Of a stretch of 56,701 nucleotides of DNA, positions 1 to 56,701 are shown piece by piece. The translations under genes were made by a program, and so were the position numbers. The notes beneath the pieces were generated by a model. The model did not search any database. It was not told where the DNA came from and worked only from the letters and a program-made list of their open reading frames with translations. The stretch comes from Flectonema sp. DT1601 (lineage: Eukaryota), in the NCBI GenBank assembly GCA_964019425.1, contig OZ025789.1:1488001-1544701 (forward strand), given 5' to 3'. The number at the start of each line of letters is the position of its first letter. Positions within the stretch are counted from its first letter, which is position 1.

Positions 1-247
1 TGTTAGGTGGCTTAGAGAATGAAATGTATTCTCGATCACTACCACACCATCTTTCAAGTTTCGTTTCGTTGTTTTGTTCAAGTGCTAGTAATAGTGCAAA
101 ATCTTTTGTTAGAAAGTGCCAGGACGGCGATGCCTTCTATTCTATGTTGCCACTCAATGGCAACTATTGAAGGAGTTGGTGAGAATACCGGTCACTGACA
201 ATCCATTGAACAATTACTTCATTTTTTTACTCAGGTCACAACAAGTG

Positions 248-3200
248 ATGAATGTTGTCATCGACAACACTGTTGATGGATCTACAACATGCATGCAGCT
301 GCGACAAGAAGACAGCTTCAGCAGTTTTTGCTCTCGAGTGGGAGGAGAAATGGGAGTTTGTAATTTCGAACTGAGATATGATGGAGACCTGCTTTGTGAA
401 GAATCCTTTGGTATGGTGTTGCCTGAAAGTGAATTGGAACTTTGGCCGACAAAAGAAGGTGAAGCAAGAGCACACCTACAAAAGTTGGGAATAAGTATGT
501 TCACTTTGTCTGGGGGGAGGAAAAAATGGACATTGAGGGGTTCGAACCCTCGGCCTCCCGTATGCGAAACGGGCGCTCTTCCACTGAGCTAAACGCCCCT
601 GTTTTAGGAAAACGGGTTTTACGTAATCTAAGGACATGATAATGAAAAGAAATTTAATTCATTTTACTTTTTTTGCTTTAAGCGACTGACCTTTAAGTGC
701 TGTTGTCGGTGCGCTGAAACAGCGCGGTCATCAGATGAAAGCACAACAATTATTAATGTAGCAACCAAAAATGGACATTGAGGGGTTCGAACCCTCGGCC
801 TCCCGTATGCGGAACGGGCGCTCTTCCACTGAGCTAAACGCCCTTAAAAAAATTCTTCTTTTTTTTTTTTTTTTTTTTTTGGTTACACTCGTCTGTGCTA
901 CCAAACTCTTTGTTTTTGTTCTTTTCACTTCTATGTTTTGTCTTTCTTTAATACTTTCCTTTTAACTTAAGTCTGACAAATTGGAAAACACGGGAAACAT
1001 AGGTAGGCTCCGCCTGAGGACGTAAGAAGAGCGGCAACGGAAAAATAAGTGGTCACGCGTCCTTGAAATTGGACACATGAAGCTAATTCGGTTACCATTC
1101 CTACCATCGATAAGGAAAACAAAGAGTCGAGCATATAACTAGAGCGGTGGTCAAAGACCACTTGAACAGCCCGAAGGCCTGCCCTCAAGAGAAATTTGTA
1201 AGGAGAATAGGAGAAGAAGGAGACAGGAGTGTTGGAAGAGACACTGCGACAACACCGAAGGTGATGTGCAGTTACCCAACCAGGAGATGATTGATAATGA
1301 TGAAAATACTAAAAAAAAAAAAAAATAATAACAAATTGATATTGGCGACTACATGTCACCTACTTTACTTCCAAAGTCTAAGGTTAGATGTTTGTTCCAT
1401 CCACCTTATGATCAACGCGAGTGATGGAAGCCACGCCAAAGTGAAGAGAGCTTCAAGGTTAGGAATTTCGTTGGCAATAATAAGTTCTCGATCGCGATCC
1501 CACTTGCCGGTCAGTGTTGAGAAGCCCAGGATTTTGAACCTGGCAGAGTCGAGTTTGGGAGATTGACATCCCTGCAGCAGGTGAACCTGTGAGGATGGTT
1601 CGCCACAAAATGGGCAGTCGATCGTCTTGCGCCAGTTCTGAATTAGCGGGTGACATCCTGTCCGGAAGTTCGCTATCCGTATCTCGTCGGCTCTTTCCAT
1701 CCCAGGAGGGTATTTAACGGAACGGCCTCTGATGAGGTGTTTGTAGCAGGTGTAACCACTCACGTTAAGCAGATCCTTTTTGATGCAGCGCTTCACATGT
1801 GATGATCGCGAGAAGTACGTGCCTTTGACTAGCACAGGTCGGATGTTCTTGTTGTGCGCTGCTTCCTTTGCAAGCGCGTCAACTTCATCGTGAAACTCGA
1901 TTCCAATGTGCGAGGGGATGAATTGCAAATGCACTTTCATCTCACACATGCGCAGGTATTCCAGTATCTTGAGGGACTCGGTATTCCTCTGTCTGCACCT
2001 TCCACCCAGCAGTTCATCCAGAAGGGATTTTGAGTCCGTGAATATCCTCACAGATTTCATTGAACGATCTTTGCTAAACACTGTTCTCAGATGTCTAGCC
2101 GCGTTCTTCAGAGCATGTTGTTCAGCCCTGTAGCTGCAGTCAGCTTGATAAAGCCTAGACGCGTATGCAGATCGAAGGCCGCTACGTGACTTGGCAATAT
2201 GAGCCGCACCGGCCGCGCCGGAAGCAGAGTAGGAGCCATCGCAGTTGATTACCATGTCGACAGGAGGCAACGTTCCAATGTACGACATGAACTTTTCTTT
2301 GTCCACCGCAGGGTTCGCGGACTTCGGAAATCCGCAGCTGTTGCTAATCCTAAGGTTCGTCGGAGATACCCAGGGTTCCATCGAGTCAGGCTGCACAAGG
2401 CACTGGCTTTCACGCTGACTATCAGTGCCAGGGATTAGGCCAGCCCAGTAGCTTTGTGTTGAGGCGAGTCTGTTTGTATTAGGTATCCAAGTCATGGCTT
2501 TATACCTGTAGTACTTCTTTTTTTCTTTTCCCCCCTGGTTACGCGGAAGGGGGGAAAAAGAGTCTTCTTCTTTCTTTTTCTTTAAAGGGAAAGACTATGC
2601 AAAGAAACGATCCCCCTATTAGGAGTCCGTTGAAGGACTTCCAGGATTGGCAGCTCCTGTTGGCAAATGTTGGGAAGAAAGTTGGTCCATTAGCTTTTTT
2701 CTTCGTCGGCATCTGATGACCAAGTATTTATCATCACCCATCGCAACGTAGGCGGTTTATAAACCGAGTGTACGATTAGCATTCTGCTGTTCAAACGAGC
2801 TCACAGCAGTGTGCTTCCAGTCCAGTTGCAAAAATTCCGAGATCTGATCCCTCGAGTATCTAAGAAGTCCTCTGACTACGACCTGATACCTTTCACCTTC
2901 TGGAAGAGGCGGTTGCACCTTGTTACCGAGTCGGAATCTAATGTCACTCTGAGCGGAAGGGTGAGCCCTGAGTCCGAAACACGTTTTAAACCTTGCGAGG
3001 TAAAAGTCACTGCAGCCTTTCGTAGACTGGGCGGTGTACTTTGCTTCCAAATAATTGTTCGTTTTGAAATGTATCGAAGGCCATTTTTCATCGCCATTGA
3101 CCATGAGGGAAGAGTGAAGAAAAGGAATTCACTGGAACCATTTAAAGATAGTACCTTCTTCACCAAAGTTTGATTGAGCCTCAGACCGTGTTTGTCCTGA

Positions 3201-5197
3201 ACTTCATGTCTTCGGATATTTCTTGTCTATCTGCACGTTTGCCACATATGTGAGTGACGTAGCACGTTCTGAATCCCGCCGAGCCGTCTTTGTTAATCGC
3301 AGGGAGGGTTCTCTTTTCCGACGATGGGCCGATAGACCTTTTTGAAAGAGCTGCCCATGAGAACATGGCGCCCTTGCTGGTGACATGCCCTTTCAGCTTT
3401 GCAACTGTCAGGATTCCGTTAGAGGACTTCCACGGACACCTGCGACACCCTGCAGGGGGATTTTTTTTTTAATTATTTTCCCCCCTCACTTGTTAGAGAC
3501 CAGTCATCTTTTCGCCCTAGCGACTGAAGGAGTCATTATCTAGTTTTTCACCGAGAAAAAAACAGAAACACGAGCTTTGACTGCCAGAACTGTAATGAGG
3601 TACTACGACGAAGAGAAGTACGACATCGCTATTTTGATAATTGAATCTGGAGTGTCACCTGATGAGGTACTAACCGAAGCATTTGATTCTTTTCACACCT
3701 CAAGGTCTATTGAGTTAGTTTCTTTCCTTTTCAACCGTGACGTAGACGTTGATGCTCGTGATGACGAAAACCGAACTGCCCTCATCTGTGCCGCGCAATC
3801 TGGTTGTCGGGAAGTAGCGCAGTTGTTGCTTGATAACGAAGCTGATGTTAATGCACATACGAAGCAAGGTGTGATTTCTTGACTACGACAATTTAGTTTA
3901 CTATTACAATATTAGTCAGAACTTTTTTCAACGACCATTCTGTCAATTTGAGTATTTTTTTCTGAATTTTTTTCCTCGTTAAGGCAGATCGCTCTCACGT
4001 AGTTCTTCTACAGACAAGGGTGTGTTAAATTTGCTCGGCCGATGCGACACATGTTAGATAAGCCTGTTCTAAGAACTGGCAGAGTTTCATTTTATATAAT
4101 GTAATGCTGGTTGCTAGAGAACCACCCAGATTCGTCCAGTATCCATTGCGGCGGGACAACTATTAAGATGAAAGGCTCAATTCTAATATTTGAGTTGCCG
4201 TTTCTATCGAATTAACAGAAAGTTGAGTGATTTTTTTCGGAAAGTTAATCTATGAAAATTAATTTTCAATGCACAAATAACGTAACAACAGGAACGACTG
4301 CACTGATGGCGGCATCATACGAGGGCCACACTGATATAGTGGAGATACTGTTGAATGCTGGAGTTGAAATAGACAAGAGAGATTTACTTGGACAAACGGC
4401 TCTTGTGCAATCCATGTACGGAACGTACGCTGATATTGCAGATATGTTATTGATCCACGGTGCGTCTATAGATGCAAAAACTAAGGATGGCAACACTGCA
4501 CTAATGGCAGCTGTTTATTTGGGTAGCACATCCATTGTGCAGATGCTTATTGATAAGCATGCTGACGTCAATTGCAAAAATAGCGCTGGGCGGACTCCGA
4601 TATTCCTGGCTTCTGGTGTTAAAAATAATCACGCGATTGTTTCGATGCTCATGAAGAATGATGCGGATCCTAACATGTGTGATGATACAGGTATGTTTAT
4701 ATCTACTGCCTTGGTCTTCGTATCCAATCAAATACATACATATCAGGTGCAACTCCCCTCAGCTCTGCTGCTAGCATGGGGCTCGTTGAAACGGTTGATA
4801 TTTTGTTAGTTGCTGGTGCTACAATTAATGTTCAAGATACGCTATCAGGTATGTTCCATAACCACTCCTCACAGTAGGTAGGCTCATTTCAATCGAAATA
4901 AAAGAACGACGATAAAAAATAGGTAGCTCGCCGCTTCATCTTGCAATAGCACATGGCAAGATTGGTGTGGTGACAAGACTCTTGGAGGGGGGTGCTTTGC
5001 TGGAAGTTGTTGACAAGGCAGGAATGACCCCAACCGACGTTGCTGTGCACAATGAGCAAGAATTGATAATTAAAATTTTAAAGAGAGAACAACGTGTTCG
5101 TTCAGAAGCCATGAAGAGACGCTATCTCATGGCTGGCATTGTGGTGTCGTCGCTATCAGCAGGGCTTGGATATCTGTGGTTCTCATCACGTGAATAG
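248..5197 (+). CDS. Ankyrin-repeat protein with small N-terminal domain and C-terminal transmembrane anchor; 5 exons (248-494, 3566-3868, 4292-4690, 4747-4848, 4923-5197)
   Basis: Ankyrin motifs TALICAAQSG, GTTALMAAS, GQTAL, GNTALMAA, GRTPIFLA, GATPL, GSSPLHLA. GT...AG introns join in frame (ATA A|GTATGT at 495 to AAACAG|AA at 3565 gives LGIKTRALTARTVMR). Hydrophobic C-terminus. Exon 1 linkage is inferred. Confidence 0.75.
527..598 (-). tRNA. tRNA-Ala(CGC)
   Basis: GGGCGTT/AATGTCC acceptor stem with G3:U70; anticodon arm CCCGT-TTCGCAT-ACGGG; GGTTCGAACCC T-arm; oligo-T terminator follows. Confidence 0.95.
772..843 (-). tRNA. tRNA-Ala(CGC), variant copy with C33
   Basis: Identical to 527-598 except that the anticodon loop is TCCGCAT (U33>C). 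Confidence 0.85.
859..2512 (-). mobile_element. 5'-truncated non-LTR retrotransposon (family C, related to B): RNase H/C-terminus, ~500-nt 3' UTR and poly(A)
   Basis: ORF 1365-2495(-) has RNase H motifs (CDGS, YRAEQ, FTDSKS, LQFIPSHIG) and CPFC...HLLQGC, and aligns by eye with ORF2 of B. Ends ...GAGTGTAACC-poly(A) at 859-880, 15 nt upstream of tRNA-Ala. Confidence 0.85.
2517..2665 (-). mobile_element. Retroelement 3'-end fragment carrying the shared stem-loop motif
   Basis: AGGAG...GGAAGTCCTTCAACGGA-CTCCT motif shared with 3401-3460, 23685-23734 and 37497-37543; ends GTAACC plus an A/G-rich tail. Confidence 0.5.
3401..3460 (-). repeat. Copy of LINE 3'-UTR stem-loop motif
   Basis: GCAACTGTCAGGATTCCGTTAGAGGACTTCC closely matches 23680-23710. 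Confidence 0.55.
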
Positions 5198-5434
5198 CTA
5201 TTTGCCGCCACTATTGTGGCTTTTCATTTACCAGGTATGGTACGATTCGAATTCTCTGCGGATACGATTCCAATGAGAATGGAAATTTCCTCCTAAATCT
5301 TTTCTGTTAGATACGCAACTGCGAATTGCCGCTCAGCGGTCCTTTGTTCCATTTTACATTCTTTTTGTGAGTTTGCTTAATATGTTTACGTTGATTATGA
5401 ATCTTTTCAAAAAGCAAAACAAAATGGTACTCAC

Positions 5435-6037
5435 ATGACACATCGAATTGATATCGCACCGTTTCTGGGTACCGTTGCAGAACCTATTTACAAACTAAAA
5501 GGGAAAGTGCGTAAAGGTGTGCCTCGAAAAATAGAAAAACGAAATGTAAACAACGGAAATGTAGTCAAACAACAGTTTATGGTTGCCAATGCTTCAAGTT
5601 TAGTGAGACGAATGAAAGAAAGGAAAGGAACAGTCAAGTCTGGAGCAACCCGACTACAGAATGATTATAAAATAACACCAGCGATAGTAAGAGAGTTATC
5701 AGAAGCATTAGATAAATTAATAGATGGGCAGCCATTGGTATCGTGTAAAAGACCAACTTCAGCTGGCTGGAAGCGTCAAGAAAGACAAGATCCAAATGCA
5801 ACTTGTGTCCGTAGACCTCACAGTGCTGGTCTCTACCGCTCTCCTACCCGTCCCTGTAGTGCTGCATCAGGGAGGGATCACTCAGCAACAAGAATAGGTC
5901 AGACATGTCGCGGGTTGTCCCGACTTTGGAGAACTTCCAGCATCAGTGCCAATCCCAAATCAAAGTGGTTGAGTCCTCCTCCTGACTCTAAGAATAATAA
6001 TTGTTCTCTGTCCCCTACTTCGTCCTTTGGTGCATAG
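5435..6037 (+). CDS. Hypothetical basic protein with RPxSA motifs
   Basis: 200-aa ORF on the gene-array strand; RPTSAG, RPHSAG and RPCSAA repeats; no recognisable domain. Confidence 0.55.
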   Translation: MTHRIDIAPFLGTVAEPIYKLKGKVRKGVPRKIEKRNVNNGNVVKQQFMVANASSLVRRMKERKGTVKSGATRLQNDYKITPAIVRELSEALDKLIDGQPLVSCKRPTSAGWKRQERQDPNATCVRRPHSAGLYRSPTRPCSAASGRDHSATRIGQTCRGLSRLWRTSSISANPKSKWLSPPPDSKNNNCSLSPTSSFGA

Positions 6038-6197
6038 CGTTCGATACCTCGATGTAGTAATTAATCCTTTAACGTTACCACGTTATGTTGGTTTACATTT
6101 GATTGTGTATCGGAGGCATTTGGTTAGGTGTGCGCTCTGTTTTTTTGATATTGAGTTGAGATACAACACAATAATTACCTCAACAGAAACTACAATA

Positions 6198-7829
6198 ATG
6201 GAACTTTACAAAAATGCGTCGCTGAGTCTGCTCACAGACATGTATCAGCTAACAATGGGTCAGGGATATTGGAAGCTTGGTAAGCACACAGAGGAAAGCG
6301 TGTTTCAGATGTACTTTAGAAAAACACCATTTAAAGGAAGTTATGCTATCAGTTGCGGGTTAGAAATCGCACTGCAGTATTTAGAAGCCTTTGAGTTTAC
6401 AGAGAGTGATGAGGAATATTTAAGATCACAAAAAGCTGGAGATGGGTCAGCATTATTTGATGAAGGATATATTAAGTATTTGGGTGATATGAAATTAGAT
6501 ATTAAAGTTAGCGCTGTAACTGAGGGTGAATTGATATTTGCTAACGAGCCGCTGCTGAGAATTGAAGGTCCGCTAATTCAATGTCAGCTCTTAGAAACAC
6601 CTCTCTTAACTATAATTGGATTTCAAACTCTGGTTGCAACAAAAGCTAATCGAGTATGCCGTGCAGCTACTGTTGGTGATGTCTTAGAGTTTGGACTGCG
6701 ACGTGCTCAAGGAATTGACGGCGGTGTTTCAATGAGCCGAGCAGCACACATCGGAGGTTGTGCTGCAACTTCTAACGTACTCGCTGGAAAGTTATTTAAC
6801 ATTCCTGTCAAGGGAACTCACAGCCATTCGTGGGTTATGTCTTTCCCCGAAGAGAAGGAATCTTTTGCCTCGTTCGCTAAGACTTCTCCAAACAATTGTA
6901 TTCTCTTAATCGACACCTACGACACATTAGAAGGAATCGACAGAGCTATTGAAGTCGGACTGGAAATGAAGAACTCATCCCCATCCTCAAACTTATTAGG
7001 AATTCGGTTAGACAGCGGAGACCTCGCTGAACTGTCAATTGTCGCCCGTAAGAAGTTGGATGCTGCTGGTCTGACGGATGCTAAAATAGTTGCTTCCGAT
7101 GACTTAGACGAACATCGTATTGCCTTACTTATCTCTCACGGTGCTAAAATTGACATGTGGGGTGTTGGAACTCGTATTGCTTCATGCTTTGACCAGCCTG
7201 CCTTAGGCTGTGTATACAAGGTTTGGTTTTCATTTTATTTATCGAAATTTGCAAAAACTTCCAGGCGGAGGAGTCGTGCCGGAGTCGTAATTACTTTTTT
7301 AAATAACTTCCTAAAACAGCTGGCGGCGATCAGAAAGGATTCGACCTGCGAGTGGAACTACACAATGAAAGCTGCAGCTGCGTGTCCACAGAAGGCGTCG
7401 ATTCCTGGAATCTTAGAAGTTATGAGACATTACGATGATAACGGCATGTTAGTATCTGATGAGGTATGTTAATAAATAGTTACTATTGTTAACCTACTTA
7501 TTGGTCACACTGAAGGTTTTGGATTGTATGACATGTTTATATTACAAAACGGGGGAGAAAAAAAAAAACAGATTTACGATAAGGAACTCGGACCAAGTAC
7601 TAAAGGCAAGCAGTTGCTCACCCTCGTGTGGAACGGTCGTAAGAGATGTTTTAGTGAGTCGGATGTTTCTATTCTGAGGGAGAAGACTTTGAAGAGCATC
7701 GCATCTTACAATAATCCCGTAGTACTCGTTCCGGAATTCCACGAGAGTGATGTAACTTTCCCAGTTTCGGTGGAGGAAAAACTGATGCAGAGACGCGCGG
7801 AAATCCTCGTGAAGTGTCTTAAAAAGTAA
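6198..7829 (+). CDS. NAPRT: Nicotinate phosphoribosyltransferase; exons 6198-7220, 7320-7463, 7572-7829
   Basis: LLTDMYQLTM, LEFGLRRAQG, GTHSHSW, LIDTYDT, GIRLDSGDL, GVGT, GCVYK motifs; two GT-AG introns. Confidence 0.92.
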
Positions 7830-8578
7830 TTTTAAGAACCTGACTGACCGATTGTTACATTGACAAGGATTCAAACTCTACTCTCAAGTGATTATTAGAT
7901 TTAATAATACACTCTGCGACAAGGAACTGGTTCCTGCCTTTCTCGTTTCGGGGTACTCAAATGTGTTGTACAATACAAAATCCAGCTGCGTAGTCAGCCA
8001 GCTAATTATCAGTAGTCGTGCAGCGTTTCCTTCTCGCGCTTCAGTGTCCGAGAAAAGGTACCACTACACGATTGGTATGCGGCTGTTCCATTTATATTTT
8101 CTGATTAACCTTTTGTCTTGTCTCTTACTTTGTAATTTAAATGCCTCTGTTTCGACTTTTGTCCAACTTGCTTTATGAGTTGGATGAAGGTTCAGTTCTG
8201 TTTGTTGGTCTTTCTCTTCCCCCTGCCAAGGGGTTGGTCAGTCCTGGCGGGCGTCAACGCTCAGTAGGGTGGCCGTCTGTTCTATGCGAACATTAAAAAG
8301 AAAGAACTGCGAGGGAAAAGTACTTATTAAACAAGAAAGAAAATAAGGAGAAAAAAAAAAAAAGAAATGATGCAATAAAATAATAAAGGAAAACAGTACG
8401 ACCCCATGTTCGAATCTAGCTGGTCTCTGGTTGTCTTCTGTGATAAATAATAAGGATATTTATTCTGCTTTCAAATTTCTTTTTACAAAACAGCGCTGTG
8501 ATGAACTTCCGATTATGTGTTTCTGCTGTCTTTAAACACTAATTTCTTATTCTCAAAATCTCCAGGCGCACTACCCTC

Positions 8579-10943
8579 ATGCCGCGCTTCTGCCTCCGCA
8601 GGACTACCTCTGAGGCTCATGAAGCGGGAGCAGCGTTGCTATCGAGAAGAATAAGACAGCACTACGACGATGATTCTCCAGATGTCAAAGAAAAACTGGT
8701 ACTACTTCTGAGTACGGGAGACGATGCAGTTTCCGTTTACAAAATTCTTGTTAAACATCACAAACGAGGATTGATAAGCTTTAAGAACGTCGTCGTATTT
8801 ATGACTCACGAATTCTGTGGAGGGAGCACGGCACATGTACACACGGTGATGTGGAATGCGCTGTTCAAACATATCGACATTGAGCCCGGAAATGTTTATA
8901 TTATGAGCGGTTCTGATATCGATGATAAGACTTGCTCCAACTTCGATGAGAAAATAGAATCAGTTGGTGGCATCGATATCGCTTTTTGCTGTCCAGAAAA
9001 AGACGGAAGTATTGGGTTCAACATGACTGGTAGTTCTCTTTCAGGCATGTCCCGCCTGAAGACATTTGCACACTCCACATGTCTGGCGTACGCAGACTCT
9101 TTTGGAGGTATCCAAAATATTCCAAAAAGAGGATTCACTGTTGGAATGTCAGTAGTAATGTCAGCAACAGATCTCATTACTGTTTGTACGGGAGAAATAA
9201 TGCAGCAGCCTGTTGTAGCATTAGCTGACTCATCAGTTAGTCATGTTAACTGTTTGTCTTTAATTCAATACCATTCTAGAGCAGTAATTGTCGCAGACAA
9301 TACTGCTTGCGGTGAATTAAGAGCAAAAACTGTCAGTTACTTTACTCACATTCAGCGAAGACTCGATCCGAAAGATTTTCCTGAAGACAAACTCAACGAC
9401 ATCGAACCTCTCACTGACATGCTTCCAGCAACTTCTAAAGGAAGTGGAGTTCTGAGAGTCATTAATGTCCTCCTCCTTCGTAATGGAGAGTTAATAAATG
9501 ATGATCTTTGGGTTCGCCATGGTAAGGTCATTAGTCCTGCACAACGCTTTTGGGAAGCTCACAGCATAAAAGAATATGCCGCTGAGTGGATTTACGATGG
9601 CAAGGGTTGTATTTGTACAGCCGGTCTTATTGACCTTCAAATAAACGGGGCCTTCGGTGTCGACTTTTCATCTCCATCACTAACAGCTGATGAGGTATGT
9701 TTGATCACGAAGTATTTGATGATATTATTATTATTATTTTTATGTAATTTACTCCTCTCCTTTGTACGACCTACAGTACGATACGGAAAATCTTTTTTTT
9801 TTTTAATCATTTGGTTGACAATACAATAATAATATAAACAGATCACCACGGTATCAAAGGGTGTTCTTGCACACGGGTGTACTTCAATATGTCCGACAGT
9901 TATTACGTCTGCACCTGAAACTTATCGCACGGTTCTCCCGTTGCTTCCTCGGAGGAAAGGATCTCCTGAGCTTGGAGCTAATCTGTTGGGGACTCACTTG
10001 GAGGGTCCTTTTTTAAGTGAACTGAAATACGGTGCTCATGATATCAATTTAGTGAGGTCACCTACTCAGGGATTTCATGATGCCGTAAACACTTATTCTG
10101 TAATGGAATCTGTTTGTATCGTAACACTCGCACCAGAACTCGAGGGTTCGTTGGAAACAATAAAAGGACTCTCAGACAACGGTATTGTCGTCTCTTTAGG
10201 ACATTCGTCTGCTACACTGGTAGAAGCCGAGGAGGCAGTTCGTCGGGGAGCTACTCTTGTGACGCATATGTTCAATGCGATGAGATCATTTAATCACAGA
10301 GATCCGGGTATCGTTGGGATTTTAGGTTCCAATATTTCAAAAAGACCGTACTTTGGAATTATCGTCGACGGGTTACATACGCACCCGGCTTCTGTACGAA
10401 TGGCATACAACACTCATCCTAGTGGGTGTGTTCTCGTTACTGATGCGATGGAAGCCATGGGAATGCCTGCGGGAACTTATCGACTTGCTGGCAAAGAAGT
10501 TACTGTTGTCGACACCACCGTCTTTGGAGGAGGTAATGCTCATAAAGCTACTTTATCAGGTACTGATATCTTAGCAGGTGCTGTCCCGAGCCTCATCGAC
10601 TGCGTTCGCAACTTCATCAACTTCACGGAGTGCACCGTCGCGCAGGGATTTGAAGCTGCTACTCTATATCCAGCTGAGGCAATTAATGTTCAAAAAACGT
10701 ATGTGATAAAGTAGCCCACGTGTATTGATGTAATTATATTTATTTCCTTTATTCTTTTTGTGATAAGTGTATTTAAAAAACTTAACCTAAAACAGAAAGG
10801 GGCACTTGAACTTTGGAGCTGATGCTGATTTCTGTTTATTCCACCCGGTGACTATGGATCCACTTGCGACATATGTCGCGGGCGAGCTTGCGTGGTCTGC
10901 AGACACGAATCCACTTTCTAGCAGCAGCGTTAGTAAACTTTAA
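8579..10943 (+). CDS. Fusion of a glucosamine-6-phosphate deaminase-like (NagB) domain and N-acetylglucosamine-6-phosphate deacetylase (NagA/AMDHD2), with C-terminal SKL; exons 8579-9694, 9842-10698, 10796-10943
   Basis: N-terminal NagB-like segments (ISFKNVVVF, LFKHIDI, GGID, IGFN); NagA motifs GLIDLQING, HLEGPF, TLAPE, GHS, THMFNAM, DGLH, LVTDAM, LAG, GADADF. Last exon ends agt aaa ctt taa. Confidence 0.88.
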
Positions 10944-11854
10944 ATCCACTTTTCGTGATTAACTTTGGATGTATTCCCTGGTGTTTAATCCTCTAGGAAG
11001 GGACTGTTTAATTCACTTCATATTATTGCGGTAGGAGAAACTACTGCTTCAGCTTTCCTAATAATCTCGTCCTTTTAATGTTTTTATTATTAGTAAAGAC
11101 TCTCCATTAGAGAATAATTGATTTCATCTCGTGCGAAGGTCTACCGTTGCAGCTTAAGTATTTTCGAGACATCAATTTTCCAATTTAACAGTAGTCGCGG
11201 ATAAGAGAAATTCTCTCGCTAATGCTGCTGTTGAATTTGTAGATTAGTATTCTTGTTCAGCTGTACCTGGTACCCACGACACAATGTACTCTAAATAGCG
11301 TAGTCTCTCTGGTTGCAGCATTCTTTTTGTTCAACAAAATAACAAACAACGAATTACTATTTCTTAGTCATCTGTTTAGTTAACCCTACGAAGGATAAAG
11401 CAAACGAAAATAAAAAAGGTACTTTACTTTTTCTTGTCATATTTGTATCATTCTCCGCTGCGAACCCTCCATTTAGATTTGGGGAATCGCAAAGATTTTT
11501 ATTTTTCTTCAGAAAATCCGAGTACCTAAAGTGTGCAGGCAATTATTTGTTGCTGCTCATCTTATCAACAAAAGGGAGGAAACAGAAATTGTGCGTTCGT
11601 TAGCAGTCACTTCACTGCTAGTCTTGAGAATTAATTATTTCAAAGTTGTAATGTTGATTCACTTTTTAGGAAACAGAAAAATGATAAAAAGGAAGTAAAC
11701 AGTGACTGAAGATACACAGATTCAACATGCGTGTGTGTGTTGTGTTCTCTTGATGATTCAAGGAAGCTACTCAAAGGTTCTAATGTTTACATTAGTGACC
11801 TCAGACTAGATCAGTTATTCCAAAAGAAGATATTTCTACAGCGACTACAACAAG

Positions 11855-12457
11855 ATGAAGGTTCCTGGAGAAGGTAGTCCCTCACTGGGAATGTTGTTAA
11901 CAGCGGGAGGCTGTTCTTTGGCGGCAATTGCCGGGATATTACTTTGTTATATTTATGATAACACCAAATGGATAGTTGAGGGTGTTGGTGTTCAGAATAA
12001 CGAGAACTTAGTTCACAAAATCCTCCCAAGCAGAGGACCAACTTTCGCGTACCCAAAAGATCAAACAGTTATGAGTTGGACTTTAAAAATTGGAAATGGT
12101 ATCGCTGGTGGACTGGCACCAGACTGGATTGGGTTCAGAAGCCAAACAGGTATTAGTGACGAACACTCCGCAATCGGAGTTGGCGGTGCAGGTGGAATAT
12201 GGACAGGAAGAAAGCGAGCGACCAACACACCTCCTCTTGTCTCTGGTCAAGTTGTGCAACTCTCCCTTCACACAATAGCTTCCGACGCATCAAAGTGGAC
12301 TGCTCGCATTTCAGTTGGTAATGAGCTTCTTTATGAGGGAACCATTAATGCGCATTCAAAGCCATTGTTCGGCGTACTTTTAGATAGAGTAGGTGAGGCA
12401 GTTACATTACTTGAAGAGGAAGTTCAGGTGGAAAACATCAACGAGAATGACATGTAA
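11855..12457 (+). CDS. Hypothetical protein with N-terminal TM helix and possible SPRY-like beta domain
   Basis: Hydrophobic segment LAAIAGILLCYIY; beta-rich C-terminal part. Domain call is tentative. Confidence 0.55.
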   Translation: MKVPGEGSPSLGMLLTAGGCSLAAIAGILLCYIYDNTKWIVEGVGVQNNENLVHKILPSRGPTFAYPKDQTVMSWTLKIGNGIAGGLAPDWIGFRSQTGISDEHSAIGVGGAGGIWTGRKRATNTPPLVSGQVVQLSLHTIASDASKWTARISVGNELLYEGTINAHSKPLFGVLLDRVGEAVTLLEEEVQVENINENDM

Positions 12458-12627
12458 TCGATGCAGTCAATCACAGCTCATTAGACTTCGATATTTAGTG
12501 ATTGTTTACTGACGCTGACACGGTTTACTTGGTAGTTAACTTTTATAATATTAATTAATCCCCCGATCAGGCCTGCCCCCTCCCTCCCCCCAACCCAACA
12601 ATTGCATTTAATCAAGTCTAAAACTGA

Positions 12628-14832
12628 ATGGCCGGTTTGATGGGGTCACTAGATGGACCTGTTCATTTTGAGGAAGATGAGGATGAATATCTATTCAGCG
12701 AGTACAGTATCGATGACACACTTGACTCACTCACTCGGTTAGAGAGATACCACGGTTCTGACTTCTCGTTGCAGAGAATGGTACTTGTGAGGGACATAAC
12801 TGATACAGCGAAGGAAGCTGGTCACGAAGCAACAATCAAACGACTTCTTCCACTGCTACCCGCCTTCGTTAACGATAGCGAACCCGTCGTCCGACAGGCA
12901 CTTGCTGAGCAAATGCACGCCTTGGCTGAGTTCATGGTCAATACTGGAACACCAGCCCAACGTGAGGAAGGATACAACGAAGTTCTTAACAGTTTTCTCC
13001 CGTTCACAATCGAACTCCTGAGTGATAAGAATACAGACGTCGGAGGGGCAGCAATCCAGGCCTTACTGAAGGTCTGCAATTTGGTGAGACCAGAACACTT
13101 CGAAGCTCACGTAATTTCACTAATTCAGCAACTAGCGCACGACAAGCGTGCAGAAGATTATCGGGCAGTGGCAGCCCAATTGTGTGATGAGCTCGCACCT
13201 TTGCTGGGAAAAGAACTTTGCTTGGCGAAGATTGTCCCGGAATTCCAGACTCTAGCTGCCGACAACGCCTTCGCAGTTCGTAAGACCATCGCCGGCCACT
13301 TGGGCAAGCTTTCGGAAACTATCGGAGAAACAGAAACCGTTGATAAACTTTTCCCAATCTACGAGACCCTTGCAGTTGACATGATCTGGGGAGTCAGAAA
13401 GGCCTGCGCCGAGTCTGTGCCAGCCATCTCTCGGTGTGTAACTCCTGAAATCAGAGCTGGGAAATTATCCGAAATATTCCTCGAGTACCTTGTTGATATC
13501 TCGCGGTGGGTGAGGGTATCAGCGGTGACTAACTTGGGTCAGTACCTTCACACGTTTGGTGGACCAGAAGAGTGTCCAACTAAGCTGGTTGAAGTATTTG
13601 CGAGTATGGCTGAATCGACGAGTGACCAGGACTCAGATTACCCAGAGCTCTGTGCCTACAGTTTTCCAGCTGTCGCTTTAACTGTTGGAACTGACAGATG
13701 GTGCGAACTTGAAGCAGCATTCCTGAAGTTGATGGAACAGACTGAATGGAAGGTTCGTCGTACTCTGTCGTGCTCTCTTCATGAAACCGCCAAGATTGTC
13801 GGCCGTGAAGTAACCGAAAAGACTCTATCTCAGGCTTTCGACCTCTTCTTGCGTGACCTTGACGAAGTGAAGGTGGGATGTCTGCAACACGTCGCTGAGT
13901 TCTTAGAAGTTATGGGACCAGAGAAGAGAGAACAATACATACCTCAGATGTGTGCTATGACTGATACTTCTGATTCCTGGAGACTGAGAATGTTAATCGG
14001 AAGCACGTTGGGTGATCTCGCACACTTGCTGAAGGTGGAATTCTGCAGAACAGAGTTAGTGCCACTCGCCATTAAAATGATGGAAGACTCAGTGTCTGAA
14101 GTAAGACAAGCGATGTACGTTTCTGTTGCAAAGATTCTAAAACGCCTCCGCGAAGGTACCGATAACTGTTATTCAGAACTTCTCGAGTCTATTCTCTCAT
14201 GCGCTTCTGCATCCTCCTTTCAAAGGCGTCAGATGCTCCCACACATCGCTCAAGAGTTAGTTTTGTTAGGTGAAAAAGACTTCTTTTTAGAACACTTCTT
14301 GGACTCCATGGAAGGGCTTTCTAAGGACCGCGTCGCAAATGTTCGAATCATTGTTGCACGATGTTTTACAGAGATTGTTGAACATTCGGAGGAGTTGAAA
14401 ACAACTCCACGAGTTGACGCGCTGGTTCAGCAACTGCAGGACGATTCTGACAGAGATGTCGCTCATTTTGCCGGCTCCGAATTGCTTTACGACACCAGAG
14501 ATCAAGATAGATTAGAGAACGAAGACTTGAGAGAAGCGGATGCAGCTGACGTTAAATCTTTGCAACAACCAACTGCTGAGAGTGTGCCGGTTCATAAAGA
14601 TACCGAAGCAGGAGAGGAACAACAACCAGAGCAGAAACAAGATGATCAGCAACAAGAACAGGCATCTGAAGACACTGAAATGATTCCTTTAGAAGACACG
14701 CCTGAATCAGCGAACCCTGAAACAAATGAGTCCAAACCAGAGGAAGCGCTGTCGCCAGAACTTCAGGAAACAGAAGCCAAGGACGAAGGTATTACCTCCG
14801 AGGAAAAAGATGATGGCGATGCCGTAGCATAG
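12628..14832 (+). CDS. PPP4R1: HEAT-repeat protein, PP4 regulatory subunit 1-like
   Basis: HEAT repeats (DSEPVVRQ, WGVRKACAE, SRWVR, CAYSFPAVALTVG, WKVRRTLSCSLHE, DRVANVR) and an acidic tail. Confidence 0.8.
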   Translation: MAGLMGSLDGPVHFEEDEDEYLFSEYSIDDTLDSLTRLERYHGSDFSLQRMVLVRDITDTAKEAGHEATIKRLLPLLPAFVNDSEPVVRQALAEQMHALAEFMVNTGTPAQREEGYNEVLNSFLPFTIELLSDKNTDVGGAAIQALLKVCNLVRPEHFEAHVISLIQQLAHDKRAEDYRAVAAQLCDELAPLLGKELCLAKIVPEFQTLAADNAFAVRKTIAGHLGKLSETIGETETVDKLFPIYETLAVDMIWGVRKACAESVPAISRCVTPEIRAGKLSEIFLEYLVDISRWVRVSAVTNLGQYLHTFGGPEECPTKLVEVFASMAESTSDQDSDYPELCAYSFPAVALTVGTDRWCELEAAFLKLMEQTEWKVRRTLSCSLHETAKIVGREVTEKTLSQAFDLFLRDLDEVKVGCLQHVAEFLEVMGPEKREQYIPQMCAMTDTSDSWRLRMLIGSTLGDLAHLLKVEFCRTELVPLAIKMMEDSVSEVRQAMYVSVAKILKRLREGTDNCYSELLESILSCASASSFQRRQMLPHIAQELVLLGEKDFFLEHFLDSMEGLSKDRVANVRIIVARCFTEIVEHSEELKTTPRVDALVQQLQDDSDRDVAHFAGSELLYDTRDQDRLENEDLREADAADVKSLQQPTAESVPVHKDTEAGEEQQPEQKQDDQQQEQASEDTEMIPLEDTPESANPETNESKPEEALSPELQETEAKDEGITSEEKDDGDAVA

Positions 14833-16867
14833 ACACTATCAATTAAACGTGTCTTACTTTCTTCTCGTCATTTGGGAATTAAAGCCACGTGGTCTTCCTG
14901 TTGCCACAGCGATATCTGTTTAGGTCTGAGAAGAGAACTGCGAGCACGGAGCGGAGGTGATCAATTTTTGTCCTCTTCCCCCCTCACCCCATATTGCCTA
15001 GTTTTCTTCTTTGGAATAAGAAAATCAGTTAAACTGAATGCTTATTATAGTAGTTGCACTTTTCGAATACAAAACCATTTTTTAATATGTTTCTGACAAT
15101 ATCGGGATAAAAAAAAGAAATCGGCACGCGGTCGAATCCATTTCCCCAGCCCTCAGGAGATTCCGAACTGGTTGGTAAAAGCAGCAAAGAAATACAATAC
15201 TTTGTTACCCACAAAAGACCGTTGGAACGTACACAAGTACTCCCCTTCCCCGACATAGTGCCTATTTGGGTTTCACTATTCGTATGTGGCTTGGTTACAA
15301 GTAGGAAATATAAATATTGATGGCGTCCTTTGCCGATGTAGCTCGGTCGGTCGATCAGCTTCGTCGCAACGTTCATTGTAGTAGTCTGGTTAACAGGTCA
15401 GAGTCTCAGACACAAGCGACTACGACCGTGAGGTAGCCGCTACTTGCCTTCGATCTGAATTACTCTGGAAGCCTGTTGCGGGTGCTGTCTTGCTGACGGT
15501 CTCTCCCAGCAGTGTATTTAAAAATCGTGTAGCAGTTTTTTGTCACTTTTTATTTTATTTATTTATTGAAAATTATTCATTTCTTTTTTTTTAACTTCCG
15601 TTTCTTTTAGTTTTAAAAAATAGGAGAGAAAAAAAAAAAAAAGAAACGAAAAAAAAAAGAAGAAAAAAAACACTATTTTGCACCGAGAAATGTAAGAATC
15701 CCTCGCGGACGTTTCCTTGTTAACCAGGAAATAATATTTAACGAAGCGCAGGAAGAAAACAGAGTGTAGACGTGCCCCTCCCCTTGTGACTTATCACTTG
15801 ACAGCAGTCGTTGAAGACCAACGCAACACGAAAGTATATTTAGTGCTTACCTGTGGCCTTAAAGTTTATTCTGGCTGAGAAAAGAAAAAAACTTGCGTTC
15901 CCTAAGAGAAAGAAACGAAGCTAAAACCGAGGAACACATTTTTTAGAAGAAAAAAAATATGGAAGGAGAAAGAAGAGGAGATGAAAAAAAGAAGAAAGAA
16001 AAAAAAAGAACAACAATTATAAAACTAAAACTCAATCACTGCCTTGTGTAAGCTTAGTTTGGAGGAAAACAGAAAGCTGACTCAGTTGTCACATATCTGA
16101 CTCGTGCAAATAGAAATTAAAAAAAAGAAGAACAAAATAAATACAAGACACCGTAGAGAATGGTATCAACAAGTTTATTCTATACTTTTATTTTCCCCTA
16201 TTTTTTCCCCCTTACCTTTGTTTATTTTTATTAGCATTTTATACAACCGAGTGTTTTAAAGAAAGCGCGAAGAAGGAAGGAGGAAACAAAATGAGATGAT
16301 GTCTTTTCCCTCACCCCCCCTTTTTTTTCTCTTTTCATTTTTCTGGTAGAAGAGATAATTTGAAAGAAAGCAAAGGTGCAAAAATGAAGAACTTTTTCGG
16401 CAGGTCGATCTTTTACAGGTCAATCACAGAAGTTGGAAATAAGGAATGTTAAGCCAAATAAAAAGTGCAGGAAGTTGTAGTGCTACATCTTCCTCATCAT
16501 AAACCAACAACAAAGACTATTCTGGACGCTCCCAACTTAGAACGGACAGGAAGACGAATGTCCCTAAGAAAAAAAGAATCAAAAAAAAAAAACCAAAAAG
16601 CAAACAAAAGCCGTTCTCCCCCTTGTTTTTTTTTTTTTTTTTTCAGTGGAAACATATTTCAAGAGCACAAAGAAGGGAAATGAAATCGATGTGCGGAGAG
16701 ATCGTCAGATGAGCAGAACAATATTTTTCCTCTTAAAACTTCCACTTCTGTAGCATCAATAGCCAAAAAAACATGCCAAGTTTGGATTAGGTAGCACACC
16801 ACAGGAACGTTCTCACGGTTTTTTAATCAATTCTCCCAGAGCTTATATACCCAATTTTATTAAGAAA

Positions 16868-17605
16868 ATGATGCGCCAAATGATGAAGCCAGCCCTTAGA
16901 AAGATGGGATCCCGTAACATCCATCACCTGATATTCGTTGAGGACCACGTTGTGATTACTGGTAACGAGACGAGATTAAGCAACCTCAAGCAAGCTTTGG
17001 AGGCCATGAAGCCAAAGCTGGATTGTGATTCCAGCACTTTGATTAAGTTGAACAGTGGTTACTACAGACCAAACAAGATCACTGAATTCGCTGCTGGTGA
17101 ATTCGATGTTGATGCTGCCTCTGACCTTGACGGAAACAAAGGTTCATCCGGCCTTTGGGGAAACATCCACAAAGTTATTAAAGACAGAGGCGATGAATCA
17201 GTCAATGTTGTTATTCTGACGAACGCTGCTGATGATTGCTCGAGAGGATGCAGTGGAATTACTGGAAGTGAATTGATGATGAAGAAGATTTCTGAAACAG
17301 GTGCCTCTGGACTTCGTCACAGCACTTCGATTGTTGGTCTTGATGTCACTCGCAGTATCGAGCGTGAGTCAATTGCCAGAGCTTGTCTGTGGTCGGGTGG
17401 TAGATCTGTTTTCCTTGACTGTGACGCTTCTGATGACGATGGTGTTTGTGTAACATCAACTGAAGCGAAGGACTTTTTCACTGCCTTCAACGTCACCGAC
17501 GTAAAGAAGCTTAACGCTGCCGCAGCTGCTTCCCAAAAACAATTTGAAACCGTCGGAACGAACAGCGTTTTGGAGGAGATCAAGCACATTACCCCACAGT
17601 ACTAA
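16868..17605 (+). CDS. Hypothetical protein, degenerate vWA-like, possible mitochondrial presequence
   Basis: Basic, Met/Arg-rich N-terminus; VVILTNAADDCS resembles the vWA 'ITDG' segment. Confidence 0.6.
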   Translation: MMRQMMKPALRKMGSRNIHHLIFVEDHVVITGNETRLSNLKQALEAMKPKLDCDSSTLIKLNSGYYRPNKITEFAAGEFDVDAASDLDGNKGSSGLWGNIHKVIKDRGDESVNVVILTNAADDCSRGCSGITGSELMMKKISETGASGLRHSTSIVGLDVTRSIERESIARACLWSGGRSVFLDCDASDDDGVCVTSTEAKDFFTAFNVTDVKKLNAAAAASQKQFETVGTNSVLEEIKHITPQY

Positions 17606-18472
17606 ATGACTTGGAAAAGTGTCCTTTTTGAAAGAAAAAAATCAATTGAGATAAAAAAAAAGATCAAACAAAAGAATAATCATGAAGCGTCTTTCATTGT
17701 AAATTAGCATAGAACTCGTTCTGCTTTAGGTTGACGATGTATTACCCATTGAGTTATTCAGTGGGATGTCAATCTGTTTGAATAGTCGACGTTCTTTTAT
17801 GAATAAATGAAAAAGACAATTAAGAAATAAATGTTGTCAGTTGTGAAAGTTATATCAAAAAGCCGTGGCTAGAATAGTACGTATTTAGTTATTCACATTA
17901 CGTGTTTTGCACAACAAAACCGTGTCGTCTGCTTTCTTTCTCAGTTTTAATTACAAGTGTTTCATGCTGCTTTAAAAGCAGCTGTGTACTATTCTAGTTC
18001 GTTGAGTCTTACTGGTTGGTCTTATGGCCACCAAGAAAAGTTTCATCTTCTCCGTTAAAAAAAAAAAAAAAGCATAATCAAGAAAAATGTATACCTTTTA
18101 TCTTATCCCGACCATTTTTTATTTATTTTATTTTTGTTTTTCCTGTTACGTTGGTCAGCTCGACTGTAAGACACTCATGTGAAGAATCCTGCGGAATCGA
18201 TTGGGTTCTAATTTTTGCTCCTAACGATTCCTAAGAGAAAGTCGAAGCTAGAGAAATCATGTAGACATGGTTCTCCAACATATTAACGTAACAGACAGTT
18301 ATTTTAGTGTTTAAAGAAAACAAAAGTTGAAACCCTTGTCAATGTGTGCATTACTTTCCAACGTCCGTTTTATTCTTACAGGATTGCAACACACAATTGT
18401 TGTGAGCAAATGAATAAAAGATAAGTTATTTGACTTTATTATTCAGTAATCTACCAGGTGATGTGATGAACG

Positions 18473-19513
18473 ATGGATGGTGATGACAGCAGTTTCGTCT
18501 CGTGCAACGAGTCGCCAAGGTCGCTTGAATTGAGGACTGATGAACCAGAAAACAAGAAAATAGTTCTTCAGCTTACCGATGTGATTCAGAGTCTGCAACG
18601 GCAAATATCTGAACTGGAGGAAAAGAGCAGCAGCTACTCAGAAGACAGTCAAAAAGAGGAGGGGGATATACTTACTATGCAGCATGACATAATAAAGGGA
18701 AGACTTGATAAGTACCGACAGCAGTACAAACTCGCAAATGGAAGAGAGCCTGACAAGATGGAGATGATGGCAGGGCCAATGAGGCAGCAGTATTTAAAAT
18801 TCAAAGCCATAGTTAATGTGATGAAGAATAAGGAAGACTTGCAGAAAAGGCAATCTTCTGCTAGCGAAACCGGTGAGCAGCTGAGAGCCGAAATTTCCAG
18901 GCTAACTGAAGAGAATTGCAAATTGCAAGAGCAGAACTGTGCACTCCGAGCAGAGCGAAGATCAACAAGACAAGTTCAGCATGCAAACAGCCAGCTTGCT
19001 TCGAAGCTGTCCGAGTTGCAGATTCGCAGCCAAACTGATCAGGTGACTGATGTTTTGCCTGCTGATTGTGTCACGGATATTCCCTTTGTTAGTCCTATTA
19101 AATGGGGTTTGAGTTCGAAGTCTGCAATCGACTTAAATATTTACTGCCGCAATTCTTTGGTTGGATTCAAGACTTATCATACTGGTGTTGTAGTGCACGG
19201 TCGCGAGTACTCTTTTGCTCACACACATGGCGTCTTCTGGACCCTTCCAACAAAATCTGCGAAAAGCTTCTTATCAACTTCCCAGTTGGGAGATGTTTCA
19301 TTAACCCCACTGCAAGTAGAAGCAGTTATTTCATCGCTGCTGTGCACCTGGTCACCAGATTCGTATCACATCATCAAACGGAATTGTAACTCGTTTTCCA
19401 GAACATTTATTGCTACTCTTTTTGAGAGAGATGGCCGTCGGACTCCGGAGTTCCCAGCCTACATAAACAGACTTGCTGATACTGTCCCAGCTGCGCTGGC
19501 TGCATTCATGTGA
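18473..19513 (+). CDS. Coiled-coil plus PPPDE/DeSI-family peptidase domain protein
   Basis: YHTGVVVHGREYSF and YHIIKRNCNSFS supply the His/Cys dyad of PPPDE. Confidence 0.82.
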   Translation: MDGDDSSFVSCNESPRSLELRTDEPENKKIVLQLTDVIQSLQRQISELEEKSSSYSEDSQKEEGDILTMQHDIIKGRLDKYRQQYKLANGREPDKMEMMAGPMRQQYLKFKAIVNVMKNKEDLQKRQSSASETGEQLRAEISRLTEENCKLQEQNCALRAERRSTRQVQHANSQLASKLSELQIRSQTDQVTDVLPADCVTDIPFVSPIKWGLSSKSAIDLNIYCRNSLVGFKTYHTGVVVHGREYSFAHTHGVFWTLPTKSAKSFLSTSQLGDVSLTPLQVEAVISSLLCTWSPDSYHIIKRNCNSFSRTFIATLFERDGRRTPEFPAYINRLADTVPAALAAFM

Positions 19514-19766
19514 TTATTTTGTTACACTTGCGCTGTTAACTTTTTAAGCGCTCAGCACCTTCCGTTCTGGTTTCCACCTGTTTCGTTTCTCGCATGTTCT
19601 TTGGCGCAGTTTAAGATCTTTGGTAAGCAACTTCCTTTTCCAGGTTAACAATATGTGGGTTAATAACCCTAAAACCCTTTAGGCCACTTTTCCTTTCGAA
19701 TTTCTTATTTTTTGACAAAGGGGAAAAATGTACTATCCCAAAAAAAAAGACACAATTTTTAAAGCT

Positions 19767-19837
19767 TTAACCCTTACACCCCCCAAAATAACGAGTACAA
19801 AATTTTACTGTTTTTTCAAAAAGAGAAAAGGTACCCT
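19767..19837. repeat. Orphan duplicated piggyBac terminus
   Basis: TTAA-CCCTTACACC...AAAATTTTACTG..TTTTTCAAAAAGAGAAAAGGTACCC repeats 19912-19992. Confidence 0.7.
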
Positions 19838-19915
19838 GTAGCGAGGGAATGGCACTTTGCCACTTACCGCTTGTTGACCGTAAATGCGGGTTATCACGTT
19901 TCCTTTTTGTTTTAA

Positions 19916-21657
19916 CCCTTACACCACCGTAAGAACCCCCAAAACAACGGGTCCAAAATTTTACTGCTTTTTCAAAAAGAGAAAAGGTACCCCCCCAGAA
20001 AACCTATGTACCAAACCGGACACAACTACTCCTACGGGTCAATAGCACCTGTCACCCACACACCTAACGGTGCGTACCTTGGTGCGTTGTTGCACATTCA
20101 GCAGAACTAACAAAGTCGGCAGTGTCGCAATAACGTACTCAACGGTTTCCATTCATAGCGGCTGCATGTTATTCCCTTCCCGTATTTTGAAAGGGATGAT
20201 GTTTCTGCGCAACATCATGTCAGAGGGAGCCCAAGTAAAGAGAATGCCAAATCACGGCCGATATTAAATCGAAAAATCAGATTTTTTCCCTGTTTTTTGA
20301 GCTTGTAAAAGCCCTCTGTGGTCGCGGAAAATACACAAACAACCCGCATCATGGCACAGCAGGTTCAGACACACAGGAGGATTACCGCATCGGGGTTGAT
20401 AAGCTCGAAAAATACAAATAACATCGATCCCAGATCATGTAACTTCATTAGTAGCAGTGCAGCTACTTAGATCAGACCGTGTTGGGCTGGATCTATAAAC
20501 TTCCACCTCTTTACCCCACCAGCCTGGCATACTGGATTTTTGGGAAGTTGGCGGTTTAGGAACATCACAAGGAATTTTGTAGTTTTGGAGAATGTGATAC
20601 CTTTTGAAATATGGGTAAGCACAAAGCGCTTGGTTGCATCGCTCACAGTAATCTAGTGATTGTGCGCGCTTTGCGCGAACTGCACACTGACGAGCCTTTT
20701 CCATCTTTCCGGGGTAGTGTCCCAAAGCTGGCTTGAGGCGATCAGGGATTGATACTGATTGTGGAGAAGGCGGTACTGATGGTGTTATTAATAGTGTTGG
20801 TGCCGCTCTGGTACGTTTAAATGTACCTAAACTGCCCAAAACAAAGCCAATTTGAAGGATAAGAATCTCTTGCTTCTCCAGCCAGATTCACTACTATCCG
20901 TCCAAATTCCACCATGCCCACGTCGCATCAGGATAAAGGAATTCAAAATACACGTCTCCACTTCGGATCCTCATGCTCGGGAGCAGGTAATATCGCAGAG
21001 AAGTGTAAGTTCCTCAGTATTTCGGCAAAGCGATTACATGAAAGCACTTGCGGAAAGAACAACAGGGGGGGGTCAACAGCATGTCATTCAAACCCCAGGA
21101 ATCCCCTAGGTTAGATTTTATTGGGAGGATAGTGTTGTGCCAACAAAGGCCCTTCGCTCCTGCTGCGTACTGGTTTTAAATTTTCTTCCCCTCTGTGAGG
21201 CATAGACCTCAGAGTTTTTCTTCATCAGCTGGAAAACTGACTATCCGAAGAAAAACTCAAAAACCTGCAGCTCCGACTTGCGTGCAACTCTAATCTTTAA
21301 CGTTTCTTGGAAACGCGTTTTTATTCTTGGTAACCCTTGTTACCTCCCCTCCCCATTTGGAGTCAGATACTTCGTCAAGTGACGAATCGGAGCACACCGA
21401 CGATGGATTAACAAATACTGTTGCATCCTCATCAGAACTGTGGACCGACATATCTCCCAAGTTGATTTTGGCCAGCTTTAGCAAATGGAAAATTTACCAT
21501 TTAATAAAAACTATTGCGGCGCAACACGTAAGGAACATAAAAGACATCTCAATAATACCTCTCCCGTGAAATCGTTGTACTCAGAAATGCAAAATTTTCA
21601 CTTAGCAAAAAAAAAATTTTTTTTCAGACTGATATATCAGCTCCGGTGGTGTAAGGG
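19916..21657 (-). mobile_element. Internally deleted piggyBac-like DNA transposon
   Basis: 14-bp TIRs CCCTTACACCACCG (19916-19929 / 21644-21657), each flanked by TTAA. ORF 20435-20839(-) keeps the Cys-rich C-terminus (HYPG...RQC...YCERCNQALCAYPYFKRYH); acidic N-terminal remnant near 21290-21484. Confidence 0.88.
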
Positions 21658-21869
21658 TTAAGTTTTTTGTTAAAGTGGTTAGATGTGCTACGTTTATTTC
21701 ACAGCGTGTTTCGCCATCTTGAACAACTTTTAATACAGTTTTCGTATCATCAAATACCAGTATATCACTGGCTCCACATAAAAGTGATAATTTTACCCCT
21801 AGTTTTAAATAAATGTAACAATTAGGAGAAAAAAGGTCAACCTCGGCTCTTTATTTTTTTTTCAGGTTC

Positions 21870-22260
21870 CAAATGCGCCTGTGTGATTAAAATTTCCACC
21901 ACACCAGTATCTGCCAACACTTTTTGCATATCTTGTGCTTGATGCAATCTGTAACTCTGTAGAGGAAAATAGTAAATCGGTGTTTTTCAGCCATTTTAGT
22001 ATGACTCTGATTCAAATAAAAAAAAATCGGGTGATGAAACCTTAACAAGTACCAATGAATGCCAGTCATGTCTTAATCTGACCGAATACTGCCTCTTGGA
22101 AGGGTATCGAGAAACCGTCTGTCTCTTGAGGAACTCATCAACGGGAACTCGGGCCTTCTCCTGTACTAGCTGCTTATTAGTCTGACCTAATATACTCTTG
22201 CGCACGAAGGCGCTGTAGGTTATTGTGCCGGTGTTATCCTCCTCTTCGCTACTGTAGAAA
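21870..22260 (-). pseudogene. Possible second, decayed piggyBac transposase C-terminus
   Basis: Frameshifted TITYSAFVRKSI...RLRHDWHSLV...DCIKHKICKKCW segments; no TIRs found. Confidence 0.3.
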
Positions 22261-23200
22261 CTCTCAGCTCCGCTATCATCTGACTCCTGGTTTTGTCATC
22301 ACTTGTTTTCATCATCTCTATTGAGACAGTTGATAACCCTTCTGAGTATCTCAAGATCACAATTCTTCAATTCTTTGCAGTGAGAATGTGAATACTTAAC
22401 ATAGTGCCTCAGAGGTCTCATCATAAGCTGCGAGTGATACCTGCGGTATCAAGGCTGCTGACGCAGTCATTAATGGGCCAGTCCTCATCTCAGGTTCCCA
22501 TTTACAGCCTGAACTCGAATCTGAGGATGAACATACCTGTCAGTCTGCTGAGGTTATTCACAATTGCTGGGAGAATCACGCCTTCCGACGGATGGTTATT
22601 TACAATGTGGGGAATCTCAAGGTCGACGGTATCAGAATTGTGAGACCAAAAGCATGAAGTTGTCATCCCCCATACCCGCGAGGCACCTGAAACACATCGC
22701 TTTTCCTCTAGTTTTCTTCGCCAGATATTTCTGTAGATAACTCGGAAGAGCCTCAATCTTTTCATCAGCACTTCCTGCACAGAAAACAGCATCTCTTCCT
22801 TCGTGACTTATTGAAAATTGGCGTTTCATCGGAAAGTATTCATGCCCAGCCTAATCTAATGTGTTTTTCTTGCGGTTCCCATAAATCGGAATATGTCAAA
22901 TGAACCCCGAGAGCCGCGCCCTTCGTCTTTTTCTAAGGTTGATTTTCAAGACAATATAATGTATTAATTAAGTATAAAAGCTGTTACGGTAACTAGGCAA
23001 GTGAATTGTTTCTATCTTCTTTCTTTTATCAGGTGCAAAAAGAATGCGTAGCTAATTGCAATAAAGTACAGTCTCCAAATTTGAACCAATCTAATCCTCT
23101 AAATTTTTAGACCTGACAAGCTCAGGCTTTTGGAAACAATAGTTCCCCAATGATGTTTTTGTTGTATGTTTTTGTTGTTAGGTTTTTTTCTATTAAAAAT

Positions 23201-23282
23201 TGACAGGAGTGGGGTTTGAACCCACGCATCCGAAGATAGAGGAACTTGAGTCCTCCGCCTTAGACCGCTCGGCCATCCTGCC
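23201..23282 (-). tRNA. tRNA-Leu(CAA) copy 1
   Basis: GGCAGGATGGCCGAGCGGTCTAAGGCG-GAGGA-CTCAAGT-TCCTC, long variable arm, GGTTCAAACCC, TCCTGTCA. Confidence 0.95.
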
Positions 23283-23338
23283 ATGTCGGTATCAAAAATT
23301 TTTATTTATTAATAAATAAAATAAATAAACAAAAAAAG

Positions 23339-23575
23339 TTTTTTTTTTGGGAACCTTCCTAGCCGTACTTTCAACCCCTGCTAAGTGAGTCGCCTTTCTC
23401 TACCCTTTCTGTTGGTAGGTGAGTGAAGGTGTGTACTTGGAAGGCGAGCATCTCAAAGTCCGGGGCCCGACCGTTTGCCTTAGTGTCATTAGACTGGATT
23501 TTTTGCAGGGATCCTACCCTGAAAGTTGTCTATGGCCGGACTCGAACCTGGGTCGACACATTACCCAGGGAGCAA
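23339..23575 (-). mobile_element. Candidate tRNA-derived SINE or short retroelement with poly(A)
   Basis: Perfect B-box GGTTCGAGTCC on - (23538-23548); 3' end GGTTCCC-poly(A) at 23339-23348; no A-box seen. Confidence 0.45.
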
Positions 23576-23580
23576 AAATC

Positions 23581-23788
23581 TTATTTATTTATTTTGTCAC
23601 ATCTTTCTTGTCTCTCTTTCATTTTTCTTTTTTTTATATGAACGCTCTTCTTATTTTTTAACAAGACAAAGATACGCGTGCAACTGTCAGGAGTCCGTTA
23701 GAGGTCCTCCACGACAGATCGGCAGCTCCTGACACTGTCTGGGGTTCACTGGTTACCTACGAGCCATGAAGCTCTGCGGATGTCTCAG
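23581..23788 (-). mobile_element. 3'-end fragment of a LINE-B-like element with (TAAA)n tail
   Basis: Reverse complement matches 37406-37667 (CTGAG.ACATCCGCAGAGCTTCATGGCTCGTAGGTAACC...GATGTGAC.AAATAAATAA). Confidence 0.8.
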
Positions 23789-23796
23789 TTAAAAAG

Positions 23797-23880
23797 TTTT
23801 TTTTTTTCTTTGGTCACTTGTCTGTGCTTCCAGATTCTTTGTTTTTGTTCTTTTCACTTCTTTGTTTGTTTCTTTTATAC
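23797..23880 (-). mobile_element. 3'-end fragment of family C with poly(A)
   Basis: Matches 859-950 (GTCTGTGCT.CCA.A.TCTTTGTTTTTGTTCTTTTCACTTC). Confidence 0.75.
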
Positions 23881-23882
23881 TT

Positions 23883-23924
23883 GAAAATTTAGTTCAGGTG
23901 GCGGATGAACAAGAATCTCTAACA
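23883..23924 (+). repeat. Short LINE-A RNase H fragment
   Basis: GAAAATTTAGTTCAGGTGGCGGATGAACAAGAATCTCTAACA matches 29281-29325. Confidence 0.7.
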
Positions 23925-24037
23925 GCAAGTTCTTTTGCAGCAGGGGCACTTATCGGTGAAGATGCTAGGCAGGCAAGTTTATTCCGAAGATTCTTGTGAC
24001 GATTGTGTCAGTTTTTATGCAAGTCAAACATAAAAAC

Positions 24038-24119
24038 TGACAGGAGTGGGGTTTGAACCCACGCATCCGAAGATAGAGGAACTTGAGTCCTCCGCCTTAG
24101 ACCGCTCGGCCATCCTGCC
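24038..24119 (-). tRNA. tRNA-Leu(CAA) copy 2
   Basis: Identical to 23201-23282. Confidence 0.95.
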
Positions 24120-24214
24120 ATGTTTTTCTTTTTTTTTTTTATTTATTTATTTAGGGACCCCACAAAATGCCTCCACGCGGCGGTCTCGGACGGCTGCGAA
24201 AAAAAAAAATTAAA

Positions 24215-26080
24215 ATGGCTGGAAAGAAAGCAATGCGTCCGCAAGATAGAAGGGCTGCAGAAAGGAGAGAAAGAGAAAGGAAAGAGGCGAAGATGATGAG
24301 GGAACAAGCCAGAAATGAGATCCGGGAAGAAGAAGAGACCCAACAGCAAGAAGACGAGGACGTGGTGATGGGAGAATCACCAGAAGTATCAGAGGAAGAA
24401 ATGGAGATGGACTCTCCAGAAGTACCGGAAGGAATCGCAGTAGAGGTGACCGCAGTAGGACCTCCCGCAGCATTTCAAGCAAGCCCTCAAAACAAGGAGG
24501 CAACTCAAACAAAGACAAGCCCTCAAAACAAAGAGGCAATTCAAATAAGCCCTCAAAATATCGAGGCACATGGAAGTAAATTTTTAAAAGCAGATCAAAG
24601 CCCTCCGTCAAATGAGGCACCCCAATCAAGCCCTCAAATCAAAGAGGCACAAAGAAGATCGACGGTGATTATGAATGGACCACCACCGAAGCTAAACAAG
24701 GAGCATTTTAAATGCAAAATACTCCAGCCAACTGAGACCCTCAACAGCAAGACCAACGGCATTATACTTGCATTATCTCAACAAGCAAGAAGCCTGGACG
24801 AAGACTACTTCGAAAAGGCCAGTAAAACGAAGCAACTGACGATGGTGTTCACACGACCACCTCCAAAACGTGCCCTACAACACGCAACTGACTGCAGTCA
24901 GATACAGACACCTGTCCAATTCGATGGGCAATTAAAAATAAGAAGCTGGTGGTTCGTTGCTCTGTCTGGCACGATCCACCGGCCAACTCTAACGATCGCC
25001 AAGAAGATCAACGCACCGGTGACCCACGAATTAATTGCGTGGATAACAACTAAAGAGTTGACCAAGTCACAGGTCCAAAACCCGGCAGCTGTAACAGCAA
25101 TTGTCAAAGCTGTTGTGGCACAACACGGAAGAGTCGATCAACGCTCCTACAGATACGTTGGCAAAGACTTTGTAGAACTCACTGTTCTCCCAAACGATGT
25201 GGAAGCAGCTGTCGCACTTTTAAGAAACTCCGGAATAGGAAATGTTTATTTCCGGATTAAATCAGTGGCGGGACAGACACCCACTCAGTACACCACAGTG
25301 TGGCTGGACCGCAAGACAACAAACGAAGAGGCAGTTGGCATACTTAAAGCCCAACATGACCTCTGCCATGGACTCACCATCATACATGGCAAGATTGGAT
25401 TGAGGGTGGTTTATCAAAAGGATGTTGATAAAGTAAGAAAGGGTGCTGGTAAATATGCATCCACAGTGTTTGGCGAAGGGCTTCACCGTCTCAGTGGAGC
25501 ACCTTACAGCTGGGGTAACAGACTTCGGAATATCCTATTGGAGATAGGACTGAAGTCAAAGTTCATAAGGATGGATAGAGGTGACTTTATCATCGCACTG
25601 GACAAGAAACCAGAATCAAGGTTTGTACAGTGTGGAGATATTGTCATCCTCATTGAAAAGTTAGAAACAGAAGTGAAGGCGAAGGAAACAGCGAAACCCG
25701 TTGTAGTTAAGTACCGTGAGGCTAGAACATCGTACGCAGCCGCGGTCAAGAGGTCACTCCCGACAACGAAGAAACCAACGGCCGAAGTTCAGGTTGTAGA
25801 AAACAACGTGAACAGCCTGAGAGAGAAAACGAACGAGACAATCGAACGTCTTCAGAAAGAAGTGAAGGACATGCAAGTTCGACTTGATGAAGGCATGGCA
25901 CAGATAACCGGGATTGTAGAAACCCTGGTGCAAACTACGAAAAAGAACGAAGCAGCCAACAACAACATGGCGACAGCCATCACTTCGCTAATAGAAGCTG
26001 TCAAGAGGATTGAGAACAATCTTGGTATGAACAAGATTACTACAAGTGCGACCAACAGGAACAACACTGGCCAATCATGA
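24215..26080 (+). CDS. LINE-A ORF1 (621 aa; in frame with LINE-B ATG at 24167)
   Basis: SPQNKEA repeats; SGIGNVYF...VWLD...GKIGLRV domain shared with ORF1 of B; C-terminal coiled coil. Confidence 0.85.
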   Translation: MAGKKAMRPQDRRAAERRERERKEAKMMREQARNEIREEEETQQQEDEDVVMGESPEVSEEEMEMDSPEVPEGIAVEVTAVGPPAAFQASPQNKEATQTKTSPQNKEAIQISPQNIEAHGSKFLKADQSPPSNEAPQSSPQIKEAQRRSTVIMNGPPPKLNKEHFKCKILQPTETLNSKTNGIILALSQQARSLDEDYFEKASKTKQLTMVFTRPPPKRALQHATDCSQIQTPVQFDGQLKIRSWWFVALSGTIHRPTLTIAKKINAPVTHELIAWITTKELTKSQVQNPAAVTAIVKAVVAQHGRVDQRSYRYVGKDFVELTVLPNDVEAAVALLRNSGIGNVYFRIKSVAGQTPTQYTTVWLDRKTTNEEAVGILKAQHDLCHGLTIIHGKIGLRVVYQKDVDKVRKGAGKYASTVFGEGLHRLSGAPYSWGNRLRNILLEIGLKSKFIRMDRGDFIIALDKKPESRFVQCGDIVILIEKLETEVKAKETAKPVVVKYREARTSYAAAVKRSLPTTKKPTAEVQVVENNVNSLREKTNETIERLQKEVKDMQVRLDEGMAQITGIVETLVQTTKKNEAANNNMATAITSLIEAVKRIENNLGMNKITTSATNRNNTGQS

Positions 26081-29000
26081 TTGTGATTTGGTCAAATAAC
26101 ATTCGCTCAGTTCTGAAACCAGAAAATTACTTTCGATTGAACTGGGCACTGAAAGAAGAAAAGCCTGAAGTAGTACTACTGCAGGAAACGTGGTTATCAA
26201 AAGAAAAACACTTCGCTATTGAAGGATATTCAATCCACAGGAGAGACAGCACCATCAAGTCAGGTCATCGAGGACTCGTCACTCTGGTCAGAAATGATTT
26301 AAATAAGTTAATATTAAAACACCCCGACATCTCACATGACCAAACTGAGATATTAACAGTAGTACTTCAATCTAATCCGCCATTGACAATTCACAATGTT
26401 TACCACCCGCCTGAAATCAAGGCAACAACCTGGAAGTTCAAAACAGAGCCCGGCACATTGATTGCGGGTGACATTAATGGACACCATTCAACTTGGTCAA
26501 ATGGTAATACGAACACCACTGGTAACAGCTTCTACGATTGGTCACTAGAAGCAACAATTAAAATTCTAAATAAACCTCAACAACACACAAGACCACAAAG
26601 CTCAGCTTCTCCGGATGTAATTGCATTAGATATTTCAATAGATGCACAAATCGAACTCATGAAGGGATGGGGCAGCGATCACCTGCCACTCAAACTGACA
26701 ATCGAAGATATCAAAACAGATGAATATTCAAAAGAGAGTTCTGGGACATGGAAATGGAAGTGGCATTGTGCCGATTGGAATTATTATAAAATATTGTTGG
26801 AAAGGGCAGCGCCCAAATTAGAAAGAATTAAGAAGGTGCAGAAACTTGCTAATAGGATCAACAACGAGATTCTGAGAGCAGCGAGTAGGGCCATCCCAGG
26901 CTACAACAAAAAGTCAAGTAGTACCTTCGCTGTGAGGGATTCAGAATTGGAAGATTTAATGGCAGAGACTGACCCTGATAAGACAGACTCAGAAGCAATT
27001 GAAAGAGGTATCAACATGATCAAACAGAAGATCATTGAGTGCGACATGACTGGAATGGACTACCGATGGGCCTTTAGAAAAGTTAAACAACTGGAAGGTA
27101 GAATGATGGACCATTCAATTACTAAGATTGTCGACGGTGAGAAGGAATTAACCGACTCGCGGGAGATGGCAGATGTCTTCACCAAAACATACGCAGACCA
27201 ATTCAAATTCGAAGACGGTGAAACAACCTTACAAGGAATACCTGATGATAACTCGGTGGAATTTGGAATGCCTGAACTGGAACGACAAATTTCAAAAACA
27301 AAGGAGAAGAAGGCACCTGGACCTGACCACATCTGGAACTCGATGTTAAAACAACTTCCAAAAGCTTTCCTCGAGCAACTACTAAGACTATTCAACCTCT
27401 CATGGCAACGATCAGCAGTACCCAGGTGCTGGAAAAGTGGAATGGTAATACCCATACTGAAACCTGATAAAGACAAGAAACAAGTCCTATCGTACAGACC
27501 GATAGCACTAACCTCGACCGTCTCGAAACTCTTTGAAAGAATGGTCGTAGAACGGATGCACCACCTGTTGAAAGACAGAATGAATCCGAGGCAAGCAGCC
27601 TACAAACGAGGACGGGATTCCATTGAAAATCTCTGTATAGTTACAGACAAACTCAAAAGTGCCAAGGCAATGGGAGAAGAAGCGATATTAATCACCTTCG
27701 ACCTACAAAAAGCCTTTGATGCAGTTCAACCGGTAACTCTTCTAAATAAGATGTCCAAAATAGGACTACCAACGAAATATCTACGGTGGGTTCAAAACTA
27801 CTTGACTAGTAGGAAGATTTCAACAAGGGTGAATGGAGTGAAGGGAGCATTCCGGAACATTCGAGTAGGAGTACCACAAGGAAGCGTGCTGGGACCCCAG
27901 TTATTCTCTATCTTCATAAATGATTTGATAGATAAACTAGAGATGTACGAACCGACTGTCTTTGCAGATGATGTTGGAATAGTAATAACCGCGGGCACTG
28001 TCAGCTGTTTAGAAAACAAGGTTAACAACGCAGTCAAAATATTTGAAAGGTGGGCACTTGACTCACACATCAAAATCAATAAGAACCCTGGCAAGACGGA
28101 ATACATTCACGTGAGGCCAAGTGGAACACATGACAAGTCCCCAGTAGTAGTATACTCTGAAGAACACACATTTAAATATGTGGTGGCCACGGCAGAACAA
28201 ATGAGTAACCTTGTGAAGGATGATAACTCAACAACTGTAGCTTCAAAAGAAGAATTCGCCATCACTCACCTGTATGTCGTTCCAAAACATAAGATCAAAG
28301 TCAAGCTACCGAACAAACCGGCGGTACTGAAAACAATGAAGATGAGTGCCCGCTTCCCACAACTGAAGAAAGTCCACAACAAGGCAGAAATAGATAAGAT
28401 GCTGGAAAGAGTGGGACCCGGATTACACGGATTTGCCTATGCGGTTGGACGAAAAGTTCACAAGACGAATACCGTGCGGTATCTAGGCGTACATTATGAC
28501 GAGAAGTTAACCTTTAAGTCGCAAATTCAAAAGATGATGACAGCTGCTTCCAAGGGTCTAGGCTTGTTGGTTAGACTCACCAGGATAGGCTGCAGAAAGA
28601 GGACACTCATCAGTATACTGGTGACGGTGGTGTTAGCAAGGGTGCTTTATGGTGTTGAAAGCTTTGCTTGGATGCTACCAAAAGAGTGCTTCGAACAACT
28701 GGAATTACTGGTAAACAGGGCAGTGAGGCTGGTAACTGGATGTCTGCGGAGCACCAAACTACAGAGACTTTACAAAGAAGCCGATACGCCAAGACTAAAG
28801 GAACACATCCAGTATAAGATGTGTAGAACTTATGAACGTTTCAAATTGAGTCCGTTCCTACCGACTCGCAAGCTGACGAGAACAGGGAGTTCAGAATTAT
28901 TTCAAAAATCGAAATGGGGATGGAATGTCTGGATAGACTATGTCTCTGGTGTCCCTGGCCTTGACAACTACCGGAGCATTACCAACCTGGAAGTGAACCC

Positions 29001-29994
29001 AGAACACTACACTGTCCCTCCATGGAAAAGTACTAATGCGATGAAATTCACATATTCACGCAACAAGGAAGAGGCTGAACAGCGAGAAACTGAATTACCA
29101 GCTCACGAGATGAAAGTCTACACTGACGGGTCGATAAGACACAAACCCAACACGTACATGACAGACGCGGCTGCCGCTGTGGTCATGGTTAACGAAAGCA
29201 AGATGCGTCTACTTGGATATAAAATACCAGTAGCGGGTTCCTCTTATAGGACCGAGCAGATTGCAGTGAAACTGGCGTTGGAAAATTTAGTTCAGGTGGC
29301 GGAGGATGAACATGAATCTCTAACAACAACGACGCACCTGTTGACTGATTCGATGTCAGTCATGCAGGCATTGGAACAAGGGCCATATAAACAAAGGTCC
29401 CCAATGAACAAAAAGATCTGGAAGTTGGCAATGAAACTGGAGAAGAAGGGAATCCAAGTCAACATGCAGTATGTACCGGCACACAGAAACGTGCGGTACA
29501 ACGAAGTAGCGGACCAACTGGCGAAATTCGCTGCAGGCCTGAAGGAAGATCCACCTCACGAAGATGTTATTATTAAACAACTGCCCACTCAACTTGACAT
29601 GGGAACATTGATGACGTTTCACAAGCGGAGAAAACGGGAGAACTGGATCGGACCGGGAGAGGTAAGACACCCTCCGTACATCGAAGCTCTAACACGACCA
29701 GAGGAAGTACTGATGTCACGCTTTAGAGTGGGACATTGTAGATCTCTGATAATCAAAGGACTGAACGAGCTGTGCTTTTTCTGTAAACTTGGAAAGGCGA
29801 CAGCACATCATGTATTATTTATATGCGAACATTGGTGTATAGAAACCTTGAGAGAAAAATACATCAGTCACATGATGAATGACAAGGGAGAGGAAGCATG
29901 CCAACTGGAGGACTGCTACTTACCTGCGAATCAACAGCAGATGACTGGTTTTGTCACAACCTTAGACAGACTGGCACAACTATTAGGACGGTAG
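26077..29994 (+). CDS. LINE-A ORF2: AP endonuclease, reverse transcriptase, RNase H, Cys/His knuckle
   Basis: LLQET, GDINGH, SDHLP; YRPIAL, DLQKAFD, GVPQGSVLGP, FADD, YLGV; YTDGS, LTDS, YVPAH, NEVAD; CFFC...HVLFIC. Confidence 0.95.
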   Translation: MIVIWSNNIRSVLKPENYFRLNWALKEEKPEVVLLQETWLSKEKHFAIEGYSIHRRDSTIKSGHRGLVTLVRNDLNKLILKHPDISHDQTEILTVVLQSNPPLTIHNVYHPPEIKATTWKFKTEPGTLIAGDINGHHSTWSNGNTNTTGNSFYDWSLEATIKILNKPQQHTRPQSSASPDVIALDISIDAQIELMKGWGSDHLPLKLTIEDIKTDEYSKESSGTWKWKWHCADWNYYKILLERAAPKLERIKKVQKLANRINNEILRAASRAIPGYNKKSSSTFAVRDSELEDLMAETDPDKTDSEAIERGINMIKQKIIECDMTGMDYRWAFRKVKQLEGRMMDHSITKIVDGEKELTDSREMADVFTKTYADQFKFEDGETTLQGIPDDNSVEFGMPELERQISKTKEKKAPGPDHIWNSMLKQLPKAFLEQLLRLFNLSWQRSAVPRCWKSGMVIPILKPDKDKKQVLSYRPIALTSTVSKLFERMVVERMHHLLKDRMNPRQAAYKRGRDSIENLCIVTDKLKSAKAMGEEAILITFDLQKAFDAVQPVTLLNKMSKIGLPTKYLRWVQNYLTSRKISTRVNGVKGAFRNIRVGVPQGSVLGPQLFSIFINDLIDKLEMYEPTVFADDVGIVITAGTVSCLENKVNNAVKIFERWALDSHIKINKNPGKTEYIHVRPSGTHDKSPVVVYSEEHTFKYVVATAEQMSNLVKDDNSTTVASKEEFAITHLYVVPKHKIKVKLPNKPAVLKTMKMSARFPQLKKVHNKAEIDKMLERVGPGLHGFAYAVGRKVHKTNTVRYLGVHYDEKLTFKSQIQKMMTAASKGLGLLVRLTRIGCRKRTLISILVTVVLARVLYGVESFAWMLPKECFEQLELLVNRAVRLVTGCLRSTKLQRLYKEADTPRLKEHIQYKMCRTYERFKLSPFLPTRKLTRTGSSELFQKSKWGWNVWIDYVSGVPGLDNYRSITNLEVNPEHYTVPPWKSTNAMKFTYSRNKEEAEQRETELPAHEMKVYTDGSIRHKPNTYMTDAAAAVVMVNESKMRLLGYKIPVAGSSYRTEQIAVKLALENLVQVAEDEHESLTTTTHLLTDSMSVMQALEQGPYKQRSPMNKKIWKLAMKLEKKGIQVNMQYVPAHRNVRYNEVADQLAKFAAGLKEDPPHEDVIIKQLPTQLDMGTLMTFHKRRKRENWIGPGEVRHPPYIEALTRPEEVLMSRFRVGHCRSLIIKGLNELCFFCKLGKATAHHVLFICEHWCIETLREKYISHMMNDKGEEACQLEDCYLPANQQQMTGFVTTLDRLAQLLGR

Positions 29995-30246
29995 TATTAT
30001 TAAAACATCGACATTTCGAATATCAACATTGAAGGCATCATTGCAACACATCTGAAGTCGTCCAAGTGGGCAATTAATTATGTAGTATTAGTTTTAAGTT
30101 ATCAAAACAAAGAAAGGAGATACGAAGCCTACGGGATTCCCACCCCCAACCCCCAAAACAAAGAAAGTAAGAAAGAAAGAAAGAAAAAGAACAGCCGCGC
30201 CTAACAGCGCAAACAGCATCACAGACTCACGGGTCGTGGTGCACTC

Positions 30247-30277
<31 letters not shown>

Positions 30278-30281
30278 TGCG

Positions 30282-33200
30282 GCCGACAAAAAATTGTAGG
30301 GATGAAGCAAGAGGACGACCAGCTAACCGGACGCTCTCTAGCAAACAAAGGAACAAGCTTGCTCACACGATCAACGGAAATGGGCCTAAGATAGAAGAAA
30401 GGGAAAGGCTGGACCGAGACAACACCCGGGTAGACCGGGGAGAAACGAGGAAGAAACCGGCGGAGAGGAGACTCAAGAAGCAGCAAGAGGACCAGGAGGA
30501 AGAGAGGAAGGAGCTGCTCAGCAAACATGAGCTCCTTGAAGCACAACAAAAGAAGCTGGACGAGCAGCACAGGCAGCAACAATTAGATCTCTTTCAGGAA
30601 AAGCTCCAACTGGAACAAGACTTGGAGGATCACAAGAATCAACAAGTGGAGAAACAACAACTACTGGAACAACAACACCAGCAGCAGCAGCTTGAGCTTC
30701 ACCAAACGAAGCATCAGATGCAACAGGAACTGGAGAACCAACAACAACAACAGCATGAAAAGCAACAACAGCAGCAACAGCAACTTGATCATCAAGTCCA
30801 ACAGCAGCAGGAAATTCAACAGCAGCAGCAACAGCAACTTGATCATCAAGTCCAACAACAGCATCTAAACCATCAACAGAGCCAAGAACTATTTAACCAA
30901 CAACAGCAAGAATTGCTTAAGTTCAAGGCAGACCTCCAACAAAAACAGGAGATAATCCTGAACCAACAGCAGCAACTCGAACAGCAGCACAGCAAGGAGA
31001 AGGATATCGAGAGAGAGTCTCTCCGCAGGAGAAGATGTCAACTCGAGGAAGACCACCGTCAACAGCAACTTGAACAGTCCAGGATTCAACAGGAACTGCA
31101 ACTGCAACAGACAAGCCTGGAGGAAAAACAGCATCTGCTACAACAGCAATTTAATGTGGAATTGGAAAAGGGTAAACTGGAGTTACTGGACTTACAGCAA
31201 CAACTGGAGAAGAAAAACCAGGAAGGTCTGAAGGAGCAGGAGGTGGCTCTACAGCTTAAACAACGGCTGCTTATCGAACAGCACAACAAGGAGAAGGAGG
31301 ACGGGAAGCAGGAGTTATTGGTCCTGCAACAGCAACTAAGCGAGCAACGTCTGCATGATCAGCAGCAACAGCAACAGAGAAGCGAGGAGTTAAAGAAGCA
31401 AGAAGAAGACCTCGAACTTCAACGACTCCAACTGCAACGCCAGCAGGAGGATGAAATGGAGAAGGGCAGATATGAGCTCCAGAGTCTCAGGGACATGCTG
31501 GGTATGGAGTTTGAGGAACAGAAGACGTCACTAAAAATCCAAGGGGATAATCTTCGCCATCAGCAACAACAGCTCCAGCAACAACAGCAAATCTTCCAAG
31601 AAAAAGAAGAACGACTTGATCAGTACTACGTACACCAGCCTTATGCCACCGACACCAACTCCCACTACCAACTTCCTCAAGACCCCCGGTTTGATGAACT
31701 TCAGAGGGAGCTACGTCAGGAACGGGCTGAGAAAGGAGAACTTAGGGAGCTGCTGAAATCTCTTCAACACCAACTGAAGGAAATGACGCAAGAACTTAAC
31801 TTGCAGAGAATGGAAGCTCAGGAGCAAAGGGAGGCTGCCAAGAAAGAGTCACTAGGAATGCAAGCCCGCTACCTGCAGGAATTACAAGCGGAGAGAGCTC
31901 AGGTGAAGGAGCTCAATCACTTGAGGGCGGATGAAGATGATGTTGCGATGGCAGTCGTACAACGGGAAGTCGCATCGGATGAGAATCTCCATCTGAATAT
32001 GATGCGTGAACTGGAAGGGGACAGGAAAAAGAGCTCGAAGGTAATTACTGAAGCTCAACTGTCTGAGAGGGAGGGTCTTAGGACTCAGATGACGAAGGAG
32101 GAGGGTAAGCTTGCACTCGTTCAAGGCAAGTTCGAAAATGATGCCCTGAAGGAGGAGGCTTTGGTGACGAGACTGGAGCTGGTGCCGGAGTACTGGCCGG
32201 ATAACATGGTGTTATCAGAGGCTAGCTACAAGGCTGGTGGGAGAGGAGTGTACCTCACAACCACGAAGGAAGTAAGAAGGAGAATGGCTGGGGCTGAGCT
32301 GGGTGCCTGGGAATCGCTGACCTTGGTCACGTTGTTTCCCCCTACGGATAAAGCGAAGGAAGTGCAGGTCGTGTTGAAGGTGAAGACTGACGATGGGGTG
32401 AAGAGATCTCTGAGGAGGCTGTGGCTATCAGCCCTGGGTAGGGAGGTCCTCCCAAAAGGAACGGATATCAGTGCGACGGTAAGAACGAGGGAACTGGTTG
32501 CTCGGTTGGACAAGAGATGGGCCGAGGAGAAGAGATGGTTGGAGGTGAAGCGTTCTCCGATGAAACTATCCCAGGAACTGAAGAAGTTACCGGGGTACGT
32601 TGATACCTACAACGCTAGAGTAGGTGATCAACAAATAACGGTCATGCTGCGGGTAAAGGAAACGGAGGTGAAGAACTTCCTCAGGGAGTCAGGGAAGGAG
32701 GGCACCTTTACCAAAGAAAGAGATCACCTGGATGAGAAGGCAGTGAAGGCATCTGTTCTGTGGTTGCCGAAGGATGACACCCTCAGTTTGGCGAGAGACA
32801 AGGCGGAAGAAGTTGAGGGAGGTCTAGGGTTAGTGCTTAACGAGTATGGCCTTGGTATAAGGGTTAACAGTTGGCATGAGAAGGCTGCGAGGGAGATGTT
32901 GCACCTGCCGGCGAAACTTCCGGAGACCAGGATCTCGGGAATCCCAATAGGAACTTCGACGGATGAAGCGGTGAAATACCTCATCTCGAGGGAAGGATGG
33001 GAGGTGAGGAAGATGAAGGATGGTGTTCGGAACGGGATGCGGTGGATGGTCGTGCGTGGTCCCGAGAGGGATGGCGAGACTGTCACCATCGACGGAGTCC
33101 TTTGTCTACTCGAGCCGATGAAGAAGAAGGTGGTTGCTCCTGTGAAGTCGGTCAAAGTAGCCCCGAAGGTGAAGGAACAGAAGCCGGAAAAGCGAAGGGA

Positions 33201-33471
33201 TCCTTCGGAGGGCACGGACAAGTGGTATACGCGTGTGGAATTCATTGCGTACCACGGTAAGAAGAAGGGAATCCGTCTGTGGGGGAAGGCATCGCAGAAC
33301 GCACAGGAAGCTTCGGTGAAGCTGGAATCGGTATCGACCCCTGAACAGCAGAAACAGAACAAGAAGGAAAAGAATACACCTCCAAAGAATGATGAACGGA
33401 AGAAGTGTTCAGTCGAGGATAGACTGGAACGTCTTGAGCGTCTGCTCTTGTCGCTTGTAGGGAGCAAGTGA
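30282..33471 (+). CDS. LINE-B ORF1, 3' portion (poly-Q coiled coil plus conserved domain); true start at 24167, reconstructed length 1073 aa
   Basis: Frame is open from the TSD (cgg ccg aca aaa aat tgt agg gat...) to TGA at 33469-33471. Confidence 0.85.
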
Positions 33472-36400
33472 CTTGACGGGCGGGATTGGGCGGAAACGCG
33501 AAGGCGTCTTCTGCTACTGGCGGGTGACGTAGAGAGGAATCCGGGACCGAGACGCCGTCATGATGGACCCACTTCGGAGCTGCGAGTTATCAGCTGGAAC
33601 TGCAGAACGATCAACGGAAGAGAGGAGTTCATAGGAAATATCCTGGGAAAGTACAGCCCTGATGTATTATGCCTGCAGGAAACCTCAGTTCGGAAGCCTC
33701 TACATCACTGGAATTACATCACGTACAGGAGAGATAGACCGGGTAGAGGTGGCGGTATAATCACCATGGTGAAGAGAGGCCTTCAGCATGCTTGCTATGA
33801 AGTCTGTATCCCTTCGGTTAGAGGAATTGTTGAGACATTGGGTGTCAGGATTAATGATGAGATAAATGTTCTCAACGTGTATTCGCCGCCAAGTTCTAAG
33901 ATAGATTTTGATCTCTTCCCTTTGAAGCGTGATGAAAGGTTTATATTTGCTGGTGACTTCAATGCCCATCATAAACTCTGGTCGAAGAAGACGGATACGA
34001 AGGGCTGCCAGCTTCTGGAGTGGTGCAGATCTAATAACCTTCTAATTGCAAACGATCCGGGATTTGTGACGTTGCCGAGACACGGGACTTCGCCGGATGC
34101 AATCCTACACCACGAGGAGTTACTACTACTACACTTCGGGCTAATAGGTGATGGCACTGAACATGGATCTGATCACTTACCTCTTGCTGCTGTCTTTGAT
34201 ACGTTCTCACCTCTGGAAACAGTTAACAACCAGGCATCGAAAAAATCAGTCTGGGACTTTAATACAGCTGATTGGTACTCGTTCCGTCATGATTTGGATT
34301 ACCGACTTAGCAAGGTGAACAGTCCTCCGAAGGTGGGTATCAGAGCGGCAACATTTAACCGTATCCTGCTTCATGTGGCGAAGAAGAACATCCGCAGAAG
34401 GCTCAGGATCCAGGGTAAGAGGAGGAGAATGTGGAATTCCTCAACCCCTGAGACCAAACAAGCGAAGGGAAAATTCGTTGCTGAGAAACTTGCACAAGGT
34501 GAAGGTTTTGCATTCGCCTTTAAGAAGATTAAGGACTTGGATGCCGATGGGGGACAGGACGTCCAAATCCCTGAATTCAGTGAGGACCAACTCCCCAGTA
34601 AATTTCTCGATCAGTTCGTTAAGACCTCTGTCAGGAAACAACTGAAATCTTCGAAGCTGAAGCCAAGTGATTACGTAGGTGCTTGTGGACCTCTGGTGAT
34701 GTCTGAGCTTGAGCGCGCCATCAAGAAGGTTAAAACTGGTAAGGCTCCTGGTCCTGATGGAATCCACGGGGCGATGCTGAAGAACCTTTCTGCAACCGGT
34801 AGACGTTTTCTCTTAGCGGTGTTCAACGACTCCTGGCTCTCAGCTAGAGTTCCGAAGGTCTGGAAAGAGGGTATGATCAAACCGGTATACAAACCGGGTA
34901 AACCCAAAGAAAAGCTATCCAGCTACAGACCGATCACGTTGACATCTGTAGTCGGTAAAATGCTTGAACGGATAATTTACGACAGGCTAATGTATTGGTT
35001 GACGTCAAATAATGCCTTGTCCTCCATTCAGGCAGGCTTCAGAAGGGGTAGGAATACTTGCGAGCAAATCTCACTGCTGGTCAATGCGCTTCATGGTGCG
35101 AGAAAAGGTGGCAAGAGTTCGATACTGCTCTCTTTCGACTTCACTGAGGCATTTGATAGGATAAATCATGTTAAACTGATTGCTAAAATGGTGACGATGG
35201 GGATTCCTTCACCATTCATCGGATGGGTCGCTAACTTTCTGACGCGAAGGAAGGCAAAGGTTAGTGTCAATGGCAATCTGAGCGCATACAGAACTGTGAC
35301 GAAAGGTGTTCCGCAAGGGTCGATTGTTGGGCCTCTCCTTTATCTGATATTTGTCGACGACCTGGCTAAGAAACTTGAGAAGACCGGATGTGTTTCAGCA
35401 CTCTACGCAGACGACACAGCTTGTGTGGTTTCGAATAAGGATTTTAAAGTAACTTACCGGATGGCGCAATTAGTCCTTGGGTTAGTAGATCGTTGGTGCA
35501 AAGATAATGACATGGCACTGTCGGTTTCGAAGACCTGCGGGATGCCGGTGGACTGTCCTAGGAATATGTATTGGAGACTGGGATTCCCCAGAACGTCAGG
35601 AGAGAACTTCTTTCGGATCAGTAGGGAGGAACTGGCTGGGATGATTCGGTCAAATGAAGAAGGTAGGCCATTACTTGGAAATGGGGCGATGATCCTCAAG
35701 CTGGGTGATACGGAGGTTACGAAGGCAAGTGAACTTCTTGAACTGATGCCAGTGGGTCCGGATCCGACCTGGGTGAAGTTGCTGACTGCCGTACTCATGC
35801 CGATGGTGGATAGTGTTAAGTACTTGGGTGTCCATATTGACGATGACCTTACATATGGTACACAAGTGGATAAACTACTGGATGAGACGAGGAAGGGACT
35901 TGTTCTGCTTCGAAAGTTGGAGCTATTCAACTTTGATTTCAAAACGCTGAACATGATCAAGAACTTATACATCCTCTCAAGGATTCTGTATGGGCTTGAG
36001 AGCTATGGACCTTTCCTGACAGATGAACAGCTTAAACCTATTGACCTGAATCTGAGGAAGATAGCTAGAAAGATCACTGGCTGCGGCTTCAACACAAGGT
36101 CCCTTCCGTTACTGTGGGAGGCGAACATACTACCGATGAGACTGCAGATTGAGAAGCAAGCCAGGATTGCTTTATTTAGGTATCGGTCACTGGATTGGGT
36201 TCCTTCTACGAAGGGAATCGCTAGTGGAACTTGGAGTTCAACTTTACCGGCCGAGGACCGTAATATGGAGATCCAGGGGATTGTCATGCCTGACAGCATC
36301 GAGCCATGGATAGATGTTCCGAACCTGGAGATATCTTGCGGATATGGACATTCGAAGACCGGTGTTGCTGAAGTGGACAAGGCTAAGTTCGAGGAGTACT

Positions 36401-37335
36401 GCAGCGAACTTAGGCCATGTACCTCGTCCATTTTTGTTGACGGATCCCACGACCCTGTCAACTACACGGCAGGCGCAGCGGCAGTGCAGATCACGCCGTG
36501 TGAACGGACCATGGCATCGAGACTAGTTGCAACGGAAAGTAGTTATAAAGCTGAACAGGTAACTCTGAAGCTGTTAATAAGTGAATTTGGAAAAGCAACC
36601 TCTGTCTTGGGTCCCAGATCTGGAATCACGAGAGTCTTCAGTGATTCTAAATCCAATCTGGATGAGCTGCGTGGTGGAATTGCGGCTCAGAGGAAGCTGA
36701 ACTCTCTCTCGATACTAGAAGGGATAAGAAAATTAGACTCATTCGTACACCTTCAATTCATCCCAGCTCACGTGGGAATTGAACCGCATGACAAGGCAGA
36801 TGAACTGGCGAAAAAGATCTCAAAAGATGTTAAGAGCAAGCCGGTGTCAACGACTATGGACTTCTTCGCACATAAGTCAAGGATAGCGAGGGAAGCTAAC
36901 AGAAAGCTGTTTGGTAAGATTATGGAGGGTTCAACAAGGGCGAAACCACCGATCAAACGGGTGATGCTTAGGCAGTATCTTGATGCTACCGGAGGCCTGA
37001 GAGCGGCTCGATACCCCAAGGACATGCTGAGAGAATCAGAGATAAGGATAGCCAGGTTCAGAACGGGTTCTCACCCCCTGCTCAGGGTAAATGAACTACC
37101 GATAAAGTGCCCCTTCTGCAAAAGAACAGACTCTTCTGCCCGACATCTAATATTTGATTGCGAGGATGGTGACGTGGTCCGCATTAGAGAAGGAACAATT
37201 AGATCAAACATTCAGGAAGCGAGAATCTCCGAGACCAAACTAAATCTTTCAATAATGTTTGCGACGAGAAATCTTCACGCCCTAGCCGGCTACTTATGGC
37301 ATTTGGAACAACGAACAGGCTTATCAAACTGTTAA
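33472..37335 (+). CDS. LINE-B ORF2 preceded by a 2A peptide; no AUG before the endonuclease N-terminus
   Basis: LDGRDWAETRRRLLLLAGDVERNPGP-RRRHDGPTSELRVISWNCRT...DVLCLQET...; RT YRPITL, GVPQG, YADD; RNase H FVDGS, FSDSKS, FIPAHVG; CPFC...HLIFDC. Confidence 0.92.
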   Translation, partial: LDGRDWAETRRRLLLLAGDVERNPGPRRRHDGPTSELRVISWNCRTINGREEFIGNILGKYSPDVLCLQETSVRKPLHHWNYITYRRDRPGRGGGIITMVKRGLQHACYEVCIPSVRGIVETLGVRINDEINVLNVYSPPSSKIDFDLFPLKRDERFIFAGDFNAHHKLWSKKTDTKGCQLLEWCRSNNLLIANDPGFVTLPRHGTSPDAILHHEELLLLHFGLIGDGTEHGSDHLPLAAVFDTFSPLETVNNQASKKSVWDFNTADWYSFRHDLDYRLSKVNSPPKVGIRAATFNRILLHVAKKNIRRRLRIQGKRRRMWNSSTPETKQAKGKFVAEKLAQGEGFAFAFKKIKDLDADGGQDVQIPEFSEDQLPSKFLDQFVKTSVRKQLKSSKLKPSDYVGACGPLVMSELERAIKKVKTGKAPGPDGIHGAMLKNLSATGRRFLLAVFNDSWLSARVPKVWKEGMIKPVYKPGKPKEKLSSYRPITLTSVVGKMLERIIYDRLMYWLTSNNALSSIQAGFRRGRNTCEQISLLVNALHGARKGGKSSILLSFDFTEAFDRINHVKLIAKMVTMGIPSPFIGWVANFLTRRKAKVSVNGNLSAYRTVTKGVPQGSIVGPLLYLIFVDDLAKKLEKTGCVSALYADDTACVVSNKDFKVTYRMAQLVLGLVDRWCKDNDMALSVSKTCGMPVDCPRNMYWRLGFPRTSGENFFRISREELAGMIRSNEEGRPLLGNGAMILKLGDTEVTKASELLELMPVGPDPTWVKLLTAVLMPMVDSVKYLGVHIDDDLTYGTQVDKLLDETRKGLVLLRKLELFNFDFKTLNMIKNLYILSRILYGLESYGPFLTDEQLKPIDLNLRKIARKITGCGFNTRSLPLLWEANILPMRLQIEKQARIALFRYRSLDWVPSTKGIASGTWSSTLPAEDRNMEIQGIVMPDSIEPWIDVPNLEISCGYGHSKTGVAEVDKAKFEEYCSELRPCTSSIFVDGSHDPVNYTAGAAAVQITPCERTMASRLVATESSYKAEQVTLKLLISEFGKATSVLGPRSGITRVFSDSKSNLDELRGGIAAQRKLNSLSILEGIRKLDSFVHLQFIPAHVGIEPHDKADELAKKISKDVKSKPVSTTMDFFAHKSRIAREANRKLFGKIMEGSTRAKPPIKRVMLRQYLDATGGLRAARYPKDMLRESEIRIARFRTGSHPLLRVNELPIKCPFCKRTDSSARHLIFDCEDGDVVRIREGTIRSNIQEARISETKLNLSIMFATRNLHALAGYLWHLEQRTGLSNC
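33499..33549 (+). other. 2A-like StopGo peptide (RRRLLLLAGDVERNPG|P)
   Basis: Exact D(V/I)ExNPGP consensus preceded by a hydrophobic helix. Confidence 0.92.
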
Positions 37336-37756
37336 CTGATTGGTAGTTGCTAATTCATTAGTATCATTCTTCCTTATCACACTCCTTAATCAACTCCTAA
37401 TTTCTCTGAGGACATCCGCAGAGCTTCATGGCTCGTAGGTAACCCAGTGGTCTTTGGCCACCGTCCCTGTACTGATCCTTCGCTTTATATTAACTGTGTC
37501 TTGAGATTCCTATCCGGGGAAGTCCTCCAACGGACTCAGGACAGTTGCGCTTGTTTTTACTTGTTTACTTTATCAAAAAATAAGAAGGGCAAGAATGCTC
37601 AGAATGAAGAAAAATAAAGTGGAAAGACAGGGGGGATGTGACTAAATAAATAAATAAATAAATAAAATTTTTTTTTTATTTATTTACTTTTTTTCTCTTC
37701 TTTTTTCTTCTTTTTTTTTCTTCTTCCCTTTTCCCTTATTTTCCCCTCTTTTTTTT

Positions 37757-40211
37757 TTCTATCTTCATAAACGATTTGATAGATAAACTAGAGATGTACG
37801 AACCGACTGTCTATGTTTCAGGGTATTTTTGTGAGGAAGAACTAATCACACACATCGAAAGGAAGACAAGTTTCTCGCTACTGGGTTCTGATGTGAAGGA
37901 ATATGTTATGGAACTTATTGATAACGCTTATAAAGTTACCGATTTAAATGTTGTTATTGACGACCTTTCTATGGTTAATGTGCTGGTCAATCCTAGCTGG
38001 TCGGAATCCAAGCTTTCTAAGTTCCTCTCTCGCCTAAGTCGCCTCCTGCGAAGTAATCCCCTAGATAATGAACGTCTCTTTCCTCTAGTGTAATTTCTTA
38101 TTTTATTTATTAGTATCATTTCTCTTACTTTATTTCTTATTTTCTGATCTAATGTGGCGTGTTCTCCCTATCTTTGGCGAAAATTGGCGTTATCAGCCGT
38201 CTCTAACACTGTCTGCTCGCGTGGACGGTGGGTTTAGGTAGTCATTTGTTCCAGGTTATTCTACGTCTCTTATCGTCTGTGAGAGTCTCACGGTTGCTGG
38301 TAGCGATATAACTGTTACTCTGTGAGCTTTTCCTGGCTTTTGGCTTCCTAGGCTTCGTAAATAAATAAATAAATGTTGAAGTAGTAATAACCGCGGGCAC
38401 TGTCAGCTGTTAGAAAACAAGGTTAACAACGCAGTCAAAATATTTGAAAGGTGGGCACTTGACTCACACATCAAAATCAATAAGAACCCTGGCAAGACGG
38501 AATACATTCATGTGAGGCCAAGTGGAACACATGACAAGTCCCCAGTAGTAGTATACTCTGAAGAACACACATTTAAATATGTGGTGGCCATGGCAGAACA
38601 AATGAGTAACCTTGTGAAGGATGATAACTCAACAACTGTAGTTTCAAAGAAGAATTCGCCATCACTCACCTGTACGTCGTCCCAAAACATAAGATCAAAG
38701 TCAAGCTACCGAACAAACCGGCGGTACTGAAAACATTGAAGATGAGTGCCCGCTTCTCACAACTGAAGAAAGTCCACAACAAGGCAGAAATAGATAAGAT
38801 GCTGGAAAGAGTGGGACCCGGATTACACGGATTTGCCTATGCGGTTGGACGAAAAGTTCACAAGACGAATACCGTGCGGTATCTGGGTGTACATTATGAC
38901 GAGAAGTTAACCTTTAAGTCGCAAATTCAAAAGATGATGACAGCTGCTTCCAAGGGTCTAGGCTTGTTGGTTAGACTCACCAGGATAGGCTGTAGAAAGA
39001 GGACACTCATCAGTATACTGGTGACGGTAGTGTTGGCAAGGGTGCTTTATGGTGACGCCAAGACTAAAGGAACACATCCAGTATAAGATGTGTAGAACCT
39101 ATGAACGTTTCAAATTGAGTCCGTTCCTACCGACTCGCAAGCTGACGAGAACAGGGAGTTCAGAATTATACCAAAAATCAAAATGGGGATGGAATGTCTG
39201 GATAGACTATGTCTCTGGTGTCCCTGGCCTTGACAATTACCGGAGCATTACCAACCTGGAAGTGAACCCAGAACACTACACTGTCCCTCCATGGAAAAGT
39301 ACTAATGCGATGAGATTCACATATTCAAGCAACAAGGAAGAGGCTGAACAGCGAGAAACTGAACTACCAACTCACGAGATGAAAGTCTACACTGACGGGT
39401 CGATAAGACACAAACCCAAGACTTACATGACAGACTCGGCTGCCGCTGTGGTCATGGTTAGCGGAAGCAAGATGCGTCTACTTGGATATAAAATACCAGT
39501 AGCGGGTTCCTCTTATAGGACCGAGCAGATTGCAGTAAAACTGGCGTTGAAAAATTTAGTTCAGGTGGCGGAGGATGAACATGACAGACTCGGCTGCCGC
39601 TGTGGTCATAGTAAAAGAAAGCAAGATGCGTCTACTTGGATATAAAATACCAGTAGCGGGTTCCTCTTATAGGACCAAGCAGATTGCAGTGAAACTGGCG
39701 TTGGAAAATTTAGTTCAGGTGGCGGAGGATGAACATGAATCTCTAACAACAACGACGCACCTGTTGACTGATTCGATGTCAGTCATGCAGGCATTGGAAC
39801 AAGGGCCATATAAACAAAGGTCCCCAATGAACAAAAAGATCTGGAAGTTGGCAATGAAACTGGAAAAGAAGGGAATCCAAGTCAACATGCAGTATGTACC
39901 GGCACACAGAAACGTGCGGTACAACGAAGTAGCGGACCAACTGGCGAAATTCGCTGCAGGCCTGAAGGAAGATCCACCTCACGAAGATGTTATTATTAAA
40001 CAGAACATTGATGACGTTTCACAAGCGGAGAAAACGGGAGAACTGGATCGGACCAGGATAGGTAAGACACCCTCCGTACATAGAAGCTCTAACACGACCA
40101 GAGGAAGTACTGATGTCACGCTTTAGAGTGGGACATTGCAGATCTCTGAAGAACAAAGGACTGAACGAGCTGTGCTTTTTCTGTAAACTTGGAAAGGCGA
40201 CAGCACATCAT
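37757..40211 (+). pseudogene. Degenerate 5'- and 3'-truncated LINE-A copy
   Basis: High similarity to ~27905-29811, with frameshifts, deletions, an insertion at the FADD codons and a ~153-bp tandem duplication (39428/39581). Confidence 0.9.
37818..38372 (+). mobile_element. 3' end of another LINE (family D) with (TAAA)n tail
   Basis: ORF remnant ending at 38093, 3' UTR, TAAA repeats at 38358-38373, ATGTT direct repeats at 37813-37817 and 38373-38377. Confidence 0.6.
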
Positions 40212-40670
40212 AGAGTTTCTTCTTGATCTTTCTCCCAAGCTCACTTTATTTTGCTCGTGACCAAAGGTAACACCTAAAAATTCATACTCCTGTGACATCT
40301 TGACTGTGTCATTAGCTTCCAAGTAATATTTGCTGTCCTGGCAAGACAGTCCATTCTCTCAGTTGCACACCTGACCTTCTCCTTCTCCCCGAAAAGTCTG
40401 ATGTTATCGATCCACCAATGATCCCAATCTCCTTCTCCGCATATTCTTCTTTAACAAACAGCGGGTCACCAGAAACAACAGTGTTCATCAACACTGGGCG
40501 CATTGGCAGAGAATATGCATTGCCAGACGAATCATAAAAACTAAACAATGAAGTCGATTCCTCAGGTATGCAGACCTGGTAAAATCCTGTTTTGAAATCC
40601 CTACATGAAGCAACCTCTGAATCCGGTAATGTGAACAAAGGTTCGTAACCTTGTGCAGATATCATCTCAT
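40212..40670 (-). pseudogene. TATE/VIPER (DIRS-group) reverse transcriptase fragment
   Basis: RDFKTGFYQV, LPM, GDP, frameshifted WIDNIRLFG (tgg atc gat aac atc aga), YEFLGVTF. Confidence 0.7.
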
Positions 40671-40873
40671 TCTGTTCCTTCGTTCAGAGGATGAATCTCT
40701 GTCTCAGTTTCCTTTTCTTCGAAAACCATGAATGGCACATTCTTGGAAGGTGGTACAGAATCAAAAGGTACAGCTATATCGCAAGAAGACTCAAATGCTG
40801 ATGAGAGAAATTGGCTAAGCTGACTCAACAGGTAAAGAAAGAAAGCTTTGATTCTGTTACATCACCCTAAAAC

Positions 40874-40955
40874 TGACAGGAGTGGGGTTTGAACCCACGC
40901 ATCCGAAGATAGAGGAACTTGAGTCCTCCGCCTTAGACCGCTCGGCCATCCTGCC
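40874..40955 (-). tRNA. tRNA-Leu(CAA) copy 3
   Basis: Identical to the other two copies. Confidence 0.95.
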
Positions 40956-40968
40956 ATGTTTTCTGTAC

Positions 40969-41025
40969 TTTTTTTTTTTTTTTTTTTTGGTTACACTCGT
41001 CTGTGCTTCCAGACTCTTTGTTTTT
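40969..41025 (-). mobile_element. 3'-end fragment of family C with poly(A)
   Basis: Poly-T then GGTTACACTCGTCTGTGCT, as at 859-899; 13 nt upstream of tRNA-Leu. Confidence 0.8.
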
Positions 41026-43726
41026 AACCGACTCGCGGGAGATGGCAGATGTCTTCACCAAAACATACGCAGACCAATTCAAATTCGAAGACGGTGAACC
41101 AACCTTACAAGGAATACCTGATGATAACTCGGTGGAATTTGGAATGCCTGAACTGGAACGACAAATTTCAAAAACAAAGGAGAAGAAGGCACCTGGACCT
41201 GACCACATCTGGAACTCGATGTTAAAACAACTTCCAAAAGCTTTCCTCGAGCAACTACTAAGACTATTCAACCTCTCATGGCAACGATCAGCAGTACCCA
41301 GGTGCTGGAAAAGTGGAATGGTAATACCCATACTGAAACCTGATAAAGACAAGAAACAAGTCTTATCGTACAGACCGATAGCACTAACCTCGACCGTCTC
41401 GAAACTCTTTGAAAGAATGGTCGTAGAACGGATGCACCACCTGTTGAAAGACAGAATGAATCCGAGGCAAGCAGCCTACAAACGAGGGCGGGATTCCATT
41501 GAAAATCTCTGTATAGTTACAGACAAACTCAAAAGTGCCAAGGCAATGGGAGAAGAAGCGATATTAATCACCTTCGACCTACAAAAAGCCTTCGATGCAG
41601 TTCAACCGGCAACTCTTCTAAATAAGATGTCCAAAATAGGACTACCAACGAAATATCTACGGTGGGTTCAAAACTACTTGACTAGTAGGAAGATTTCAAC
41701 AAGGGTGAATGGAGTGAAGGGAGCATTCCGGAACATTCGAGTAGGAGTGCCACAAGGAAGCGTGCTGGGACCCCAGTTATTCTCTATCTTCATAAATGAT
41801 TTGATAGATAAACTAGAGATGTACGAACCGACTGTCTTTGCAGATGATGTTGGAATAGTAATAACCGCAGGCACTGTCAGCTGTTTAGAAAACAAGGTTA
41901 ACAACGCAGTCAAAATATTTGAAAGGTGGGCACTTGACTCACACATCAAAATCAATAAGAACCCTGGCAAGACGGAATACATTCACGTGAGGCCAAGTGG
42001 AACTCATGACAAGTCCCCAGTAGTAGTATACTCTGAAGAACACACATTTAAATATGTGGTGGCCACGGCAGAACAAATGAGTAACCTTGTGAAGGATGAT
42101 AACTCAACAACTGTAGTTTCAAAAGAAGAATTCGCCATCACTCACCTGTATGTCGTTCCAAAACATAAGATCAAAGTCAAGCTACCGAACAAACCGGCGG
42201 TACTGAAAACAATGAAGATGAGTGCCCGCTTCCCACAACTGAAGAAAGTCCACAACAAGGCAGAAATAGATAAGATGCTGGAAAGAGTGGGACCCGGATT
42301 ACACGGATTTGCCTATGCGGTTGGACGAAAAGTTCACAAGACGAATACCGTGCGGTATCTAGGCGTACATTATGACGAGAAGTTAACCTTTAAGTCGCAA
42401 ATTCAAAAGATGATGACAGCTGCTTCCAAGGGTCTAGGCTTGTTGGTTAGACTCACCAGGATAGGCTGCAGAAAGAGGACACTCATCAGTATACTGGTGA
42501 CGGTGGTGTTAGCAAGGGTGCTTTATGGTGTTGAAAGCTTTGCTTGGATGCTACCAAAAGAGTGCTTCGAACAACTGGAATTACTGGTAAATAGGGCAGT
42601 GAGGCTGGTAACTGGATGTCTGCGGAGCACCAAACTACAGAGACTTTACAAAGAAGCCGACACGCCAAGACTGAAGGAACACATCCAGTATAAGATGTGT
42701 AGAACTTATGAACGTTTCAAATTGAGTCCGTTCCTACCGACTCGCAAGCTGACGAGAACAGGGAGTTCAGAATTATTTCAAAAATCGAAATGGGGATGGA
42801 ATGTCTGGATAGACTATGTCTCTGGTGTCCCTGGCCTTGACAACTACCGGAGCATTACCAACCTGGAAGTGAACCCAGAACACTACACTGTCCCTCCATG
42901 GAAAAGTACTAATGCGATGAAATTCACATATTCACGCAACAAGGAAGAGGCTGAACAGCGAGAAACTGAATTACCAGCTCACGAGATGAAAGTCTACACT
43001 GACGGGTCGATAAGACACAAACCCAACACTTACATGACAGACTCGGCTGCCGCTGTGGTCATGGTTAACGGAAGCAAGATGCGTCTACTTGGTATATAAA
43101 ATACCAGTAGCGGGTTCCTCTTATAGGACCGAGCAGATTGCAGTAAAAATGGCGTTGGAAAATTTAGTTCAGGTGGCGGAGGATGAACATGAATCTCTAA
43201 CAACAACGACGCACCTGTTGACTGATTCGATGTCAGTCATGCAGGCATTGGAACAAGGGCCATATAAACAAAGGTCCCCAATGAACAAAAAGATCTGGAA
43301 GTTGGCAATGAAATTGGAGAAGAAGGGAATCCAAGTCAACATGCAGTAATGTACCGGCACACAGAAACGTGCGGTACAACGAAGTAGCGGACCAACTGGC
43401 GAAATTCGCTGCGGGCCTGAAGGAAGATCCACCTCACGAAGATGTTATTATTAAACAACTGCCCACTCAACTTGACATGGGAACATTGATGACGTTTCAC
43501 AAGCGGAGAAAACGGGAGAACTGGATCGGACCAGGAGAGGTAAGACACCCTCCGTACATCGAAGCTCTAACACGACCAGAGGAAGTACTGATGTCACGCT
43601 TTAGAGTGGGACATTGCAGATCTCTGATAATCAAAGGACTGAACGAGCTGTGCTTTTTCTGTAAACTTGGAAAGGCGACAGCACATCATGTATTATTTAT
43701 ATGCGAACATTGGTGTATAGAAACCT
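41024..43726 (+). mobile_element. Recent 5'- and 3'-truncated LINE-A copy (RT-RNase H)
   Basis: Near-identical to 27148-29848; single-base insertions near 43093 and 43348; ends abruptly at the repeat array. Confidence 0.93.
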
Positions 43727-46700
43727 GCAAACCCGCGAACCCGCAAACCCGCAAACCCGCAAACCCGCAAACCCGCAAACCCGCAAACCCGCAAACCCGC
43801 AAACCCGCAAACCCGCAAACCCGCAAACCCGCAAACCCGCAAACCCGCAAACCCGCAAACCCGCAAACCCGCAAACCCGCAAACCCGCAAACCCGCAAAC
43901 CCGCAAACCCGCAAACCCGCAAACCCGCAAACCCGCAAACCCGCAAACCCGCAAACCCGCAAACCCGCAAACCCGCAAACCCGCAAACCCGCAAACCCGC
44001 AAACCCGCAAACCCGCAAACCCGCAAACCCGCAAACCCGCAAACCCGCAAACCCGCAAACCCGCAAACCCGCAAACCCGCAAACCCGCAAACCCGCAAAC
44101 CCGCAAACCCGCAAACCCGCAAACCCGCAAACCCGCAAACCCGCAAACCCGCAAACCCGCAAACCCGCAAACCCGCAAACCCGCAAACCCGCAAACCCGC
44201 AAACCCGCAAACCCGCAAACCCGCAAACCCGCAAACCCGCAAACCCGCAAACCCGCAAACCCGCAAACCCGCAAACCCGCAAACCCGCAAACCCGCAAAC
44301 CCGCAAACCCGCAAACCCGCAAACCCGCAAACCCGCAAACCCGCAAACCCGCAAACCCGCAAACCCGCAAACCCGCAAACCCGCAAACCCGCAAACCCGC
44401 AAACCCGCAAACCCGCAAACCCGCAAACCCGCAAACCCGCAAACCCGCAAACCCGCAAACCCGCAAACCCGCAAACCCGCAAACCCGCAAACCCGCAAAC
44501 CCGCAAACCCGCAAACCCGCAAACCCGCAAACCCGCAAACCCGCAAACCCGCAAACCCGCAAACCCGCAAACCCGCAAACCCGCAAACCCGCAAACCCGC
44601 AAACCCGCAAACCCGCAAACCCGCAAACCCGCAAACCCGCAAACCCGCAAACCCGCAAACCCGCAAACCCGCAAACCCGCAAACCCGCAAACCCGCAAAC
44701 CCGCAAACCCGCAAACCCGCAAACCCGCAAACCCGCAAACCCGCAAACCCGCAAACCCGCAAACCCGCAAACCCGCAAACCCGCAAACCCGCAAACCCGC
44801 AAACCCGCAAACCCGCAAACCCGCAAACCCGCAAACCCGCAAACCCGCAAACCCGCAAACCCGCAAACCCGCAAACCCGCAAACCCGCAAACCCGCAAAC
44901 CCGCAAACCCGCAAACCCGCAAACCCGCAAACCCGCAAACCCGCAAACCCGCAAACCCGCAAACCCGCAAACCCGCAAACCCGCAAACCCGCAAACCCGC
45001 AAACCCGCAAACCCGCAAACCCGCAAACCCGCAAACCCGCAAACCCGCAAACCCGCAAACCCGCAAACCCGCAAACCCGCAAACCCGCAAACCCGCAAAC
45101 CCGCAAACCCGCAAACCCGCAAACCCGCAAACCCGCAAACCCGCAAACCCGCAAACCCGCAAACCCGCAAACCCGCAAACCCGCAAACCCGCAAACCCGC
45201 AAACCCGCAAACCCGCAAACCCGCAAACCCGCAAACCCGCAAACCCGCAAACCCGCAAACCCGCAAACCCGCAAACCCGCAAACCCGCAAACCCGCAAAC
45301 CCGCAAACCCGCAAACCCGCAAACCCGCAAACCCGCAAACCCGCAAACCCGCAAACCCGCAAACCCGCAAACCCGCAAACCCGCAAACCCGCAAACCCGC
45401 AAACCCGCAAACCCGCAAACCCGCAAACCCGCAAACCCGCAAACCCGCAAACCCGCAAACCCGCAAACCCGCAAACCCGCAAACCCGCAAACCCGCAAAC
45501 CCGCAAACCCGCAAACCCGCAAACCCGCAAACCCGCAAACCCGCAAACCCGCAAACCCGCAAACCCGCAAACCCGCAAACCCGCAAACCCGCAAACCCGC
45601 AAACCCGCAAACCCGCAAACCCGCAAACCCGCAAACCCGCAAACCCGCAAACCCGCAAACCCGCAAACCCGCAAACCCGCAAACCCGCAAACCCGCAAAC
45701 CCGCAAACCCGCAAACCCGCAAACCCGCAAACCCGCAAACCCGCAAACCCGCAAACCCGCAAACCCGCAAACCCGCAAACCCGCAAACCCGCAAACCCGC
45801 AAACCCGCAAACCCGCAAACCCGCAAACCCGCAAACCCGCAAACCCGCAAACCCGCAAACCCGCAAACCCGCAAACCCGCAAACCCGCAAACCCGCAAAC
45901 CCGCAAACCCGCAAACCCGCAAACCCGCAAACCCGCAAACCCGCAAACCCGCAAACCCGCAAACCCGCAAACCCGCAAACCCGCAAACCCGCAAACCCGC
46001 AAACCCGCAAACCCGCAAACCCGCAAACCCGCAAACCCGCAAACCCGCAAACCCGCAAACCCGCAAACCCGCAAACCCGCAAACCCGCAAACCCGCAAAC
46101 CCGCAAACCCGCAAACCCGCAAACCCGCAAACCCGCAAACCCGCAAACCCGCAAACCCGCAAACCCGCAAACCCGCAAACCCGCAAACCCGCAAACCCGC
46201 AAACCCGCAAACCCGCAAACCCGCAAACCCGCAAACCCGCAAACCCGCAAACCCGCAAACCCGCAAACCCGCAAACCCGCAAACCCGCAAACCCGCAAAC
46301 CCGCAAACCCGCAAACCCGCAAACCCGCAAACCCGCAAACCCGCAAACCCGCAAACCCGCAAACCCGCAAACCCGCAAACCCGCAAACCCGCAAACCCGC
46401 AAACCCGCAAACCCGCAAACCCGCAAACCCGCAAACCCGCAAACCCGCAAACCCGCAAACCCGCAAACCCGCAAACCCGCAAACCCGCAAACCCGCAAAC
46501 CCGCAAACCCGCAAACCCGCAAACCCGCAAACCCGCAAACCCGCAAACCCGCAAACCCGCAAACCCGCAAACCCGCAAACCCGCAAACCCGCAAACCCGC
46601 AAACCCGCAAACCCGCAAACCCGCAAACCCGCAAACCCGCAAACCCGCAAACCCGCAAACCCGCAAACCCGCAAACCCGCAAACCCGCAAACCCGCAAAC

Positions 46701-49700
46701 CCGCAAACCCGCAAACCCGCAAACCCGCAAACCCGCAAACCCGCAAACCCGCAAACCCGCAAACCCGCAAACCCGCAAACCCGCAAACCCGCAAACCCGC
46801 AAACCCGCAAACCCGCAAACCCGCAAACCCGCAAACCCGCAAACCCGCAAACCCGCAAACCCGCAAACCCGCAAACCCGCAAACCCGCAAACCCGCAAAC
46901 CCGCAAACCCGCAAACCCGCAAACCCGCAAACCCGCAAACCCGCAAACCCGCAAACCCGCAAACCCGCAAACCCGCAAACCCGCAAACCCGCAAACCCGC
47001 AAACCCGCAAACCCGCAAACCCGCAAACCCGCAAACCCGCAAACCCGCAAACCCGCAAACCCGCAAACCCGCAAACCCGCAAACCCGCAAACCCGCAAAC
47101 CCGCAAACCCGCAAACCCGCAAACCCGCAAACCCGCAAACCCGCAAACCCGCAAACCCGCAAACCCGCAAACCCGCAAACCCGCAAACCCGCAAACCCGC
47201 AAACCCGCAAACCCGCAAACCCGCAAACCCGCAAACCCGCAAACCCGCAAACCCGCAAACCCGCAAACCCGCAAACCCGCAAACCCGCAAACCCGCAAAC
47301 CCGCAAACCCGCAAACCCGCAAACCCGCAAACCCGCAAACCCGCAAACCCGCAAACCCGCAAACCCGCAAACCCGCAAACCCGCAAACCCGCAAACCCGC
47401 AAACCCGCAAACCCGCAAACCCGCAAACCCGCAAACCCGCAAACCCGCAAACCCGCAAACCCGCAAACCCGCAAACCCGCAAACCCGCAAACCCGCAAAC
47501 CCGCAAACCCGCAAACCCGCAAACCCGCAAACCCGCAAACCCGCAAACCCGCAAACCCGCAAACCCGCAAACCCGCAAACCCGCAAACCCGCAAACCCGC
47601 AAACCCGCAAACCCGCAAACCCGCAAACCCGCAAACCCGCAAACCCGCAAACCCGCAAACCCGCAAACCCGCAAACCCGCAAACCCGCAAACCCGCAAAC
47701 CCGCAAACCCGCAAACCCGCAAACCCGCAAACCCGCAAACCCGCAAACCCGCAAACCCGCAAACCCGCAAACCCGCAAACCCGCAAACCCGCAAACCCGC
47801 AAACCCGCAAACCCGCAAACCCGCAAACCCGCAAACCCGCAAACCCGCAAACCCGCAAACCCGCAAACCCGCAAACCCGCAAACCCGCAAACCCGCAAAC
47901 CCGCAAACCCGCAAACCCGCAAACCCGCAAACCCGCAAACCCGCAAACCCGCAAACCCGCAAACCCGCAAACCCGCAAACCCGCAAACCCGCAAACCCGC
48001 AAACCCGCAAACCCGCAAACCCGCAAACCCGCAAACCCGCAAACCCGCAAACCCGCAAACCCGCAAACCCGCAAACCCGCAAACCCGCAAACCCGCAAAC
48101 CCGCAAACCCGCAAACCCGCAAACCCGCAAACCCGCAAACCCGCAAACCCGCAAACCCGCAAACCCGCAAACCCGCAAACCCGCAAACCCGCAAACCCGC
48201 AAACCCGCAAACCCGCAAACCCGCAAACCCGCAAACCCGCAAACCCGCAAACCCGCAAACCCGCAAACCCGCAAACCCGCAAACCCGCAAACCCGCAAAC
48301 CCGCAAACCCGCAAACCCGCAAACCCGCAAACCCGCAAACCCGCAAACCCGCAAACCCGCAAACCCGCAAACCCGCAAACCCGCAAACCCGCAAACCCGC
48401 AAACCCGCAAACCCGCAAACCCGCAAACCCGCAAACCCGCAAACCCGCAAACCCGCAAACCCGCAAACCCGCAAACCCGCAAACCCGCAAACCCGCAAAC
48501 CCGCAAACCCGCAAACCCGCAAACCCGCAAACCCGCAAACCCGCAAACCCGCAAACCCGCAAACCCGCAAACCCGCAAACCCGCAAACCCGCAAACCCGC
48601 AAACCCGCAAACCCGCAAACCCGCAAACCCGCAAACCCGCAAACCCGCAAACCCGCAAACCCGCAAACCCGCAAACCCGCAAACCCGCAAACCCGCAAAC
48701 CCGCAAACCCGCAAACCCGCAAACCCGCAAACCCGCAAACCCGCAAACCCGCAAACCCGCAAACCCGCAAACCCGCAAACCCGCAAACCCGCAAACCCGC
48801 AAACCCGCAAACCCGCAAACCCGCAAACCCGCAAACCCGCAAACCCGCAAACCCGCAAACCCGCAAACCCGCAAACCCGCAAACCCGCAAACCCGCAAAC
48901 CCGCAAACCCGCAAACCCGCAAACCCGCAAACCCGCAAACCCGCAAACCCGCAAACCCGCAAACCCGCAAACCCGCAAACCCGCAAACCCGCAAACCCGC
49001 AAACCCGCAAACCCGCAAACCCGCAAACCCGCAAACCCGCAAACCCGCAAACCCGCAAACCCGCAAACCCGCAAACCCGCAAACCCGCAAACCCGCAAAC
49101 CCGCAAACCCGCAAACCCGCAAACCCGCAAACCCGCAAACCCGCAAACCCGCAAACCCGCAAACCCGCAAACCCGCAAACCCGCAAACCCGCAAACCCGC
49201 AAACCCGCAAACCCGCAAACCCGCAAACCCGCAAACCCGCAAACCCGCAAACCCGCAAACCCGCAAACCCGCAAACCCGCAAACCCGCAAACCCGCAAAC
49301 CCGCAAACCCGCAAACCCGCAAACCCGCAAACCCGCAAACCCGCAAACCCGCAAACCCGCAAACCCGCAAACCCGCAAACCCGCAAACCCGCAAACCCGC
49401 AAACCCGCAAACCCGCAAACCCGCAAACCCGCAAACCCGCAAACCCGCAAACCCGCAAACCCGCAAACCCGCAAACCCGCAAACCCGCAAACCCGCAAAC
49501 CCGCAAACCCGCAAACCCGCAAACCCGCAAACCCGCAAACCCGCAAACCCGCAAACCCGCAAACCCGCAAACCCGCAAACCCGCAAACCCGCAAACCCGC
49601 AAACCCGCAAACCCGCAAACCCGCAAACCCGCAAACCCGCAAACCCGCAAACCCGCAAACCCGCAAACCCGCAAACCCGCAAACCCGCAAACCCGCAAAC

Positions 49701-52700
49701 CCGCAAACCCGCAAACCCGCAAACCCGCAAACCCGCAAACCCGCAAACCCGCAAACCCGCAAACCCGCAAACCCGCAAACCCGCAAACCCGCAAACCCGC
49801 AAACCCGCAAACCCGCAAACCCGCAAACCCGCAAACCCGCAAACCCGCAAACCCGCAAACCCGCAAACCCGCAAACCCGCAAACCCGCAAACCCGCAAAC
49901 CCGCAAACCCGCAAACCCGCAAACCCGCAAACCCGCAAACCCGCAAACCCGCAAACCCGCAAACCCGCAAACCCGCAAACCCGCAAACCCGCAAACCCGC
50001 AAACCCGCAAACCCGCAAACCCGCAAACCCGCAAACCCGCAAACCCGCAAACCCGCAAACCCGCAAACCCGCAAACCCGCAAACCCGCAAACCCGCAAAC
50101 CCGCAAACCCGCAAACCCGCAAACCCGCAAACCCGCAAACCCGCAAACCCGCAAACCCGCAAACCCGCAAACCCGCAAACCCGCAAACCCGCAAACCCGA
50201 AACCCGCAAACCCGCAAACCCGCAAACCCGCAAACCCGCAAACCCGCAAACCCGCAAACCCGCAAACCCGCAAACCCGCAAACCCGCAAACCCGCAAACC
50301 CGCAAACCCGCAAACCCGCAAACCCGCAAACCCGCAAACCCGCAAACCCGCAAACCCGCAAACCCGCAAACCCGCAAACCCGCAAACCCGCAAACCCGCA
50401 AACCCGCAAACCCGCAAACCCGCAAACCCGCAAACCCGCAAACCCGCAAACCCGCAAACCCGCAAACCCGCAAACCCGCAAACCCGCAAACCCGCAAACC
50501 CGCAAACCCGCAAACCCGCAAACCCGCAAACCCGCAAACCCGCAAACCCGCAAACCCGCAAACCCGCAAACCCGCAAACCCGCAAACCCGCAAACCCGCA
50601 AACCCGCAAACCCGCAAACCCGCAAACCCGCAAACCCGCAAACCCGCAAACCCGCAAACCCGCAAACCCGCAAACCCGCAAACCCGCAAACCCGCAAACC
50701 CGCAAACCCGCAAACCCGCAAACCCGCAAACCCGCAAACCCGCAAACCCGCAAACCCGCAAACCCGCAAACCCGCAAACCCGCAAACCCGCAAACCCGCA
50801 AACCCGCAAACCCGCAAACCCGCAAACCCGCAAACCCGCAAACCCGCAAACCCGCAAACCCGCAAACCCGCAAACCCGCAAACCCGCAAACCCGCAAACC
50901 CGCAAACCCGCAAACCCGCAAACCCGCAAACCCGCAAACCCGCAAACCCGCAAACCCGCAAACCCGCAAACCCGCAAACCCGCAAACCCGCAAACCCGCA
51001 AACCCGCAAACCCGCAAACCCGCAAACCCGCAAACCCGCAAACCCGCAAACCCGCAAACCCGCAAACCCGCAAACCCGCAAACCCGCAAACCCGCAAACC
51101 CGCAAACCCGCAAACCCGCAAACCCGCAAACCCGCAAACCCGCAAACCCGCAAACCCGCAAACCCGCAAACCCGCAAACCCGCAAACCCGCAAACCCGCA
51201 AACCCGCAAACCCGCAAACCCGCAAACCCGCAAACCCGCAAACCCGCAAACCCGCAAACCCGCAAACCCGCAAACCCGCAAACCCGCAAACCCGCAAACC
51301 CGCAAACCCGCAAACCCGCAAACCCGCAAACCCGCAAACCCGCAAACCCGCAAACCCGCAAACCCGCAAACCCGCAAACCCGCAAACCCGCAAACCCGCA
51401 AACCCGCAAACCCGCAAACCCGCAAACCCGCAAACCCGCAAACCCGCAAACCCGCAAACCCGCAAACCCGCAAACCCGCAAACCCGCAAACCCGCAAACC
51501 CGCAAACCCGCAAACCCGCAAACCCGCAAACCCGCAAACCCGCAAACCCGCAAACCCGCAAACCCGCAAACCCGCAAACCCGCAAACCCGCAAACCCGCA
51601 AACCCGCAAACCCGCAAACCCGCAAACCCGCAAACCCGCAAACCCGCAAACCCGCAAACCCGCAAACCCGCAAACCCGCAAACCCGCAAACCCGCAAACC
51701 CGCAAACCCGCAAACCCGCAAACCCGCAAACCCGCAAACCCGCAAACCCGCAAACCCGCAAACCCGCAAACCCGCAAACCCGCAAACCCGCAAACCCGCA
51801 AACCCGCAAACCCGCAAACCCGCAAACCCGCAAACCCGCAAACCCGCAAACCCGCAAACCCGCAAACCCGCAAACCCGCAAACCCGCAAACCCGCAAACC
51901 CGCAAACCCGCAAACCCGCAAACCCGCAAACCCGCAAACCCGCAAACCCGCAAACCCGCAAACCCGCAAACCCGCAAACCCGCAAACCCGCAAACCCGCA
52001 AACCCGCAAACCCGCAAACCCGCAAACCCGCAAACCCGCAAACCCGCAAACCCGCAAACCCGCAAACCCGCAAACCCGCAAACCCGCAAACCCGCAAACC
52101 CGCAAACCCGCAAACCCGCAAACCCGCAAACCCGCAAACCCGCAAACCCGCAAACCCGCAAACCCGCAAACCCGCAAACCCGCAAACCCGCAAACCCGCA
52201 AACCCGCAAACCCGCAAACCCGCAAACCCGCAAACCCGCAAACCCGCAAACCCGCAAACCCGCAAACCCGCAAACCCGCAAACCCGCAAACCCGCAAACC
52301 CGCAAACCCGCAAACCCGCAAACCCGCAAACCCGCAAACCCGCAAACCCGCAAACCCGCAAACCCGCAAACCCGCAAACCCGCAAACCCGCAAACCCGCA
52401 AACCCGCAAACCCGCAAACCCGCAAACCCGCAAACCCGCAAACCCGCAAACCCGCAAACCCGCAAACCCGCAAACCCGCAAACCCGCAAACCCGCAAACC
52501 CGCAAACCCGCAAACCCGCAAACCCGCAAACCCGCAAACCCGCAAACCCGCAAACCCGCAAACCCGCAAACCCGCAAACCCGCAAACCCGCAAACCCGCA
52601 AACCCGCAAACCCGCAAACCCGCAAACCCGCAAACCCGCAAACCCGCAAACCCGCAAACCCGCAAACCCGCAAACCCGCAAACCCGCAAACCCGCAAACC

Positions 52701-55700
52701 CGCAAACCCGCAAACCCGCAAACCCGCAAACCCGCAAACCCGCAAACCCGCAAACCCGCAAACCCGCAAACCCGCAAACCCGCAAACCCGCAAACCCGCA
52801 AACCCGCAAACCCGCAAACCCGCAAACCCGCAAACCCGCAAACCCGCAAACCCGCAAACCCGCAAACCCGCAAACCCGCAAACCCGCAAACCCGCAAACC
52901 CGCAAACCCGCAAACCCGCAAACCCGCAAACCCGCAAACCCGCAAACCCGCAAACCCGCAAACCCGCAAACCCGCAAACCCGCAAACCCGCAAACCCGCA
53001 AACCCGCAAACCCGCAAACCCGCAAACCCGCAAACCCGCAAACCCGCAAACCCGCAAACCCGCAAACCCGCAAACCCGCAAACCCGCAAACCCGCAAACC
53101 CGCAAACCCGCAAACCCGCAAACCCGCAAACCCGCAAACCCGCAAACCCGCAAACCCGCAAACCCGCAAACCCGCAAACCCGCAAACCCGCAAACCCGCA
53201 AACCCGCAAACCCGCAAACCCGCAAACCCGCAAACCCGCAAACCCGCAAACCCGCAAACCCGCAAACCCGCAAACCCGCAAACCCGCAAACCCGCAAACC
53301 CGCAAACCCGCAAACCCGCAAACCCGCAAACCCGCAAACCCGCAAACCCGCAAACCCGCAAACCCGCAAACCCGCAAACCCGCAAACCCGCAAACCCGCA
53401 AACCCGCAAACCCGCAAACCCGCAAACCCGCAAACCCGCAAACCCGCAAACCCGCAAACCCGCAAACCCGCAAACCCGCAAACCCGCAAACCCGCAAACC
53501 CGCAAACCCGCAAACCCGCAAACCCGCAAACCCGCAAACCCGCAAACCCGCAAACCCGCAAACCCGCAAACCCGCAAACCCGCAAACCCGCAAACCCGCA
53601 AACCCGCAAACCCGCAAACCCGCAAACCCGCAAACCCGCAAACCCGCAAACCCGCAAACCCGCAAACCCGCAAACCCGCAAACCCGCAAACCCGCAAACC
53701 CGCAAACCCGCAAACCCGCAAACCCGCAAACCCGCAAACCCGCAAACCCGCAAACCCGCAAACCCGCAAACCCGCAAACCCGCAAACCCGCAAACCCGCA
53801 AACCCGCAAACCCGCAAACCCGCAAACCCGCAAACCCGCAAACCCGCAAACCCGCAAACCCGCAAACCCGCAAACCCGCAAACCCGCAAACCCGCAAACC
53901 CGCAAACCCGCAAACCCGCAAACCCGCAAACCCGCAAACCCGCAAACCCGCAAACCCGCAAACCCGCAAACCCGCAAACCCGCAAACCCGCAAACCCGCA
54001 AACCCGCAAACCCGCAAACCCGCAAACCCGCAAACCCGCAAACCCGCAAACCCGCAAACCCGCAAACCCGCAAACCCGCAAACCCGCAAACCCGCAAACC
54101 CGCAAACCCGCAAACCCGCAAACCCGCAAACCCGCAAACCCGCAAACCCGCAAACCCGCAAACCCGCAAACCCGCAAACCCGCAAACCCGCAAACCCGCA
54201 AACCCGCAAACCCGCAAACCCGCAAACCCGCAAACCCGCAAACCCGCAAACCCGCAAACCCGCAAACCCGCAAACCCGCAAACCCGCAAACCCGCAAACC
54301 CGCAAACCCGCAAACCCGCAAACCCGCAAACCCGCAAACCCGCAAACCCGCAAACCCGCAAACCCGCAAACCCGCAAACCCGCAAACCCGCAAACCCGCA
54401 AACCCGCAAACCCGCAAACCCGCAAACCCGCAAACCCGCAAACCCGCAAACCCGCAAACCCGCAAACCCGCAAACCCGCAAACCCGCAAACCCGCAAACC
54501 CGCAAACCCGCAAACCCGCAAACCCGCAAACCCGCAAACCCGCAAACCCGCAAACCCGCAAACCCGCAAACCCGCAAACCCGCAAACCCGCAAACCCGCA
54601 AACCCGCAAACCCGCAAACCCGCAAACCCGCAAACCCGCAAACCCGCAAACCCGCAAACCCGCAAACCCGCAAACCCGCAAACCCGCAAACCCGCAAACC
54701 CGCAAACCCGCAAACCCGCAAACCCGCAAACCCGCAAACCCGCAAACCCGCAAACCCGCAAACCCGCAAACCCGCAAACCCGCAAACCCGCAAACCCGCA
54801 AACCCGCAAACCCGCAAACCCGCAAACCCGCAAACCCGCAAACCCGCAAACCCGCAAACCCGCAAACCCGCAAACCCGCAAACCCGCAAACCCGCAAACC
54901 CGCAAACCCGCAAACCCGCAAACCCGCAAACCCGCAAACCCGCAAACCCGCAAACCCGCAAACCCGCAAACCCGCAAACCCGCAAACCCGCAAACCCGCA
55001 AACCCGCAAACCCGCAAACCCGCAAACCCGCAAACCCGCAAACCCGCAAACCCGCAAACCCGCAAACCCGCAAACCCGCAAACCCGCAAACCCGCAAACC
55101 CGCAAACCCGCAAACCCGCAAACCCGCAAACCCGCAAACCCGCAAACCCGCAAACCCGCAAACCCGCAAACCCGCAAACCCGCAAACCCGCAAACCCGCA
55201 AACCCGCAAACCCGCAAACCCGCAAACCCGCAAACCCGCAAACCCGCAAACCCGCAAACCCGCAAACCCGCAAACCCGCAAACCCGCAAACCCGCAAACC
55301 CGCAAACCCGCAAACCCGCAAACCCGCAAACCCGCAAACCCGCAAACCCGCAAACCCGCAAACCCGCAAACCCGCAAACCCGCAAACCCGCAAACCCGCA
55401 AACCCGCAAACCCGCAAACCCGCAAACCCGCAAACCCGCAAACCCGCAAACCCGCAAACCCGCAAACCCGCAAACCCGCAAACCCGCAAACCCGCAAACC
55501 CGCAAACCCGCAAACCCGCAAACCCGCAAACCCGCAAACCCGCAAACCCGCAAACCCGCAAACCCGCAAACCCGCAAACCCGCAAACCCGCAAACCCGCA
55601 AACCCGCAAACCCGCAAACCCGCAAACCCGCAAACCCGCAAACCCGCAAACCCGCAAACCCGCAAACCCGCAAACCCGCAAACCCGCAAACCCGCAAACC

Positions 55701-56701
55701 CGCAAACCCGCAAACCCGCAAACCCGCAAACCCGCAAACCCGCAAACCCGCAAACCCGCAAACCCGCAAACCCGCAAACCCGCAAACCCGCAAACCCGCA
55801 AACCCGCAAACCCGCAAACCCGCAAACCCGCAAACCCGCAAACCCGCAAACCCGCAAACCCGCAAACCCGCAAACCCGCAAACCCGCAAACCCGCAAACC
55901 CGCAAACCCGCAAACCCGCAAACCCGCAAACCCGCAAACCCGCAAACCCGCAAACCCGCAAACCCGCAAACCCGCAAACCCGCAAACCCGCAAACCCGCA
56001 AACCCGCAAACCCGCAAACCCGCAAACCCGCAAACCCGCAAACCCGCAAACCCGCAAACCCGCAAACCCGCAAACCCGCAAACCCGCAAACCCGCAAACC
56101 CGCAAACCCGCAAACCCGCAAACCCGCAAACCCGCAAACCCGCAAACCCGCAAACCCGCAAACCCGCAAACCCGCAAACCCGCAAACCCGCAAACCCGCA
56201 AACCCGCAAACCCGCAAACCCGCAAACCCGCAAACCCGCAAACCCGCAAACCCGCAAACCCGCAAACCCGCAAACCCGCAAACCCGCAAACCCGCAAACC
56301 CGCAAACCCGCAAACCCGCAAACCCGCAAACCCGCAAACCCGCAAACCCGCAAACCCGCAAACCCGCAAACCCGCAAACCCGCAAACCCGCAAACCCGCA
56401 AACCCGCAAACCCGCAAACCCGCAAACCCGCAAACCCGCAAACCCGCAAACCCGCAAACCCGCAAACCCGCAAACCCGCAAACCCGCAAACCCGCAAACC
56501 CGCAAACCCGCAAACCCGCAAACCCGCAAACCCGCAAACCCGCAAACCCGCAAACCCGCAAACCCGCAAACCCGCAAACCCGCAAACCCGCAAACCCGCA
56601 AACCCGCAAACCCGCAAACCCGCAAACCCGCAAACCCGCAAACCCGCAAACCCGCAAACCCGCAAACCCGCAAACCCGCAAACCCGCAAACCCGCAAACC
56701 C
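43721..56701. repeat. (AAACCCGC)n / (GCGGGTTT)n 8-mer tandem array, ~1,620 units, running to the window end
   Basis: Near-perfect array; variants seen only at the first (AAACCTGC) and third (GAACCCGC) units and one 7-mer at ~50193-50199. Confidence 0.98.

What the first reader, a model, noticed from the sequence alone, without database searches (positions are those of the whole stretch)
23201..41030. Several LINE families target the region just upstream of tRNA genes, each at its own distance and orientation
Seen: family C poly(A) ends lie 15 nt (859) and 13 nt (40969) upstream of tRNA-Ala and tRNA-Leu, co-oriented with the tRNA. LINE-B starts ~34 nt upstream of tRNA-Leu, divergent. LINE-A 5' ends lie ~80 nt (24199), ~70 nt (41024) and ~100 nt (37757, after removing LINE-B) upstream of tRNA-Leu, all divergent and at unrelated target sequences. 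Four of five tRNAs have retroelement stacks upstream, while the 5-19 kb gene array shows none. Known: Dictyostelium TRE5 and yeast Ty1/Ty3 use Pol III machinery for position-specific insertion. Inference: an independently evolved tRNA-targeting retrotransposon system in this lineage.
Basis: partly seen in the sequence, partly recalled or inferred. Interest (0 to 1): 0.85.

Follow-up and report, generated by a model that had tools for sequence, protein, structure and literature searches.

The report
LINEs stacked upstream of diplonemid tRNAs
In a marine diplonemid protist, several related retrotransposon families sit in stacks that begin a dozen or so bases in front of tRNA genes, likely because they aim at the tRNA-transcription machinery, a strategy so far described in yeasts and slime moulds.

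Summary
Observation confirmed; interpretation likely but not proven. The host is a diplonemid. Four of five tRNA genes carry a stack of RNase H-bearing LINEs directly upstream. Target-site duplications exclude the tRNA and the tRNA flanks differ, so these are separate insertions, not duplicated units. Correction: families B and C do not have separate distances. Both duplications start 12 nt before the mature tRNA (-12..-30, -12..-22), in opposite orientations, near the expected transcription start. Family A lands further out (-69 to -102). Chance placement is unlikely (about 1e-5; post hoc, one window); 21 other A/T runs carry no LINE, and a DNA-transposon remnant lies 1.5 kb away. Protein fragments from other loci repeat the A-against-C geometry but show no tRNA. 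No genome was available, so the genome-wide test is open; all five tRNAs lie on one strand, so orientation is confounded with chromosome direction. A Pol III tether is inferred by analogy only. I found no report of this in Euglenozoa.

The parts
527..598 (-). tRNA-Ala(CGC), no element upstream (the unoccupied tRNA)
772..843 (-). tRNA-Ala(CGC), occupied
855..865 (.). Left copy of the 11-nt target-site duplication of C (-12..-22); right copy 2514-2524
866..2514 (-). Family C LINE, 5'-truncated (ORF2 residues 877-1253, RNase H and zinc knuckle, 3' UTR, poly(A)); co-oriented with the tRNA
   Evidence: 98.7% to P0176, cluster of 101 members; Pfam RNase_H; run X2 contig follows it to 2514
2525..3470 (-). 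Older element-derived DNA ('E') with two copies of a 3' UTR motif shared with B; family not identified
   Evidence: local alignments z 10.4 and 10.1 against shuffles; no ORF2 match
23201..23282 (-). tRNA-Leu(CAA) 1
23293..23335 (.). A/T-rich stretch, possibly a tail-only insertion between 6-nt repeats at -11 and -48 (speculative)
23349..23790 (-). One composite insertion: B-like 3' UTR and tail (23581-23790) joined to a 232-nt unit with a B-box-like motif and poly(A) ('D'); flanked by a 16-nt duplication 23333-23348 / 23791-23806 (-51..-66)
23797..23882 (-). 3' end of an older C copy, cut on its far side by a short A fragment (23883-23928, +) and a B fragment (23929-23957, -)
24038..24119 (-). 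tRNA-Leu(CAA) 2
24131..24149 (.). Left copy of the 19-nt target-site duplication of B (-12..-30); right copy 37668-37686
24150..37667 (+). Full-length LINE-B (ORF1 1073 aa from 24167 when A is skipped; in-frame stop; 2A-like motif; APE, RT, RNase H-like region, zinc knuckle; TAAA tail), interrupted by A
   Evidence: cluster of 74 members
24199..30274 (+). Full-length LINE-A inside ORF1 of B (ORF1 621 aa, ORF2 1305 aa: APE, RT, RNase H, zinc knuckle; A28 tail); 7-nt duplication 24192-24198 / 30275-30281 (-73..-79)
   Evidence: cluster of 91 members
37752..40211 (+). Old, rearranged 5'-truncated A copy (-96..-102 before B arrived), with a further TAAA-tailed element ('F', 37816-38373) nested in it
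40874..40955 (-). tRNA-Leu(CAA) 3
40969..41023 (-). 3' end and poly(A) of a C copy (tail from -14)
41024..43726 (+). 5'-truncated A copy (99.1% to the full-length one), 5' junction at -69..-71, broken at its 3' side by the 8-mer array
19912..21661 (.). Control, not part of the system: TTAA-flanked element with perfect 18-nt inverted ends (piggyBac-like), 1,540 nt downstream of tRNA-Leu 1

Best explanation
Related LINE families have inserted again and again just upstream of tRNA genes in this diplonemid, likely because their insertion complexes are guided by the RNA polymerase III machinery bound there. Shown: separate insertions with their own target-site duplications; B and C both border position -12, in opposite orientations; A lands at -69 to -102, divergent in 4 of 4 copies. 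Inferred: -12 is about the transcription start, so B and C would cut at the start site on the near side of TFIIIB, and A would cut beyond it; local A/T tracts and older tails likely fix the exact base; each new copy pushes older ones outward, which builds the stacks. Untested: which element protein binds which factor (ORF1 as in TRE5-A, or RNase H as in DGLT-A).
For: Stack starts at -12, -12, -14 and -51..-57 at 4 of 5 tRNAs; chance 5.6e-7 to 1e-5. Two duplications from different families, genes and orientations share the -12 border. Polarity: nearest element junction downstream of the Leu genes is at 81, 663 and 1,540 nt, and the 81-nt one is the far end of the next stack. 0 of 21 other A/T runs of 8 or more carry a LINE end. 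A DNA transposon remnant survives in the same non-coding block away from tRNA 5' ends, so the block tolerates insertions elsewhere. Outside the window, two truncated A copies begin in the antisense of a C 3' end, 32 and 65 nt from C's terminus, as at Leu3 (35-37) and Leu1 (71) (P0133, P0502). Precedent: tRNA start sites lie about 10 bp before the mature 5' end, DGLT-A uses -13..-33, TRE5 -40..-54, NLTR-B -39..-64, and TRE5-A ORF1 binds TFIIIB (PMC5911963, passages); DGLT-A RNase H binds Tfc4 (PMC6101501, passages); stacking at one tRNA is noted in PMC5006619 (table note).
Against: One window, four loci; no genome. No locus outside the window was shown to have a tRNA: 0 of 13 flank-derived peptides read as antisense tRNA, though few flanks can be seen this way. 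All three duplications of the B/C kind lie in T-rich tracts that look like older tails, and 4 of 12 flank peptides among 120 listed cluster members show a copy directly behind another element's poly(A) tail, as tail-seeking predicts (template jumps would also give this). The unoccupied tRNA-Ala lacks such a tract. The Leu1 stack fits -12 only under a speculative reading of a 6-nt repeat. A's spread (-69 to -102) is wide, and every A copy landed in or next to older element DNA. All five tRNAs are on one strand, so 'divergent' equals 'towards the window end and with the gene array'. P0133 rests on 5 residues, and such peptides are visible only within about 54 nt of one start codon.
Confidence: 0.6

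Rival explanations
1. No protein tether: tRNA genes at the end of a polycistronic gene array leave open, nucleosome-poor DNA just upstream; LINE endonucleases cut there passively, then keep cutting in the tails of earlier copies.
For: tRNA loci are open chromatin in Trypanosoma cruzi (PMC9158160, passages); trypanosomatid retroposons gather at strand-switch regions (PMC4748587, passages); D. papillatum gene clusters are separated by TE-rich regions (PMC10161547, passages). Several families (A, B, C, D, E, F) share the same sites. Duplications lie in T-rich tracts.
Against: Open chromatin alone does not predict a border shared to the base at -12, nor A keeping to -69 or further while B and C use the near window, nor the lack of insertions on the 3' side.
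Confidence: 0.27
2. Sequence preference plus selection: the elements seek poly(A)/(TAAA)n tails or T-tracts anywhere; copies in gene arrays are purged; tRNA neighbours are only where survivors pile up.
For: Head-to-tail junctions behind poly(A) tails in 4 of 12 flank peptides; C's duplication ends in a T-run that could prime on poly(A).
Against: 21 other A/T runs, 18 of them in long non-coding gaps, are empty. B's priming strand ends in A, which cannot pair with its tail (inference from the TPRT model). The first copy at each of four loci still had to land next to a tRNA. A single duplication brackets the B-like tail plus D, which shows head-to-tail joins can arise in one event.
Confidence: 0.09
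3. The tRNA-plus-LINE units are duplications of one ancestral insertion, retrocopied tRNAs, or assembly artefacts.
For: The three tRNA-Leu genes are about 99% identical; the window ends in a 13-kb repeat array.
Against: Identity stops within a few bases of the genes on both sides; each stack has different families and junctions; duplications bracket the LINE and exclude the tRNA; ORFs of A and B are intact.
Confidence: 0.03

Closest known systems
Dictyostelid NLTR-A and NLTR-B (Spaller et al. 2016, PMC5006619)
   Same: Non-LTR elements with APE, RT and RNase H found at set distances upstream of tRNA genes; related families with different offsets (2-6 bp and 39-64 bp).
   Different: Host is Amoebozoa; offsets differ; no 2A motif or opposite-orientation pair is mentioned in the passages read. 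Sequence kinship with A/B/C could not be tested.
Dictyostelium TRE5-A/B/C
   Same: LINE, upstream of tRNA genes, opposite orientation (like A and B), stacking at one gene.
   Different: TRE5 is L1-clade without RNase H and uses -40..-54; here RNase H is present, windows are -12..-30 and -69..-102, and C is co-oriented.
Ty3 and DGLT-A (LTR elements)
   Same: Insertion at or near the Pol III start site (DGLT-A 13-33 bp, either orientation), matching the B/C window.
   Different: Integrase-based LTR elements; these are target-primed LINEs.
Trypanosomatid ingi / L1Tc (Ingi clade)
   Same: Euglenozoan host; APE-RT-RNase H; 2A-like motif just before the APE domain (B, C, C2).
   Different: Ingi-clade elements lack ORF1 (PMC3708506, passages) and carry the 77-nt Pr77 leader; A and B have long ORF1s and only about 16-17 nt before the start codon. 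No tRNA targeting is mentioned for them in the passages read.

Membership tests
APE-type non-LTR retrotransposon (LINE) | APE endonuclease and RT in ORF2; poly(A) or short-repeat tail; 5' truncation; target-site duplication | tested here: met
tRNA-gene-targeting retrotransposon (TRE5-like behaviour) | Junctions at a narrow distance upstream of tRNA genes at several independent loci | tested here: met
   4 of 5 tRNAs in the window; -12, -12, -14, -51..-57; window only
tRNA-gene-targeting retrotransposon (TRE5-like behaviour) | Most copies genome-wide are tRNA-associated | not testable with these tools
   no genome; collection scans empty; runs too thin
tRNA-gene-targeting retrotransposon (TRE5-like behaviour) | Fixed orientation relative to the tRNA | tested here: inconclusive
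   A divergent 4 of 4, C co-oriented 3 of 3, B divergent 1 of 1, but all tRNAs on one strand
tRNA-gene-targeting retrotransposon (TRE5-like behaviour) | Dependence on the B box; binding to TFIIIB or TFIIIC | not testable with these tools
   needs experiment; host factors are not in the window
TRE5 family (L1 clade) | ORF2 without RNase H; -40..-54 window | tested here: not met
   RNase H in A and C; offsets differ; TRE5 features
Ingi clade | APE-RT-RNase H with 2A-like motif before APE | tested here: met
   B, C, C2 carry the motif; A does not show it
Ingi clade | Single ORF, no ORF1 | tested here: not met
   ORF1 of 621 aa (A) and 1073 aa (B)
Ingi clade or NLTR-A/B group | RT phylogeny with named reference elements | not testable with these tools
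   no ingi, L1Tc or NLTR sequence came from any tool; the tree has only unnamed or loosely named outgroups

The most novel reading that the evidence does not exclude
One old radiation of RNase H-bearing LINEs in diplonemids, at least eight families in this genome and shared with Flectonema, has divided the tRNA upstream region around the Pol III complex: the B/C branch cuts at the start site (-12) in either orientation, the A branch beyond TFIIIB (-70 to -100). This would be tRNA targeting in a third eukaryotic supergroup and a natural series for mapping how one tether changes its offset.
Probability: 0.35. Interest if true: 0.8.

Novelty: new variant of a known kind. Interest (0 to 1): 0.62.

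Why it matters
Position-specific insertion next to tRNA genes is described for yeast LTR elements and dictyostelid elements. A case in Euglenozoa would show the strategy arising again in a lineage with polycistronic transcription, in LINEs of a different build. Young, intact copies of families with different offsets and orientations make the targeting domain testable by swaps, and position-specific LINEs are of interest as safe-harbour insertion tools. My ten literature searches (listings only, except the papers named) showed no such report for diplonemids or other Euglenozoa; the library lacks most subscription journals and Repbase.

Tried and rejected
No whole genome is held. Related-locus scans gave nothing usable: viral contigs with B/C and A alignments, genome contigs with the A alignment and with a tRNA-Leu pattern, metagenome contigs one distant locus, 25% identity, no tRNA. 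Two sequencing runs hold a small share of the region, no RNA holder listed; X2 has A and C contigs at depth 2-3 but no contig across a tRNA junction, and X1 gave only short weak matches. Four look-ups in earlier findings returned nothing. ORF1 structure: single-sequence model pLDDT 36, not used; Atlas hits all under 0.9; only 5 relatives at E up to 0.001; no Pfam family of note (4 proteins scanned of the 11 first intended); A and B ORF1 are only weakly alike (E 0.025). Idea that Pol III transcribes the LINEs: T-runs are not depleted in A and only mildly in B; dropped. Two flank peptides (P0124, P0125) are compatible with a B box and an A box on the sense strand, but set-level chance was 0.02 with motifs chosen after looking; not counted as evidence. 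No hairpin tested folded better than shuffles. Rfam found no ribozyme. I first read the B-like piece at 23581-23790 and P0416 as proof that B inserts in both orientations; the single duplication around that piece plus D shows it may be a passenger, so I withdrew that. No complex prediction was run. Supplements of PMC10161547 were searched by term in 7 held files with no relevant passage; its section on repeats may not be among the files held.
Full report
Setting. The window has a plus-strand gene array from about 3.6 to 19.5 kb (ankyrin, NAPRTase, amidohydrolase, HEAT-repeat and PPPDE proteins), a non-coding block to 43.7 kb, and 13 kb of an 8-mer repeat. The HEAT protein's best named matches are Diplonema papillatum (60%) and other diplonemid transcripts. 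The nearest named relatives of the LINE proteins are all from Flectonema neradi (41-58%). The host is therefore a diplonemid (Euglenozoa); I did not go further. No genome is held.

The elements. A (24199-30274) and B (24150-37667, interrupted by A) are full-length, with open ORF1 and ORF2; ORF2 has APE, RT and, clearly in A and C, RNase H, ending in a zinc knuckle. A and B ORF2 are 26% identical, C is 38% identical to B. In the protein collection A, B and C fall in clusters of 91, 74 and 101 members, and five sister clusters (31, 39, 42, 26, 37 members) lie on the same set of long ENA contigs, judged by shared contig lengths. Members include fragments and possibly a second haplotype, so these are not copy numbers; most listed members are 97-100% identical to their references, so the families are young. 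In an RT tree of 40 rows (of 129 candidates; 66 dropped for the length of the matched stretch, the rest of the outgroup thinned by half), the 8 own and 8 Flectonema families form one side of a branch at 92/94, below the threshold for a firm branch; the A and B/C branches are each 100/100 and each holds Flectonema members. So both branches are older than the split of the two hosts; their common origin is likely, not shown.

The observation. All five tRNA genes are on the minus strand. Four insertions have clear target-site duplications: B, 19 nt at -12..-30 of tRNA-Leu 2; A, 7 nt at -73..-79, inside codon 10 of B's ORF1 (the ORF reads through as 1073 aa when A is skipped); C, 11 nt at -12..-22 of tRNA-Ala 2; and a composite of a B-like 3' end plus a short B-box-bearing unit, 16 nt at -51..-66 of tRNA-Leu 1. 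None includes the tRNA. The three tRNA-Leu genes are 99% identical but their flanks differ within a few bases. That disposes of the duplication reading.

What the offsets say. B and C, in opposite orientations at different tRNA genes, share the border at -12 (a T-run makes it uncertain by about 2 nt for B); the C tail at tRNA-Leu 3 starts at -14. PMC5911963 (passages) puts tRNA start sites about 10 bp before the mature end, so this border is near the expected start; that is an inference, not mapped here. A copies join at -69..-71, -73..-79 and -96..-102, and a 46-nt fragment at -143 (or about -106 under a speculative reading). At tRNA-Leu 1 the nearest firm end is -51..-57; a 31-nt A/T stretch between 6-nt repeats at -11 and -48 might be a tail-only insertion, which would move the older events to -14 and -20, but a 6-nt A-rich repeat can be chance.

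Controls. Random placement of four stacks within 60 nt upstream of a G1 has probability 5.6e-7 to 1.0e-5. 0 of 21 other A/T runs of 8 or more carry a LINE end; picking the four tRNA-adjacent ones by chance gives 7.9e-5, or 0.008 among the nine beyond the gene array. A TTAA-flanked DNA-transposon remnant at 19912-21661 shows that the block tolerates insertions away from tRNA 5' ends. These figures are post hoc and from one window that was picked for the pattern.

Outside the window. DNA scans and read sets gave no second locus. The only view came from called proteins of truncated copies that start in their flank: 12 of 120 listed members (a 13th flag was a substitution) plus P0502 from the ORF1 search. 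Two A copies start in the antisense of a C 3' end, 32 and 65 nt from its terminus (P0133, 5 of 5 residues; P0502, 15 of 16), as in the window (35-37 and 71). Four copies start directly behind another element's poly(A) tail in the same orientation (P0416, 44 of 47 residues matching C's 3' UTR; P0145, P0430, P0441 behind A-type tails). One carries a short piece of A (P0472), two are weakly compatible with tRNA promoter boxes, four are unassigned. None reads as antisense tRNA. So stacking and the A-against-C geometry recur elsewhere, but a tRNA at those loci is not shown. Head-to-tail joins fit either tail-seeking or template jumps by the RT; the composite under one duplication at tRNA-Leu 1 shows that such joins can be one event.

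Mechanism. I commit to guidance by the Pol III complex (0.6), with local A/T tracts setting the exact base. The step from 'placed relative to the tRNA' (I put this at about 0.85) to 'tethered by a protein contact' rests on analogy: TRE5-A ORF1 binds TFIIIB and DGLT-A RNase H binds Tfc4 (PMC6101501, passages). The main rival (0.27) is passive use of open chromatin at tRNA genes, known in T. cruzi (PMC9158160, passages), with later growth in older tails. ORF1 gave no structural lead.

Comparison. It works like TRE5, NLTR-A/B and DGLT-A, but is not TRE5 (RNase H, other windows). It shares the 2A-like motif and domain order with trypanosome ingi/L1Tc but has ORF1, which that clade lacks (PMC3708506, passages). 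NLTR-A/B (PMC5006619, passages) are the closest in build and behaviour; kinship could not be tested for want of reference sequences. PMC10161547 (passages) lists D. papillatum retroelements and 211 tRNA genes without linking them in the passages I saw.

Verdict. A real, clean pattern; probably a new, independent case of tRNA-upstream targeting; one window short of proof. Interest 0.62.

Noticed in passing
window 43721-56701: About 1,620 copies of AAACCCGC start at a break inside a LINE-A copy, at a 5-nt match to the unit. The C-rich strand runs towards the window end, the reverse of usual telomere polarity (recalled). Another A copy elsewhere (P0503) is joined to a short internal array in the same polarity. 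Reversed-polarity telomere, fusion or satellite: not resolved.
   Followed up: partly
window 33469-33552: In LINE-B the ORF1 stop is followed in frame, with no ATG, by a 2A-like motif and then APE; readthrough or a non-AUG start followed by ribosome skipping is predicted. C and C2 have an ATG before the same motif.
   Followed up: partly
window 26077-26080: LINE-A joins ORF1 and ORF2 by an overlapping start-stop (ATGA), as in termination-reinitiation.
   Followed up: no
window 24150-24215: A and B have only about 16-17 nt before ORF1, too short for a Pr77-like leader; A's 5' end is an A11 run, and the first 11 codons of B are fused in frame to A's ORF1 (637-aa protein P0486).
   Followed up: partly
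window 23349-23580 (-): 232-nt unit with an exact B-box-like motif at 23538-23548 and a poly(A) tail, no A box seen; possible SINE or transduced flank.
   Followed up: partly
window 19912-21661: piggyBac-like non-autonomous element with perfect 18-nt inverted ends including TTAA; a second left-end copy at 19766-19836.
   Followed up: partly
window 37816-38373 (+): A further TAAA-tailed element with a short C-terminal ORF unlike A, B or C, nested in the old A copy; no Pfam family.
   Followed up: partly
window 772-843: The two tRNA-Ala genes differ at one base, next to the anticodon; the changed copy is the occupied one and scores lower in Rfam (61.4 against 66.2 bits).
   Followed up: no
P0124 and P0125 (unnamed ENA contigs): Flank peptides of two truncated A copies are compatible with tRNA promoter boxes on the sense strand, which would mean tRNA-LINE chimeras or insertions into tRNA-like heads; weak, post hoc.
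   Followed up: partly

Follow-up and report, generated by a model that had tools for sequence, protein, structure and literature searches.

Results

An APE-type LINE interrupted near its 5′ end by a second LINE

The stretch of DNA that we analyzed (56,701 nucleotides from contig OZ025789.1 of Flectonema sp. DT1601; hereafter the window) carries on its plus strand a two-ORF LINE into which, close to the 5′ end, a second LINE has been inserted. The displaced 5′ end (24155–24198, plus strand) was recognized from the intact family copies P0203, P0210, and P0214, which start with MPPRGGLGRLRPTKN; it places the apparent 5′ end just 12 nt ahead of the ORF1 AUG at 24167, which is followed by the first codons MPPRGGLGRLR. 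A different LINE is inserted in this start of ORF1 (24199–30274, plus strand) and is bracketed by a 7-bp duplication, GGCTGCG, at 24192 and 30275. The inserted LINE has a poly(A) tail and no 2A, its ORFs meet in an AUGA stop–start overlap at 26077–26080, and clustering placed its ORF1 among 27 proteins and its ORF2 among 91. The remainder of the interrupted ORF1 (30275–33471, plus strand) ends in VGSK-UGA, as read from its translation and from intact copies. The 3′ UTR downstream of ORF2, identified by sequence, has a (TAAA)n tail at its end (37336–37667, plus strand), and stretches of it were also found in minus-strand 3′ ends at 23581–23788. A search around the whole element for a target-site duplication gave no exact match; both flanks are T-rich. 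The family is multi-copy, with 74 members in its ORF2 cluster. Searching positions 1–43800 of the window against Rfam returned tRNAs alone.

ORF1 is 1073 aa long in intact copies, a length kept across subfamilies, and its N-terminal half is Q-rich and coiled-coil-like. We obtained no match for ORF1 in Pfam or in an Atlas search, and the ORF1-like matches that we did find came from Flectonema neradi and Diplonema papillatum. A first structure model of ORF1 was poor (pLDDT 46.7), and a model of its C-terminal region reached a pLDDT of 78.9. With this second model Foldseek gave no match at E ≤ 0.001, and its best rows were tandem-RRM proteins (E 0.002–0.014), which weakly suggests that the C-terminal region is folded and tandem-RRM-like.

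The ORF2 product (33547–37335, plus strand) comprises an APE endonuclease, a reverse transcriptase (RT) with a YADD motif, an RNase H, and a C-terminal CCHC-like knuckle, as assigned by Pfam and profile searches, and with this APE-then-RT order the element is an APE-type non-LTR retrotransposon. Counted from Pro 33547 to the stop, the product has the 1262 aa given in the preliminary description of this DNA, its release at that Pro being predicted. The Pfam matches were Exo_endo_phos and RVT_1 (PF03372, PF14529, and PF00078); RNase H was detected by an alignment profile against solved structures, with Pfam silent on the window copy, and the best solved relative of the ORF2 alignment was L1 ORF2p. 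The nearest named relatives of ORF2 are Flectonema neradi proteins at 41–48% identity, and a tree of 22 proteins, made by a quick method and without an L1Tc or ingi reference, united 12 ENA and Flectonema ORF2s in one clade (SH-aLRT 100). The Flectonema neradi relatives and the ORF1-like matches point to a diplonemid as the likely host.

ORF1 and ORF2 share a frame divided by one stop codon

We confirmed that ORF1 ends AAG TGA CTT GAC, its stop codon being the UGA at 33469–33471. Together with its 3′ context CUU, this UGA is a candidate readthrough site (33469–33474, plus strand), judged from the sequence and from the family-wide position of the stop. The ORF1 frame also carries on past the UGA just as had been claimed, through LDGRDWAETRRRLLLLAGDVERNPGP to the endonuclease segments VISWNCRT and DVLCLQET, and the open frame after the stop is 1287 codons long. 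The first of these codons form a linker, LDGRDWAE (33472–33495, plus strand), whose 8 in-frame codons include no AUG and no near-cognate start codon. The linker leads directly into a 2A/StopGo peptide identified by its sequence motif, LLLLAG-DVERNPG/P (33496–33549, plus strand), with a predicted skip before Pro 33547, so that 25 in-frame, AUG-free codons lie between the UGA and the predicted skip site. This candidate 2A contains the D(V/I)ExNPGP core as DVERNPGP, and no second D[VI]ExNPGP occurs in any of the six frames that we read across the window; the hexapeptide preceding the core, LLLLAG, is a suitable one and resembles the LLLLSG-like class of 2As described in PMC12846837. About a dozen codons separate the skip site from the endonuclease start, in keeping with the description of LINE 2As as sitting just ahead of the APE domain (PMC3708506).

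The first in-frame AUG is at 33766, as previously noted, and lies already past the endonuclease motifs WNC and LQET; we rejected it as the ORF2 start because the endonuclease would then lack both motifs. There being no in-frame AUG before 33766, we found no stop–start coupling of the SART1 type. Near-cognate codons do occur in frame within the 2A (ACG at 33496, AGG at 33502, and CUG at 33511 and 33517). Directly after the 2A, an out-of-frame AUG-AUG opens a 24-codon ORF (33560–33634, plus strand), both Met of which are also found in the sister copy P0261 described below, and from its position this AUG-AUG would trap scanning ribosomes ahead of the AUG at 33766. The hexanucleotide at the stop, UGACUU, is neither of the two forms reported for viral type II readthrough sites, UGA-CUA and UGA-CGG (PMC13517186).

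The stop position is shared across subfamilies

Whether the UGA is private to the window copy was a test set in advance, and we found the stop position to be family-wide. ORF1 ends at the same residue in 12/12 proteins of subfamily A (one of which is the window's own), 5/7 of subfamily B, and 5/5 of subfamily C, i.e., in 22/24 overall, and the remaining two are frameshifted. The possibility of a private nonsense mutation is rejected by this sharing of the stop position across the subfamily ORF1 proteins. Other families have ends of their own: FMERN in family D (6/10), EKSQ in family E (7/11), and MQRN in Flectonema (3/3). Among the 48 ORF1 proteins, those lacking their family's typical end were broken earlier or frameshifted, and none (0/48) ran into a 2A. 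A weak search for a fused ORF1–ORF2 protein of 1606–4585 aa found none among 6973 candidates, and among the best 150 of the 358 matches that a read-through query drew from 50%-identity representatives, none was both close and spanning the two sides. In the distant gene model P0276 of Diplonema papillatum, an ORF1-like region and an endonuclease occur in one protein without a 2A; this fusion may be a modelling artefact.

The starts called for ORF2 proteins vary with distance from the window family. In its own 74-member cluster, 6 of the 15 listed ORF2 proteins start at the residue of AUG 33766, 9 start downstream, and none upstream. The 72%-identical sister family shares the 2A (P0265), and of the 15 ORF2 calls listed for it, 8 start within the endonuclease and none ahead of it; a 70%-identical family has its start Met at the endonuclease itself. 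More distant families have a Met 21–34 residues ahead of the skip site (P0004, P0164, P0005, and P0180). P0004 and P0164, both from Flectonema, have two different N-termini, each with a Met before the 2A, and the Flectonema MDG resembles the LDG directly after the stop in the window. Such a Met is present in 6/15 listed proteins of the P0005 family and in 3/15 of the P0180 cluster, another 6/15 of which start inside the endonuclease.

Family E, which is 41% identical to the window family, gave a second view of the stop. Its frameshifted copy P0268 implies CAA-UGA followed by a pyrimidine and also an AUGA overlap, with no 2A in any inferable frame of its tail. Given this inferred AUGA and the AUGA of the neighboring LINE, conservation of the UGA alone is no proof of leakiness. 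Scans for other copies yielded two loci at 27% identity in metagenomes, none in genomes, and none in viruses apart from one 29% fragment; the metagenome locus L001 is an unrelated two-ORF LINE.

A frameshifted sister copy makes a second junction readable

P0261 is a frameshifted copy of subfamily B (94% identical to B and 76% to A). Its frameshift lies just before the stop, so that the protein as called runs through the junction in the +1 frame: P0261 has ASDLMGVIGLKR where the +1 frame of the window has ASDLTGGIGRKR, and the match extends through the 2A. A shifted-frame scan of 415 proteins for the junction returned P0261 alone plus one unrelated chance match. The Ser-Asp pair in P0261 implies a codon UGA (or CGA) followed by C or U, and CGA is excluded because subfamily B proteins end there. 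In the two subfamilies that can be read, the junction therefore has a single in-frame UGA, followed by C in the window and, as inferred, by C or U in P0261.

Across 33472–33613, all six visible differences between P0261 and the window (6/6) are single third-position changes that are synonymous in the ORF2 frame, where random expectation is 104 synonymous among 318 visible single changes (p about 0.001); in the linker (33472–33495) it is 3/3, within the first seven codons, versus 15 of 51 expected (p about 0.025), and both values come from a single degenerate copy, which has 5 private substitutions over a length of 270 residues, assume parsimony, leave mutation bias uncorrected, and see only changes that are not silent in the +1 frame. 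Since the linker differences are all synonymous, the codons after the stop are probably translated in the ORF2 frame, beginning at the stop or immediately beyond it. A further effect of one of these synonymous changes, possibly private to the copy, is an AUG that lies out of frame, 4 nt past the stop. The synonymous-only differences in linker and 2A, the UGA followed by a pyrimidine, and the same frame in P0261 together make initiation at ACG or CUG unlikely as the sole route to ORF2.

A 3′ RNA structure is not supported

Readthrough of the UGA had been proposed to be helped by pairing of the bases just after the stop with bases downstream of the 2A. The first of the proposed stems (33474–33479 with 33555–33560) is indeed present in the minimum free energy fold of 33472–33565, yet it lacks support as a structure: with the hand-picked ends of that segment the z-score was −1.83, a value equaled or bettered by 9 of 200 shuffles, and wider ends brought it to −0.40 and +0.26; of 96 windows of the same length taken along the element, 5 folded at least as well, and the pair probabilities of the stem in a 450 nt context were 0.20–0.59. 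The second pairing, GGCGTCT with AGACGCC, is mutually exclusive with the first and had a probability of 0.002. The role of a 3′ stem as a stimulator likewise found no significant support, and this stem starts 2 nt after the stop, which is inside the ribosome's mRNA channel, whereas the known viral readthrough stimulators described in PMC13517186 have spacers of 8 nt or more. Twenty windows starting 0–11 nt after the stop gave z-scores from −1.82 to +0.95, and omission of the ribosome-covered bases gave a predicted local hairpin at 33489–33515. P0261 shows no compensatory change; where it differs from the window at 33483 and 33492, G-U pairs in the alternative hairpin are lost. A 9-bp hairpin predicted on the other side (33450–33472, −12.1 kcal/mol) buries the UGA itself. 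We conclude that a 3′ RNA structure is neither needed nor supported for the readthrough model.

Discussion

The junction is real and conserved, and it combines two known parts in an arrangement that we did not find described in the literature searched. We consider UGA readthrough followed by 2A activity to be its best reading, with a probability of roughly 0.55 from the sequence comparisons at hand. Most ribosomes would stop at the ORF1 UGA, and a small share would read through it and translate the 25 in-frame codons up to the 2A, where the predicted skip at NPG/P would free a Pro-starting, 1262-residue enzyme from the 1073-residue ORF1 protein. Readthrough would keep the ORF2:ORF1 ratio low, and the fused product to which it would otherwise lead would be separated by the 2A. 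This reading is favored by the single stop, the lack of a spacer, the kept frame, and the UGA-pyrimidine context; the missing start-like codon and the competing out-of-frame AUGs also speak for it, and it gives the 2A a clear job. The out-of-frame AUGs (4 nt after the stop in P0261, and AUG-AUG at 33560) should divert reinitiating, not elongating, ribosomes. Against readthrough, the sequence has no strong readthrough signal, the context being UGA-CUU; the UGA may have been inherited from an AUGA stop–start overlap; and the DNA of the junction comes from the window, plus one degenerate relative by back-inference. The window copy is, moreover, one that carries an insertion close to its 5′ end. 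The retrotransposon Tca2 offers a further caution, since its UGA with a 3′ structure gave no readthrough in the reporters described in PMC2194720, so a UGA plus a 3′ structure need not act as a simple readthrough site. For the wider proposal, that a diplonemid LINE clade uses two recoding events 25 codons apart, with UGA readthrough setting the ORF1:ORF2 ratio and the 2A freeing ORF2, we judge the chances for and against to be evenly balanced.

Ribosomes that have completed ORF1 could instead reinitiate, independently of an AUG, within one or two codons of the UGA, with the 2A then trimming ORF2 to a fixed Pro start. We regard this as a strong rival, although less probable than readthrough. 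Translation of human L1 ORF2 is described as AUG-independent and as requiring a completed upstream ORF (PMC4091050, PMC11485995), and reinitiation coupling is possibly ancestral here, given the relatives with a Met before the 2A and the neighboring LINE with its AUGA. The synonymous-only change in the linker is predicted equally by reinitiation, and both the hairpin that is predicted to bury the UGA and the lack of a strong readthrough signal speak for it. On the other hand, the CUU that follows the stop differs from AUG at two positions, and in P0261 such an event would face competition from the out-of-frame AUG 4 nt downstream of the stop; moreover, reinitiation needs neither the same frame nor a single stop, and both are kept in the two readable subfamilies.

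We were also concerned that ORF2 might be translated from an mRNA of its own, made by spliced-leader trans-splicing at the AG at 33459–33460 and started at a near-cognate codon (ACG 33496, or CUG 33511 or 33517), an arrangement that now seems improbable. Diplonemid mRNAs are reported to bear a spliced leader (PMC10161547), near-cognate codons are available in frame, and 15 of the 20 bases upstream of this AG are pyrimidines, the joint highest count among the 360 AGs in ORF1; against this, the pyrimidine run codes for LLLSLV, a conserved helix, and elsewhere in the element five AGs reach an equal or higher score. A start at 33496 or beyond would leave 33472–33495 untranslated, yet the changes there are 3/3 synonymous, and a near-cognate start would shorten the 2A or render it pointless.

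Removal or recoding of the stop has very little to recommend it, since the 36-nt in-frame cis-intron possible at 33468–33503 has a GT...AG pair whose donor is unlike the host GTATG donors and reverse transcription of its spliced RNA would yield a fused element, of which there is none in 48 ORF1 proteins, since UGA as a general Trp codon is at odds with TGG at 72/72 Trp codons in seven long window ORFs (a count that, the ORFs being defined with TGA as a stop, does no more than argue against routine use of TGA as a sense codon), and since selenocysteine insertion is met by no SECIS match in Rfam.

The readthrough reading bears on a matter that reviews call an open question, namely how ORF2 is translated in LINEs (PMC3894237, PMC3708506). 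The same reviews describe LINE 2As at the start of ORF2 as mostly accompanying the loss of ORF1, and a published idea has the 2A substitute for ORF1 as a brake on ORF2. The window family has both an ORF1 and a 2A, with no AUG before the 2A, and for this reason its 2A looks like a release step rather than an ORF1 substitute. If the wider proposal is true, this would be a LINE with retrovirus-style gag-pol readthrough in which ribosome skipping takes the place of a protease, and a switch between reinitiation and readthrough would be preserved in those sister families whose 2A is preceded by an AUG. The junction spans only ∼80 nt, readthrough and reinitiation differ in their product once the 2A is disabled, and closely related families, some having and some lacking a Met ahead of the 2A, provide a natural comparison. 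A LINE with a stop followed by an AUG-less 2A did not turn up in the main texts of the mainly open-access literature that we searched; the element lists that accompany PMC3708506 and PMC13405545 may contain one.

Comparison with known systems

An in-frame 2A just before the APE domain links the window element to L1Tc, ingi, and further APE-type LINEs (PMC3708506, PMC3894237), and INGI in addition shares the APE–RT–RNase H layout (PMC12278014) and, presumably, a euglenozoan host. The element thus has the APE–RT–RNase H order and the N-terminal 2A of the Ingi clade and departs from it in not being a single ORF without ORF1: the Ingi clade is described as lacking ORF1 and most 2A LINEs as single-ORF, whereas the window family has a same-frame ORF1 of 1073 aa, one stop, and an AUG-less 2A. 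A further hallmark of the Ingi clade is a 77-nt 5′ promoter/ribozyme; in the window element 12 nt precede the ORF1 AUG, and the Rfam search of 1–43800 gave tRNAs alone. Three exceptions with both an ORF1 and a 2A are named in these reviews, CR1-26_BF, CR1-53_BF, and CR1-1_LG (PMC3708506, PMC3894237). The ORF1p-2A-ORF2p of the pseudoscorpion Cordylochernes scorpioides likewise has a 2A between the ORF1 and ORF2 domains (PMC13405545); its proteins are reported as single, hence without a stop, whereas in the window family a stop precedes the 2A.

Human and rat L1 and SART1 resemble the window element in being bicistronic, with an ORF2 that, as is predicted here, relies on ribosomes from ORF1 and has a low output. 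L1 has a spacer of 60–63 nt and an AUG, whereas the window element has no spacer, no AUG, and a 2A. For rat L1, which is thought to reinitiate, a 60-nt spacer and two in-frame stops are described (PMC2241872), compared with one stop and no spacer here, and SART1 uses an overlapping AUG (UAAUG) of a kind that the window element lacks. Tca2 (UGA; PMC2194720) and MuLV (UAG; PMC5009743, PMC13517186) share with the window element a structural and an enzyme ORF in one frame divided by one stop; both are LTR elements without a 2A at the junction, and MuLV has a proven pseudoknot. Cardioviruses also place two recoding events a few codons apart and thereby cut enzyme output, StopGo being followed by a −1 frameshift (PMC5009743); there the 2A comes first, the second event is a frameshift, and the setting is a virus rather than a LINE.

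Features directly upstream of the ORF1 stop

Nine bases before the ORF1 stop lies a pyrimidine tract followed by AG (33439-33460), in which 15 of 20 bases are pyrimidines and which, jointly with one other, is the most pyrimidine-rich tract preceding any of the 360 AGs in ORF1. We regard it as a candidate trans-splice acceptor. A 9-bp hairpin is predicted at 33450-33472, with the UGA within its 3' arm, and folding of 33420-33513 gave a z of -2.7 (25 shuffles).

Insertion sites and possible targets

The studied element is itself interrupted by a member of a second LINE family, which sits roughly ten codons after the start of ORF1 and is accompanied by a 7-bp duplication (24155-30281). Two other ORF1 calls, P0206 and P0215, open exactly where the window's copy is interrupted, with residues that resemble an A-run or a 3' UTR, which suggests that the 5' end of the interrupted element's family has been a repeated insertion target.

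At 772-960, 23200-24155, and 40873-41030, tRNA-Ala(CGC) and tRNA-Leu(CAA) genes have LINE ends no more than ∼40 bases upstream of them; this proximity suggests tRNA-gene targeting by the clade of the studied LINE. Between LINE tails upstream of tRNA-Leu, a minus-strand stretch with a B-box-like GGTTCGAGTCC (23500-23570) received no call from ARAGORN or Rfam; it may represent a SINE or a gene for a small RNA.

Other ORF1 calls are joined to host sequence (P0205, P0224, P0229, P0262, P0263, and P0411), the host labels being assigned by eye except for PF13306 on P0205. In families D and F, the calls are fused in frame with leucine-rich-repeat-like sequence, and in family E two calls are joined to other host sequence (cysteine protease-like in P0263), which hints at target genes specific to each LINE family.

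The 3' UTR motifs at 37406-37657 recur in different LINE 3' ends, at 23581-23788 (minus strand) and 3400-3434; they had no Rfam match and are possibly an RT recognition site.

The repeat array at the end of the window

Directly after a 3'-truncated LINE copy, an array of ∼1620 copies of AAACCCGC occupies 43721-56701. The contig listed for the window's proteins is 103,393 bases long, so the array may not be a contig end. Its C-rich strand is the plus strand; a chromosome end usually shows the opposite strand orientation.
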